A DNA stretch of 64,000 nt from the human T2T-CHM13v2.0 reference genome, Homo sapiens. The first letter of the stretch is position 1. Every line of letters begins with the position of its first letter. A program made the position numbers and the translations under genes. This document shows, piece by piece, positions 1 through 64,000 of this stretch. The stretch lies in assembly GCF_009914755.1 (NCBI RefSeq), contig NC_060933.1. One strand, 5' to 3'. The notes under the pieces were generated by a model, which saw only the letters and a list, made by a program, of their open reading frames with translations, was not told the origin of the DNA and ran no database searches.

Positions 1-3000
1 CGAGTTGATTCCATTGCTTTGCATTCTATTCCATTCCATTCCATTCCGGATGATTCCATTCCATTGCATTCCATTCCATTCCATTCCCCTGCACTCGGGT
101 TGATTCCATTCCATTCCACTCCATTCCGTTCCATTCTAGTCCATTCCATTGTATTCGGGTTAATTCCATTCCATTCCATTCCATTCCATTCCATTACAAT
201 GTAGTTGATTCCATTCCATTCCATTCCATTCCATTCCATTCCAGTCCTTTCCATTCCATTCCACTCGGGTTGATTCCATTCTATTAGTTTCGATTCCATT
301 CCATTCCCTTCCATTCCAATCTGGTTGATTCCATTCCTTTCCATTCCACTCGAATACATTCCCTCGTATTCCACTCAGAACGATTCCATTCCATTCCATT
401 CCATTCCATTCCATTCCATTCCATTCCATTCCAGTTCGTTCCATTCCATTCTATTCCGTACCATTCTATTCCATTCCATTCCTTTCCATCCCATTCCATT
501 CCACTCGTGGTGATTCCATTCCTTTCCATTCCATTCGGTTTGAAGGCATTCCATTCCATTCAATTCCATTCCATTCCATTCCATTCCATTCCATTCCATT
601 GTACTCGAGTTGATTCCATTCCATTGCATTCAATTCCATTCCATTCCATTCCATTGTACTCGAGTTGATTCCATTCCATTGCATTCCATTCCATTCCATT
701 CCATTCCATTCTGTAGCATTCCATTCCATTACATTCGGATTGATTCTATTCAACTCCCTTACTCTCCATTACATTCCATTCCATTCGGGTTGTTCCATTC
801 CATTCCATTCCATTCCACTCCATTCCATTGCACTCGGGTTGATTCCATTCCATTCCATTCCATTCCATTCCATTCCGGATGATTCCATTCCATTGCATTC
901 CGTTCCATTACATTCCCCTGCACTCGCGTTGATTCCATTCCATTCCATTCCATTCCATTCAATTCCATTCCATTGCAATTCGTTCCATTCCATTCTATTC
1001 CGTACCATTCCATTCCATTCCGTTCCATTCTGTTCCTTTCCATTCCATTCCATTCTATTCGGATTAATTCCATTCCATTCCATTCCGTTCCATTCCATTC
1101 CATTCCATTCCTTTCCATTCCATTACATTCCATTTCGTTCCATTCCATTCTATTCCGTACGATTCCATTGCATTCCATTCCATTCCATTCCTTTGCATTC
1201 CATTGAAATCGAGTTGATTCCATTCCATTCCGTTCCATTCCATTCCATTCCATTCCATTCCGGATGATTCCATTCCACTGCATTCCATTCCATTAAATTC
1301 CCCTGCACTTGGGGTGATTCCTTTCCATTCTATTCTATTCCATTCCATTCCATTCCATTTCATTGCAATCGAGTTGATTCCATTGCATTCCATTCCATTC
1401 CATTCCAGTCCTTTCCATTCCATTCCACTCGGGTTGATTCCATTCTATTCCTTTCCATTCCATTCGATTCCATTCCATTCCACTCTGGTTGATACCATTC
1501 CTTTTCATTCCACTCGAAAACATTCCCTTCTATTCCACTCGGAATGATTCCATTCCATTCCATTCCATTCCATTCCATTCCGTTTCGTTCCATTACATTC
1601 TATTCCGTACCATTCCACTCCATTCCATTCCATTCCATTCCATGCCATTCCTCTCGGGTTGATTCCATTCCTTTCCATTCCATTAGGGTTGAATCCATTC
1701 CATTCCATTCCATTCCATTCCATTCCATTCCATTCCATGCCATTCCACTCGGGTTGATTCCATTCCTTTCCATTCCATTCGAGTTGAATCCATTCCATTC
1801 CATTCCATTCCATTCGATTCCATTCCATTGCACACGGGTTCATTTCATTCCATTCCATTCCATTCCATTTAGTTCCATTCCATTCTATTCCATACCATTC
1901 CATTCCATTGCATTCCATTCCACTCCATTCCATGCTATTCCTCTCGGGTTTATTCCATTCCTTTCCATTCCATTCGGATTGAATCCATTCCTTTCCATTC
2001 AATTCCATTCCACTCGATTCCATTACATTGCAGTCGTGTTGTTTCCATTCCATTCCATTCCATTCCATTTCATTCTATTCCATTCCATTCCATTCCATTC
2101 CATTCCATTCCATTCCATGCCATTCCACTCGGGTTGATTCCATTCCTTTCCATTCCATTCGAGTTGAAACCATTCCATTCCATTCCATTCCATTCTATTC
2201 CATTCCATTCCAATCCATTGCACACGGGTTCATTCCATTCCATTCCATTCCATTCCATTCCATTCCATTCCATTCCATTCCATTTCGTTCCATTCCATTC
2301 TATTCCGTACCATTCCATTCCATTCCATTCCATTCCATTCCATGCCATTCCACTCGGTTTTTTCCATTCCTTTCCATTCCATTCGGGTTGAATCCATTCC
2401 TTTCCATTCCATTCCGTTCAATTCCATTCCATTGCACTCGGGTTGATTCCATTCCATTCCATGCCATTCCATTTCATTCCGTTCCATTCCATTCCATTAC
2501 TTTCGGATTGATTCTTTTCAATTCCCTTACACTCCATTTCATTCCATTCCATTCGGGTAGTTTCCTTTCCATTCCATTCCATTCCACTCCATTGCATTGC
2601 ACTCGGGTTGATAGATTCCATTCCATTCCATTCCATTCCATTCCATTCCATTCCATTCCATTCCGGATGAATCCATTCCATTGCATTCCATTCCATTCCA
2701 TTCCCCTGCACACGGGTTGATTCCATTCCATTCCATTCCATTCCATTCCGTTCCATTCCATTCCATTCCATTCCATTCTGTTCAGGTTAATTCCATTCCA
2801 TTCCATTCCATTCCATTCCATTCCATTCCATTCCATTCCATTGCAATCGAGTTGTTTCCATTGCATTCCTTTCCATTCCATTCCATTGCATTCCATTGCA
2901 TTCCATTCCCATGCACTCAGGTTGATTCCATTCCATTCCATTCCATTCCATTCCATTCCATTCCGGATGATTCCATTCCATTGCCTTCCATTCCACTCCA

Positions 3001-6000
3001 TTCCCCTGCACTCGGGTTGATTCCATTCCATTCCATTCCATTCCATTCCATTCCATTCCATTCCATTCCATTCAACTGCACTAGGTTTGATTCCATTCCA
3101 CTGCATTCCATTCCATTCCATTCCATTCCACTCCATTCCATTCCATTCCCCCGCACTCGGGTTCATTCCATTCCATTGCATTTACTTCCATTCCATTCCA
3201 TTCCATTCCATTCCATTCCATTCCATTAGACTCCATTCCATGCCATTCCACTCGGTTTTATTCCATTCGTTTCCATTCCATTCGGGATGAATCCATTACA
3301 TTCCATTACATTCGATTCCATTACATTGCACTCGTGTTGATTCCATTCCATTCCATTCCATTCCATTCCATTCCATGCCATTCCACTCGGGTTGATTTCA
3401 TTCCATTCCGTTCCATTCGAGTCGAACCCATTCCATTCCATTCCATTCCATTCCATTCCATTCCAATCCATTGCACACGGGTTCATTCCATTCCATTCCA
3501 TTCCATTCCATTCCATTCCATTTCGTTCCATTCCATTCTATTCGGTACCATTCCATTCCATTCCATTCGGTACCATTCCATTCCATTCCATTCCAATCCA
3601 TTCCATTCCATGCCATTCCACTTGGGTTGATTCCCTTCCTTTCCATTCCATTCGGGTTGAATCCATTCCATTCCATTCCATTCCATTCCATTCCATTCCA
3701 TTCCATTCCATTCCTTTCAATTCCATTGCACACGGGTTGGTTCCATTCCATTCCTTTCCGTTCCATTCCGGATGACTCCATTCCATTGCATTCCATTCCA
3801 TTCCATTCCCCTGCACTCGGGTTCATTACCTTCCATTCCATTTACTTCCATTCCATTCCATTCCATTCTATTCGGGTTAATTCCATTCCATTCCATTCCA
3901 TTCTATTCGGGTTAATTCCATTCCATTCCATTCCATTCCATTCCATTCCATTCCATTCCATTCCATTCCATTGCAATCGAGTTGATTCCATTCCATTCCA
4001 TTCAATTCCGGATGATTCCATTCCATTGCCTTCAATTCCATTCCATTCCCCTGCACTCGGGTTGATTCCATTCCATTCCATTCCATTCCATTCCATTCCA
4101 TTCCATTCCATTTCATTCCATTCCATTTCGTTCCTTTCCATTCTATTCCGTACCATTCCATTCCATTCCATTCCATTCCATTCCATTCCATTCCATGCCA
4201 TTCCACTCGGGTTGATTCCATTCCTTTCCATTCCATTCGAGTTGAATCCATTCCAATCCATTCCATTCCATTCGATTCCATTCCATTGCACACGGGTTCA
4301 TTCTATTCCATTCCATTCCATTCCATTCCATTCCATTCCATTCCATTTCGTTCCATTCCATTATATTCCGTACCATTCCATTCCATTCCATTCCATTCCA
4401 TTCCACTCCACTCCATGCCATTCCACTCGGGTTTATTCCATTCCTTTCCATTCCATTCGGGTTGAATCCATTCCATTCCATTCCATTCCATTCGATTCCA
4501 TTACATTGCACTCGGGTTGATTCCATTCCTTTCCATTCCATTCCATTCCACTCCATTCCATGCCATTCCACGCGGGTTTATTCCATTCCTTTCCATTCCA
4601 TTCGTGTTGAATCCATTCCATTCCATTCCATTCCATTCGATTCCATTACACTGCACTCGGGTTGATTCCATTCCATTCCATTACATTCCATTTCATTCCA
4701 TTCCATTCCATTCCATTCCATTCCATTCCATTCCATTCCATGCCATTCCACTCGTGTTGATTCCATTCCTTTGCATTCCATTCGTGTTGAACCCATTCCA
4801 TTCCATTCCATTCCATTGCACACAGGTTCATTCCATTCCATTCCATTCCATTCCATTCCATTCCATTCCGTTCCATTCCATTCCATTCCATTCCATTCCA
4901 TTCCATTCCATTTCGTTCCATTCCATTCTATTCTGTACCATTCCATTCCATTCCATTCCACTCCATTCCATGCCATTCCACTCGGGTTTATTCCATTCCT
5001 TTTCATTCCATTTGGGTTGAATCCATTCCATTCCATTCCATTCCTTTCGATTCCATTATATTGCACACGGGTTGATTCCATTCCATTCCATTCCGTTCCA
5101 TTCAGGATGACTCCATTCCATTGCATTCCATTCCATTCCATTCCCCTGCACTCGGGTTCATTACATTCCATTCCATTCCCATCCACTCCATTCCATTCCA
5201 TTCCATTCCATTCCATTTCAATCGAGTTGATTCCATTCCATTCCATTACATTCCATTCAATTCCGGATGATTCCATTCCATTGCCTTCCATTCCACTCCA
5301 TTCCCCTGCACTCGGGTTGATTCCATTCCATTCCATTCCATTCCATTCCATTCCATTCCATTTCTTTCCATTCCACTCTATTCCGTACCATTCCATTCCA
5401 TTCCTTTCCATTCCAATCCATGCTATTCCACTCGGGTCGATTCCATTCCTTTCCATTCCATTCGAGTTGAATGCATTCCATTCCATTCCATTCCATTCGA
5501 TTCCATTCCATTGCACACGGGTTCATTTCATTCCATTCCATTCCATTCCATTCCATTCCAATCCATTCCATTTCGTTCCATTCCATTCTATTCCGTACCA
5601 TTCCATTCCATTCCATTCCATTCCATTCCACTGCATTCTATTGCACTCGGGTTGATTGACTCCATTCCATTGCATTCCATTCCATTCCATTCCATTCCAT
5701 TCCATTCCATTCTGTTCAGGTTAATTCCATTCCATTCCATTCCCTTCCATTCCATTCCATTCCATTCCATCCCATTGCAATCGAGGTGATTCCATTGCAT
5801 TCCATTCCATTCCATTCCATTCCATTGCATTCCCCTGCACTCAGATTGATTCCATTGCATTCCTTTCCATTCCATTCCGTTCCATTCCTTTCCATTCCAT
5901 TCTATTTGCGTTAATTCCGTTCCATTCCATTCCATTACATTCCTTTGCAATCGAGTTGATTCCATTCCATTCCATTCCATTCCATTCCATTCCATTCCAT

Positions 6001-6509
6001 TCCATGCCATTCCACTCGGGTTGATTCCATTCCTTTCCATTCCATTCGAGTTGAATCCATTCCATTCCATTCTATTCCATTCGATTCCATTCCATTGCTC
6101 ACGTGTTCATTCCATTCCATTCCATTCCATTCCATTCCATTCCATTCCATTTCTTTCCATTCCATTCTCTTCCGTAGTATTCCATTCCATTCCATTCCAC
6201 TCCATTCCATGCCATTCCACTCGGGTTTATTCCATTCCTTTCCATTCCATTCGGGTTGAATTCATTCCATTCCATTCCACTCCATTCCATTCAATTCCAT
6301 TACATTGCACTCGGGTTGATTCCATTGCATTCCATTCCATTTCAATCCATTCCCTTCCATTCCATTTCATTCCATTCCATTCCATTCCATTCCATTCCAT
6401 TCCATTCCATTCCATGCCATTCCACTCGAGTTGATTCCATTACTTTCCATTCCATTCTAGTTGAACCCATTCCATTCCATTCCATTCCATTCCATTCCAT
6501 TGCACACGG
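1..6509 (-). repeat. HSat3 orientation block 1 (CATTC on +, G-rich strand on -)
   Basis: (CATTC)n reads on + up to ...ccattgcacacgg (6509). Confidence 0.97.
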
Positions 6510-7484
6510 AATGGAATGGAATGGAAACAACCCGAATGGAATGGAATGTAATGGAGTGTAAGGGAATTGAATACAATCAATCCGAATGTAATGGAATGGA
6601 ATGGAACGGAATGGAATGGAATGGAATGCAGTGGAATGGAATCAAACCTAGTGCAATGGAATGGAATGCAATGGAATGGAATGGAATGGAATGGAAGGGA
6701 TTGGATTCAACCCAAATGGAATGGAAAGCAATGGAATCAAACCGAGTGGAATGGCATGGAATGGAATGGAATGGTACAGAATAGAATGGAATGGAACGAA
6801 ATGGAATGGAATGGAATGGAATGGAACGGAATGGAATTAACGCGAGTAGAATGGAATGGAATGTAATGGAACGGAATGGAATGGAATGGGATGGAATGGA
6901 ATCAATCTGAGTGCAGGGGAATGGAATGGAATGGAATGCAATGGAATGGAATGGAATGGAATGGAATGCAATGGAATCAACTAGATTGCAATGGGATGGA
7001 ATGGAATGGAATGGAATGGAAGGGAATGGAATGGAATGAAATTAACCTGAACAGAATGGAATGGAATGGAATGGAACGGAATGGAAGGGAATGGAATGGA
7101 ATGGAATTAACCTGAACAGAATGGAATAGAATGGAATGGAACGGAATGGAATGGAATGGAATGGAATGGAATGCAATGGAATGGGATCAACCCAAGTGCA
7201 GGGGAATGGAATGGAATGGAATGCAATGGAATGGAATCAATCAACCCGAGTGCAATAGAATGCAGTGGAATGGAATGGAATGGAATGGAAAGTACCCGAA
7301 TGGAATGGAATGTAATGGAGTGTAAGGGAATTAAAAAGAATCAATCCGAATGTAATGGAATGGAATTGAAAGGAAAGGAATGGAAAGGAATGGAACGGAA
7401 TGGAACGGGATGAAATGGAATGGCATAGAACGGAATGGAATCAACCCGAGCGCAATGGAATGGAATGGAATGGAATGGAATGGA
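1..7484 (+). repeat. Direct duplication D1, copy 1 (partner 21200-28683; offset 21,199)
   Basis: Position 1 cgagttgattccattgctttgcattcta recurs at 21200. ORF pairs with identical translations: 19/21218 and 665/21864 (21,199), 3226/24430 (21,204), 6227/27426 and 7131/28330 (21,199). The copies diverge after caacccgagcgcaat(ggaat)n. Copy 1 probably extends upstream of the window. Confidence 0.95.
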
Positions 7485-9882
7485 ATGGAATGGAGTCAAT
7501 CAACCCGAGTGCAATAGAATGCAGTGGAATGGAATGGAATGGAATGGAATGGAATGGTACGGAATAGAATGGAATGGAACGAAATGGAATGGATTGGAAT
7601 GGAATGGAATGGAATGGAATGGAATGAAATGAACCCGTGTGCAATGGAATGGAATCGAATGGAATGGAATGGAATGGAATGCATTCAACTCGAATGGAAT
7701 GGAAAGGAATGGAATCGACCCGAGTGGAATAGCATGGATTGGAATGGAAAGGAATGGAATGGAATGGTACGGAATAGAGTGGAATGGAAAGAAATGGAAT
7801 GGAATGGAATGGAATGGAATGGAATGGAATGGAATCAACCCGAGTGCAGGGGAATGGAGTGGAATGGAAGGCAATGGAATGGAATCATCCGGAATGGAAT
7901 GGAATGGAATGGAATGGAATGGAATGGAATGGAATGGAATGATACGGAATAGAATGGAATGGAACGAAATGGAATGGAATGGAATGGAATGGAATGGAAT
8001 GGAATGGAATGGAATGGTTCCGAGTGGAATAGGAGGGAATGTATTCGAGTGGAATGGAAAGGAATGGAATCAACCAGAGTGGAATGGAAGGGAATGGAAT
8101 GCAATGGAAACTAATAGAATGGAATCAACCCGAGTGGAATGGAATGGAAAGGACTGGAATGGAATGGAATGGAATGGAATCAACTCGATTGTAATGGAAT
8201 GGAATGGAATGGAATGGAATGGAATGGAATTAACCCGAATACAATGGAATGGAATGGAATGGAACGGAATGGAGTGGAATGGAATGGAATCAACCCGAGT
8301 GCAGGGGAATGGAATGGAATGGAATGCAATGGAATGCAATCATCCGGAATGGAATGGAATGGAGTGGAATGCAAAGCAATGGAATCAACTCGATTGCAAT
8401 GGAATGGAATGGAATGGAAAGGAATACATTGGAATCAACCCGAGTGGAATGGAATGGAAAGGACTGGAATGGAGTGGAATGGAATAGAATGGACTGGAAT
8501 GGAATGGAATGGAATCAACTCGATTGGAATGGAATGGAATGGAATGGAATGGAATGGAATTAACCCGAATAGAATGGAATGGAATGGAATGGAACGGAAC
8601 GGAACGGAACGGAACGGAACGGAATGGAATGGAATGGAATGGAATGGAACGGAACGGAACGGAATGGAATGGAAAGGAATGGAATGGAAAGGAATCAACG
8701 TGAGTGCAGGGGAATGGAATGGAATGGAATGAAATGGAATGGAATCTTACGGAATGGAATGGAATGGAATGGATTAGAATGGAATGGAATGGAATGGAAT
8801 GGAATCAACCCGAGTACAGGGGAATGGAATGGAATGTAATGCAATGGAATGGAATCATCCGTAATGGAATGTAAAGGAATGGAATGGAATGGAATGGAAT
8901 GGAATGGAATGGAATGCAATGGATTCAACTCGATTGCAATGAAATGGAATAGAATGGAATGGAATGGAATGGAATGGAATGGAATGGAATTAACCCGAAT
9001 AGAATGGAATGGAATGGTATGGAACGGAACGGAACGGAAAGTAACCGAATGGAATGGAATGGAATGGAATGGAATGGAATGGAATGGAATGGAATGGTAC
9101 AGAATAGAATGGAATGGAAAGAATTGGAATGGAATGGAATCGAATGGAATGGAATCGAATGGAATGGAATGGAATGGAATGCAATGGAATGGAATGGAAC
9201 CAACCCGAGTGCCATGGAATGGATTGGAATGGAATGGAATGGAATGGAACAACCCGAATGGAATGGAATGTAATGGAGAGTAAGGGAGTTGAATAGAATC
9301 AATCCGAATGTAATGGAATGGAATGGAACGGAATGGAATGGAATGTAATGGAATGGAATGCAATGGAATGGAATCAACCCGAGTACAATGGAATGGAATG
9401 GAATGGAATGGAATGGAATGGAATGGAATGGAATGGAATCAACCCGAGTGCAATGGAATAGAGAGGAAAGGAATGGAATGGAATGGAAACTACCCGAATG
9501 GAATGGAATGTAATGAAGTGTAAGGGAATTGAATAGAATCAATCCGAATGGAATGGAATGTAATGGAACGGAATGTAATGTAATGGACTGCAATGGAATC
9601 AACCCGAGTGCAGGGGAATGGAATGGAATGGAATGCAATGGAATGGAATCATCCGGAATGGAATGGAATGGAATGGAATAGAATCAACCCGAGTGCAAAG
9701 GAATGGAGTGAAATGGAATGGAATGGAATGGAAACAACCAGAATGGATTGGAATATAATGGAGTGTAAGGGAATTGAATAGAATCAATCTGAATGTAATG
9801 AAATGGAATGGAACGGAAAGGAATGGAATGGAATGGAATGGAATGGAATGGAATGCAATGGAATGGAATCAACCCGAGTGCA
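6508..9882 (+). repeat. HSat3 orientation block 2, about 3.37-kb inverted island (GGAAT on +)
   Basis: (GGAAT)n runs from ggaatggaat at 6508 to ...aacccgagtgca at 9882, flanked on both sides by CATTC-oriented sequence. Confidence 0.97.
7484..7895 (+). repeat. Inverted copy (about 412 bp) of 5260-5671
   Basis: Position x pairs with 13155-x. ORF 5257..5631(-) is identical to the first 124 aa of ORF 7524..7952(+). Rare words are shared in reverse complement (ggagtcaatcaacc, atcgacccgagtggaatagcatgg, atagagtggaatggaaagaaatgg). Confidence 0.93.
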
Positions 9883-10920
9883 TTCCATTGCATTCTGGTT
9901 GTTTCCATTCCATTCCATTCCATTTCAGTCCATTCCATTGCACTCAGGTTGATTCCATTCCATTCCATTCCATTGCATTCCATTCCATTCCATTCCGGAT
10001 GATTCCATTCCATTGCATTCCATTCCATTCCATTCCCCTGCACTCGGGTTGATTCCATTCCATTCCATTACATTACATTCCGTTCCATACCATTCCATTC
10101 CTTTCGGATTGATTCTATTCAATTCCCTTACACTCCATTACATTCCATTCCATTCGGGTAGTTTCCATTCCATTCCATTCCATTCCTCTCCATTCCATTG
10201 CACTCGGGTTGATTCCATTCCATTCCATTCCATTCCATTCCATTCCATTCCATTCCATTCCATTCCATTCCATTACATTACATTATATTCCGTTCCATTG
10301 TACTCGGGTTGATTCCATTCCATTGCATTCCATTCCATTCCATTCCATTCCATTCCGTTCCATTCCATTACATTCGGATTGATTCTATTGAACTCCCTTA
10401 CTCTCCATTACATTCCATTCCATTCGGGTTGTTCTATTCCATTCCATTCCGTTCCACTCCATTCCATTGCACACGGGTTGATTCCATTCCATTCCATTCC
10501 ATTCCATTCCATTCCAGTCCATTCCATTCCGGATGATTCCATTCCATTGCATTCCTTTCCATTACATTCCCCTGCACTCGGGTTGATTCCATTCCATTCC
10601 ATTCCATTCCATTCGATTCCATTCCATTCCAATTCTTTCCATTCCATTCTATTCCGTACCATGCCATTCCATTCCATACAATTCAATTCCATTCCATTCT
10701 ATTCCGTACCATGCCATTCCATTCCATACAATTCCATTCCATTCCATTCCACTCCGTTCCGTTCCGTTCCGTTCCGTTCGGTTCCATTCCATTCCATTCC
10801 ATTCTATTCGGTTTAATTCCATTCCATTCCATTCCATTCTATTCTATTCCATTGCAATCGAGTTGAATCCATTGCATTCCATTCAATTCCATTCCATTCC
10901 ATTCCATTCCGTAAGATTCC
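8741..10920. repeat. Diverged fold-back inverted repeat (arms about 8741-9745 and 9891-10920; spacer about 145 bp)
   Basis: Cassettes appear in mirror order across the 9880 switch: gaaacaaccagaatg/cattctggttgtttc, gtaagggaattg/caattcccttac, aaactacccg/cgggtagttt, gagagtaagggagtt/aactcccttactctc, ggaaagaattgg/ccaattctttcc, ggaatcttacgg(8741)/ccgtaagattcc(10909-10920). Confidence 0.85.
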
Positions 10921-11974
10921 ATTCCATTGCATTCCATTCCATTCCATTCCATTCCATTCCATTCCATTCCATTCCATTCCATTGTACTCGGGTTGATTCC
11001 ATTCCATTGCATTCCATTCAATTCCATTCCATTCCATTCCGTTCCATTCCATTCCATTACATTCGGATTGATTCTTTTCAACTCCCTTACTCTCCATTGC
11101 ATTCCATTCCATTCGGGTTGTTCCATTCCATTCCATTCCATTCCACTCCATTCCATTGCACTCGGGTTGATTCCATTCCATTCCATTCCATTCCATTCCG
11201 GATGATTCCATTCCATTGCATTCCGTTCCATTACATTCCCCTGCACTCGGGTTGATTCCATTCCATTCCATTCCATTCCATTCCATTCCATTCCCCTGCA
11301 CTCGCGTTGATTCCATTCCATTCCATTCCATTCCATTCCATTCCTTTCCATTCCAGTCCTTTCCATTCCATTCCATTCGGGTTGATTCCATTCTATTAGT
11401 TTCCATTCCATTCCATTCCCTTCCATTCTACTCTGGTTGATTCCATTCCTTTCAATTCCACTCGAATACATTCCCTCCTATTCCACTCGGAACGATTCCA
11501 TTCCATTCCATTCCATTCCATTCCATTCCATTCCATTCCATTCCATTCCATTTCGTTCCATTCCATTCTATTCCGTATCATTCCATTCCATTCCATTCCA
11601 TTCCATTCCATTCCATTCCATTCGTGTTGATTCCATTCCTTTCCATTCCATTCGGTTTGAAGGCATTCCAATCCATTCCATTCCCTTCCATTCCATTCCA
11701 TTCCATTCCATTCCATTCCATTCCATTGTACTCGGGTTGATTCCATTCCATTGCATTCCATTCCATTCCATTCCATTCCATTCCATTCCATTCCATTCCG
11801 TTGCATTCTGTTCCATTACATTCAGATTGATTCTATTCAACTCCCTTACTCTCCATTACATTCCATTCCATTCGGGTTGTTCCATTCCATTCCATTCCAT
11901 TCCACTCCATTCCATTGCACTCGGGTTGATTCCATTCCATTCCATTCCATTCCATTCCATTCCATTCCATTCCA

Positions 11975-14900
11975 TTCCGGATGATTCCATTCCATTGCAT
12001 TCCATTCCATTACATTCCCCTGCACTCGGGTTGATTCCATTCCATTCCACTCCATTCCGTTCCATTCCATTCCATTCCATTGTATTCGGGTTAATTCCAT
12101 TCCATTCCATTCCATTCCATTCCATTCCATTCCATTCCATTACTATCGAGTTGATTCCATTCCATTCCATTCCATTCCAGTCCTTTCCATTCCATTCCAC
12201 TCGGGTTGATTCTATTCTATTAGATTCCATTCCATTCCATTCCCTTCCATTCCACTCTGGTTGATACCATTCCTTTCCATTCCACTCGAATACATTCCCT
12301 CCTATTCCACTCGGAACGATTCCATTCCATTCCATTCCATTCCATTCCATTCCATTCCATTCCATTCCATTCCATTTCGTTCCATTCCATTCTATTCCCT
12401 ATCATTCCATTCCATTCCATTCCATTCCATTCCATTCCATTCCATTCCATTCCATTACATTGTACTCAGGTTGATTCAATTCCATTGCATTCCATTCCAT
12501 TCCATTCCATTCCATTCCATTCCATTCCATTCCGTTCTATTCCATTCCATTACATTCGGATTGATTCTATTCAACTCCCTTACTCTCCATTACATTCCAT
12601 TCCATTCGGGTTGTTCCATTCCATTCCATTCCATTCCACTCCATTCCATTGCACTCGGGTTGATTCCATTCCATTCCATTCCATTCCATTCCATTCCATT
12701 CCATTCCATTCCATTCCGAATGATTCCATTCCATTGCATTCCGTTCCATTACATTCCCCTGTACTCGCGTTGATTCCATTCCATTCCATTCAATTCCGTT
12801 CCATTACAATTCGTTCCATTCCATTCTATTCCGTACAATTCCATTCCTTTCCATACCATTCCATTCCATTCCATTCCATTCCATTCCATTCCGTTGCATT
12901 CCGTTCCATTCCATTCCATTCCATTCTACTCGGATTAATTCCATTCCATTCCATTCCATTCCATTCCATTCCATTCTATTCCATTCCATTGCAATCGAGT
13001 TGAATCCATTGCATTCCATTCCATTCCATTCCATTCCATTCCATTCCATTCCATTCCGGAAGATTCCATTCCATTGCATTCCATTCCATTCCATTCCCCT
13101 GCACTCGCGTTGATTCCATTCCATTCCATTCCATTCCATTCCATTCCGTTCCGTACCATTCCATTCCATTCCATTCCATTCCATTCCGTTCCATTCCATT
13201 CCATTCCATTCTATTCGGGTTAATTCCATTCCATTCCATTCGATTGCAATCGAGTTGATTCCATTCCATTCTATTCCATTCCATTCCATTCCATTCCATT
13301 CCTTTCCATTCCATTACGGATGATTCCATTCCATTGCATTCCATTCCATTCCATTCCCCTGTACTCGGGTTGATTCCATTGCATTCCATTCCAATCCATG
13401 CCATTCCACTCGTGTTGATTCCATTCTTTCCATTCCATTCAAGTTGAATCCATTCCATTGCATTCCATTCCATTCCATTCCCCTGCAGTCGGGTTGATTC
13501 CATTCCCTTCCATTCGATTCCATTCCATTCCATTCCGTTCCGTTCCGTTCCATTCCATTCCATTCCATTCTATTCGGGTTAATTCCATTCCATTCCATTG
13601 CATTCCATTCCAATCGAGTTGATTCCATTCCATTCCATTCCATTCCATTCCACTCCATTCCAGTCCTTTCCATTCCATTCCACTCGGGTTGATTCCAATG
13701 TATTCCTTTCCATTCCATTCCATTCCATTGCATTCCGTTCCATTACATTCCCCTGCACTCGCGTTGATTCCATTCCATTCCATTCCATTCCATTCAATTC
13801 CATTCCATTACAATTCGTTCCATTCCATTCTATTCCGTACCATTCCAATCCATTCCATTCCAATCGAGTTGATTCCTTTCCATTCCATTCCATTCCATTC
13901 CACTCCATTCCAGTCCTTTCCATTCCATTCCACTCGGGGTGATTCCAATGTATTCCTTTCCATTCCATTCCATTCCATTGCAATCGAGTTGATTCCATTG
14001 CTTTGCATTCCATTCCATTCCATTCCATTCCGGATGATTCCATTCCATTGCATTCCATTCCATTCCATTCCCCTGCACTCGGGTTGATTCCATTCCATTC
14101 CACTCCATTCCGTACCATTCCATTCCATTCCATTCCATTGTATTCGGGTTAATTCCATTCCATTCCATTCCATTCCATTCCATTCCATTCCATTGCAATC
14201 GAGTTGATTCCATTCCATTTCATTCCATTCCATTCCATTACATTCCATTCCAATCGAGTTGATTCCATTCCATTTCATTCCATTCCATTCCATTCCATTC
14301 CATTCCATTCCATTCCAGTCCTTTCCATTCCATTCCACTCGGGTTGATTCCATTCTATTAGTTTCCATTCCATTCCATTCTCTTCCATTCCACTCTGGGT
14401 GATTCCATTCCTTTCCATTCCACTCGAATACATTCCCTCCTATTCTACTCGGAACGATTCCATTCCATTCCATTCCATTCCATTCCATTCCATTCCATTC
14501 CATTCCATTTCGTTCCATTCCATTCTGTTCCGTATCATTCCATTCCATTCCATTCCATTCCCTTTCATTCCATTCCATTACATTCCACTCGTGTTGATTC
14601 CATTCCTTTCCATTCCATTCGGTTTGAAGGCATTCCATTCCATTCCATTCCATTCCATTCCATTCCATTGTACTCGGGTTGATTCCATTCCATTGCATTC
14701 CATTCCATTCCAATCCGTTGCATTCCATTCCATTACATTCGGATTGATTCTATTCAACTCCCTTACTCTCCATTACATTCCATTCCATTCGGGTTGTTCC
14801 ATTCCATTCCATTCCGTTCCACTCCATTCCATTGCACTCGGGTTGATTCCATTCCATTCCATTCCATTCCATTCCATTCCGGATGATTCCGTTCCATTGC

Positions 14901-17900
14901 ATTCCGTTCCATTACATTCCCCTGCACTCGCGTTGATTCCATTCCATTCCATTCCATTCCATTCCATTCAATTCCATTCTATTACAATTCGTTCCATTCC
15001 ATTCTATTCCGTAGCATTCCATTCCATTCCATACCATTCCATTCCATTCCATTCCATTCCATTCCATTCCGTTCCGTTCCATTCCGTTCCATTCCATTCC
15101 ATTCCATTCTATTCGGGTTAATTCCATTCCATTCCATTCCAATCTATTCCATTCCATTGCAATCGAGTTGAATCCATTGCATTTCAATCCATTCCATTCC
15201 ATTCCATTCCATTCCATTCCATTGCAATCGAGTTGAATCCATTGCATTTCATTCCATTCCATTCCATTCCATTCCATTCCGGAAGATTCCATTCCATTGC
15301 ATTCCATTCCATTCCATTCCCCTGCACTCGCGTTGATTCCATTCCATTCCATTCCATTCCATTCCGTTCCGTTCCGTTCCATTTCATTCCATTCCATTCC
15401 ATTCCATTCAGTTCCGTTCCATTCCATTCCATTCCATTCTATTCGCGTTAATTCCATTCCATTCCATTCGATTGCAATCGAGTTGATTCCATTCCATTCC
15501 ATTCCATTCCGTTCCGGATGATTCCATTCTATTGCATTCCATTCCATTCCATTCCCCTGCAGTCGGGTTGATTCCATTCCATTCCATTCCATTCCATTCC
15601 ATTCCATTCCATTCCGGATGATTCCATTCCATTGCATTCCGTTCCATTACATTCCCCTGCACTCGCGTTGATTCCATTCCATTCCATTCCATTCAATTCC
15701 ATTCCATTACAATTCGTTCCATTCCATTCTATTCCGTTCCGTTCCATTCCATTCCATTCCATTCCATTCCGTTCCGTTCCATTCCATTGCATTCCATTCT
15801 ATTCGGGTTAATTCCATTCCATTCCATTCGATTGCAATCGAGTTGATTCCATTCCATTCCATTCCATTCCATTCCATTCCATTCCATTCCTTTCCATTCC
15901 GTTACGGATGATTCCATTCCATTGCATTCCATTCCAATCCATTCCCCTGTACTCGGGTTGATTCCATTCCATTCCATTCCAATCCATGCCATTCCACTCG
16001 TGTTGATTCCATTCTTTCCATTCCATTCAAGTTGAATCCATTCCATTGCATTCCATTCCATTCCATTCCCCTGCAGTCGGGTTGATTCCATTCCATTCCA
16101 TTCCATTCCAATCCATTCCATTCCACTCCGTTCCGTTCCATTCCATTCTATTCCATTCCATTATATTCGGGTTAATTCCATTCCATTCCATTCCATTCCA
16201 ATCGAGTTGATTCCATTCCATTCCATTCCATTCCATTCCACTCCATTCTAGTCCTTTCCATTCCATTCCACTCGGGTTGATTCCAATGTATTCCTTTCCA
16301 TTCCATTCCATTCCATTGCAATCGAGTTGATTCCATTGCTTTGCATTCCACTCCATTCCATTCCATTCCGGATGATTCCATTCCATTGCATTCCATTCCA
16401 TTCCATTCCCCTGCACTCGGGTTGATTCCATTCCATTCCACTCCATTCCGTTCCATTCCATTCCATGGCATTGTATTCGGGTTAATTCCATTCCATTCCA
16501 TTCCATTCCATTCCATTCCATCACAATCGGGTTGGTTCCATTCCATTCCATTCCATTCCATTCCATTCCATTCCATTCCGGATGATTCCATTCCATTACA
16601 TTCCGTTCCATTACATTCCCCTGCACTCGGGTTGATTCCATTCCATTCCATTCCATTCCATTCCATTCCATTCGATTCCATTCCATTCCAATTCTTTCCA
16701 TTCCATTCTCTTCCGTACCATTCCATTCCATTCCATACCATTCCATTCCATTCCATTCCATTCCGTTCCTTTCCGTTCCATTCCATTCCATTGCATTGTA
16801 TTCGGGTTAATTCCATTCCATTCCATTCCATTCTATTCCATTCCATTGCAATCGAGTTGAATCCATTGCATTCCATTCCATTCCATTCCATTCCATTCTG
16901 GAAGATTCCATTCCATTGCATTCCATTCCATTCCATTCCCCTGCACTCGCGTTGATTCCATTCCATTCCATTCCATTCCATTCCGTTCCGTTCCGTTCCG
17001 TTCCATTCCATTCCATTCCTTTCTATTCGGTTTAATTCCATTCCTTTCCATTCCATTCCATTCCATTCCATTCCAATCAAGTTGATTCCATTCCATTCCA
17101 TTCCATTCCATTCCATTCCGTTCCGTTCCATTCCATTCCATTCCATTCCATTCCATTCCGGATGATTCCATTCCATTGCATTCCGTTCCATTACATTCCC
17201 CTGCACTCGCGTTGATTCCATTCCATTCCATTCCATTCCATTCAATTCCATTCCATTACAATTCGTTCCATTCCATTCTATTCCGTACCATTCCATTCCA
17301 TTCAATTCCAATCGAGTTGATTCCTTTCCATTCCATTCCATTCCATTCCACTCCATTCCAGTCCTTTCCATTCCATTCCACTCGGGGTGATTCCAATGTA
17401 TTCCTTTCCATTCCATTCCATTCCATTGCAATCGAGTTGATTCCATTGCTTTGCATTCCATTCCATTCCATTCCATTCCGGATGATTCCATTCCATTGCA
17501 TTCCATTCCATTACATTCCCCTGCACTCGGGTTGATTCCATTCCATTCCACTCCATTCCGTTCCATTCCATTCCATTCCATTGTATTCGGGTTAATTCCA
17601 TTCCATTCCATTCCATTCCATTCCATTACAATCGAGTTGATTCCATTCCATTCCATTCCATTCCAGTCCTTTCCATTCCATTCCACTCGGGTTGATTCCA
17701 TTCTATTAGATTCCATTCCATTCCATTCCCTTCCATTCCACTCTGGTTGATACCATTCCTTTCCATTCCACTCGAATACATTCCCTCCTATTCCACTCGG
17801 AACGATTCCATTCCATTCCATTCCATTCCATTCCATTCCATTCCATTCCATTCCATTTCGTTCCATTCCATTCTATTCCGTATCATTCCATTCCATTCCA

Positions 17901-20900
17901 TTCCATTCCATTCCATTCCATTCCATTCCATTCCATTCCATTGTACTCAGGTTGATTCAATTCCATTGCATTCCATTCCATTCCATTCCATTCCATTCCA
18001 TTCCATTCCGTTCTATTCCATTCCATTACATTCGGATTGATTCTATTCAACTCCCTTACTCTCCATTACATTCCATTCCATTCGGGTTGTTCCATTCCAT
18101 TCCATTCCATTCCACTCCATTCCATTGCACTCGGGTTGATTCCATTCCATTCCATTCCATTCCATTCCATTCCATTCCATTCCGAATGATTCCATTCCAT
18201 TGCATTCCGTTCCATTACATTCCCCTGTACTCGCGTTGATTCCATTCCATTCCATTCAATTCCGTTCCATTACAATTCGTTCCATTCCATTCTATTCCGT
18301 ACAATTCCATTCCTTTCCATACCATTCCATTCCATTCCATTCCATTCCATTCCGTTGCATTCCGTTCCATTCCATTCCATTCCATTCTACTCGGATTAAT
18401 TCCATTCCATTCCATTCCATTCCATTCCATTCCATTCAATTCCATTCCATTGCAATCGAGTTGAATCCATTGCATTCCATTCCATTCCATTCCATTCCAT
18501 TCCATTCCGGAAGATTCCATTCCATTGCATTCCATTCCATTCCATTCCCCTGCACTCGCGTTGATTCCATTCCATTCCATTCCATTCCATTCCATTCCAT
18601 TCCATTCCGTTCCGTTCCATTCCATTCCATTCCATTCCATTCCATTCCGTTCCATTCCATTCCATTCCATTCTATTCGGGTTAATTCCATTCCATTCCAT
18701 TCGATTGCAATCGTGTTGATTCCATTCCATTCTATTCCATTCCATTCCATTCCATTCCATTCCTTTCCATTCCATTACGGATGATTCCATTCCATTGCAT
18801 TCCATTCCATTCCATTCCCCTGTACTCGGGTTGATTCCATTGCATTCCATTCCAATCCATGCCATTCCACTCGTGTTGATTCCATTCTTTCCATTCCATT
18901 CAAGTTGAATCCATTCCATTGCATTCCATTCCATTCCATTCCCCTGCAGTCGGGTTGATTCCATTCCCTTCCATTCGATTCCATTCCATTCCATTCCGTT
19001 CCGTTCCGTTCCATTCCATTCCATTCCATTCTATTCGGGTTAATTCCATTCCATTCCATTGCATTCCATTCCAATCGAGTTGATTCCATTCCATTCCATT
19101 CCATTCCATTCCACTCCATTCCAGTCCTTTCCATTCCATTCCACTCGGGTTGATTCCAATGTATTCCTTTCCATTCCATTCCATTCCATTGCATTCCGTT
19201 CCATTACATTCCCCTGCACTCGCGTTGATTCCATTCCATTCCATTCCATTCCATTCAATTCCATTCCATTACAATTCGTTCCATTCCATTCTATTCCGTA
19301 CCATTCCATTCCATTCCATTCCAATCGAGTTGATTCCTTTCCATTCCATTCCATTCCATTCCACTCCATTCCAGTCCTTTCCATTCCATTCCACTCGGGG
19401 TGATTCCAATGTATTCCTTTCCATTCCATTCCATTCCATTGCAATCGAGTTGATTCCATTGCTTTGCATTCCATTCCATTCCATTCCATTCCGGATGATT
19501 CCATTCCATTGCATTCCATTCCATTCCATTCCCCTGCACTCGGGTTGATTCCATTCCATTCCACTCCATTCCGTACCATTCCATTCCATTCCATTCCATT
19601 GTATTCGGGTTAATTCCATTCCATTCCATTCCATTCCATTCCATTCCATTCCATTGCAATCGAGTTGATTACATTCCATTTCATTCCATTCCATTCCATT
19701 ACATTCCATTCCAATCGAGTTGATTCCATTCCATTTCATTCCATTCCATTCCATTCCATTCCATTCCATTCCATTCCATTCCATTCCTTTCCATTCCATT
19801 CCACTCGGGTTGATTCCATTCTATTAGTTTCCATTCCATTCCATTCTCTTCCATTCCACTCTGGGTGATTCCATTCCTTTCCATTCCACTCGAATACATT
19901 CCCTCCTATTCTACTCGGAACGATTCCATTCCATTCCATTCCATTCCATTCCATTCCATTCCATTACATTCCACTCGTGTTGATTCCATTCCTTTCCATT
20001 CCATTCGGTTTGAAGGCATTCCATTCCATTCCATTCCATTCCATTCCATTCCATTGTACTCGGGTTGATTCCATTCCATTGCATTCCATTCCATTCCAAT
20101 CCGTTGCATTCCATTCCATTACATTCGGATTGATTCTATTCAACTCCCTTACTCTCCATTACATTCCATTCCATTCGGGTTGTTCCATTCCATTCCATTC
20201 CGTTCCACTCCATTCCATTGCACTCGGGTTGATTCCATTCCATTCCATTCCATTCCATTCCATTCCGGATGATTCCGTTCCATTGCATTCCGTTCCATTA
20301 CATTCCCCTGCACTCGCGTTGATTCCATTCCATTCCATTCCATTCCATTCCATTCAATTCCATTCTATTACAATTCGTTCCATTCCATTCTATTCCGTAG
20401 CATTCCATTCCATTCCATACCATTCCATTCCATTCCATTCCATTCCATTCCATTCCGTTCCGTTCCATTCCGTTCCATTCCATTCCATTCCATTCTATTC
20501 GGGTTACTTCCATTCCATTCCATTCCAATCTATTCCATTCCATTGCAATCGAGTTGAATCCATTGCATTTCAATCCATTCCATTCCATTCCATTCCATTC
20601 CATTGCAATCGAGTTGAATCCATTGCATTTCATTCCATTCCATTCCATTCCATTCCATTCCGGAAGATTCCATTCCATTGCATTCCATTCCATTCCATTC
20701 CCCTGCACTCGCGTTGATTCCATTCCATTCCATTCCATTCCATTCCATTCCGTTCCGTTCCGTTCCATTTCATTCCATTCCATTCCATTCCATTCAGTTC
20801 CGTTCCATTCCATTCCATTCCATTCTATTCGGGTTAATTCCATTCCATTCCATTCGATTGCAATCGAGTTGATTCCATTCCATTCCATTCCATTCCGTTC

Positions 20901-20985
20901 CGGATGATTCCATTCTATTGCATTCCATTCCATTCCATTCCCCTGCAGTCGGGTTGATTCCATTCCATTCCATTCCATTCCATTC
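11975..20985 (+). repeat. Direct duplication D2: about 11975-15600 repeated at about 17475-20985 (offset about 5.39-5.50 kb)
   Basis: Identical ORF pairs 13314/18775 and 13439/18900 (offset 5461) and 14763/20149 (5386). Shared starts at 12261/17747 (5486) and 14399/19865 (5466). Confidence 0.9.
13053..20671 (-). promoter_or_regulatory. Five perfect three-unit heat shock element motifs (nGAAnnTTCnnGAAn on the - strand)
   Basis: attccggaagattcc at 13053, 15276, 18504 and 20657, and attctggaagattcc at 16895. The motif match is direct; function is inferred. Confidence 0.6.
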
Positions 20986-21199
20986 CATTCCATTCCATTC
21001 CGTTCCATTCCATTCCATTCCATTCTATTCAGGTTAATTCCATTCCATTCCTTTCCATTCCATTCCATTCCATTCCAATCGAGTTGATTCCATTCCATTC
21101 CATTCCATTCCATTCCACTCCATTCCAGTCCTTTCCATTCCATTACACTCGGGTTGATTCCGTTCTATTCCTTTCCATTCCATTCCATTCCATTGCAAT

Positions 21200-24100
21200 C
21201 GAGTTGATTCCATTGCTTTGCATTCTATTCCATTCCATTCCATTCCGGATGATTCCATTCCATTGCATTCCATTCCATTCCATTCCCCTGCACTCGGGTT
21301 GATTCCATTCCATTCCACTCCATTCCGTTCCATTCTAGTCCATTCCATTGTATTCGGGTTAATTCCATTCCATTCCATTCCATTCCATTCCATTACAATG
21401 TAGTTGATTCCATTCCATTCCATTCCATTCCATTCCATTCCAGTCCTTTCCATTCCATTCCACTCGGGTTGATTCCATTCTATTAGTTTCGATTCCATTC
21501 CATTCCCTTCCATTCCAATCTGGTTGATTCCATTCCTTTCCATTCCACTCGAATACATTCCCTCGTATTCCACTCAGAACGATTCCATTCCATTCCATTC
21601 CATTCCATTCCATTCCATTCCATTCCATTCCAGTTCGTTCCATTCCATTCTATTCCGTACCATTCTATTCCATTCCATTCCTTTCCATCCCATTCCATTC
21701 CACTCGTGGTGATTCCATTCCTTTCCATTCCATTCGGTTTGAAGGCATTCCATTCCATTCAATTCCATTCCATTCCATTCCATTCCATTCCATTCCATTG
21801 TACTCGAGTTGATTCCATTCCATTGCATTCAATTCCATTCCATTCCATTCCATTGTACTCGAGTTGATTCCATTCCATTGCATTCCATTCCATTCCATTC
21901 CATTCCATTCTGTAGCATTCCATTCCATTACATTCGGATTGATTCTATTCAACTCCCTTACTCTCCATTACATTCCATTCCATTCGGGTTGTTCCATTCC
22001 ATTCCATTCCATTCCACTCCATTCCATTGCACTCGGGTTGATTCCATTCCATTCCATTCCATTCCATTCCATTCCGGATGATTCCATTCCATTGCATTCC
22101 GTTCCATTACATTCCCCTGCACTCGCGTTGATTCCATTCCATTCCATTCCATTCCATTCAATTCCATTCCATTGCAATTCGTTCCATTCCATTCTATTCC
22201 GTACCATTCCATTCCATTCCGTTCCATTCTGTTCCTTTCCATTCCATTCCATTCTATTCGGATTAATTCCATTCCATTCCATTCCGTTCCATTCCATTCC
22301 ATTCCATTCCTTTCCATTCCATTACATTCCATTTCGTTCCATTCCATTCTATTCCGTACGATTCCATTGCATTCCATTCCATTCCATTCCTTTGCATTCC
22401 ATTGAAATCGAGTTGATTCCATTCCATTCCGTTCCATTCCATTCCATTCCATTCCATTCCGGATGATTCCATTCCACTGCATTCCATTCCATTAAATTCC
22501 CCTGCACTTGGGGTGATTCCTTTCCATTCTATTCTATTCCATTCCATTCCATTCCATTTCATTGCAATCGAGTTGATTCCATTGCATTCCATTCCATTCC
22601 ATTCCAGTCCTTTCCATTCCATTCCACTCGGGTTGATTCCATTCTATTCCTTTCCATTCCATTCGATTCCATTCCATTCCACTCTGGTTGATACCATTCC
22701 TTTTCATTCCACTCGAAAACATTCCCTTCTATTCCACTCGGAATGATTCCATTCCATTCCATTCCATTCCATTCCATTCCGTTTCGTTCCATTACATTCT
22801 ATTCCGTACCATTCCACTCCATTCCATTCCATTCCATTCCATGCCATTCCTCTCGGGTTGATTCCATTCCTTTCCATTCCATTAGGGTTGAATCCATTCC
22901 ATTCCATTCCATTCCATTCCATTCCATTCCATTCCATGCCATTCCACTCGGGTTGATTCCATTCCTTTCCATTCCATTCGAGTTGAATCCATTCCATTCC
23001 ATTCCATTCCATTCGATTCCATTCCATTGCACACGGGTTCATTTCATTCCATTCCATTCCATTCCATTTAGTTCCATTCCATTCTATTCCATACCATTCC
23101 ATTCCATTGCATTCCATTCCACTCCATTCCATGCTATTCCTCTCGGGTTTATTCCATTCCTTTCCATTCCATTCGGATTGAATCCATTCCTTTCCATTCA
23201 ATTCCATTCCACTCGATTCCATTACATTGCAGTCGTGTTGTTTCCATTCCATTCCATTCCATTCCATTTCATTCTATTCCATTCCATTCCATTCCATTCC
23301 ATTCCATTCCATTCCATGCCATTCCACTCGGGTTGATTCCATTCCTTTCCATTCCATTCGAGTTGAAACCATTCCATTCCATTCCATTCCATTCTATTCC
23401 ATTCCATTCCAATCCATTGCACACGGGTTCATTCCATTCCATTCCATTCCATTCCATTCCATTCCATTCCATTCCATTCCATTTCGTTCCATTCCATTCT
23501 ATTCCGTACCATTCCATTCCATTCCATTCCATTCCATTCCATGCCATTCCACTCGGTTTTTTCCATTCCTTTCCATTCCATTCGGGTTGAATCCATTCCT
23601 TTCCATTCCATTCCGTTCAATTCCATTCCATTGCACTCGGGTTGATTCCATTCCATTCCATGCCATTCCATTTCATTCCGTTCCATTCCATTCCATTACT
23701 TTCGGATTGATTCTTTTCAATTCCCTTACACTCCATTTCATTCCATTCCATTCGGGTAGTTTCCTTTCCATTCCATTCCATTCCACTCCATTGCATTGCA
23801 CTCGGGTTGATAGATTCCATTCCATTCCATTCCATTCCATTCCATTCCATTCCATTCCATTCCGGATGAATCCATTCCATTGCATTCCATTCCATTCCAT
23901 TCCCCTGCACACGGGTTGATTCCATTCCATTCCATTCCATTCCATTCCGTTCCATTCCATTCCATTCCATTCCATTCTGTTCAGGTTAATTCCATTCCAT
24001 TCCATTCCATTCCATTCCATTCCATTCCATTCCATTCCATTCCATTGCAATCGAGTTGTTTCCATTGCATTCCTTTCCATTCCATTCCATTGCATTCCAT

Positions 24101-27100
24101 TGCATTCCATTCCCATGCACTCAGGTTGATTCCATTCCATTCCATTCCATTCCATTCCATTCCATTCCGGATGATTCCATTCCATTGCCTTCCATTCCAC
24201 TCCATTCCCCTGCACTCGGGTTGATTCCATTCCATTCCATTCCATTCCATTCCATTCCATTCCATTCCATTCCATTCAACTGCACTAGGTTTGATTCCAT
24301 TCCACTGCATTCCATTCCATTCCATTCCATTCCACTCCATTCCATTCCATTCCCCCGCACTCGGGTTCATTCCATTCCATTGCATTTACTTCCATTCCAT
24401 TCCATTCCATTCCATTCCATTCCATTCCATTAGACTCCATTCCATGCCATTCCACTCGGTTTTATTCCATTCGTTTCCATTCCATTCGGGATGAATCCAT
24501 TACATTCCATTACATTCGATTCCATTACATTGCACTCGTGTTGATTCCATTCCATTCCATTCCATTCCATTCCATTCCATGCCATTCCACTCGGGTTGAT
24601 TTCATTCCATTCCGTTCCATTCGAGTCGAACCCATTCCATTCCATTCCATTCCATTCCATTCCATTCCAATCCATTGCACACGGGTTCATTCCATTCCAT
24701 TCCATTCCATTCCATTCCATTCCATTTCGTTCCATTCCATTCTATTCGGTACCATTCCATTCCATTCCATTCGGTACCATTCCATTCCATTCCATTCCAA
24801 TCCATTCCATTCCATGCCATTCCACTTGGGTTGATTCCCTTCCTTTCCATTCCATTCGGGTTGAATCCATTCCATTCCATTCCATTCCATTCCATTCCAT
24901 TCCATTCCATTCCATTCCTTTCAATTCCATTGCACACGGGTTGGTTCCATTCCATTCCTTTCCGTTCCATTCCGGATGACTCCATTCCATTGCATTCCAT
25001 TCCATTCCATTCCCCTGCACTCGGGTTCATTACCTTCCATTCCATTTACTTCCATTCCATTCCATTCCATTCTATTCGGGTTAATTCCATTCCATTCCAT
25101 TCCATTCTATTCGGGTTAATTCCATTCCATTCCATTCCATTCCATTCCATTCCATTCCATTCCATTCCATTCCATTGCAATCGAGTTGATTCCATTCCAT
25201 TCCATTCAATTCCGGATGATTCCATTCCATTGCCTTCAATTCCATTCCATTCCCCTGCACTCGGGTTGATTCCATTCCATTCCATTCCATTCCATTCCAT
25301 TCCATTCCATTCCATTTCATTCCATTCCATTTCGTTCCTTTCCATTCTATTCCGTACCATTCCATTCCATTCCATTCCATTCCATTCCATTCCATTCCAT
25401 GCCATTCCACTCGGGTTGATTCCATTCCTTTCCATTCCATTCGAGTTGAATCCATTCCAATCCATTCCATTCCATTCGATTCCATTCCATTGCACACGGG
25501 TTCATTCTATTCCATTCCATTCCATTCCATTCCATTCCATTCCATTCCATTTCGTTCCATTCCATTATATTCCGTACCATTCCATTCCATTCCATTCCAT
25601 TCCATTCCACTCCACTCCATGCCATTCCACTCGGGTTTATTCCATTCCTTTCCATTCCATTCGGGTTGAATCCATTCCATTCCATTCCATTCCATTCGAT
25701 TCCATTACATTGCACTCGGGTTGATTCCATTCCTTTCCATTCCATTCCATTCCACTCCATTCCATGCCATTCCACGCGGGTTTATTCCATTCCTTTCCAT
25801 TCCATTCGTGTTGAATCCATTCCATTCCATTCCATTCCATTCGATTCCATTACACTGCACTCGGGTTGATTCCATTCCATTCCATTACATTCCATTTCAT
25901 TCCATTCCATTCCATTCCATTCCATTCCATTCCATTCCATTCCATGCCATTCCACTCGTGTTGATTCCATTCCTTTGCATTCCATTCGTGTTGAACCCAT
26001 TCCATTCCATTCCATTCCATTGCACACAGGTTCATTCCATTCCATTCCATTCCATTCCATTCCATTCCATTCCGTTCCATTCCATTCCATTCCATTCCAT
26101 TCCATTCCATTCCATTTCGTTCCATTCCATTCTATTCTGTACCATTCCATTCCATTCCATTCCACTCCATTCCATGCCATTCCACTCGGGTTTATTCCAT
26201 TCCTTTTCATTCCATTTGGGTTGAATCCATTCCATTCCATTCCATTCCTTTCGATTCCATTATATTGCACACGGGTTGATTCCATTCCATTCCATTCCGT
26301 TCCATTCAGGATGACTCCATTCCATTGCATTCCATTCCATTCCATTCCCCTGCACTCGGGTTCATTACATTCCATTCCATTCCCATCCACTCCATTCCAT
26401 TCCATTCCATTCCATTCCATTTCAATCGAGTTGATTCCATTCCATTCCATTCCATTCCATTCCATTCCGGATGATTCCATTCCATTGCCTTCCATTCCAC
26501 TCCATTCCCCTGCACTCGGGTTGATTCCATTCCATTCCATTCCATTCCATTCCATTCCATTCCATTTCTTTCCATTCCACTCTATTCCGTACCATTCCAT
26601 TCCATTCCTTTCCATTCCAATCCATGCTATTCCACTCGGGTCGATTCCATTCCTTTCCATTCCATTCGAGTTGAATGCATTCCATTCCATTCCATTCCAT
26701 TCGATTCCATTCCATTGCACACGGGTTCATTTCATTCCATTCCATTCCATTCCATTCCATTCCAATCCATTCCATTTCGTTCCATTCCATTCTATTCCGT
26801 ACCATTCCATTCCATTCCATTCCATTCCATTCCACTGCATTCTATTGCACTCGGGTTGATTGACTCCATTCCATTGCATTCCATTCCATTCCATTCCATT
26901 CCATTCCATTCCATTCTGTTCAGGTTAATTCCATTCCATTCCATTCCCTTCCATTCCATTCCATTCCATTCCATCCCATTGCAATCGAGGTGATTCCATT
27001 GCATTCCATTCCATTCCATTCCATTCCATTGCATTCCCCTGCACTCAGATTGATTCCATTGCATTCCTTTCCATTCCATTCCGTTCCATTCCTTTCCATT

Positions 27101-28683
27101 CCATTCTATTTGCGTTAATTCCGTTCCATTCCATTCCATTACATTCCTTTGCAATCGAGTTGATTCCATTCCATTCCATTCCATTCCATTCCATTCCATT
27201 CCATTCCATGCCATTCCACTCGGGTTGATTCCATTCCTTTCCATTCCATTCGAGTTGAATCCATTCCATTCCATTCTATTCCATTCGATTCCATTCCATT
27301 GCTCACGTGTTCATTCCATTCCATTCCATTCCATTCCATTCCATTCCATTTCTTTCCATTCCATTCTCTTCCGTAGTATTCCATTCCATTCCATTCCACT
27401 CCATTCCATGCCATTCCACTCGGGTTTATTCCATTCCTTTCCATTCCATTCGGGTTGAATTCATTCCATTCCATTCCACTCCATTCCATTCAATTCCATT
27501 ACATTGCACTCGGGTTGATTCCATTGCATTCCATTCCATTTCAATCCATTCCCTTCCATTCCATTTCATTCCATTCCATTCCATTCCATTCCATTCCATT
27601 CCATTCCATTCCATGCCATTCCACTCGAGTTGATTCCATTACTTTCCATTCCATTCTAGTTGAACCCATTCCATTCCATTCCATTCCATTCCATTCCATT
27701 GCACACGGAATGGAATGGAATGGAAACAACCCGAATGGAATGGAATGTAATGGAGTGTAAGGGAATTGAATACAATCAATCCGAATGTAATGGAATGGAA
27801 TGGAACGGAATGGAATGGAATGGAATGCAGTGGAATGGAATCAAACCTAGTGCAATGGAATGGAATGCAATGGAATGGAATGGAATGGAATGGAAGGGAT
27901 TGGATTCAACCCAAATGGAATGGAAAGCAATGGAATCAAACCGAGTGGAATGGCATGGAATGGAATGGAATGGTACAGAATAGAATGGAATGGAACGAAA
28001 TGGAATGGAATGGAATGGAATGGAACGGAATGGAATTAACGCGAGTAGAATGGAATGGAATGTAATGGAACGGAATGGAATGGAATGGGATGGAATGGAA
28101 TCAATCTGAGTGCAGGGGAATGGAATGGAATGGAATGCAATGGAATGGAATGGAATGGAATGGAATGCAATGGAATCAACTAGATTGCAATGGGATGGAA
28201 TGGAATGGAATGGAATGGAAGGGAATGGAATGGAATGAAATTAACCTGAACAGAATGGAATGGAATGGAATGGAACGGAATGGAAGGGAATGGAATGGAA
28301 TGGAATTAACCTGAACAGAATGGAATAGAATGGAATGGAACGGAATGGAATGGAATGGAATGGAATGGAATGCAATGGAATGGGATCAACCCAAGTGCAG
28401 GGGAATGGAATGGAATGGAATGCAATGGAATGGAATCAATCAACCCGAGTGCAATAGAATGCAGTGGAATGGAATGGAATGGAATGGAAAGTACCCGAAT
28501 GGAATGGAATGTAATGGAGTGTAAGGGAATTAAAAAGAATCAATCCGAATGTAATGGAATGGAATTGAAAGGAAAGGAATGGAAAGGAATGGAACGGAAT
28601 GGAACGGGATGAAATGGAATGGCATAGAACGGAATGGAATCAACCCGAGCGCAATGGAATGGAATGGAATGGAATGGAATGGA
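21200..28683 (+). repeat. Direct duplication D1, copy 2
   Basis: Near-identical to 1-7484, including the strand-switch junction. Differences seen are two whole-pentamer indels and two substitutions corresponding to 5248 and 5259. Confidence 0.95.
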
Positions 28684-28934
28684 TTCAACCCGAATGGAAT
28701 GGAAAGGAATGGAATAAACCCGAGTGAAATGGCATGGAAGGGAATGGAATGGAATGGAATGGTACGGAGTAGAATGGAATGGAACGAAATGGAATGGAAT
28801 GGAATGGAATGGAATGGAATGAACCCGTGAGCAATGGAATGGAATGGAATGGAATGGAATGGAATGGAAGGGAATGGAATGGGTTCAATTCGAATGGAAT
28901 GGAAAGGAATGGAATCAACCCGAGTGCAATGGCA

Positions 28935-31900
28935 TGGAATGGAATGGAATGGATTCAACCCGAATGGAATGGAAAGGAATGGAATAAACCCGAGTGGAAT
29001 GGCATGGAATGGAGTGGAATGGAATGGAATGGAATGGAATGGAATGGAATGGAATGCAATTAACCCTAATAGAATGGAATGGAATGCAATGGAATGGAAT
29101 GGAATGGAATTGAATGGAAGGGAATGGAATGGAATGGAATGTAATGGAATGGAATGGAATTAACACGAATAGAATGGAATGGAATGGAATGGAATGGAAT
29201 GGAATGGAATCAACTCGATTTCAATGGAATGGAATGGAATGGAATGGAATGGAATGGAATGGAATAGAATGGAATCCAACCGAGTGCAGTGGAATGGAAT
29301 GGAATGGAATGCAATGGAATGGAATCATACGGAATGGAATGGAATGGAATGGAATGAAATGGAATGGAATGCAATGGAATGGAATGGAATCAACCCGATT
29401 GCAATGGAATGGAGTGGAATGGAATGGAATGGAATGGAAACAACCCGAATGGAATGGAATGTAATGGAGAGTAAGGGAATTGAATAGAATCAATACGAAT
29501 GTAATGGAATGGAATGGAACGGAATGGAATGCAATGGAATGGAATGGAATGCAATGGAATGGGATCAACCCGAGTGAAATGAAATGGAATCGAAAGGAAT
29601 GGAATGGAATGGAATGGTTTCAACCCGAATGGAACGGAAAGGAATGGAATCAACCCGAGTGGAATGGAATGGAATGGAATGGAATGGAATGGAATGGAAT
29701 GGGTTCAACTCGAATGGAAGGGAAAAGAATGGAATCAACCCGAGTGGAATGGCATGGAATGGAATGAATGGAATGGAATGGAATGGAATGGAATGGATTC
29801 AACCCGAATGGAATGGAAAGGAATGGAATAAACCCGAGTGGAATGGCATGGAATGGAGTGGAATGGAATTGAATGGAAGGGAATGGTACGGAATAGAATG
29901 GAATGGAACGAAATGGAATGGAATGGAATGGAATGGAATGGAATGAACCCGTGTACAATTGAATGGAATCGAAAGGAATGGAATGCAATGGAATGGATTC
30001 AACTAGAATGGAATGGAAAGGAATGGAATCAACCCGAGTGGAATGGCATGGCATGGAATGGAATGGAATGGAATGGAAAGGATTGGTACGGAATAGAATG
30101 GAATGGAACGAAATGGAATGGAATGGAATGGAATGGAATGGAATGGAATGGAATAGAATGGAATCCACCCGATTGCAGGGGAATGGAATGGAATGGAATG
30201 GAATGGATTCAAACCGAATGGAATGGAAAGGAATGGAATCAACCCGAGTGGATTGGCATGGAATGGAATGGAATGGAATGGAATGGTAGGGAATAGAATG
30301 GAATGGAACGAAATGGAATGGAATGGAATGGAATGGAATGGAATGGAATCAACCTGAGTGCAATGGAATGGAGTGGAAGGGAATGTAATGGAACGGAAAC
30401 AACACGAATGGAATGGAATGTAATGGAGTGTAAGGGAATTGGATACAATCAATCCGAATGTAATGGAATGGAATGGAACGGAATGGAATTGAATGGAATG
30501 GAATGGAATGCAATGGAATGGAATCAACCCGAGTGCAATGGAACGGAGAGGAATGGAATGGAATGGAATGGAAACAACCCGAATGGAATGGAATGTAATG
30601 GAGTGTAAGGGAATTGAACAGAATCAATACGAATGTAATGGAATGGAATGGAACGGAATGGAATGCAATGGAATGGAATGCAATGCAATGGAATGGGATC
30701 AACCCGAGTGTAATGGAATGGAATCGAAAGGAATGGAATGGAATGGAATGGTTTCAACACGAATGGAATGGAAAGGAATGGAATCATCCCGAGTGGAATG
30801 GAATGGAATGGAATGGAATGGAATGGAATGGAATGGACCCGTGTGCAATGGAATGGAATCGAATGGAATGGAATGGAATGGAATGGATTCAAGTCGAATG
30901 GAATGGAAAGGAATGGAATCAACCCGAATGGAATGGGATGGAATGGAATGGAATGAAATGGAATGGAATGGAATGGAATGGTACGGAATAGAACGGAATG
31001 AAACTAAATGGAATGGAATGGAATGGAATGGAAAGGAATGGAATGGAATCAACCCGAGTGCAGGGGAATGGAATGGAATGGAAGGCAATGGAATGAAATC
31101 ATCCGGAATTGAATGGAATGGAATGGAATGGAATGGAATGGAATCAACTCGATTGCAATGGAATGTAATGGAATGGAATGGAATGGAATTAACCCTAATA
31201 GAATGGAATGGAATGGAATGGAAGGGAATGGAATGGAATGGAATGGAATGGAATTAACCGGAATAGAATGCAATGGAATGGAATGGAATGGAATGGAATG
31301 GAATGGAATGGAATGGAATGAAATGGAATCAACTCGATTTCACTGGAATGGAATGGAATGCAATGGAATGGAATGGAATGGAATGGAATGAAATTAACCC
31401 GAATAGAATGGAATGGAATGGAATGGAATGGAATGGAATGGAATAGAGTGGAATGGAATGGAATGGAATAGAATGGAATCCACCTGAGTGCAGGGGAATG
31501 GAATGGAATGGTATGCAATTGAATGGAATCATACGGAATGGAATGGAATGGAATGGAATGGAAACAACCCGAATGGAATGGAATGGAATGGATTCAACAC
31601 GTATGGAATGGAAAGGAATGGAATCAACCCGAGTGGAATGGAATTTAATGGAATGGAATGGAATGGAATGCAGTGAAACGGAATCAAACCTAGTGCAATG
31701 GAATGGAATGGAATGGAATGGAATGGAATGGAATGGATTAGATTCAACCCAAATGGAATGGAAAGCAATGGAATCAACCCGAGTGGAATGGCATGGAATG
31801 GAATGGAATGGAATGGAATGGAAAGGTACGGAATAGAGTGGAATGGAACGAAATGGAATGGAATGGAATGGAATGGAATGGAATGGAATGGAATGGAATA

Positions 31901-34900
31901 GAATGGAATCCACCCGATTGCAGGGGAATGGAATGGAATGGAATGCAATGGAATGGAATGGAATGGATTCAACCCGAATGGAATGGAAAGGAAAGGAATA
32001 AACCCGAGTGAAATGGCATGGAAGGGAATGGAATGGAATGCAATGGTACGGAGTAGAATGGAATGGAACGAAATGGAATGGAATGGAATGGAATGGAATG
32101 GAATTGGATGGAATGAACCCGTGAGCAATGGAATGGAATGGAATGGAATGGAATGGAATGGAATGGAATGGGTTCAACTCGAATGGAATGGAAAGGAATG
32201 GAATCAACCCGAGTGGAATGGCATGGAATGGAATGGAATGGAATGGAATGGAATGGAATGGAATGGAATGGAATGGAATGGATTCAACCCGAATGGAATG
32301 GATTCAACCCGAATGGAATGGAAAGGAATGGAATAAACCCGAGTGGAATGGCATGGAATGGAGTGGAATGGAATGGAATGGAAGGGAATGGTACGGAATA
32401 GAATGGAATGGAACGAAATGGAATGGAATGGAATGGAATGGAATGGAATGGAATGAACCCGTGTGCAATTGAATGGAATCGAATGGAATGGAATGCAATG
32501 GAATGGATTCAACTAGAATGGAATGGAAAGGAATGGAATCAACTCGAGTGGAATGGCATGGCAAGGAATGGAATGGAATGGAATGGAATGGAATGGAAAG
32601 GTACGGAATAGAATGGAATGGAACGAAATGGAATGGAATGGAATGGAATGAATGGAATGGAATGGAATAGAATGGAATCCACCCGATTGCAGGGGAATGG
32701 AATGGAACGGAATACAATGGAATGGAATGGAATGGATTCAACCCGAATGGAATGGAAAGGAATGGAATCAACCCGAGTGGAATGGCATGGAATGGAATGG
32801 AATGGAATGGAATGGAATGGTACGGAATAGAATGGAATGGAACGAAATGGAATGGAATGGAATGGAATGGAATGGAATGGAATGGAATGGAATCAACCTG
32901 AGTGCAATGGAATGGAGTGGAATGGAATGTAATGGAATGGAAAGAACCCGAATGGAATGGAATGTAATGGAGTGTAAGGGAATTGAATACAATCAATCCG
33001 AATGTAATGGAATGGAATGGAACGGAATGGAATGGAATGGAATGGAATGGAATGGAATGGAATGAAATGGAATGGCAGGGAATGGAATGGAATCAACCCG
33101 AGTGCAAAGGAATGGAATGGAATGGAATGGAATGGAATGGAATGGAATGGATTCAACCCGAATGGAATGGAAAGGAATGTAATAAACCTGAGTGGAATGG
33201 CATGGAATGGAATGGAATGGAATGGAATGGTACGGAATAGAATGGAATGGAACGAAATGGAATGGAATGGAATGGAATGGAATGGAATCAACCTGAGTGC
33301 AATGGAATGGAGTAGAATGGAAAGTAATGGAATGGAAACAACCCGAATGGAATGGAATGTAATGGAGTGTAAGGGAATTGAATACAATCAATCCGAATGT
33401 AATGGAATGGAATGGAACGGAATGGAATGGAATGGAATGCAGTGGAATGGAATCAAACCTAGTGCAATGGAATGGAATGGAATGGAATGGAATGGAATGG
33501 AATGGAATGGATTGGATTCAACCCAAATGGAATGGAAAGCAATGGAATCAACCCGAGTGGAATGGCATGGAATGGAATGGAATGGAATGGAATGGAATGG
33601 TACAGAATAAAATGGAATGGAACGAAATGGAATGGAATGGAATGGAATGGAACGGAATGGAATGGAATCAACTCGATTGCAATGGAATGTAATGGAATGG
33701 AATAGAATGGAATTAACGCGAATAGAATGGAATGGAATGTAATGGAACGGAATGGAATGGAATGGGATAGAATGGAATCAATCTGAGTGCAGGAGAATGG
33801 AATGGAATGGAATACAATGGAATGGAATGGAATGGAATGGAATGCAATGGAATCAACTAGATTGCAATGGGATGGAATGGAATGGAATGGAATGGAAGGG
33901 AATGGAATGGAATGGAATTAATCTGAACAGAATGGAATGGAATGGAATGGAACGGAATGGAATGGAATGGAATGGAATGGAATGGAATGCAATGCAATGG
34001 GATCAACCCGAGTGCAGGGGAATGGAATGGAATGGAATGCAATGGAATGGAATCAATCAACCCGAGTGCAATAGAATGAAGTGGAATGGAATGGAATGGA
34101 ATGGAAAGTACCCGAATGGAAAGGAATATAATGGAGTGTAAGGGAATTAAAAAGAATCAATCCGAATGTAATGGAATGGAATGGAACGGAATGGAATGGA
34201 ATGGAATGGAATGGAATGGAATGGAATGAAATGGAATGGCATGGAATGGAATGGAATCAACCCGAGTTCAATGGATTGGAATCAAATGGAATGGAATGGA
34301 ATGGAATGCATTCAACCCGAATGGAATGGAAAGGAATGGAATAAACCCGAGTGAAATGGCATGGAAGGGAATGGAATGGAATGGAATGGTAAGGAATAGA
34401 ATGGAATGGAACGAAATGGAATGGAATGGAATGGAATGCAATGGAATGGAATGGAATGGAATGGAATGAACCCGTGTGCAATGGAATGGAATGGAATGGA
34501 ATGGAATGGAATGGAATGGGTTCAACCAGAATGGAATGGAAAGGAATGGAATCAACCCGAGTGGAATGGCATGGAATGGAATGGAATGGAATGGAATGAA
34601 ATGGAATGGTAGGGAATGGATTGAAATGGAATGGAATGGAATGGAATCAACCCGAGTGCAATGTAATGGAATTGAATGGAATGGAATAGAATGTAATGGA
34701 ACGGAATGCAATGGAATGGAATCATCCGGAATGGAATGGAATGGAATGGAATGGAATGGAATCAACCCGAGTGCAATGGAATGGAGTGGAATGGAATGGA
34801 ATGGAATGGAACAACTCGAATGGAATGGAATGTAATGGAGAGTAAGGGAGTTGAATAGAATCAATCCGAATGTAATGGAATGAAATGCAACGGAATGGAA

Positions 34901-37900
34901 TGGAATGGAATGGAATGGAATGCAATGGAATGGAATCAACCCGAGTACAATGGAATGGAATGGAATGGAATGGAATGGAATGGAATGGAATGGAATGCCT
35001 TCAAACCGAATGGAATGGAAAGAATGGAATCAACACGAGTGGAATGGCATGGATTGGAATGGAATGGAATGGAATCAACCCGAGTACAGGGGAATGGAAT
35101 GGAATGGAATGCAATGGAATGGATTCATCCGTAATGGAATGGAAAGGAATGGAATGGAATGGAATGGAATGGAATGGATTCAACCCGAATGGAATGGAAA
35201 GGAATGGAATAAACCCGAGTGGAATGGCATGGAATGGAGTGGAATGGAATGGAATGGAATGGAATGGAATGGAATGGAATGCAATTAACCCTAATAGAAT
35301 GGAATGGAATGCAATGGAATGGAATGGAATGGAATTGAATGGAAGGGAATGGAATGGAATGGAATGTAATGGAATGGAATGGAATTAACACGAATAGAAT
35401 GGAATGGAATGGAATGGAATGGAATGGAATGGAATCAACTCGATTTCAATGGAATGGAATGGAATGGAATGGAATGGAATGGAATGGAATAGAATGGAAT
35501 CCAACCGAGTGCAGTGGAATGGAATGGAATGGAATGCAATGGAATGGAATCATACGGAATGGAATGGAATGGAATGGAATGAAATGGAATGGAATGCAAT
35601 GGAATGGAATGGAATCAACCCGATTGCAATGGAATGGAGTGGAATGGAATGGAATGGAATGGAAACAACCCGAATGGAATGGAATGTAATGGAGAGTAAG
35701 GGAATTGAATAGAATCAATACGAATGTAATGGAATGGAATGGAACGGAATGGAATGCAATGGAATGGAATGGAATGCAATGGAATGGGATCAACCCGAGT
35801 GAAATGGAATGGAATCGAAAGGAATGGAATGGAATGGAATGGTTTCAACCCGAATGGAACGGAAAGGAATGGAATCAACCCGAGTGGAATGGAATGGAAT
35901 GGAATGGAATGGAATGGAATGGAATGGGTTCAACTCGAATGGAAGGGAAAAGAATGGAATCAACCCGAGTGGAATGGCATGGAATGGAATGAATGGAATG
36001 GAATGGAATGGAATGGAATGGATTCAACCCGAATGGAATGGAAAGGAATGGAATAAACCCGAGTGGAATGGCATGGAATGGAGTGGAATGGAATTGAATG
36101 GAAGGGAATGGTACGGAATAGAATGGAATGGAACGAAATGGAATGGAATGGAATGGAATGGAATGGAATGAACCCGTGTACAATTGAATGGAATCGAAAG
36201 GAATGGAATGCAATGGAATGGATTCAACTAGAATGGAATGGAAAGGAATGGAATCAACCCGAGTGGAATGGCATGGCATGGAATGGAATGGAATGGAATG
36301 GAAAGGATTGGTACGGAATAGAATGGAATGGAACGAAATGGAATGGAATGGAATGGAATGGAATGGAATGGAATGGAATAGAATGGAATCCACCCGATTG
36401 CAGGGGAATGGAATGGAATGGAATGGAATGGATTCAAACCGAATGGAATGGAAAGGAATGGAATCAACCCGAGTGGATTGGCATGGAATGGAATGGAATG
36501 GAATGGAATGGTAGGGAATAGAATGGAATGGAACGAAATGGAATGGAATGGAATGGAATGGAATGGAATGGAATCAACCTGAGTGCAATGGAATGGAGTG
36601 GAAGGGAATGTAATGGAACGGAAACAACACGAATGGAATGGAATGTAATGGAGTGTAAGGGAATTGGATACAATCAATCCGAATGTAATGGAATGGAATG
36701 GAACGGAATGGAATTGAATGGAATGGAATGGAATGCAATGGAATGGAATCAACCCGAGTGCAATGGAACGGAGAGGAATGGAATGGAATGGAATGGAAAC
36801 AACCCGAATGGAATGGAATGTAATGGAGTGTAAGGGTATTGAACAGAATCAATACGAATGTAATGGAATGTAATGGAACGGAATGGAATGCAATGGAATG
36901 GAATGCAATGCAATGGAATGGGATCAACCCGAGTGTAATGGAATGGAATCGAAAGGAATGGAATGGAATGGAATGGTTTCAACACGAATGGAATGGAAAG
37001 GAATGGAATCATCCCGAGTGGAATGGAATGGAATGGAATGGAATGGAATGGAATGGAATGGACCCGTGTGCAATGGAATGGAATCGAATGGAATGGAATG
37101 GAATGGAATGGATTCAAGTCGAATGGAATGGAAAGGAATGGAATCAACCCGAATGGAATGGGATGGAATGGAATGGAATGAAATGGAATGGAATGGAATG
37201 GAATGGTACGGAATAGAACGGAATGAAACTAAATGGAATGGAATGGAATGGAATGGAAAGGAATGGAATGGAATCAACCCGAGTGCAGGGGAATGGAATG
37301 GAATGGAAGGCAATGGAATGAAATCATCCGGAATTGAATGGAATGGAATGGAATGGAATGGAATGGAATCAACTCGATTGCAATGGAATGTAATGGAATG
37401 GAATGGAATGGAATTAACCCTAATAGAATGGAATGGAATGGAATGGAAGGGAATGGAATGGAATGGAATGGAATGGAATTAACCGGAATAGAATGCAATG
37501 GAATGGAATGGAATGGAATGGAATGGAATGGAATGGAATGAAATGGAATCAACTCGATTTCACTGGAATGGAATGGAATGCAATGGAATGGAATGGAATG
37601 GAATGGAATGAAATTAACCCGAATAGAATGGAATGGAATGGAATGGAATGGAATGGAATGGAATAGAGTGGAATGGAATGGAATGGAATAGAATGGAATC
37701 CACCTGAGTGCAGGGGAATGGAATGGAATGGTATGCAATTGAATGGAATCATACGGAATGGAATGGAATGGAATGGAATGGAAACAACCCGAATGGAATG
37801 GAATGGAATGGATTCAACACGTATGGAATGGAAAGGAATGGAATCAACCCGAGTGGAATGGAATTTAATGGAATGGAATGGAATGGAATGCAGTGAAACG

Positions 37901-40900
37901 GAATCAAACCTAGTGCAATGGAATGGAATGGAATGGAATGGAATGGAATGGAATGGATTAGATTCAACCCAAATGGAATGGAAAGCAATGGAATCAACCC
38001 GAGTGGAATGGCATGGAATGGAATGGAATGGAATGGAATGGAAAGGTACGGAATAGAGTGGAATGGAACGAAATGGAATGGAATGGAATGGAATGGAATG
38101 GAATGGAATGGAATGGAATAGAATGGAATCCACCCGATTGCAGGGGAATGGAATGGAATGGAATGCAATGGAATGGAATGGAATGGATTCAACCCGAATG
38201 GAATGGAAAGGAAAGGAATAAACCCGAGTGAAATGGCATGGAAGGGAATGGAATGGAATGCAATGGTACGGAGTAGAATGGAATGGAACGAAATGGAATG
38301 GAATGGAATGGAATGGAATGGAATTGGATGGAATGAACCCGTGAGCAATGGAATGGAATGGAATGGAATGGAATGGAATGGAATGGAATGGGTTCAACTC
38401 GAATGGAATGGAAAGGAATGGAATCAACCCGAGTGGAATGGCATGGAATGGAATGGAATGGAATGGAATGGAATGGAATGGAATGGATTCAACCCGAATG
38501 GAATGGATTCAACCCGAATGGAATGGAAAGGAATGGAATAAACCCGAGTGGAATGGCATGGAATGGAGTGGAATGGAATGGAATGGAAGGGAATGGTACG
38601 GAATAGAATGGAATGGAACGAAATGGAATGGAATGGAATGGAATGGAATGGAATGGAATGAACCCGTGTGCAATTGAATGGAATCGAATGGAATGGAATG
38701 CAATGGAATGGATTCAACTAGAATGGAATGGAAAGGAATGGAATCAACTCGAGTGGAATGGCATGGCAAGGAATGGAATGGAATGGAATGGAATGGAATG
38801 GAAAGGTACGGAATAGAATGGAATGGAACGAAATGGAATGGAATGGAATGGAATGAATGGAATGGAATGGAATAGAATGGAATCCACCCGATTGCAGGGG
38901 AATGGAATGGAACGGAATACAATGGAATGGAATGGAATGGATTCAACCCGAATGGAATGGAAAGGAATGGAATCAACCCGAGTGGAATGGCATGGAATGG
39001 AATGGAATGGAATGGAATGGAATGGTACGGAATAGAATGGAATGGAACGAAATGGAATGGAATGGAATGGAATGGAATGGAATGGAATGGAATGGAATCA
39101 ACCTGAGTGCAATGGAATGGAGTGGAATGGAATGTAATGGAATGGAAAGAACCCGAATGGAATGGAATGTAATGGAGTGTAAGGGAATTGAATACAATCA
39201 ATCCGAATGTAATGGAATGGAATGGAACGGAATGGAATGGAATGGAATGGAATGGAATGGAATGGAATGAAATGGAATGGCAGGGAATGGAATGGAATCA
39301 ACCCGAGTGCAAAGGAATGGAATGGAATGGAATGGAATGGAATGGAATGGAATGGATTCAACCCGAATGGAATGGAAAGGAATGTAATAAACCTGAGTGG
39401 AATGGCATGGAATGGAATGGAATGGAATGGAATGGTACGGAATAGAATGGAATGGAACGAAATGGAATGGAATGGAATGGAATGGAATGGAATCAACCTG
39501 AGTGCAATGGAATGGAGTAGAATGGAAAGTAATGGAATGGAAACAACCCGAATGGAATGGAATGTAATGGAGTGTAAGGGAATTGAATACAATCAATCCG
39601 AATGTAATGGAATGGAATGGAACGGAATGGAATGGAATGGAATGCAGTGGAATGGAATCAAACCTAGTGCAATGGAATGGAATGGAATGGAATGGAATGG
39701 AATGGAATGGAATGGATTGGATTCAACCCAAATGGAATGGAAAGCAATGGAATCAACCCGAGTGGAATGGCATGGAATGGAATGGAATGGAATGGAATGG
39801 AATGGTACAGAATAAAATGGAATGGAACGAAATGGAATGGAATGGAATGGAATGGAACGGAATGGAATGGAATCAACTCGATTGCAATGGAATGTAATGG
39901 AATGGAATAGAATGGAATTAACGCGAATAGAATGGAATGGAATGTAATGGAACGGAATGGAATGGAATGGGATAGAATGGAATCAATCTGAGTGCAGGAG
40001 AATGGAATGGAATGGAATACAATGGAATGGAATGGAATGGAATGGAATGCAATGGAATCAACTAGATTGCAATGGGATGGAATGGAATGGAATGGAATGG
40101 AAGGGAATGGAATGGAATGGAATTAACCTGAACAGAATGGAATGGAATGGAATGGAACGGAATGGAATGGAATGGAATGGAATGGAATGGAATGCAATGC
40201 AATGGGATCAACCCGAGTGCAGGGGAATGGAATGGAATGGAATGCAATGGAATGGAATCAATCAACCCGAGTGCAATAGAATGAAGTGGAATGGAATGGA
40301 ATGGAATGGAAAGTACCCGAATGGAAAGGAATATAATGGAGTGTAAGGGAATTAAAAAGAATCAATCCGAATGTAATGGAATGGAATGGAACGGAATGGA
40401 ATGGAATGGAATGGAATGGAATGGAATGGAATGAAATGGAATGGAATGGAATGGAATGGAATGAAATGGAATGGCATGGAATGGAATGGAATCAACCCGA
40501 GTTCAATGGATTGGAATCAAATGGAATGGAATGGAATGGAATGCATTCAAACCGAATGGAATGGAAAGGAATGGAATAAACCCGAGTGAAATGGCATGGA
40601 AGGGAATGGAATGGAATGGAATGGTAAGGAATAGAATGGAATGGAACGAAATGGAATGGAATGGAATGGAATGCAATGGAATGGAATGGAATGGAATGGA
40701 ATGAACCCGTGTGCAATGGAATGGAATGGAATGGAATGGAATGGAATGGAATGGAATGGGTTCAACCAGAATGGAATGGAAAGGAATGGAATCAACCCGA
40801 GTGGAATGGCATGGAATGGAATGGAATGGAATGGAATGAAATGGAATGGTAGGGAATGGATTGAAATGGAATGGAATGGAATGGAATCAACCCGAGTGCA

Positions 40901-41418
40901 ATGTAATGGAATTGAATGGAATGGAATAGAATGTAATGGAACGGAATGCAATGGAATGGAATCATCCGGAATGGAATGGAATGGAATGGAATGGAATGGA
41001 ATCAACCCGAGTGCAATGGAATGGAGTGGAATGGAATGGAATGGAATGGAACAACTCGAATGGAATGGAATGTAATGGAGAGTAAGGGAGTAGAATAGAA
41101 TCAATCCGAATGTAATGGAATGAAATGCAACGGAATGGAATGGAATGGAATGGAATGGAATGCAATGGAATGGAATCAACCCGAGTACAATGGAATGGAA
41201 TGGAATGGAATGGAATGGAATGGAATGGAATGGAATGCCTTCAAACCGAATGGAATGGAAAGAATGGAATCAACACGAGTGGAATGGCATGGATTGGAAT
41301 GGAATGGAATGGAATCAACCCGAGTACAGGGGAATGGAATGGAATGGAATGCAATGGAATGGATTCATCCGTAATGGAATGGAAAGGAATGGAATGGAAT
41401 GGAATGGAATGGAATGGA
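28935..41418 (+). repeat. Tandem duplication D3: two units of about 6.2 kb (about 28935-35175 and 35160-41418)
   Basis: Identical or near-identical ORF pairs 29114/35339 (6225), 31329/37549 (6220), 32304/38509 (6205), 34236/40471 (6235) and 34880/41120 (6240). Confidence 0.94.
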
Positions 41419-44412
41419 ATGGAATGGAAAGGAATCAACTCCATTGCAATCGAATGGAATGGAATGGAATTAACCCGAATAGAATGGAATGGAATGGAAT
41501 GGAACGGAACGGAACAGAATGGAATGGAATGGAATGGAATGGAATGGAATGGAATCAACCCGACTGCAGGGGAATGGAATGGAATGGAATGCAATGGAAT
41601 GCATTCAACTTGAATGGAATGGAAAGAATGGAATCAACACGAGTGGAATGGCATGGATTGGAATGGAATGGAATGGAATCAACCCGAGTAGAGGCGAATG
41701 GAATGGAATGGAATGCAATGGAATGGAATCATCCGTAATGGAATGGAAAGGAATGGAATGGAATGGAATTAACCCGAATAGAATGGAATGGAATGGAATG
41801 GAACAGAATGGAACGGAAAGGAATGGAATGGAATGGAATGGAATGGAATGGAATGGTATGGAATGGAATGGAATGGTACGGAATAGAATGGAATGGAACG
41901 AATTGTAATGGAATGGAATTGAATGGAATGGAATGCAATGGAATGGAATCAACGCGAGTGCAGGGGAATGTAATGGAACGGAATGCAATGGAATGGAATC
42001 ATCCGGAATGGAATGGAATGGAATGGAATGGAATGGAATGGAATGGAATCAACCCGAGTGCAATGGAATGGAGAGGAATGGAATGGAATGGAATGGAACA
42101 ACCCGAATGGAATGGAATGTAATGGAGAGTAAGGGAGTTGAATAGAATCAATCTGAATGTAATGGAATGGAATGCAACGGAATGGAATGGAATGGAATGG
42201 AATGGAATGGAATGCAATGGAATGGAATCAACCCGAGTACAATGGAATGGAATGGAATGGAATGGAATGGAATGGAATGGAATGGAATGAAATGGAATGA
42301 TACGGAATAGAATGGAATGGAACAAAATGGAATGGAATGGAATGGAATGGAATGGAATGGAATGGAATGGAATGGAATGGAATCGTTCCGAGTGGAATAG
42401 GAGGGAATGTATTCGAGTGGAATGGAAAGGAATGGAATCAACCAGAGTGGAATGGAAGGGAATGGAATGGAATGGAAATTAATAGAATGGAATCAACACG
42501 AGTGGAATGGAATGGAAAGGACTGGAATGGAATGGAATGGAATGGAATCAACTCGATTGTAATGGAATGGAATGGAATGGAATGGAATGGAATGGAATGG
42601 AATGGAGTGGAATGGAATGGAATCAACCCGAATGCAGGGGAATGGAATGGAATGGAATGCAATGGAATGGAATCATCCGGAATGGAATGGAATGGAATGG
42701 AATGCAAAGCAATGGAATCAACTCGATTGCAATGGAATGGAATGGAATGGAAAGGAATACATTGGAATCAACCCGACTGGAATGGAATGGAAAGGACTGG
42801 AATGGAGTGGAATGGAATGGAATGGAATGGAATGGAATAGAATGAACTCGATTGGAATGGAATGGAATGGAATGGAATGGAATGGAATTAACCCGAATAG
42901 AATGGAATGGAATGGAATGGAACGGAACGGAATGGAATGGAATGGAATGGAATGGAATGGAATGGAATGGAATGTAATGGAATGGAATCAACCCGACTGC
43001 AGGGGAATGGAATGGAATGGAATGCAATGGAATGGATTCAACTTGAATGGAATGGAAAGAATGGAATCAACACGAGTGGAATGGCATGGATTGGAATGGA
43101 ATGGAATGGAATCAACCCGAGTACAGGGGAATGGAATGGAATGGAATGCAATGGAATGGAATCATCCGTAATGGAATGGAAAGGAATGGAATGGAATGGA
43201 ATCAACTCGATTGCAATCGAATGGAATGGAATGGAATTAACCCGAATAGAATGGAATGGAATGGAATGGAACGGAACGGAATGGAATGGAATGGAATGGA
43301 ATGGAATGGAATGGATTTAACCCGAATACAATGCAATGGAATGGAATGGAACGGAATGGACTGGAATGGAATGGAATCAACCCGAGTGCAGGGGAATGGA
43401 ATGGAATTTAATGCAATGGAAAGGAATCATCCGGAATGGAATGGAATGGAATGGAATGCAAAGCAATGGAATCAACTCGATTGCAATGGAATGGAATGGA
43501 ATGGAAAGGAATACATTGGAATCAACCCGAGTGGAAAGGAATGGAAAGGACTGGAATGGAGTGGAATGGAATGGAATGGAATGGAATGGAATGGAAAGGA
43601 ATCAACTTGATTGGAATGGAATGGAATGGAATGGAATGGAATTAACCCGAATAGAAAGGAATGGAATGGAATGGAACGGAACGGAATGGAATGGAATGGA
43701 ATGGAATGGAATGGAATGGAATGGAATCAACCCGACTGCAGGGGAATGGAATGGAATGGAATGCAATGGAATGGATTCAACTTGAATGGAATGGTAAGAA
43801 TGGAATCAACACGAGTGGAATGGCATGGATTGGAATATAATGGAATGGAATCAACCCGAGTACAGTGGAATGGAATGCAATGGAATGCAATGGAATGGAA
43901 TCATCCGTAATGGAATGGAAAGGAATGGAAAGGAATGGAATGAAATGGAATGGAATGGAATGGAATGGAATCAACTCGATTGAAATCGAATGGAATGGAA
44001 TGGAGTTAACCCGAATAGAATGGAATGGAATGGAATGGAACGGAACGGAACGGAACGGAAGGGAACGGAATGGAATGGAATGGAATGGAATGGAATGGAA
44101 TGGAACGGAGAGGAATGGAATGGAATGGAATGGAATGGAATCAACGCGAGTGCAGGGGAATGGAATGGAATGGAATGCAATGGAATGGAATCTTCCGGAA
44201 TGGAATGGAATGGAATGGAATGGAATGGAATGGAATAAACCCGAGTGCAATGGAATGGAGTGGAATGGAATGGAATGGAATGGAACAACCCGAATGGAAT
44301 GGAGTGTAATGGAGACTAAGGGAGTTGAATAGAATCTATCCGAATGTAATGGAATGGAATGGAACGGAATGGAATGGAATGGAATGGAATGGAATGGAAT
44401 GCAATGGAATGG

Positions 44413-44570
44413 AATCAACCCGAGTGCAATCGAATGGAATCGAATGGAATGGAATGCAATGGAATGGATTCAACTTGAATGGAATGGAAAGAATGGAATC
44501 AACACGAGTGGAAGGGCATGGATTGGAATGGAATGGAATGGAATCAACCCGAGTACAGGGGAATGGAATG
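44413..44570 (+). repeat. pHuR98-like (chr9q12 SatIII) cassette; further copies start at 51880 and 62979, with a variant near 56237
   Basis: AATCAACCCGAGTGCAATCGAATGGAATCG followed about 135 bp later by CCGAGTACAGG. This matches my recollection of commonly used chr9 SatIII primer/probe sequences; recalled, not verified. Confidence 0.55.
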
Positions 44571-46867
44571 GAATTTAATGCAATGGAATGGAATCATCCG
44601 TAATGGAACGGAAAGGAATGGAATGGAATGGAATGGAATGGAATGGAATCAACACGATTGCAATCGAATGGAATGGAATGGAATTAACCCGAATAGAATG
44701 GAATGGAATGGAACGGAAGAGAACGGAATGGAATGGAATGGAATGGAATGGAACGGAACGGAACGGAACGGAACGGAACGGAACGGAATGGAATGGAATG
44801 GAATGGAATGGAATCAACGCGAGTGCAGGGGAATGGAATGGAATGGAATGCAATGGAATGGAATCTTCCGGAATGGAATGGAATGGAATGGAATGGAATG
44901 GAATGAAATGCAATGGATTCAACTCGATTGCAATGGAATGGAATAGAATGGAATGGAATGGAATGGAATGGAATTACCCCGAATAGAATGGAATGGAATG
45001 GAATGGAACGGAACGGAACGGAATGGAATGGAATGGAATGGAATGGAATGGAATGGAATGCAATGGTATGGAATGGAATGGAATGGTACGGAATAGAATG
45101 GAATGGAAAGAATTGTAATGGAATGGAATTGAATGGAATGGAATGGAATGGAATGGAATCAACGCGAGTGCAGGGGAATGTAATGGAACGGAATGCAATG
45201 GATTGGAATCATGGATTGGAATCAATGGATTGGAATGTAATGGAATGCAATGGAATGGAATCTTCCTGAATGGAATGGAATGGAATGGAATGGAATAAAC
45301 CCGAGTGCAATGGAATGCAGTGGAATGGAATGGAATGGAATGGAACAACCCGAATGGAATGGAATGTAATGGAGAGTAAGGGAGTTGAATAGAATCAATC
45401 CGAATGTAATGGAATGGAATGCAACGGAATGGAATGGAATGGAATGGAATGGAATGGAATGGAATGCAAAGGAATGGAATCAAGCAGAGAGGAATTGCAT
45501 GGAATGGAATGCAATGGAATGGAAGTTAATGGAATCAACTCGAGTGGAAAGGAATGGAATGGAATGGAAAGGAATGGAATGAAATCAAGTCGAGTGGAAT
45601 GGAATGGAATGGAATGGATTGGAATGGATTGCAACGGAATGAAATGGAATGGAATGGAATGGAATCAATCATTCCGAGTAGAATGGAAGGTAATGTAATG
45701 GAGTGGAAAGAAGGGAATGGAATCAACCCGATTGGAATGCAAGGCAATGGAATGGAATGGAATGGAATGGAATGCAATCAACTCGATTGCAATGGAATGG
45801 AATGGAATGGAATGGAATGGAATGGAATGGAATGGAATGGAATTAACCGGAATAGAATGGAATGCAATGGAATGGAACGGAATGGAATGGAATGGAAGGT
45901 AATGGAATCAACACGAGTGCAGGGGAATGGAATGGAATGGAATGCAATGGAATGGAATCATACGGAATGGAATGGAATGGAATGGAATCAACTCCATTGT
46001 AATGGAATGGAATGGAATGGAATGGAATGGAATGGAATGGAATGGAATAGAATGGAATGGAATTAACCCGAATAGAATGGAATGCAATAGAATGGAATGG
46101 AACGGAACCGAATGGAGTGGAATGGAATGGAATGGAATCAACATGAGTGCAGGGGAATGGAATGGAATGGAATGCAATGGAATGGAATCATCCGGAATGG
46201 AACGGAATGGAATGGAATGGAATCAAACCGAGTGCAATGGAATGGTGTGAAATGGAATGGAATGGAATGGAAACAACCTGAATGTATTGGAATATAATGG
46301 AGTGTAAGGGAATTGAATAGAATAAATCTGAATGTAATGAAATGGAATGGAACGGAATGGAATGGAATGGAATGGAATCGAATGGAATGGAATGGAATGG
46401 AATCAACCCGAGTGCAATGGAATGGATTCGAATGGAATGGAATGGAGTGGAATGGATTCAACTTGAATGGAATGGAAAGAATGGAATCAACACGAGTGGA
46501 ATGGCATGGAATGGAATGGAAAGGAATGGCGTGGAATGGAATGGAATGGTTCGGAATAGAATGGATTGGAACAAAATGGAATGGAATGGAATGGAATGGA
46601 ATGGAATGGAATGGAATCAACGCGATTGAAGGGGAATGTAATGGAACAGAATGCAATGGAATGGAATCATCCGGAGTGGAATGGAATGGAATGGAATGGA
46701 ATGGAATCAACGCGAGTGCAGGGAAATGGAATGGAATGGAATGCAATGGAATGGAATCTTCCGGAATGGAATGGAATGGAATGGAATGGAATGGAATCAA
46801 CCCGAGTGCAATGGAATGGAGTGGAATGGAATGGAATGGAATGGAACAACCCGAATGGAATGGAATG

Positions 46868-46960
46868 TAATGGAGAGTAAGGGAGTTGAATAGAATCAAT
46901 CCGAATGGAATGGAATGTAATTGAGAGTAAGGGAGTTGAATAGAATCAATCCGAATGTAA
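46868..46960 (+). repeat. 50-bp-period tandem duplication of the gagagtaagggagttgaatagaatcaatccgaatg cassette
   Basis: The cassette starts at 46873 and again at 46923. Confidence 0.9.
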
Positions 46961-47099
46961 TGGAATGGATAGGAACGGAATAGAATTGAATGGAATGGAA
47001 TGGAATGCAATGGAATGGAATCAACCCGAGTACAATGGAATGAAATGGAATGGAATGGAATGGAATGGAATGGAATGGAATGGAACGGAATGGAACGGA

Positions 47100-47720
47100 A
47101 CGGAATGGAATGGAATGGAATGGAATGGAATGGAATGGAACGGAAAGGAATGGAATGGAATGGAATGGAATGGAATGGAATGGAATCAACGCGAGTGCAG
47201 GGCAATGGAATGGAATGGAATGCAATGGAATGGAATCTTCCGGAATGGAATGGAATGGAATGGAATGGAATGGAATCAACCCGAGTGCAATGGAAAGGAG
47301 TGGAATGGAATGGAATGGAACAACCCGAATGGAATGGAATGTAATGGAGAGTAAGGGAGTTGAATAGAATCAATCCGAATGTAAAGGAATGGAATGGAAC
47401 GGAATGGAATGGAATGGAATGGAATGGAATGGAATGGAACGGAAAGGAATGGAATGGAATGGAATGGAATGGAATGGAATGGAATCAACGCGAGTGCAGG
47501 GCAATGGAATGGAATGGAATGCAATGGAATGGAATCTTCCGGAATGGAATGGAATGGAATGGAATGGAATGGAATCAACCCGAGTGCAATGGAAAGGAGT
47601 GGAATGGAATGGAATGGAACAACCCGAGTGGAATGGAATGTAATGGAGAGTAAGGGAGTTGAATAGAATCAATCCGAATGTAAAGGAATGGAATGGAACG
47701 GAATGGAATGGAATGGAATG
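47100..47720 (+). repeat. Tandem duplication with 299-bp period
   Basis: ORF ends are offset by 299 (47344/47643, 47354/47653, 47367/47666). Private variants gcagggcaatgg, gcaatggaaaggagtgg and gaatgtaaagg are present in both copies. Confidence 0.9.
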
Positions 47721-48489
47721 GAATGGAATGCAATGGAATGGAATCAACCCGAGTACAATGGAATGAAATGGAATGGAATGGAATGGAATGGAATGGAATG
47801 GAATGGAATGGAATGAAATGGAATCAATCCGAGTGCAATGGAATAGAGAGGAATGGAATGGAAAGGAATGGAAACTACCCGAATGGAATGGAATGTAATG
47901 GAGTGTAAGGGAATTGAATAGAATCAATCCGAATGGAATGGAATGGAATGGAACGGAATGTAATGTAATGTAATGGAATGGAATCAACCCGAGTGCAGGG
48001 GAAACGAATGGAATGGAATGCAATGGAATGCAATGGAATGGAATGGAATGGAATCAACTCGATTGCAATCGAATGGAATGGAATGGAATTAACCCGAATA
48101 GAAAGGAATGGAATGGAATGGAACGGAACGGAACGGAATGGAATGGAATGGAATGGAATGGAATGGAAAGGAATGGAATGGAATGCAATGGAAAGGAATG
48201 GAGTGGAATGTAATGTAATGGAATGGAATGGAATCAACGCGAGTGCAGGGGAATGGAATGGAATCGAATTTAATGGAATGGAATGGAATGGAATCAACCC
48301 GACTGCAGGGGAATGTAATGGAACTGAATGCAATGGAATGGAATCATGCGGAATGGAATGGAATGGAATGGAATGGAATGGAATCAACCCAAGTACAGGG
48401 GAATGGAATGGAATGCAATGCAATGGAATGGAATCATCCGTAATGGAATGGAAATGAATGGAATGGAAAGGAATGGAATGGAATGGAAT

Positions 48490-51400
48490 GGAATGGAATG
48501 GAATGGAATGGAATCAACTCGATTGCAATCGAATGGAATGGAATGGAATTAACCCGAATAGAATGGAATGGAATGGAATGGAACGGAACGGAATGGAATG
48601 GAATGGAATGGAATGGAACCGAACGGAACGGAATGGAATGGAATGGAATCAACGCGAGTGCAGGGGAATGGAATGGAATGGAATGCAATGGAATGGAATC
48701 TTCCGGAATGGAATGGAATGGAATGGAATGCAATGGATTCAACTCGATTGCAATGGTACGGAGTAGAATGGAATGGAATGGAATGGAATGGAATGGAATG
48801 GAATTAACCCGAATAGAATGGAATGGAAGGGAACGGAATAGAACGGAACGGAACGGAACGGAATGGAATGGAATGGAATGGAATGGAATGGAATGGAATG
48901 GTATGGAATGGAATGGAATGGAATGGAGTCAACGCGAGTGCAGGGGAATGTAATGGAACGGAATGCAATGGAATGGAATGATCCGGAATGGAATGGAATG
49001 GAATGGAATGGAATGGAATGGAATGGAATCAACCCGAGTGCAATGGAATGGAGTGGAATGGAATGGAATGGAATGGAACAACCCGAATGGAATGGAATGT
49101 AATGGAGAGTAAGGGAGTTGAATAGAATCAATCCGAATGTAATGGAATGGAACGGAATGGAATGGAATGGAATGGAATGGAATGGAATGGAATGGAATGG
49201 AATGGAATGCAAAGGAATGGAATCAACCCGAGTACAATGGAATGGAATGGAATGGAATGGAATGGAATGGAATGGAATGGAATGGAATGGAATCCACCCG
49301 AGTGCAATGGAATGGAGAGGAATGGAATGGAATGGAATGGAAACTACCCGAATGGAATGGAATGTAATGGAGTGTAAGGGAATTGAATAGAATCAATCCG
49401 AATGGAACGGAATGGAATGGAACGGAATGTAATGTAATGGAATGGAATGGAATCAACCCGAGTGCAGGGGAATGGAATGGAATGGAATGCAATGGAATGG
49501 AATCATCCGGAATGGAATGTAATGGAATGCAATGGAATGGAATGGAATGGAATCAACCCGAGTGCAATGCAATGGAGTGAAATGGAATGGAATGGAATCG
49601 AATGGAAACAACCAGAATGGATTGGAATATAATGGAGTTAAGGGAATTGAATAGAATCAATCTGAATGTAATGAAATGGAATGGAACGGAATGGAATGCA
49701 ATGGAATGGAACGGAATGGAATGGAATGCAATGGAATGGAATCAACCCGAGTACAGGGGAATGGAATGGAATGGAATGCAATGGAATGGAATCATCCGTA
49801 ATGGAATGGAAAGCAATGGAATGGAATGGAATGGAATGGAATGGAATGGAATGGAATGGAATGGAATCAACGCGATTGCAATCGAATGGAATGGAATGGA
49901 ATTAACCCGAATAGAATGGAATGGAATTGAATGGAATGGAACGGAAAGGAATGGAATGGAACGGAATGGAATGGAATGGAATGGAACGGAACGGAATGGA
50001 ATGGAATGGAATTGAATGGAATGGACTGGAATCAACCCAACTGCAGGGGAATGGAATGGAATGGAATGCAATGGAATGGAATCATGCGGAACGGAATGCA
50101 ATGGAATGGAATGGAATCAACACGAGTGCAATGGAATGGAGTGGAATGGAATGGAATGGAATGGAATGGAACTACCCGAATGGAATGGAATGTAATGGAG
50201 AGTAAGGGAGTTGAATAGAATCAATCCGAATGTAATGGAAAGGAATGGAAAGGAATGGAATGGAATGGAATGGAATGCAATGGAATGGAATCAAACCGAG
50301 TACAATGGATTGGAATGGAATGGAATGGAATGGAATGGAATCAACACGAGTGCAATGGAATGGAGTGGAATGGAATGGAATGGAATGGAACAACGCGAAT
50401 GGAATGGAATGTAATGGAGAGTAAGGGAGTTGAATAGAAACAATCCGAATGTAATGGAATGGAACGGAATGGAATGGAATGCAATGGAAGGGAATCAACC
50501 CGAGTACAATGGAATGGAATGGAATGGAATGGAATGGAATGGAATGGAATGGAATGGAAAGAATGGAATGGAATCAACCCGAGTGCAATGGAATGGAGAG
50601 GAATGGAATGGAATGGAATGGAAACTACCCGAATGGAATGGAATGTAATGGAGTGTAAGGGAATTGAATAGAATCAATCCAAATGGAATGGAATGGAATG
50701 GAACGGAATGTAAAGAATGGAATGGAATGGAATCAACACGAGTGCAGGGGAATGGAATGGAATGGAATGCAACGGAATGGAATCATCCGGAATGGAATGG
50801 AATGGAATGCAATGGAATGGAATGGAATGGAATCAACCCGAGTGCAATGGAATGGAGTGAAATGGAATGGAATGGAATGGAAACAACCAGAATGGATTGG
50901 AATATAATGGAGGGTAAGTGAATTGAATAGAATCAATCTGAATGTAATGAAATGGAATGGAACGGAATGGAATGGAATGGAATGGAATGGAATGGAATGG
51001 AATGGAATTAACCGGAATAGAATGGAATGCAATGGAATGGAACGGAATGGAATGGAATGGAAGGTAATGGAATCAACACGAGTGCAGCGGAATGGAATGG
51101 AAAGGAATGCAATGGAATGGAATCATCCGGAATGCAATGGAATGGAATGGAATGGAATGGAATGGAATGGAATGGAATGGAATCAACCCGAGTGCAATGG
51201 AATGGAGTGGAATGGAATGGAATGGAATGGAACAACCCGAATGGAATGGAATGTAATGGAGAGTAAGGGAGTTGAATAGAATCAATCAGAATGTAATGGA
51301 ATGGAACGGAATGGAATGGAATGGAATGGAATGGAATGGAATGGAATGGAATGCAATGGAATGGAATCAACCCGAGTACAATGGAACGGAATGGAATGGA

Positions 51401-54400
51401 ATGTAGTAGAATGGAATGGAATGGAATGGAATGGAATCAACCCGAGTGCAATGGAATGGAGAGGAATGGAATGGAATGGAATGGAAACTACCCGAATGGA
51501 ATGGAATGTAATGGAGCGTAAGGGAATTGAATAGAATCAATCCGAATGGAATGGAATGGAATGGAACGGAATGTAATGGAATGGAATGGAATGGAATCAA
51601 CCCGAGTGCAGACGAATGGAATGGAATGGAATGCAATGGAATGGAATCATCCGGAATGGAATGGAATGGAATGCAATGGAGTAGAATGGAATGGAATCAA
51701 CCCGAGTGCAATGGAATGGAGTGAAATGGAATGGAATGGAATGGAAACAACCAGAATGGATTGGAATATAATGGAGTGTAAGGGAATTGAATAGAATCAA
51801 TCTGAATGTAATGGAATGGAATGGAACGGAATGGAATGGAATGGAATGGAATGCAATGGAATGGAATGCAATGGAATGGAATCAACCCGAGTGCAATCGA
51901 ATGGAATCGAATGGAATGGAATGCAATGGAATGGATTCAACTTGAATGGAATGGAAAGAATGGAATCAACACGAGTGGAAGGGCATGGATTGGAATGCAA
52001 TGGAATGGAATCAACTCGAGTACAGGGGAATGGAACGGAATGGAATGCAATGGAATGGAATCATCCGTAATGGAATGGAAAGGAATGAAATGGAATGGAA
52101 TGGAATGGAATGGATTGGAATGGAATGGAATCAACACGATTGCAATCGAATGGAATGGAATGGAATTAACCCGGATAGAATGGAATGGAATGGAATGGAA
52201 CGGAACGGAATGGAATGGAATGGAATGGAATGGAATGGAACGGAATGGAAGGGAATGGAATGGAATGGAATGGAATGGAATGGAATGGAATCAACGCGAG
52301 TGCAGGGGAATGGCATGGAATGGAATACAATGGAATGGAATCTTCCAGAATGGAATGGAATGGAATGGAATGGAATGGAATGAAATGCAATGGATTCAAC
52401 ACGATTGCAATGGAATGGAATAGAATGGAATGGAATGGAATGGAATGGGATTAACCCGAATAGAATGGAATGGAATGGAATGGAATGGAACGGAATGCAA
52501 CGGAATGGAATGGAATGGAATGGAATGGAATGGAATGGAATGGAATGGTATGGAATGGAATGGAATGGTACGGAATAGAATGGAATGGAACGAATTTTAA
52601 TGGAATGGAATTGAATGGAATGGAATGGAATCAACGCGAGTGCAGGGGAATGTAATGGAATGGAATTGAATGGAATGGAATGGAATGGAATGGAATCAAC
52701 GCGAGTGCAGGGGAATGTAATGGAACGGAATGCAATAGAATGGAATCATCCGGAATGGAATGGAATGGAATGGAATGGAATGGAATGGAATCAACCCGAG
52801 TGCAATGGAATGGAGTGGAATGGAATGGAATGGAATGGAACAACCCGAATGGAATGGAATGTAATGGAGAGTAAGGGAGTTGAATAGAATCAATCCGAAT
52901 GTAATGGAATGCAATGCAACGGAATGGAATGGAATGGAATGGAATGGAATGGAATGCAAAGGAATGGAATCAACCCGAGTGGAATGGCATGGAATGGAAT
53001 GCAATGGATTGGAATGGAATGGAATCAACTCGAGTGGAAAGGAATGGAATGGAATGGAAAGGAATGGAATGAAGTCAACTCGAGTGGAATGGAATGGAAT
53101 GGAATGGATTGGAATGGATTGCAATGGAGTGAAATGGAATGGAATGGAATGGAATCAATCATGGAAGGGAATGTAATGGAGTGGAAAGAAGGGAATGGAA
53201 TCAACCCGAGTGGAATGCAAGGCAATGGAATGGAATGGAAAGGAATGGAATGGAATCAACTCGATTGCAATGGAATGGAATGGAATGGAATGGAATGGAA
53301 TGGAATGGAATGGAATGGAATTAACCGGAATAGAATGGAATGGAATGGAATGGAACGGAATGGAATGGAATGGAAGGGAATGGAATCAACACGAGTGCAG
53401 GGGAATGGAATGGAATGGAATGCAATGGAATGGAATCATCCGGAATGGAATGGAATGGAATGGAATCAACTCCATTGCAATGGAATGGAATGGAATGGAA
53501 TGGAATAAAATGGAATGGAATTAACCCGAATAGAATGGAATGCAATAGAATGGAATGCAACGGAACCGTATGGAGTGGAATGGAATGGAATGGAATCAAC
53601 CCGAGTACAGGGGAATGGAATGGAATGGAATGCAATGGAATGGAGTCATCCGTAGTGGAATGGAAAGGAATGGAATGGAATGGAATGGAATGGAATGGAA
53701 TCAACTCAATGGCAATCGAATGGAATGGAATGGAATTAACCCGAATAGAATGGAATGGAATGGAAAGGAACGGAATGGAATGGAATGGAACGGAACGGAA
53801 TGGAATGGAATGGAATGGAATGGAATGGAATCAACGCGAGTGCAAGGGAATGGAATGGAATGGAATGCAATGGAATGGAATCTTCCGGAATGGAATGGAA
53901 TGGAATGAAAGGCAATGGATTCAACTCGATTGCAATGGAATGGAATAGAATGGAATGGAATGGAATGGAATTTAATGGAATTGAATGGAATGGAATGCCT
54001 TCAAACCGAATGGAATGGAAAGAATGGAATCAACACTAGTGGAAACGAATGGAATGGAAAGGAATGGAATGGAATGGAATGGTACGGAATAGAACGGAAT
54101 GGAACGAACTGGAATGGAATGGAATGGAATGGAATGGAATGGAATGGAATGGAATCGTTCCGAGTGGAATAGGAGGGAATGTATTCGAGTGGAATGGAAA
54201 GCAATGGAATCAACCAGAGTGGAATGGAAGGGAATGGAATGGAATGGAAACTAATATAATGGAATCAACCCGTGTGGAATGGAATGGAAAGGACTGGAAT
54301 GGAATGGAATGGAATGGAATGGCATGGAATCAACTCGATTGTAATGGAATGGAATGGAATGGAATGGAATGGAATGGAATGGAATTAACCCGAATACAAT

Positions 54401-57400
54401 GGAATGGAATGGAATGGAACGGAATGGAGTGGAATGGAATGGAATCAACCCGAGTGCATGGGAATGGAATGGAAAGGAATGCAATGGAATGGAATCATCC
54501 GGAATGGAATGGAATGGAATGGAATGCAAAGCAATGGAATCAACTCGATTGCAATTGAATGGAATGGAATGGAAAGGAATAGAATGGAATCAACCCGAGT
54601 GTAATGGAATGGAAACGACTGGAATGGAGTGGAATGGAATGGAATGGAATGGAATGGAATGGAATCAACTCGATTGGAATGGAATGGAATGGAATGGAAT
54701 GGAATGGAATTAACCCGAATAGAATGGAATGGAATGGAATGGAACGGAATGGAATGGAATGGAATGGAATGGAATCAACCCGACTGCAGGGGAATGGAAT
54801 GAAATGGAATGGAATGGAATGGAATCATCCGGAACGGAATGGAATGGAATGGAATGGAATCAACTCGATTGCAATGGAATGGAATGGAATGGAATGGAAT
54901 AAAATGGAATGGAATGGAATTAACCGGAATAGAATGGAATGGAATGGAATGGAACGGAATGGTATGGAATGGAATGGAATGGAATTTAATGGAATGGAAT
55001 GGAATCAACCCGAGTGCAGGGGAATGGAATGGAATGGAATGCAATGGAATGGAATCATCCGGAATGGAATGGAATGGAATGGAATGCAATCAACCTGATG
55101 CAATGGAATGGAGTGGAATGGAATGGAATGGAATGGAAACATCCCGAATGTAATGGAATGTAATGGAGTGTAAGGGAATTGAATAGAATCAATCCGAATG
55201 TAATGGAATGGAATGGAATGAAATGGAAAGGAATGGAATGGAATGGAATGGAATCAACCCGAGTGCAATGGAATGGATTCGAATGGAATGGAATGGAATG
55301 GAATGGATTCAACAAGAGTGGAATGGAAAGGAATGGAATCAACCCGAGTGTAATGGCATGGAATGGAACGGAATGGAATGGGATGGAATGGAATGGTACG
55401 GAATAGAATGGAATGGAATGATATGGAATGGAATGGAATGGAATGGAATGGAATGGAATGGAATGGAATGAACCCGTGTGCAATGGAATGGAATGGAATG
55501 GAATGGAATGGATTCAACTCGAATGGAATCAACTCGATTGCAATGGAATGGAATGGAATTGAAAGGAATAGAATGGAATCAACCCGAGTGGAATGGAATG
55601 GAAAGGACTGGAATGGAGTGGAATGGAATGGAATGGAATTAACCCGAATAGAATGAAATGGAACGGAATGGAATGGAATGGAATGGAATGGAATGGAATG
55701 GAATCAACCCGAGTGCAGGGGAATGGAATGGAATGGAATGCAATGGAATGAAATCATCCGGAATGGAATGGAATGGAATGGAATGGAATGGAATGGAATC
55801 AACTCGATTTCAATGGAATGGAATGGAATAGAATGGAATGGAATTAACACGAAAGAATGGAATGGAATGGAATGGAATGGAATGGAATGGAAAAGAAAGG
55901 AATGGAAAGGAATGGAATGGAATCAACCCAAGTGCAGGGGAATGGAATGCAATGGAATTCAATGGAATGGAATCATCCGGAATGGAATGGAATGGAATGG
56001 AATGGAATGGAATGGAATGGAATGGAATGGAATGGAATCAACCCGAGTGCAATGGAATGGAGAGGAATGGAATGGAATGGAATGGAAACTACACGAATGG
56101 AATGGAATGTAATGGAGTGTAAGGGAATTGAATAGAATGAATCCGAATGGAATGGAATGGAATGGAATGGAATGGAATGGAATGGAAAGGAATGGAATGG
56201 AATGGAATGGAATGGAATGGAATGCAATGCCATGGAATCAACCCAAGTGCAATCGAATGGAATCGAATGGAATGGAATGCAATGGAATGGATTGAACTTG
56301 AATGGAATGGAAAGAATGGAATCATAACGAGTGGAATGGCATGGTTTGGAATGGAATGGAATGGAATCAACTCGATTGCAATCGAATGGAATGGAATGGA
56401 ATTAACCCGAATAGAATGGAATGGAATGGAATGGAATGGAACGGAACGGAATGGAATGGAATGGAATGGAATGGAATGGAATGGAATGCAATGGAATGGA
56501 ATCAACGCGAGTGCAGGGAAAAGGAATGGAATGGAATGCAATGGAATGGAATCTTCCGGAATGGAATGGAATGGAATGGAATAGAATGGAATGGAATGGA
56601 ATGGAATGGAATGGAATCAACCCGAGTACAGGGGAATGGAATGGAATGTAATGCAGTGGAATGGAATCATTCGTAATGGAATGGAAAGGAATGGAATGGA
56701 ATGGAAAGGAATGGAATGCAATGGAATGGAATCTTCCGGAATGGAATAGAATTGAATGCAATGGATTCAACTCGATTGCAATGGAATGGAATGGAATGGA
56801 ATTGAATGCAATGGATTCATCTCTACTGCAATGGAATGGAATAGAATGGAATGGAACGGAATGGAATGGAATTAACCCGAATAAAATGGAATGGAATGGA
56901 ATGGAACGGAACGGAACAGAACGGAACGGAATGGAATGGAATGGAATGGAATGGAATGGTGTGGAATGGAATGGAATGTAAGGAATAGAATGGAATGGAA
57001 ACAATTGGAATGGAATGGAATCGAATGGAATGGAATGGAATGGAATGGAATGGAATCAACCCGAGTGCAGGGGAATGTAATGGAATGGAATGTAATGGAA
57101 TGGAATCATCCGGAATGGAATGGAATGGAATGGAATGGAATGGAATGGAACCAACTCGATTGTGGTGGAATGGAATGGAATGGAATGGAATGGAATGGAA
57201 TTAACCCGAAAACAATGCAATGGAATGGAATGGAACGGAATGGAGTGGAATAGAATGGAATCATCCCGAGTGCAGGGGAATGGAATGGAATGGAATGCAA
57301 TGGAATGGAATCATCCGGAATGGAATGCAAAGCAATGGAATCAACTCGATTGCAATGGAATGGAATGGAATGGAAAGGAATACATTGGAATCAACCCGAG

Positions 57401-60400
57401 TGGAATGGAATGGAAAGGACTGGAATGGAGTGGAATGGAATGGAATGGAATGGAATGGAATCAACTCGATTGGAATGGAATGGAATGGAATGGAATGGAA
57501 TGGAATGGAATTAACCCGAATAGAATGGAATGGAATGGAATGGAATGGAACGGAACGGAACGGAACGGAACGGAATGGAATGGAATGGAATGGAATGGAA
57601 TGGAATGGAATCAACCCGACTGCAGGGGAATGGAATGGAATGGAATGCAATGGAATGGATTCAACTTGAATGGAATGGAAAGAGTGGAATCAACACGAGT
57701 GGAATGGCATGAATTGGAATGGAATGGAATGGAATCAACCCGAGTACAGGGGAATGGAATGGAATGGTATGCAATGGAATGGAATCATCCGTACTGGAAT
57801 GGAAAGCAATGGAATGGAATGGAATGGAATGGAATGGAATGGAATCAACTCGATTGCAGTCGAATGGAATGGAATGGAATTAACCTGAATAGAATTGAAT
57901 GGAATGGAATGGAACGGAACGGAACGGAATGGAATGGAATGGAATGGAATGGAATGGAACGGAACGGAATGGAATGGAATGGAATGGAATGGAATGGAAT
58001 CAACGCGAGTGCAGGGGAATGGAATGGAATGGAATGCAATGGAATGGAATCTTCCGGAATGGAATGGAATGGAATGGAATGGAATGGAATGAAATGCAAT
58101 GGATTCAACTCGATTGCAATGGAATGGAATAGAACGGAATGGAATGGAATGGAATAGAATGAACCCGAATAGAATGGAATGGAATGCAATGCAACGGAAT
58201 GGAACGGAATGGAATGGAATGGAATGGAATGGAATGGTATGGAATGGAATGGAATGGTACGGAATATAATGGAATGTAACTAATTGTAATTTAATGGAAT
58301 TGAATGGAATGGAATGGAATCAACGCGAGTGCAGGGGAATGTAATGGAACGGAATGCAATGGAATGGAATCATCCGGAATGGAATGGAATGGAATGGAAG
58401 GGAAGGGAATGGAATCAACCCGAGTGCAATGGAATGGAGTGGAATGTTATGGAATGGAATGGAACAACCCGAATGGAATGGAATGTAATGGAATGTAATT
58501 GAGTTGAATAGAATCAATCCGAATGTAATGGAATGGAATGCAACGGAATGGAATGGAATGGAAAGCAATGGAATGCAATCAACCAGAGTACAATGGAATG
58601 GAATGGAATGGAATGGAATGCCTTCAAACCGAATGGAATGGAAAGGAATGGAATCAACACGAGTGGAATGGAATGGAATGGAATTGAATGGAAGGGAATG
58701 ATACGGAATAGAATGGAATGGAACGAAATGGAATGGAATGGAATGGAATGGAATGGAATGGAATCGTTCTGAGTGGAATAGGAGGGAATGTATTCGAGTG
58801 GAATGGAAAGGAATGGAATCAACCAGATTGGAATGGAAGGGAATGCAATGGAATGGAAACTAATAGAATGGAATCAACCCGAGTGGAATGGAATGGAAAG
58901 GACTGGAATGGAATGGAATGGAATGGAATCAACTCGATTGTAATGGAATGGAATGGAATGGAATGGAATGGAATGGAATTAACCCGAATACAATGGAATG
59001 GAATGGAATGGAACGGAATGGAGTGGAATGGAATGGAATCAACCCAAGTGCAGGGGAATGGAATGGAATGGAATGCAATGGAATGGAATCATCCGGAATG
59101 GAATGGAATGGAATGGAATGCAAAGCAATGGAATCAACTCGATTGCAATGGAATGGAATGGAATGGAAAGGAATACATTGGAATCAACCCGAGTGGAATG
59201 GAATGGAAAGGACAGGAATGGAGTGGAATGGAATGGAATGGAATGGAATGGAATCAACTCGATTGGAATGGAATGGAATGGAATGGAATGGAATGGAATT
59301 AACCCGAATAGAATGGAATGGAATGGAACGGAACGGAACGGAATGGAATGGAATGGAATGGAATGCAATGGAATGGAATGGAATGGAATCAACCCGACTG
59401 CAGGGGAATGGAATGGAATGGAATGCAATGGAATGGATTCAACTTGAATGGAATGGAAAGAATGGAATCAACACGAGTGGAATGGCATGGATTGGAATGG
59501 AATGGAATGGAATGAACCCGAGTACAGGGGAATGGAATGGAACGGAATGCATTGGAATGGAATCATCCGGAATGGAATGGAATGGAATGGAATGGAATGG
59601 AATGGAATGGAATCAACTCGATTGCAATCGAATGGAATGGAATGGAATTAACCCGAATAGAATGGAATGGAATGGAATGGAACGGAACGGAATGGAATGG
59701 AATGGAATGGAATGGAATGGAACCGAACGGAACGGAATGGAATGGAATGGAATCAACGCGAGTGCAGGGGAATGGAATGGAATGGAATGCAATGGAATGG
59801 AATCTTCCGGAATGGAATGGAATGGAATGGAATGCAATGGATTCAACTCGATTGCAATGGTATGGAGTAGAATGGAATGGAATGGAATGGAATGGAATGG
59901 AATGGAATTAACTCGAATAGAATGGAATGGAAGGGAACGGAATGGAACGGAACGGAACGGAACGGAATGGAATGGAATGGAAGGGAATGGAATGGAATGG
60001 AATGATATGGAATGGAATGGAATGGAATGGAGTCAACGCGAGTGCAGGGGAATGTAATGGAACAGAATGCAATGGAATGGAATCATCCGGAATGGAATGG
60101 AATGGAATGGAATGGAATGGAATGGAATGGAATGGAATCAACCCGAGTGCAATGGAATGGAGTGGAATGGAATGGAATGGAATGGAACAACCCGAATGGA
60201 ATGGAATGTAATGGAGAGTAAGGCAGTTGAATAGAATCAATCCGAATGTAATGGAATGGAACGGAATGGAATGGAATGGAATGGAATGGAATGGAATGGA
60301 ATGGAATGGAATGGAATGCAAAGGAATGGAATCAACCCGAGTACAATGGAATGGAATGGAATGGAATGGAATGGAATGGAATGGAATGGAATCCACCCGA

Positions 60401-63400
60401 GTGCAATGGAATGGAGAGGAATGGAATGGAATGGAATGGAAACTACCCGAATGGAATGGAATGTAATGGAGTGTAAGGGAATTGAATAGAATCAATCCGA
60501 ATGGAACGGAATGGAATGGAACGGAATGTAATGTAATGGAATGGAATGGAATCAACCCGAGTGCAGGGGAATGGAATGGAATGGAATGCAATGGAATGGA
60601 ATCATCCGGAATGGAATGTAATGGAATGCAATGGAATGGAATGGAATGGAATCAACCCGAGTGCAATGGAATGGAGTGAAATGGAATGGAATGGAATCGA
60701 ATGGAAATAACCAGAATGGATTGGAATATAATGGAGTTAAGGGAATTGAATAGAATCAATCTGAATGTAATGAAATGGAATGGAACGGAATGGAATGCAA
60801 TGGAATGGAACGGAATGGAATGGAATGCAATGGAATGGAATCAACCCGAGTACAGGGGAATGGAATGGAATGGAATGCAATGGAATGGAATCATCCGTAA
60901 TGGAATGGAAAGCAATGGAATGGAATGGAATGGAATGGAATGGAATGGAATGGAATGGAATCAACTCGATTGCAATCGAATGGAATGGAATGGAATTAAC
61001 CCGAATAGAATGGAATGGAATGGAATGGAATGGAACGGAAAGGAATGGAATGGAACGGAATGGAATGGAATGGAATGGAACGGAACGGAATGGAATGGAA
61101 TGGAATTGAATGGAATGGAATGGAATCAACCCAACTGCAGGGGAATGGAATGGAATGGAATGCAATGGAAAGGAATCATGCGGAACGGAATGCAATGGAA
61201 TGGAATGGAATCAACACGAGTGCAATGGAATGGAGTGGAATGGAATGGAATGGAATGGAATGGAACTACCCGAATGGAATGGAATGTAATGGAGAGTAAG
61301 GGAGTTGAATAGAATCAATCCGAATGTAATGGAAAGGAATGGAAAGGAATGGAATGGAATGGAATGGAATGCAATGGAATGGAATCAAACCGAGTACAAT
61401 GGATTGGAATGGAATGGAATGGAATGGAATGGAATCAACACGAGTGCAATGGAATGGAGTGGAATGGAATGGAATGGAATGGAACAACGCGAATGGAATG
61501 GAATGTAATGGAGAGTAAGGGAGTTGAATAGAAACAATCCGAATGTAATGGAATGGAATGGAATGGAATGGAATGGAATGGAATGGAATGGAATGCAATG
61601 GAAGGGAATCAACCCGAGTACAATGGAATGGAATGGAATGGAATGGAATGGAATGGAATGGAATGGAAAGAATGGAATGGAATCAACCCGAGTGCAATGG
61701 AATGGAGAGGAATGGAATGGAATGGAATGGAAACTACCCGAATGGAATGGAATGTAATGGAGTGTAAGGGAATTGAATAGAATCAATCCAAATGGAATGG
61801 AATGGAATGGAACGGAATGTAAAGAATGGAATGGAATGGAATCAACGCGAGTGCAGGGGAATGGAATGGAATGGAATGCAACGGAATGGAATCATCCGGA
61901 ATGGAATGGAATGGAATGCAATGGAATGGAATGGAATGGAATCAACCCGAGTGCAATGGAATGGAGTGAAATGGAATGGAATGGAATGGAAACAACCAGA
62001 ATGGATTGGAATATAATGGAGTGTAAGTGAATTGAATAGAATCAATCTGAATGTAATGAAATGGAATGGAACGGAATGGAATGGAATGGAATGGAATGGA
62101 ATGGAATGGAATGGAATGGAATTAACCGGAATAGAATGGAATGCAATGGAATGGAACGGAATGGAATGGAATGGAAGGTAATGGAATCAACACGAGTGCA
62201 GCGGAATGGAATGGAAAGGAATGCAATGGAATGGAATCATCCGGAATGCAATGGAATGGAATGGAATGGAATGGAATGGAATGGAATGGAATCAACCCGA
62301 GTGCAATGGAATGGAGTGGAATGGAATGGAATGGAATGGAACTATCCGAATGTAATGGAATGTAATGGAGAGTAAGGGAGTTGAATAGAATCAATCAGAT
62401 TGTAATGGAATGGAACGGAATGGAATGGAATGGAATGGAATGGAATGGAATGCAATGGAATGGAATCAACCCGAGTACAATGGAACGGAATGGAATGGAA
62501 TGTAGTGGAATGGAATGGAATGGAATGGAATGGAATCAACCCGAGTGCAATGGAATGGAGAGGAATGGAATGGAATGGAATGGAAACTACCCGAATGGAA
62601 TGGAATGTAATGGAGCGTAAGGGAATTGAATAGAATCAATCCGAATGGAATGGAATGGAATGGAACGGAATGTAATGGAATGGAATGGAATGGAATCAAC
62701 CCGAGTGCAGACGAATGGAATGGAATGGAATGCAATGGAAAGGAATCATCCGGAATGGAATGGAATGGAATGCAATGGAGTAGAATGGAATGGAATCAAC
62801 CCGAGTGCAATGGAATGGAGTGAAATGGAATGGAATGGAATGGAAACAACCAGAATGGATTGGAATATAATGGAGTGTAAGGGAATTGAATAGAATCAAT
62901 CTGAATGTAATGGAATGGAATGGAACGGAATGGAATGGAATGGAATGGAATGCAATGGAATGGAATGCAATGGAATGGAATCAACCCGAGTGCAATCGAA
63001 TGGAATCGAATGGAATGGAATGCAATGGAATGGATTCAACTTGAATGGAATGGAAAGAATGGAATCAACACGAGTGGAAGGGCATGGATTGGAATGCAAT
63101 GGAATGGAATCAACTCGAGTACATGGGAATGGAACGGAATGGAATGCAATGGAATGGAATCATCCGTAATGGAATGGAAAGGAATGAAATGGAATGGAAT
63201 GGAATGGAATGGATTGGAATGGAATGGAATCAACATGATTGCAATCGAATGGAATGGAATGGAATTAACCCTAATAGAATGGAATGGAATGGAATGGAAC
63301 GGAACGGAATGGAATGGAATGGAATGGAATGGAATGGAACGGAACGGAAGGGAATGGAATGGAATGGAATGGAATGGAATGGAATGGAATGGAATGGAAT

Positions 63401-64000
63401 CAACGCGAGTGCAGGGGAATGGCATGGAATGGAATACAATGGAATGGAATCTTCCAGAATGGAATGGAATGGAATGGAATGGAATGGAATGAAATGCAAT
63501 GGATTCAACACGATTGCAATGGAATGGAATAGAATGGAATGGAATGGAATGGAATGGGATTAACCCGAATAGAATGGAATGGAATGGAATGGAACGGAAT
63601 GGAACGGAATGGAATGGAATGGAATGGAATGGAATGGAATGGAATGGTATGGAATGGAATGGAATGGTACGGAATAGAATGGAATGGAACGAATTTTAAT
63701 GGAATGGAATTGAATGGAATGGAATGGAATCAACGCGAGTGCAGGGGAATGTAATGGAATGGAATTGAATGGAATGGAATGGAATGGAATGGAATCAACG
63801 CGAGTGCAGGGGAATGTAATGGAACGGAATGCAATGGAATGGAATCATCCGGAATGGAATGGAATGGAATGGAATGGAATGGAATCAACCCGAGTGCAAT
63901 GGAATGGAGTGGAATGGAATGGAATGGAATGGAACAACCCGAATGGAATGGAATGTAATGGAGAGTAAGGGAGTTGAATAGAATCAATCCGAATGTAATG
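48490..64000 (+). repeat. Direct duplication D5: about 48490-52900 repeated at about 59590-64000 (offset about 11.1 kb; runs off the window end)
   Basis: ORF pairs 48568/59667, 49383/60482, 51527/62626 and 52615/63714 (11,099), 50211/61305 (11,094), 50664/61773 (11,109). Shared private words gagtgcagacgaat, gagtgcagcggaat, gagcgtaaggg and cgaattttaatgg. Confidence 0.92.

What the first reader, a model, noticed from the sequence alone, without database searches (positions are those of the whole stretch)
6501..27720. The same inversion junction occurs twice, 21,199 bp apart: inversions propagate by duplication
Seen: both CATTC-to-GGAAT switches (6508-6509 and 27707-27708) read ccattgcacac-GG-aatggaatggaatggaaacaacccg, with a 2-bp GG overlap and no inserted sequence, inside at least 7.5 kb of near-identical flanks. 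Inference: one ancestral inversion event was copied as part of a higher-order unit of about 21.2 kb (1-21199) that contains an internal inverted segment. Breakpoint counts in such arrays would therefore overstate the number of independent events.
Basis: partly seen in the sequence, partly recalled or inferred. Interest (0 to 1): 0.7.

Follow-up and report, generated by a model that had tools for sequence, protein, structure and literature searches.

The report
One satellite junction copied 85 times
In the giant repeat block on human chromosome 9, the point where the repeat flips direction has the same sequence at 85 places, and eight such junction sequences cover 203 of at least 217 flips, so the block's 200-plus 'inversion breakpoints' are likely a few old junctions copied as the block grew.

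Summary
Both CATTC-to-GGAAT switches (GG at 6508-6509 and 27707-27708) are the same junction, J, with a true 2-bp overlap. J occurs 85 times along chr9 52.3-76.4 Mb, in both orientations. Eight junction families give 203 switches that alternate head-head/tail-tail in 188 of 202 neighbour pairs; 14 gaps put the total at 217 or more. Five families hold 198. J remains 56 of 131 after the known 9qh+ megabase duplication is removed. Locally the pair comes from one recent 21.2-kb tandem duplication (copy 1 -13288..7484, copy 2 7891..28683; 4 substitutions, six 5-bp indels). It is not a higher-order unit 1-21199. Its breakpoint holds a 442-bp exact inverted copy of J's own left arm, a template-switch signature. 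The whole structure recurs 8.74 Mb away, which argues against a false assembly duplication. No reciprocal partner of J was found, so J is one ancestral junction, not shown to be one inversion. Shared flanks fade within about 1 kb and the arms are unlinked. The switch counts are published; I did not find the collapse into families in the papers I could read.

The parts
6497..6534 (+). Junction J, copy 1 (head-to-head CATTC-to-GGAAT switch; GG overlap 6508-6509)
27696..27733 (+). Junction J, copy 2 (GG overlap 27707-27708)
9867..9898 (+). Junction K (tail-to-tail GGAAT-to-CATTC switch), one of 30 copies; its sister copy lies 21,184 bp upstream, before the window
1..7484 (.). In-window part of copy 1 of the tandem duplication (copy 1 begins at window coordinate -13288, chr9:52,934,712)
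7484..7925 (.). 442-bp insert at the duplication breakpoint: exact reverse complement of 26434-26875; 440 of 442 identical to the reverse complement of 5230-5671; overlaps the start of copy 2 by 35 bp of (GGAAT)n
7891..28683 (.). Copy 2 of the tandem duplication (20.8 kb: K left arm, K, 17.8-kb plus block, J, 977 bp of J right arm)
26434..26875 (-). Stretch of J's left arm (copy 2) identical to the insert in inverted orientation
5230..5671 (-). Same stretch in copy 1, the likely template; carries two later private substitutions at 5248 and 5259

Best explanation
The two switches are copies of one junction sequence that occurs 85 times in the chr9 HSat3 array, and it most likely formed once and was multiplied passively by the duplications that grew the array. 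Shown: the junction is the same to the base; its arms are far closer among copies than random array sequence; copying is visible at 9-60 kb scale (tandem pairs) and at 8.7 and 10.6 Mb; the local pair sits in a 21.2-kb tandem duplication with a 442-bp inverted copy of J's left arm at the breakpoint. Inferred: J arose by a one-time join with 2-bp microhomology (end joining or template switch). Inferred: later exchanges between opposite-strand blocks flipped J and replaced its flanks without adding switches. Inferred: the local duplication arose when a replication fork left the template 977 bp past J in an (AATGG)n run, copied 442 bp of the inverted arm across J, and re-entered 20.8 kb back in a (GGAAT)7 run.
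For: 71 exact 38-mers, all chr9, control 0. 85 chr9 matches of the 21-mer core at up to 1 mismatch, plus 1 hit on chr14 that I dropped as chance. 35 of 85 copies with 400-bp arms: median divergence 2.5% left and 5.7% right, against 13.0% for 391 random in-phase pairs (1st percentile 5.2%). The overlap is only 2 bp, too little to direct repeated base-exact joining. 203 junctions in 8 families, 188 of 202 neighbours alternate, against 101+-7 (max 126 of 5000) in shuffles. Collinear chains of 32 and 40 junction pairs at lags of about 8.7 and 10.6 Mb; shuffled-label chains reached at most 16 in 30 trials. The insert matched only the local arm and its 61.7-Mb paralogue at 99.5% or more; the next best in 347 kb held was 88%. 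The first breakpoint of the duplication occurs at 2 places genome-wide.
Against: Left- and right-arm distances among J copies are uncorrelated (Mantel rho 0.05, 629 of 2000 permutations as high; -0.06 on 26 de-duplicated copies). Shared flanks fall to background by about 0.9 kb left and 0.7 kb right, so simple clonal copying of long blocks does not describe the older copies and flank exchange must be assumed. One uninverted paralogue lies 2.7% (left) or 3.2% (right) from J's arms over 200 bp, as close as J copies are to each other. The pattern for the second breakpoint matches 25 places, so it is not diagnostic. Flanks of 50 of 85 J copies were not examined at 400 bp. The total of 217 is a lower bound; hidden pairs of rare switches cannot be excluded outside the roughly 260 kb read contiguously. 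No reads were available.
Confidence: 0.85

Rival explanations
1. Recurrent formation: J arose many times independently because a specific pair of HSat3 motifs is a hotspot for inversion or fold-back.
For: Arms are unlinked and flanks fade within 1 kb. Close uninverted paralogues of both arms exist.
Against: Only 2 bp of overlap, yet 80 copies share an exact 21-mer across the joint. The arms are not inverted copies of each other (12.5% apart, background level; no fold-back match starting at the joint). Identical spacings between neighbouring junctions recur megabases apart.
Confidence: 0.05
2. One reading: a 21.2-kb higher-order unit with an inner inverted segment is the array's repeating unit.
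For: Near-identity at lag 21,199 over 7.5 kb in the window and 20.8 kb with upstream sequence.
Against: Only two tandem copies, plus the pair at 61.68-61.72 Mb. J spacings elsewhere run from 9.5 kb to hundreds of kb. The inner minus segment is made at the breakpoint.
Confidence: 0.04
3. The local pair is a false duplication in the assembly.
For: 99.98% identity over 20.8 kb, in a region the assemblers describe as a complex graph loop. No reads were checked.
Against: The copies differ at 10 sites. The breakpoint has a novel inverted insert. The same two-copy structure with the same breakpoint recurs 8.74 Mb away, with its own differences (J spacing 21,189). Even if true, it would remove only a few of 85 copies.
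Confidence: 0.03
4. The local duplication arose by ordinary unequal crossover, and the 442-bp insert came from a separate gene-conversion event between the inverted arms or from an unsampled identical paralogue.
For: The second breakpoint context is common (25 places). Only about 1% of the array was in hand to look for other donors.
Against: The insert begins at the very base where copy 1 ends (7484) and overlaps the start of copy 2 (7891-7925), which two independent events would rarely do.
Confidence: 0.25

Closest known systems
Strand switches ('over 200 inversion breakpoints') of the chr9 HSat3B5 array, Altemose et al. preprint 10.1101/2021.07.12.452052 (passages seen)
   Same: Same array and same feature; my lower bound of 217 fits 'over 200'.
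   Different: The passages I saw count breakpoints and do not group them by junction sequence. Here 198 of 203 fall in five families.
Strand switches scale with array length, 10.64898/2026.07.22.740206 (passages and section 6 read); about 129 switches per chr9 haplotype, 10.64898/2026.09.03.749043 (passages)
   Same: [quoted passage not shown]
   Different: They call the switches stochastic and randomly placed. Here they are shown to be repeated copies of a few sequences.
[quoted passage not shown]
   Same: Junction order repeats at lags of about 8.7 and 10.6 Mb, which likely is this duplication.
   Different: It accounts for 72 of 203 junctions. 56 J copies remain without it, so most copying is older.
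FoSTeS/MMBIR tandem duplications with a short templated inverted insertion (recalled knowledge; one search gave a search listing only)
   Same: Duplication with a nearby inverted template at the breakpoint and microhomology at the switches.
   Different: Here the inverted template lies across a satellite strand switch, so the inverted insert keeps GGAAT polarity and is invisible to strand annotation.

Membership tests
HSat3, subfamily B5 | CATTC/GGAAT pentamer-rich tandem sequence | tested here: met
   Every 500-bp bin is pentamer-rich on one strand
HSat3, subfamily B5 | Subfamily 24-mer listed in PMC4022460 Table 1, and chr9 location | tested here: met
   The listed 24-mer is read at about 10132-10155; the window is C9:52.95-53.01 Mb. 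The full k-mer classifier was not run.
Multicopy junction family of single origin | Base-identical joint with homologous arms on both sides | tested here: met
   (35 of 85 copies at 400 bp)
Multicopy junction family of single origin | Congruent history of left and right arms | tested here: not met
   Mantel rho 0.05; needs flank exchange to explain
Simple two-ended inversion | A reciprocal tail-to-tail junction joining the natural continuations of both arms | tested here: not met
   K, K2, K3, K4 and K5 arms are 7.9-16% from the expected continuations, with none close on both sides. Four tail-to-tail gaps were not read.
Fold-back junction | Right arm is an inverted copy of nearby left-arm sequence from the joint outward | tested here: not met
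   No such match in 5 copies with long enough arms; arms 12.5% apart
Higher-order repeat of 21.2 kb | Many tandem copies at a fixed period | tested here: not met
   Two copies here and two at 61.7 Mb
FoSTeS/MMBIR-type duplication | Templated insertion from nearby sequence at the breakpoint | tested here: met
   442 bp exact, inverted, template 1.8 kb from the breakpoint
FoSTeS/MMBIR-type duplication | Microhomology at each switch | tested here: inconclusive
   Both switches lie in pentamer runs: 35 bp at the second; 1 bp literal at the first, or 11 bp if the run later gained 10 bp. Such runs are everywhere in the array.
FoSTeS/MMBIR-type duplication | All switches made in one replication event | not testable with these tools
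   Needs other haplotypes or a pedigree
False assembly duplication | Half read coverage, or no reads spanning both copies | not testable with these tools
   No reads available; indirect evidence against

The most novel reading that the evidence does not exclude
Strand-switch junctions in HSat3 are self-propagating: the inverted arms around a junction invite template switches and exchanges that duplicate and flip the junction itself, as the 442-bp insert records. The chr9 array's mosaic polarity, and part of its size variation, would then be driven by fewer than about 20 founding junctions, none of them a conventional two-ended inversion.
Probability: 0.2. Interest if true: 0.75.

Novelty: new variant of a known kind. 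Interest (0 to 1): 0.55.

Why it matters
The chr9 HSat3 block is the largest satellite array in the human genome, and its 200-plus strand switches were reported as a surprise. If they are copies of about 8-22 founding junctions, the puzzle changes from a high inversion rate to the copying and survival of a few junctions. Switch counts would then measure array expansion, not inversion events. The count also misses events: rearrangements that keep polarity, like the 442-bp insert, leave no switch. Five short k-mers give about 200 ordered, oriented landmarks in a region that aligners handle badly, enough to trace duplications and compare 9qh haplotypes across pangenomes and apes.

Tried and rejected
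Self-BLAST of the window gave only one useful row, so I used exact-match chains. Generic switch patterns listed only the first 100 rows and served only to find families J', K2 and K3. The idea that J and K2 are the two ends of one 12.7-kb inversion (J+ then K2+ at 12,682 bp three times) was rejected: best joint identity about 85%, which is background. K4 as J's reciprocal, suggested by a similar core, was rejected (10-14% apart). J' as a deletion derivative of J was rejected: arms 12-14% apart. J as a fold-back was not supported. J3 and K5 as breakpoints of local tandem duplications could not be tested, as the flanks held were too short. The SNP-linkage alignment is noisy from pentamer indels and was not used for counts. 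The hairpin at J (-43.5 kcal/mol, z -9.7) is expected for any CATTC/GAATG switch and is not counted as evidence. The second-breakpoint pattern was not specific. The first chaining run found one chain only; one search used two lag windows that I chose. The Science version of Altemose et al. 2022 and the 2022 HSat review are not held, and bioRxiv supplements are closed; any of these may already describe shared breakpoints.
Full report
Observation. The window is HSat3 throughout, with three strand switches at about 6507 (+/-), 9881 (-/+) and 27706 (+/-). The two +/- switches are identical over the 480 bases read, with GG at 6508-6509 and 27707-27708. Uninverted paralogues continue the left arm as GCACACGG-GTTC and precede the right arm with a T, so the overlap is exactly two bases with no insert. 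I call this junction J and the -/+ switch K.

Local structure. With 40 kb of upstream sequence, exact-match chains show a tandem duplication that carries both K and J. Copy 1 runs from window coordinate -13288 (chr9:52,934,712) to 7484, and copy 2 from 7891 to 28683. The copies differ by 4 substitutions and six 5-bp indels in 20.8 kb, or 0.019% substitutions. Between them, 7484-7925 is an exact 442-bp reverse complement of 26434-26875 in J's left arm. It differs from the same stretch in copy 1 (5230-5671) at two bases, 5248 and 5259, which are private to that copy: the other three copies carry C. Because the template lies across J, the inverted copy still reads GGAAT and adds no strand switch. 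In 347 kb held, only these stretches and their paralogues matched at 99.5% or more; the next best was 88%. The first breakpoint occurs at 2 places in the genome, here and at 61.695 Mb. The pattern for the second matched 25 places and is not diagnostic. A two-switch replication event is my inference. The 3.4-kb 'inner inversion' is thus a mosaic made at the breakpoint, and the 21.2 kb is not a standing higher-order unit.

Assembly check. K-J-K-J recurs at 61.676-61.715 Mb with J spacing 21,189. Copy 1 there differs from the window's by 2 substitutions and 2 indels in 7.5 kb and carries the same insert. So the tandem duplication likely predates the megabase duplication. Reads were not available.

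Array-wide census. The exact 38-mer has 71 matches (44 forward, 27 reverse), all on chr9, control 0. The 21-mer core at up to 1 mismatch has 86 matches: 85 on chr9 52.3-76.4 Mb and one on chr14 that I dropped. Other families: K 30, J' 11, K2 52, K3 2, K4 20, J3 2, and K5 1 (seen, not searched genome-wide). The 203 junctions alternate head-head and tail-tail in 188 of 202 neighbour pairs, against 101+-7 in 5000 shuffles (max 126). The 14 failures each hide at least one further switch (10 head-head, 4 tail-tail), so the total is at least 217. J is 85 of at least 108 head-head switches. In the roughly 260 kb read contiguously, no hidden pairs appeared between alternating neighbours; that is about 1% of the array. 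Junction order repeats in collinear chains of 32 pairs (52.1-54.6 against 60.8-63.4 Mb) and 40 pairs (54.8-60.8 against 65.4-71.4 Mb). Of consecutive spacings, 14 of 31 and 14 of 39 agree within 50 bp. Removing second copies leaves 131 junctions, 56 of them J. Same-family neighbours within 60 kb mark further candidate tandem duplications at 9.5-59 kb.

One origin or many. For 35 of 85 J copies with 400-bp arms (most from 52-57.5 Mb, some distal), median pairwise divergence is 2.5% left and 5.7% right, against 13.0% for 391 random in-phase pairs. Samples of J' (5), K (7), K2 (7) and K4 (3) are mostly tight within family (K4's left arm is the exception, 9.8%), and the families compared (J with J'; K, K2 and K4 with each other) are near background between them. 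Against a simple picture: the arm distances are uncorrelated (rho 0.05), and 20-mer sharing falls to background by about 0.9 kb left and 0.7 kb right in 25-26 copies. Single uninverted paralogues are as close as 2.7-3.2%. Repeated base-exact joining on 2 bp of overlap is implausible, so I read this as one old junction whose flanks were later exchanged. Exchange between opposite-strand blocks would also explain 49 forward and 36 reverse copies. That step is inferred. J has no reciprocal partner among five tail-to-tail families and is not a simple fold-back, so it is a one-ended junction as far as tested. I could not date it.

Literature. Altemose et al. preprint 10.1101/2021.07.12.452052 (passages) reports over 200 inversion breakpoints for chr9 HSat3B5 and beta satellite, as a surprise, with no grouping by sequence in the passages seen. 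Nurk et al. preprint 10.1101/2021.05.26.445798 (passages) describes the multi-megabase 9qh+ duplication. 10.64898/2026.07.22.740206 (passages and section 6) finds that switch number tracks array length (r = 0.90) and calls the switches stochastic byproducts of expansion. 10.64898/2026.09.03.749043 (passages) gives about 129 switches per haplotype. Passages of PMC4022460, PMC13456413, 10.1101/2024.10.22.616524 and 10.64898/2025.12.22.696095 do not address junction identity. Eight searches found no paper grouping the chr9 switches into families. I did not see the Science version, the 2022 review or any bioRxiv supplement; they may hold such a statement, so the novelty is provisional.

Verdict. 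A real feature. Copying of rearrangement junctions during satellite expansion is an expected kind of process. The extent (five sequences for 198 switches), the missing reciprocal end and the polarity-preserving templated insert are the parts a specialist would note. Interest 0.55.

Noticed in passing
window 28934-35178 and 35159-41418: Recent 6.2-kb tandem duplication in the minus block (lags 6205-6240, exact runs up to 1029 bp).
   Followed up: no
window 48590-52786 and 59694-63885: Older direct repeat at lag about 11.1 kb.
   Followed up: no
window 12495-15616 and 17971-21002: Direct repeat at lag 5.4-5.5 kb inside the plus block, present in both copies of the 21.2-kb duplication.
   Followed up: no
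window 47097-47730: Short tandem repeat of 299 bp.
   Followed up: no
window 5248 and 5259: Two C-to-A substitutions 11 bp apart, private to one of four near-identical copies; possibly a clustered mutation, a short conversion or an assembly error.
   Followed up: partly
L012, G000:C9:57614462-57614491 and C9:68236269: Junction J3 is near-palindromic and lies between two same-strand K copies 33 kb apart; it may be a new switch made by a tandem duplication across K rather than by an inversion.
   Followed up: partly
L021, G000:C9:52351768 onward: The right arm of family K2 has no paralogue above 87% in about 260 kb, unlike most other arms; it may be a relic of an older HSat3 layer carried by 52 junction copies.
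   Followed up: no
L005 and G000:C9:70845487-70871669: K4+, J, K4+, J, K4- within 26 kb: a 9.5-kb tandem duplication absent from the paralogue at 60.20-60.22 Mb, so younger than the 10.6-Mb duplication.
   Followed up: partly
G000:C7:58.7-59.2 Mb and C2:89.4-91.4 Mb: Repeated identical strand-switch strings in both orientations also appear in the chr7 and chr2 HSat arrays, so junction copying may be general.
   Followed up: no

What the first reader, a model, noticed from the sequence alone, without database searches (positions are those of the whole stretch)
13053..63460. A single-base variant cassette creates perfect HSF1 heat shock elements, confined to one satellite sub-type
Seen: the common cassette GGAATCATCCGGAAT has a sister form GGAATCTTCC(G/A/T)GAAT, which parses as gGAAt-cTTCc-nGAAt, a perfect three-unit inverted HSE. 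I count at least 19 copies (5 in 13.0-20.7 kb, 14 in 44.1-63.5 kb) and saw none in 1-13.0 kb or 20.7-44.1 kb. Most lie about 35 bp downstream of CAACGCGAGTGCAGGGG. Established: HSF1 trimers bind alternating nGAAn units, whereas plain (GGAAT)n offers only head-to-tail units. HSF1 binds SatIII (notably 9q12) and drives G-rich SatIII transcription and nuclear stress bodies. Inference: these discrete cassettes may be the high-affinity nucleation and initiation sites, giving the array patchy 'promoter' and 'non-promoter' domains whose dosage changes with each duplication.
Basis: partly seen in the sequence, partly recalled or inferred. Interest (0 to 1): 0.8.

Follow-up and report, generated by a model that had tools for sequence, protein, structure and literature searches.

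The report
Perfect heat-shock elements in 9q12 satellite
A one-base change in a recurring piece of the chromosome 9 satellite III array creates textbook binding sites for the heat-shock factor HSF1 about every 2 kb, which probably explains why this array is HSF1's main target, although the general idea is already in print.

Summary
The window holds 19 copies of GGAATCTTCC[G/A/T]GAAT, 14 on the + strand and 5 on the − strand where the array is inverted. They are the only inverted nGAAn pairs in all 64 kb.

The T-form is one A>T change in a conserved ~75-bp sub-repeat module. It is tightly linked to a CAACGCGAG anchor, so it spread by amplification of one module type rather than by 19 separate events.

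Genome-wide there are 13,118 copies. That is 17% of all perfect three-unit HSEs, and by sampling almost all lie in the 27.6-Mb 9q12 HSat3 array at about 0.5 per kb. The few small samples of chr15 HSat3 and chr1/chr16 HSat2 had none. Yq12 has its own perfect HSE variant.

This fits the known primary HSF1 targets, 9q12 and Yq12. HSF1 preference for the T-form, nucleation and initiation were not testable here.

The concept is already published: Penin 2021 for Yq12, an unpublished observation for 9q12 in Vourc'h 2022, and Franklin 2025, where HSF1 motifs sit in HSat3 sub-regions that are ChIP-enriched. The base-level origin, linkage and copy numbers appear to be new detail.

The parts
13053..13067 (-). 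perfect 3-unit HSE cassette GGAATCTTCCGGAAT (G-rich strand is the − strand here)
   Evidence: exact G anchor 45 bp upstream
15276..15290 (-). HSE cassette GGAATCTTCCGGAAT
16895..16909 (-). HSE cassette, CpG-decayed form GGAATCTTCCAGAAT
18504..18518 (-). HSE cassette; duplicate of 13053 (offset 5451)
20657..20671 (-). HSE cassette; duplicate of 15276 (offset 5381)
44187..44201 (+). HSE cassette GGAATCTTCCGGAAT
44860..44874 (+). HSE cassette
45257..45271 (+). HSE cassette GGAATCTTCCTGAAT; no anchor upstream; T before the third GAA is a disfavoured base per Feng 2021
46753..46767 (+). HSE cassette (anchor with 1 mismatch)
47232..47246 (+). HSE cassette (anchor with 1 mismatch)
47531..47545 (+). 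HSE cassette; 299-bp local duplicate of 47232
48695..48709 (+). HSE cassette
52337..52351 (+). HSE cassette GGAATCTTCCAGAAT
53877..53891 (+). HSE cassette (anchor with 1 mismatch)
56548..56562 (+). HSE cassette (anchor with 1 mismatch)
56728..56742 (+). HSE cassette without anchor upstream
58046..58060 (+). HSE cassette
59799..59813 (+). HSE cassette; duplicate of 48695 (offset 11104)
63446..63460 (+). HSE cassette GGAATCTTCCAGAAT; duplicate of 52337 (offset 11109)
12001..22000 (-). left HSE-bearing block, rich in CAACGCGAG-anchored modules (2-3 per 2 kb); contains a duplication with ~5.4 kb offset
44001..64000 (+). right HSE-bearing block; G-anchored modules present in 8 of its ten 2-kb bins; contains a duplication with ~11.1 kb offset
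1..12000 (.). HSE-free block: 12 CATCC cassettes, 0 CTTCC, G anchor in 2 of 6 bins; 1-7484 is duplicated at +21.2 kb
22001..44000 (.). HSE-free block; within 28-40 kb only one cassette of either form (34718), and a ~6.2-kb tandem duplication

Best explanation
The window is 9q12 HSat3 of subfamily B5. It contains a conserved ~75-bp sub-repeat module: GGAATCAAC[C/G]CGAGTGCAGGGG, then a 28-bp spacer, then GGAATC[A/T]TCCGGAAT.

In one module lineage, an A>T change turned the pentamer CATCC into CTTCC. That lineage has the G anchor and an all-GGAAT spacer. Flanked by GGAAT units, the change gives gGAAt-cTTCc-gGAAt, a perfect head-to-head plus tail-to-tail three-unit heat shock element with the preferred pyrimidine-purine (CG) step before the last GAA.

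Unequal exchange and segmental duplication then amplified this module with the array. There are now about 13,000 copies at a mean spacing of roughly 2 kb, interrupted by 10-25 kb blocks built from other module types.

Because an HSF1 trimer optimally contacts three alternating units, these cassettes are most likely the highest-affinity HSF1 sites of the array. They would be the sites first occupied on heat shock. The surrounding head-to-tail GGAAT units and the CATCC near-HSEs would then add weaker, cooperative binding.

Shown here: the sequence anatomy, linkage, copy number and distribution. Inferred: higher HSF1 affinity, nucleation of nuclear stress bodies, and any role as promoters.
For: Anatomy and exclusivity in the window:
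- 19 cassettes make up all perfect HSEs and all inverted nGAAn dimers in the window.
- The aligned contexts show a single conserved module.

Linkage to one module type:
- Window: T-form with G anchor 17/19, with C anchor 0/19.
- 154 kb ascertained by anchor alone: G-anchored modules that are not type II carry a perfect HSE in 48/63, C-anchored in 0/265, A-anchored in 0/20.
- Genome-wide at fixed spacing: G+T 8,759, C+T 142, G+A 4,719, C+A 10,112.

Abundance:
- 13,118 cassettes against 21 for the reversed control.
- That is 17% of the 76,189 perfect HSEs in the genome and 41% of the excess over the reversed control of 43,994.

Distribution:
- chr9 array: 22 cassettes in 20 x 2 kb samples across 51.0-75.7 Mb, with 16/20 samples positive.
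- chr9 array: 5, 4, 6 and 6 cassettes in the 10-kb samples at 49.4-50.2 Mb.
- 0 perfect HSEs in 4 x 2 kb of chr15 HSat3, 3 x 2 kb of chr1 HSat2 and 2 x 2 kb of chr16 HSat2.
- Yq12 has its own variant, GGAATGTTCTGGAAG: 4,836 copies at about 3.55-kb period.

Print:
- 9q12 and Yq12 are the primary HSF1 targets, and DYZ1 has four perfect HSEs per 3,564 bp (Penin 2021, PMC7889540, passages).
- HSF1 motifs lie in sub-regions of HSat3, and ChIP-seq is enriched there (Franklin 2025, passages).
Against: - No binding or transcription data were examined here. Preference for CTTCC over CATCC is untested.
- The CATCC form matches 8 of 9 core bases and keeps the guanine contact in all three units. The affinity gap may therefore be modest.
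- Recombinant HSF1 shifts the 158-bp 9q12 clone pHuR98, whose nGAAn layout the authors call non-canonical. It needs more than 12.5 ng, against more than 3 ng for a consensus HSE (Jolly 2002).
- HSF1 DBD has been crystallised on head-to-tail SatIII repeats (cited in Feng 2021).
- The chr9 array also has a higher GGAAT density (about 225 per 2 kb) than chr15 (about 140 per 2 kb) and is the largest array. Size and density are therefore confounders.
- The off-chr9 samples are small: 8, 6 and 4 kb.
- The cassette carries a CpG in methylated heterochromatin. The effect of methylation on HSF1 is unknown to me.
Confidence: 0.6

Rival explanations
1. Neutral passenger. The A>T change is a selectively and functionally unimportant sub-repeat polymorphism that drifted to about 38% of cassette sites by array homogenisation. 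HSF1 accumulation at 9q12 is driven by mass action and cooperativity on millions of head-to-tail GGAAT units and near-HSEs, together with array size and chromatin state, and the perfect cassettes add little.
For: - Copy number is fully explained by amplification of one module, through duplications at 299 bp, 5.4, 6.2, 11.1 and 21.2 kb.
- HSF1 binds non-canonical pHuR98 in vitro, and there is a crystal structure on head-to-tail SatIII.
- chr9 has the largest array and the highest GGAAT density.
- Heat-shock transcripts map across the whole array (Rabeler 2024, section 16).
Against: - Yq12 samples have a GGAAT density like chr15 (123-140 against 137-142 per 2 kb). Yet Yq12 carries perfect HSEs and is a primary target, while chr15 samples have none.
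- Franklin et al. report ChIP enrichment following HSF1-motif density inside arrays, whereas GGAAT-based TEAD motifs are even.
- pHuR98 needed about four times more HSF1 than a consensus HSE.
Confidence: 0.25
2. The cassette is chiefly a site for another factor. On the C-rich strand the T-form reads CCGGAAG, which I recall as an optimal ETS core, and the A-form reads CCGGATG. The variant would then switch ETS-family site quality rather than, or in addition to, HSF1 binding.
For: Read directly from the sequence (reverse complement of the cassette). The ETS consensus is recalled and was not tested by any search.
Against: - Franklin et al. found only one ETS-family motif (ETV5-FOXO1) heavily enriched in HSat3, and list no ETS factor among those discussed in the passages I saw.
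- The CpG lies in methylated heterochromatin, and many ETS factors are methylation-sensitive (recalled).
- No known ETS-dependent biology exists at 9q12.
Confidence: 0.07
3. Each cassette is a promoter from which a G-rich SatIII transcript starts, so the array is a string of ~2-kb transcription units and cassette-free blocks are silent.
For: - Median spacing in the window is 1.5 kb and mean array spacing about 2.1 kb. Reported transcripts are 2-5 kb and more (Vourc'h 2022, passage).
- Penin 2021 speaks of many transcription units.
Against: - I found no TSS mapping in print.
- An HSE is an upstream or enhancer element and carries no core promoter.
- Nothing in the sequence sets direction, since the HSE is near-symmetric.
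- Transcripts map across the whole array.
Confidence: 0.3

Closest known systems
Perfect HSEs in the Yq12 DYZ1 SatIII unit (Penin et al. 2021, PMC7889540)
   Same: Canonical three-unit HSEs interspersed in a GGAAT-rich satellite that is a primary HSF1 target. Here one of them, GGAATGTTCTGGAAG, was found 4,836 times, about once per 3.55 kb on chrY.
   Different: The sequence, origin and satellite subfamily differ. The 9q12 cassette is a CATCC>CTTCC change in a short module, spaced irregularly (180-3,647 bp in the window), not a fixed position in a 3.56-kb higher-order unit.
HSF1-motif-dense sub-regions of HSat3 arrays (Franklin et al., bioRxiv 10.1101/2024.10.22.616524)
   Same: Patchy HSF1 motifs inside HSat3, with heat-shock HSF1 ChIP-seq enriched where motifs are dense. 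This is almost certainly the same sites seen at lower resolution.
   Different: In the passages I saw, that work does not give the motif instance, its single-base origin, its linkage to a module type or its copy number. The terms 'CTTCC' and 'TTCCGGAA' are absent from its text. Its figures and supplements were not visible to me.
Promoter HSEs of heat-shock genes, such as the HSP70 proximal HSE
   Same: Alternating inverted nGAAn units bound by an HSF1 trimer.
   Different: There is no adjacent annotated gene or core promoter. The sites are present in about 13,000 copies inside constitutive heterochromatin. Each is exactly three units long and is flanked by head-to-tail units.
pHuR98 (D9Z3) 9q12 SatIII clone used in HSF1 EMSA (Jolly et al. 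2002, PMC2173303)
   Same: Same locus and satellite, with direct HSF1 binding shown in vitro.
   Different: The authors state that its nGAAn organisation differs from a canonical HSE. The cassette described here is canonical. I could not see the clone's sequence (it is in a figure), so I cannot say which cassette form it holds, if any.

Membership tests
Canonical heat shock element (HSE) | At least three contiguous, alternately inverted nGAAn units | tested here: met
   All 19 match GAAnnTTCnnGAA on the G-rich strand. The definition is as given in Feng 2021.
Canonical heat shock element (HSE) | Guanine of each GAA present in all three units | tested here: met
   9 of 9 core bases match in all 19. 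The common CATCC form also keeps the guanines (8 of 9).
Canonical heat shock element (HSE) | Auxiliary preference: pyrimidine-purine step between TTC and the following GAA, with no thymine directly before GAA | tested here: met
   18 of 19 meet it, with CG in 15 and CA in 3. One (45257) has CT and fails. The rule is from Feng 2021 passages.
Canonical heat shock element (HSE) | Occupied by HSF1 trimers on heat shock | not testable with these tools
   Only region-level evidence in print (Franklin 2025). No read-level data are available here.
Canonical heat shock element (HSE) | Confers heat-inducible transcription on adjacent DNA | not testable with these tools
   9q12 HSat3 is heat-induced as a whole (Rabeler 2024). 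The contribution of the cassette is unknown.
HSat3 subfamily B5 array of 9q12 | Lies inside the annotated hSat3_9_3(B5) interval of T2T-CHM13 | tested here: met
   The window is chr9:52,948,001-53,012,000. The interval chr9:52,732,572-72,971,764 is given in the Rabeler 2024 figure legend.
HSat3 subfamily B5 array of 9q12 | GGAAT-rich with CAACCCGAGT-type interruptions | tested here: met
   205-241 GGAAT per 2 kb, with anchors throughout. I did not run the published subfamily k-mer classifier.

The most novel reading that the evidence does not exclude
The single A>T substitution was the founding event that turned the chr9 HSat3-B5 array into the main HSF1 sink and stress-body organiser. HSE-bearing modules were then preferentially amplified. 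Together with an independently arisen HSE in the Yq12 DYZ1 unit, they account for essentially the whole genomic excess of perfect HSEs: 13,118 on chr9, plus about 4 x 4,836 on Y, against an excess of 32,195. The copy number of this one 15-mer, which varies with every array duplication, would then set an individual's HSF1-buffering capacity and stress-body size. Cassette-free blocks would act as internal insulators between transcription units.
Probability: 0.2. Interest if true: 0.7.

Novelty: new member of a known kind. Interest (0 to 1): 0.42.

Why it matters
Since 2002 the field has held that the nGAAn units of 9q12 SatIII are not arranged as a canonical HSE. Structural work modelled HSF1 on head-to-tail repeats.

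A defined 15-mer gives a concrete molecular handle on why 9q12 is the primary stress-body locus. It is present about 13,000 times, makes up a sixth of all perfect HSEs in the genome, and is absent from the few small samples taken of other large GGAAT satellites.

It also turns the question of what HSF1 binds in SatIII into a simple k-mer test on existing ChIP-seq data. And it offers a countable genotype, T-form copy number, for studying variation between individuals in the non-coding heat-shock response.

The gain is moderate, because the concept of HSEs embedded in SatIII and motif-dense HSat3 sub-regions is already published.

Tried and rejected
- BLAST self-comparison of the window printed nothing at strict settings and timed out at looser ones. 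I replaced it with an exact 48-mer diagonal analysis.
The first accepted call spent 13 of its 20 regions on sequence proximal to the array. Array-wide figures therefore rest on 20 x 2 kb plus 4 x 10 kb.
- An ungapped per-position conservation test of HSE core against flank was abandoned. It was confounded by 5-bp indels, by ascertainment and by identity by descent, so I make no claim about selective constraint.
- I considered and dropped a search for core-promoter elements (Inr, TATA, CCAAT) next to the cassette. No convincing match was visible by eye in the contexts, and the test would be weak.
- Literature searches for TSS or PRO-seq mapping of SatIII on T2T found nothing usable.
- Searches for the 15-mer, its reverse complement and the anchor in paper texts found no satellite paper. 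Figures and bioRxiv supplements are not searchable and might show it.
- Chance as an explanation is rejected.
- Assembly error is rejected, given thousands of identical copies.

Full report
**What is there**

The window is chr9:52,948,001-53,012,000 of T2T-CHM13. It lies inside the interval annotated hSat3_9_3(B5) (Rabeler 2024, PMC11622622, figure legend and section 16).

GGAATCTTCC[G/A/T]GAAT occurs 19 times: 14 on the + strand between 44,187 and 63,460, and 5 on the − strand between 13,053 and 20,671. There are none elsewhere.

The five left-hand copies are on the − strand because the array itself flips. Orientation runs are 1-6500 −, 6501-9750 +, 9751-27750 − and 27751-64000 +. On the G-rich strand all 19 read the same way.

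Fifteen copies carry CG at the variable step, three carry CA and one carries CT. The sister form GGAATCATCCGGAAT occurs 53 times.

**More than chance, but not 19 events**

Every perfect GAAnnTTCnnGAA in the window is this cassette. The window also contains exactly 19 GAAnnTTC and 19 TTCnnGAA dimers. So outside the cassettes there is not a single inverted pair of nGAAn units in 64 kb.

Markov shuffles of order 1, 3 and 5 give 3.05, 0.65 and 0.5 perfect elements.

The excess comes from amplification. Aligned contexts show that both cassette forms occupy the same position in a conserved ~75-bp module. The module is GGAATCAAC[C/G]CGAGTGCAGGGG, a 28-bp spacer, then GGAATC[A/T]TCCGGAAT.

| Window, cassette form | G anchor (CAACGCGAGTGCA at −45) | C-type anchor | A-type anchor | No anchor |
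|---|---|---|---|---|
| T-form (19) | 17 | 0 | 0 | 2 |
| A-form (53) | 12 (11 with a distinct GTAATGGAAC spacer) | 34 | 5 | 2 |

The window is itself a mosaic of duplications:
- 1-7484 recurs at +21.2 kb.
- 28.9-35.2 kb recurs at +6.2 kb.
- 49.2-52.7 kb recurs at +11.1 kb.
- 12.9-15.6 kb recurs at +5.4 kb.

At least five cassettes are copies made by these events or by a 299-bp duplication.

Cassette sites in the two positive blocks are 19 T to 30 A. In the rest of the window they are 0 T to 23 A. Fisher p is 3e-4, although the sites are not independent. G-anchored modules are nearly absent where the T-form is absent.

**Beyond the window**

The whole assembly holds 13,118 matches to the cassette, against 21 for the reversed control. 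It holds 21,381 of the CATCC form. It holds 76,189 perfect three-unit HSEs of any sequence, against 43,994 for the reversed control.

The cassette is thus 17% of all perfect HSEs and 41% of the excess over control. The tool warns that repeat counts are lower bounds.

At fixed anchor-to-cassette spacing, the genome-wide table is as follows.

| Anchor | T-form | A-form |
|---|---|---|
| G anchor | 8,759 | 4,719 |
| C anchor | 142 | 10,112 |

The first listed places are on chr9, apart from a few on chr5.

| Sample | Result |
|---|---|
| chr9, 20 x 2 kb across 51.0-75.7 Mb | 22 cassettes, 16 of 20 samples positive |
| chr9, 10-kb pieces at 49.4-50.2 Mb | 5, 4, 6 and 6 cassettes |
| chr9, 10-kb piece at 49.125 Mb | 0 T-forms, 24 A-forms |
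| chr15 HSat3, 4 x 2 kb | 0 perfect HSEs |
| chr1 HSat2, 3 x 2 kb | 0 perfect HSEs |
| chr16 HSat2, 2 x 2 kb | 0 perfect HSEs |
| chrY, 5 GGAAT-rich 2-kb pieces | 4 perfect HSEs of other sequence |

About 0.5 per kb over 27.6 Mb accounts for essentially the whole genomic total.

Ascertaining modules by anchor alone in 154 kb gave these fractions with a perfect HSE:
- G-anchored modules that are not type II: 48/63.
- C-anchored modules: 0/265.
- A-anchored modules: 0/20.

One of the chrY variants, GGAATGTTCTGGAAG, occurs 4,836 times. It recurs about every 3.55 kb on chrY from 27.9 Mb, with only 46 scattered copies on chr1 to chrX.

**Mechanism**

Established knowledge, from passages of Feng 2021 (PMC8379338):
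- An HSF trimer optimally contacts three alternating nGAAn units.
- Specificity rests mainly on an arginine-guanine contact.
- A pyrimidine-purine step before GAA is preferred.
- Thymine directly before GAA is disfavoured.

The T-form meets all of these in 18 of 19 copies. I therefore infer that the cassettes are the highest-affinity HSF1 sites in the array and are occupied first on heat shock. The surrounding head-to-tail GGAAT units and the 8-of-9 CATCC near-HSEs would add weaker cooperative binding.

The distribution supports this reading. The two arrays that carry perfect HSEs, 9q12 and Yq12, are the two primary HSF1 targets (Penin 2021, PMC7889540, passages). The chr15 samples have a GGAAT density like Yq12 and carry none.

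Franklin et al. report HSF1 motifs in sub-regions of HSat3, with heat-shock ChIP-seq enriched there (bioRxiv 10.1101/2024.10.22.616524, passages).

**Against this reading, and untested**

- I examined no binding data.
- HSF1 shifts the non-canonical 9q12 clone pHuR98 in vitro, though it needs more protein than a consensus HSE (Jolly 2002, PMC2173303, passages).
- HSF1 DBD has been crystallised on head-to-tail SatIII (cited in Feng 2021).
- chr9 is also the largest and most GGAAT-dense array, which is a confounder.
- Heat-shock transcripts map across the entire array. This fits the widespread cassettes, but it does not show that cassette-free blocks are silent.
- The claim that transcription initiates at the cassettes has no support beyond the match between ~2-kb spacing and reported transcript sizes.
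- I found no TSS mapping in print.

**Novelty**

The following is already in print:
- Perfect HSEs interspersed in Yq12 SatIII (Penin 2021).
- "Putative HSEs over stretches of SATIII" at 9q12, given as an unpublished observation (Vourc'h 2022, PMC9032817, passage).
- "HSE-like sequences scattered" in HSat3 (EMBO J review, PMC10505914, passage).
- Motif-dense, ChIP-enriched sub-regions (Franklin 2025).

The following was not found in print:
- The cassette sequence itself, its single-base origin, its linkage to the G-anchored module, or its share of genomic HSEs.
- The 15-mer, its reverse complement and the anchor occur in no satellite paper text, and not in Franklin's text.
- Figures and closed supplements could still hold them.

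I therefore file this as a new, well-defined member of a known kind, of moderate interest.

Noticed in passing
window ~6500, ~9750, ~27750: There are three strand inversions of the GGAAT array within 64 kb, located at 250-bp resolution. The first and third are copies of one another, because 1-7484 is duplicated at +21.2 kb.
   Followed up: partly
G000 C9, e.g. 57352064/57356593 vs 67971975/67976504 and 58218180/58219922 vs 68849837/68851579: Rare C-anchor plus T-form modules recur in the same order at an offset of about 10.6 Mb. This suggests a megabase-scale duplication inside the chr9 HSat3 array (list).
   Followed up: no
all 19 cassettes, e.g. 44187-44201: On the C-rich strand the T-form reads CCGGAAG and the A-form reads CCGGATG, which I recall as ETS-type cores. 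The cassette also holds a CCGG site with a CpG. All 53 A-forms keep the CpG, while 4 of 19 T-forms have lost it (3 CA, 1 CT).
   Followed up: no
window, 15 copies (positions not listed): A second recurrent near-HSE matches 8 of 9 HSE core bases: GGAAACTACCCGAAT (11 copies) and GGAAAGTACCCGAAT (4 copies). Its module context was not examined.
   Followed up: no
L016 (G000 C9:49125001-49135000) and L014 (C9:48575001-48585000): The proximal chr9 HSat3 blocks are of other sub-types. L016 has 24 CATCC cassettes and 14 C anchors per 10 kb but no T-form. L014 is GGAAT-rich with 2 CATCC cassettes and no HSE.
   Followed up: no
G000 C5:49.60-49.92 Mb: A chr5 HSat3 array carries the cassette mainly as GGAATCATCCCGAAT (C instead of G, so no CpG), with a few CTTCCC copies. 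The CATCC cassette is therefore not specific to chr9.
   Followed up: no
G000 C24 from 27,905,311: The chrY perfect HSE GGAATGTTCTGGAAG recurs about every 3.53-3.57 kb, once per DYZ1 unit. It is almost all on one strand (4,639 forward against 197 reverse). This probably explains part of the forward/reverse asymmetry of all perfect HSEs.
   Followed up: partly
window 28000-40000: A ~12-kb stretch holds only one cassette of either form (34718). It has raised GGATTCAAC counts and is built from a ~6.2-kb tandem duplication. It is a distinct sub-type inside the B5 array.
   Followed up: no
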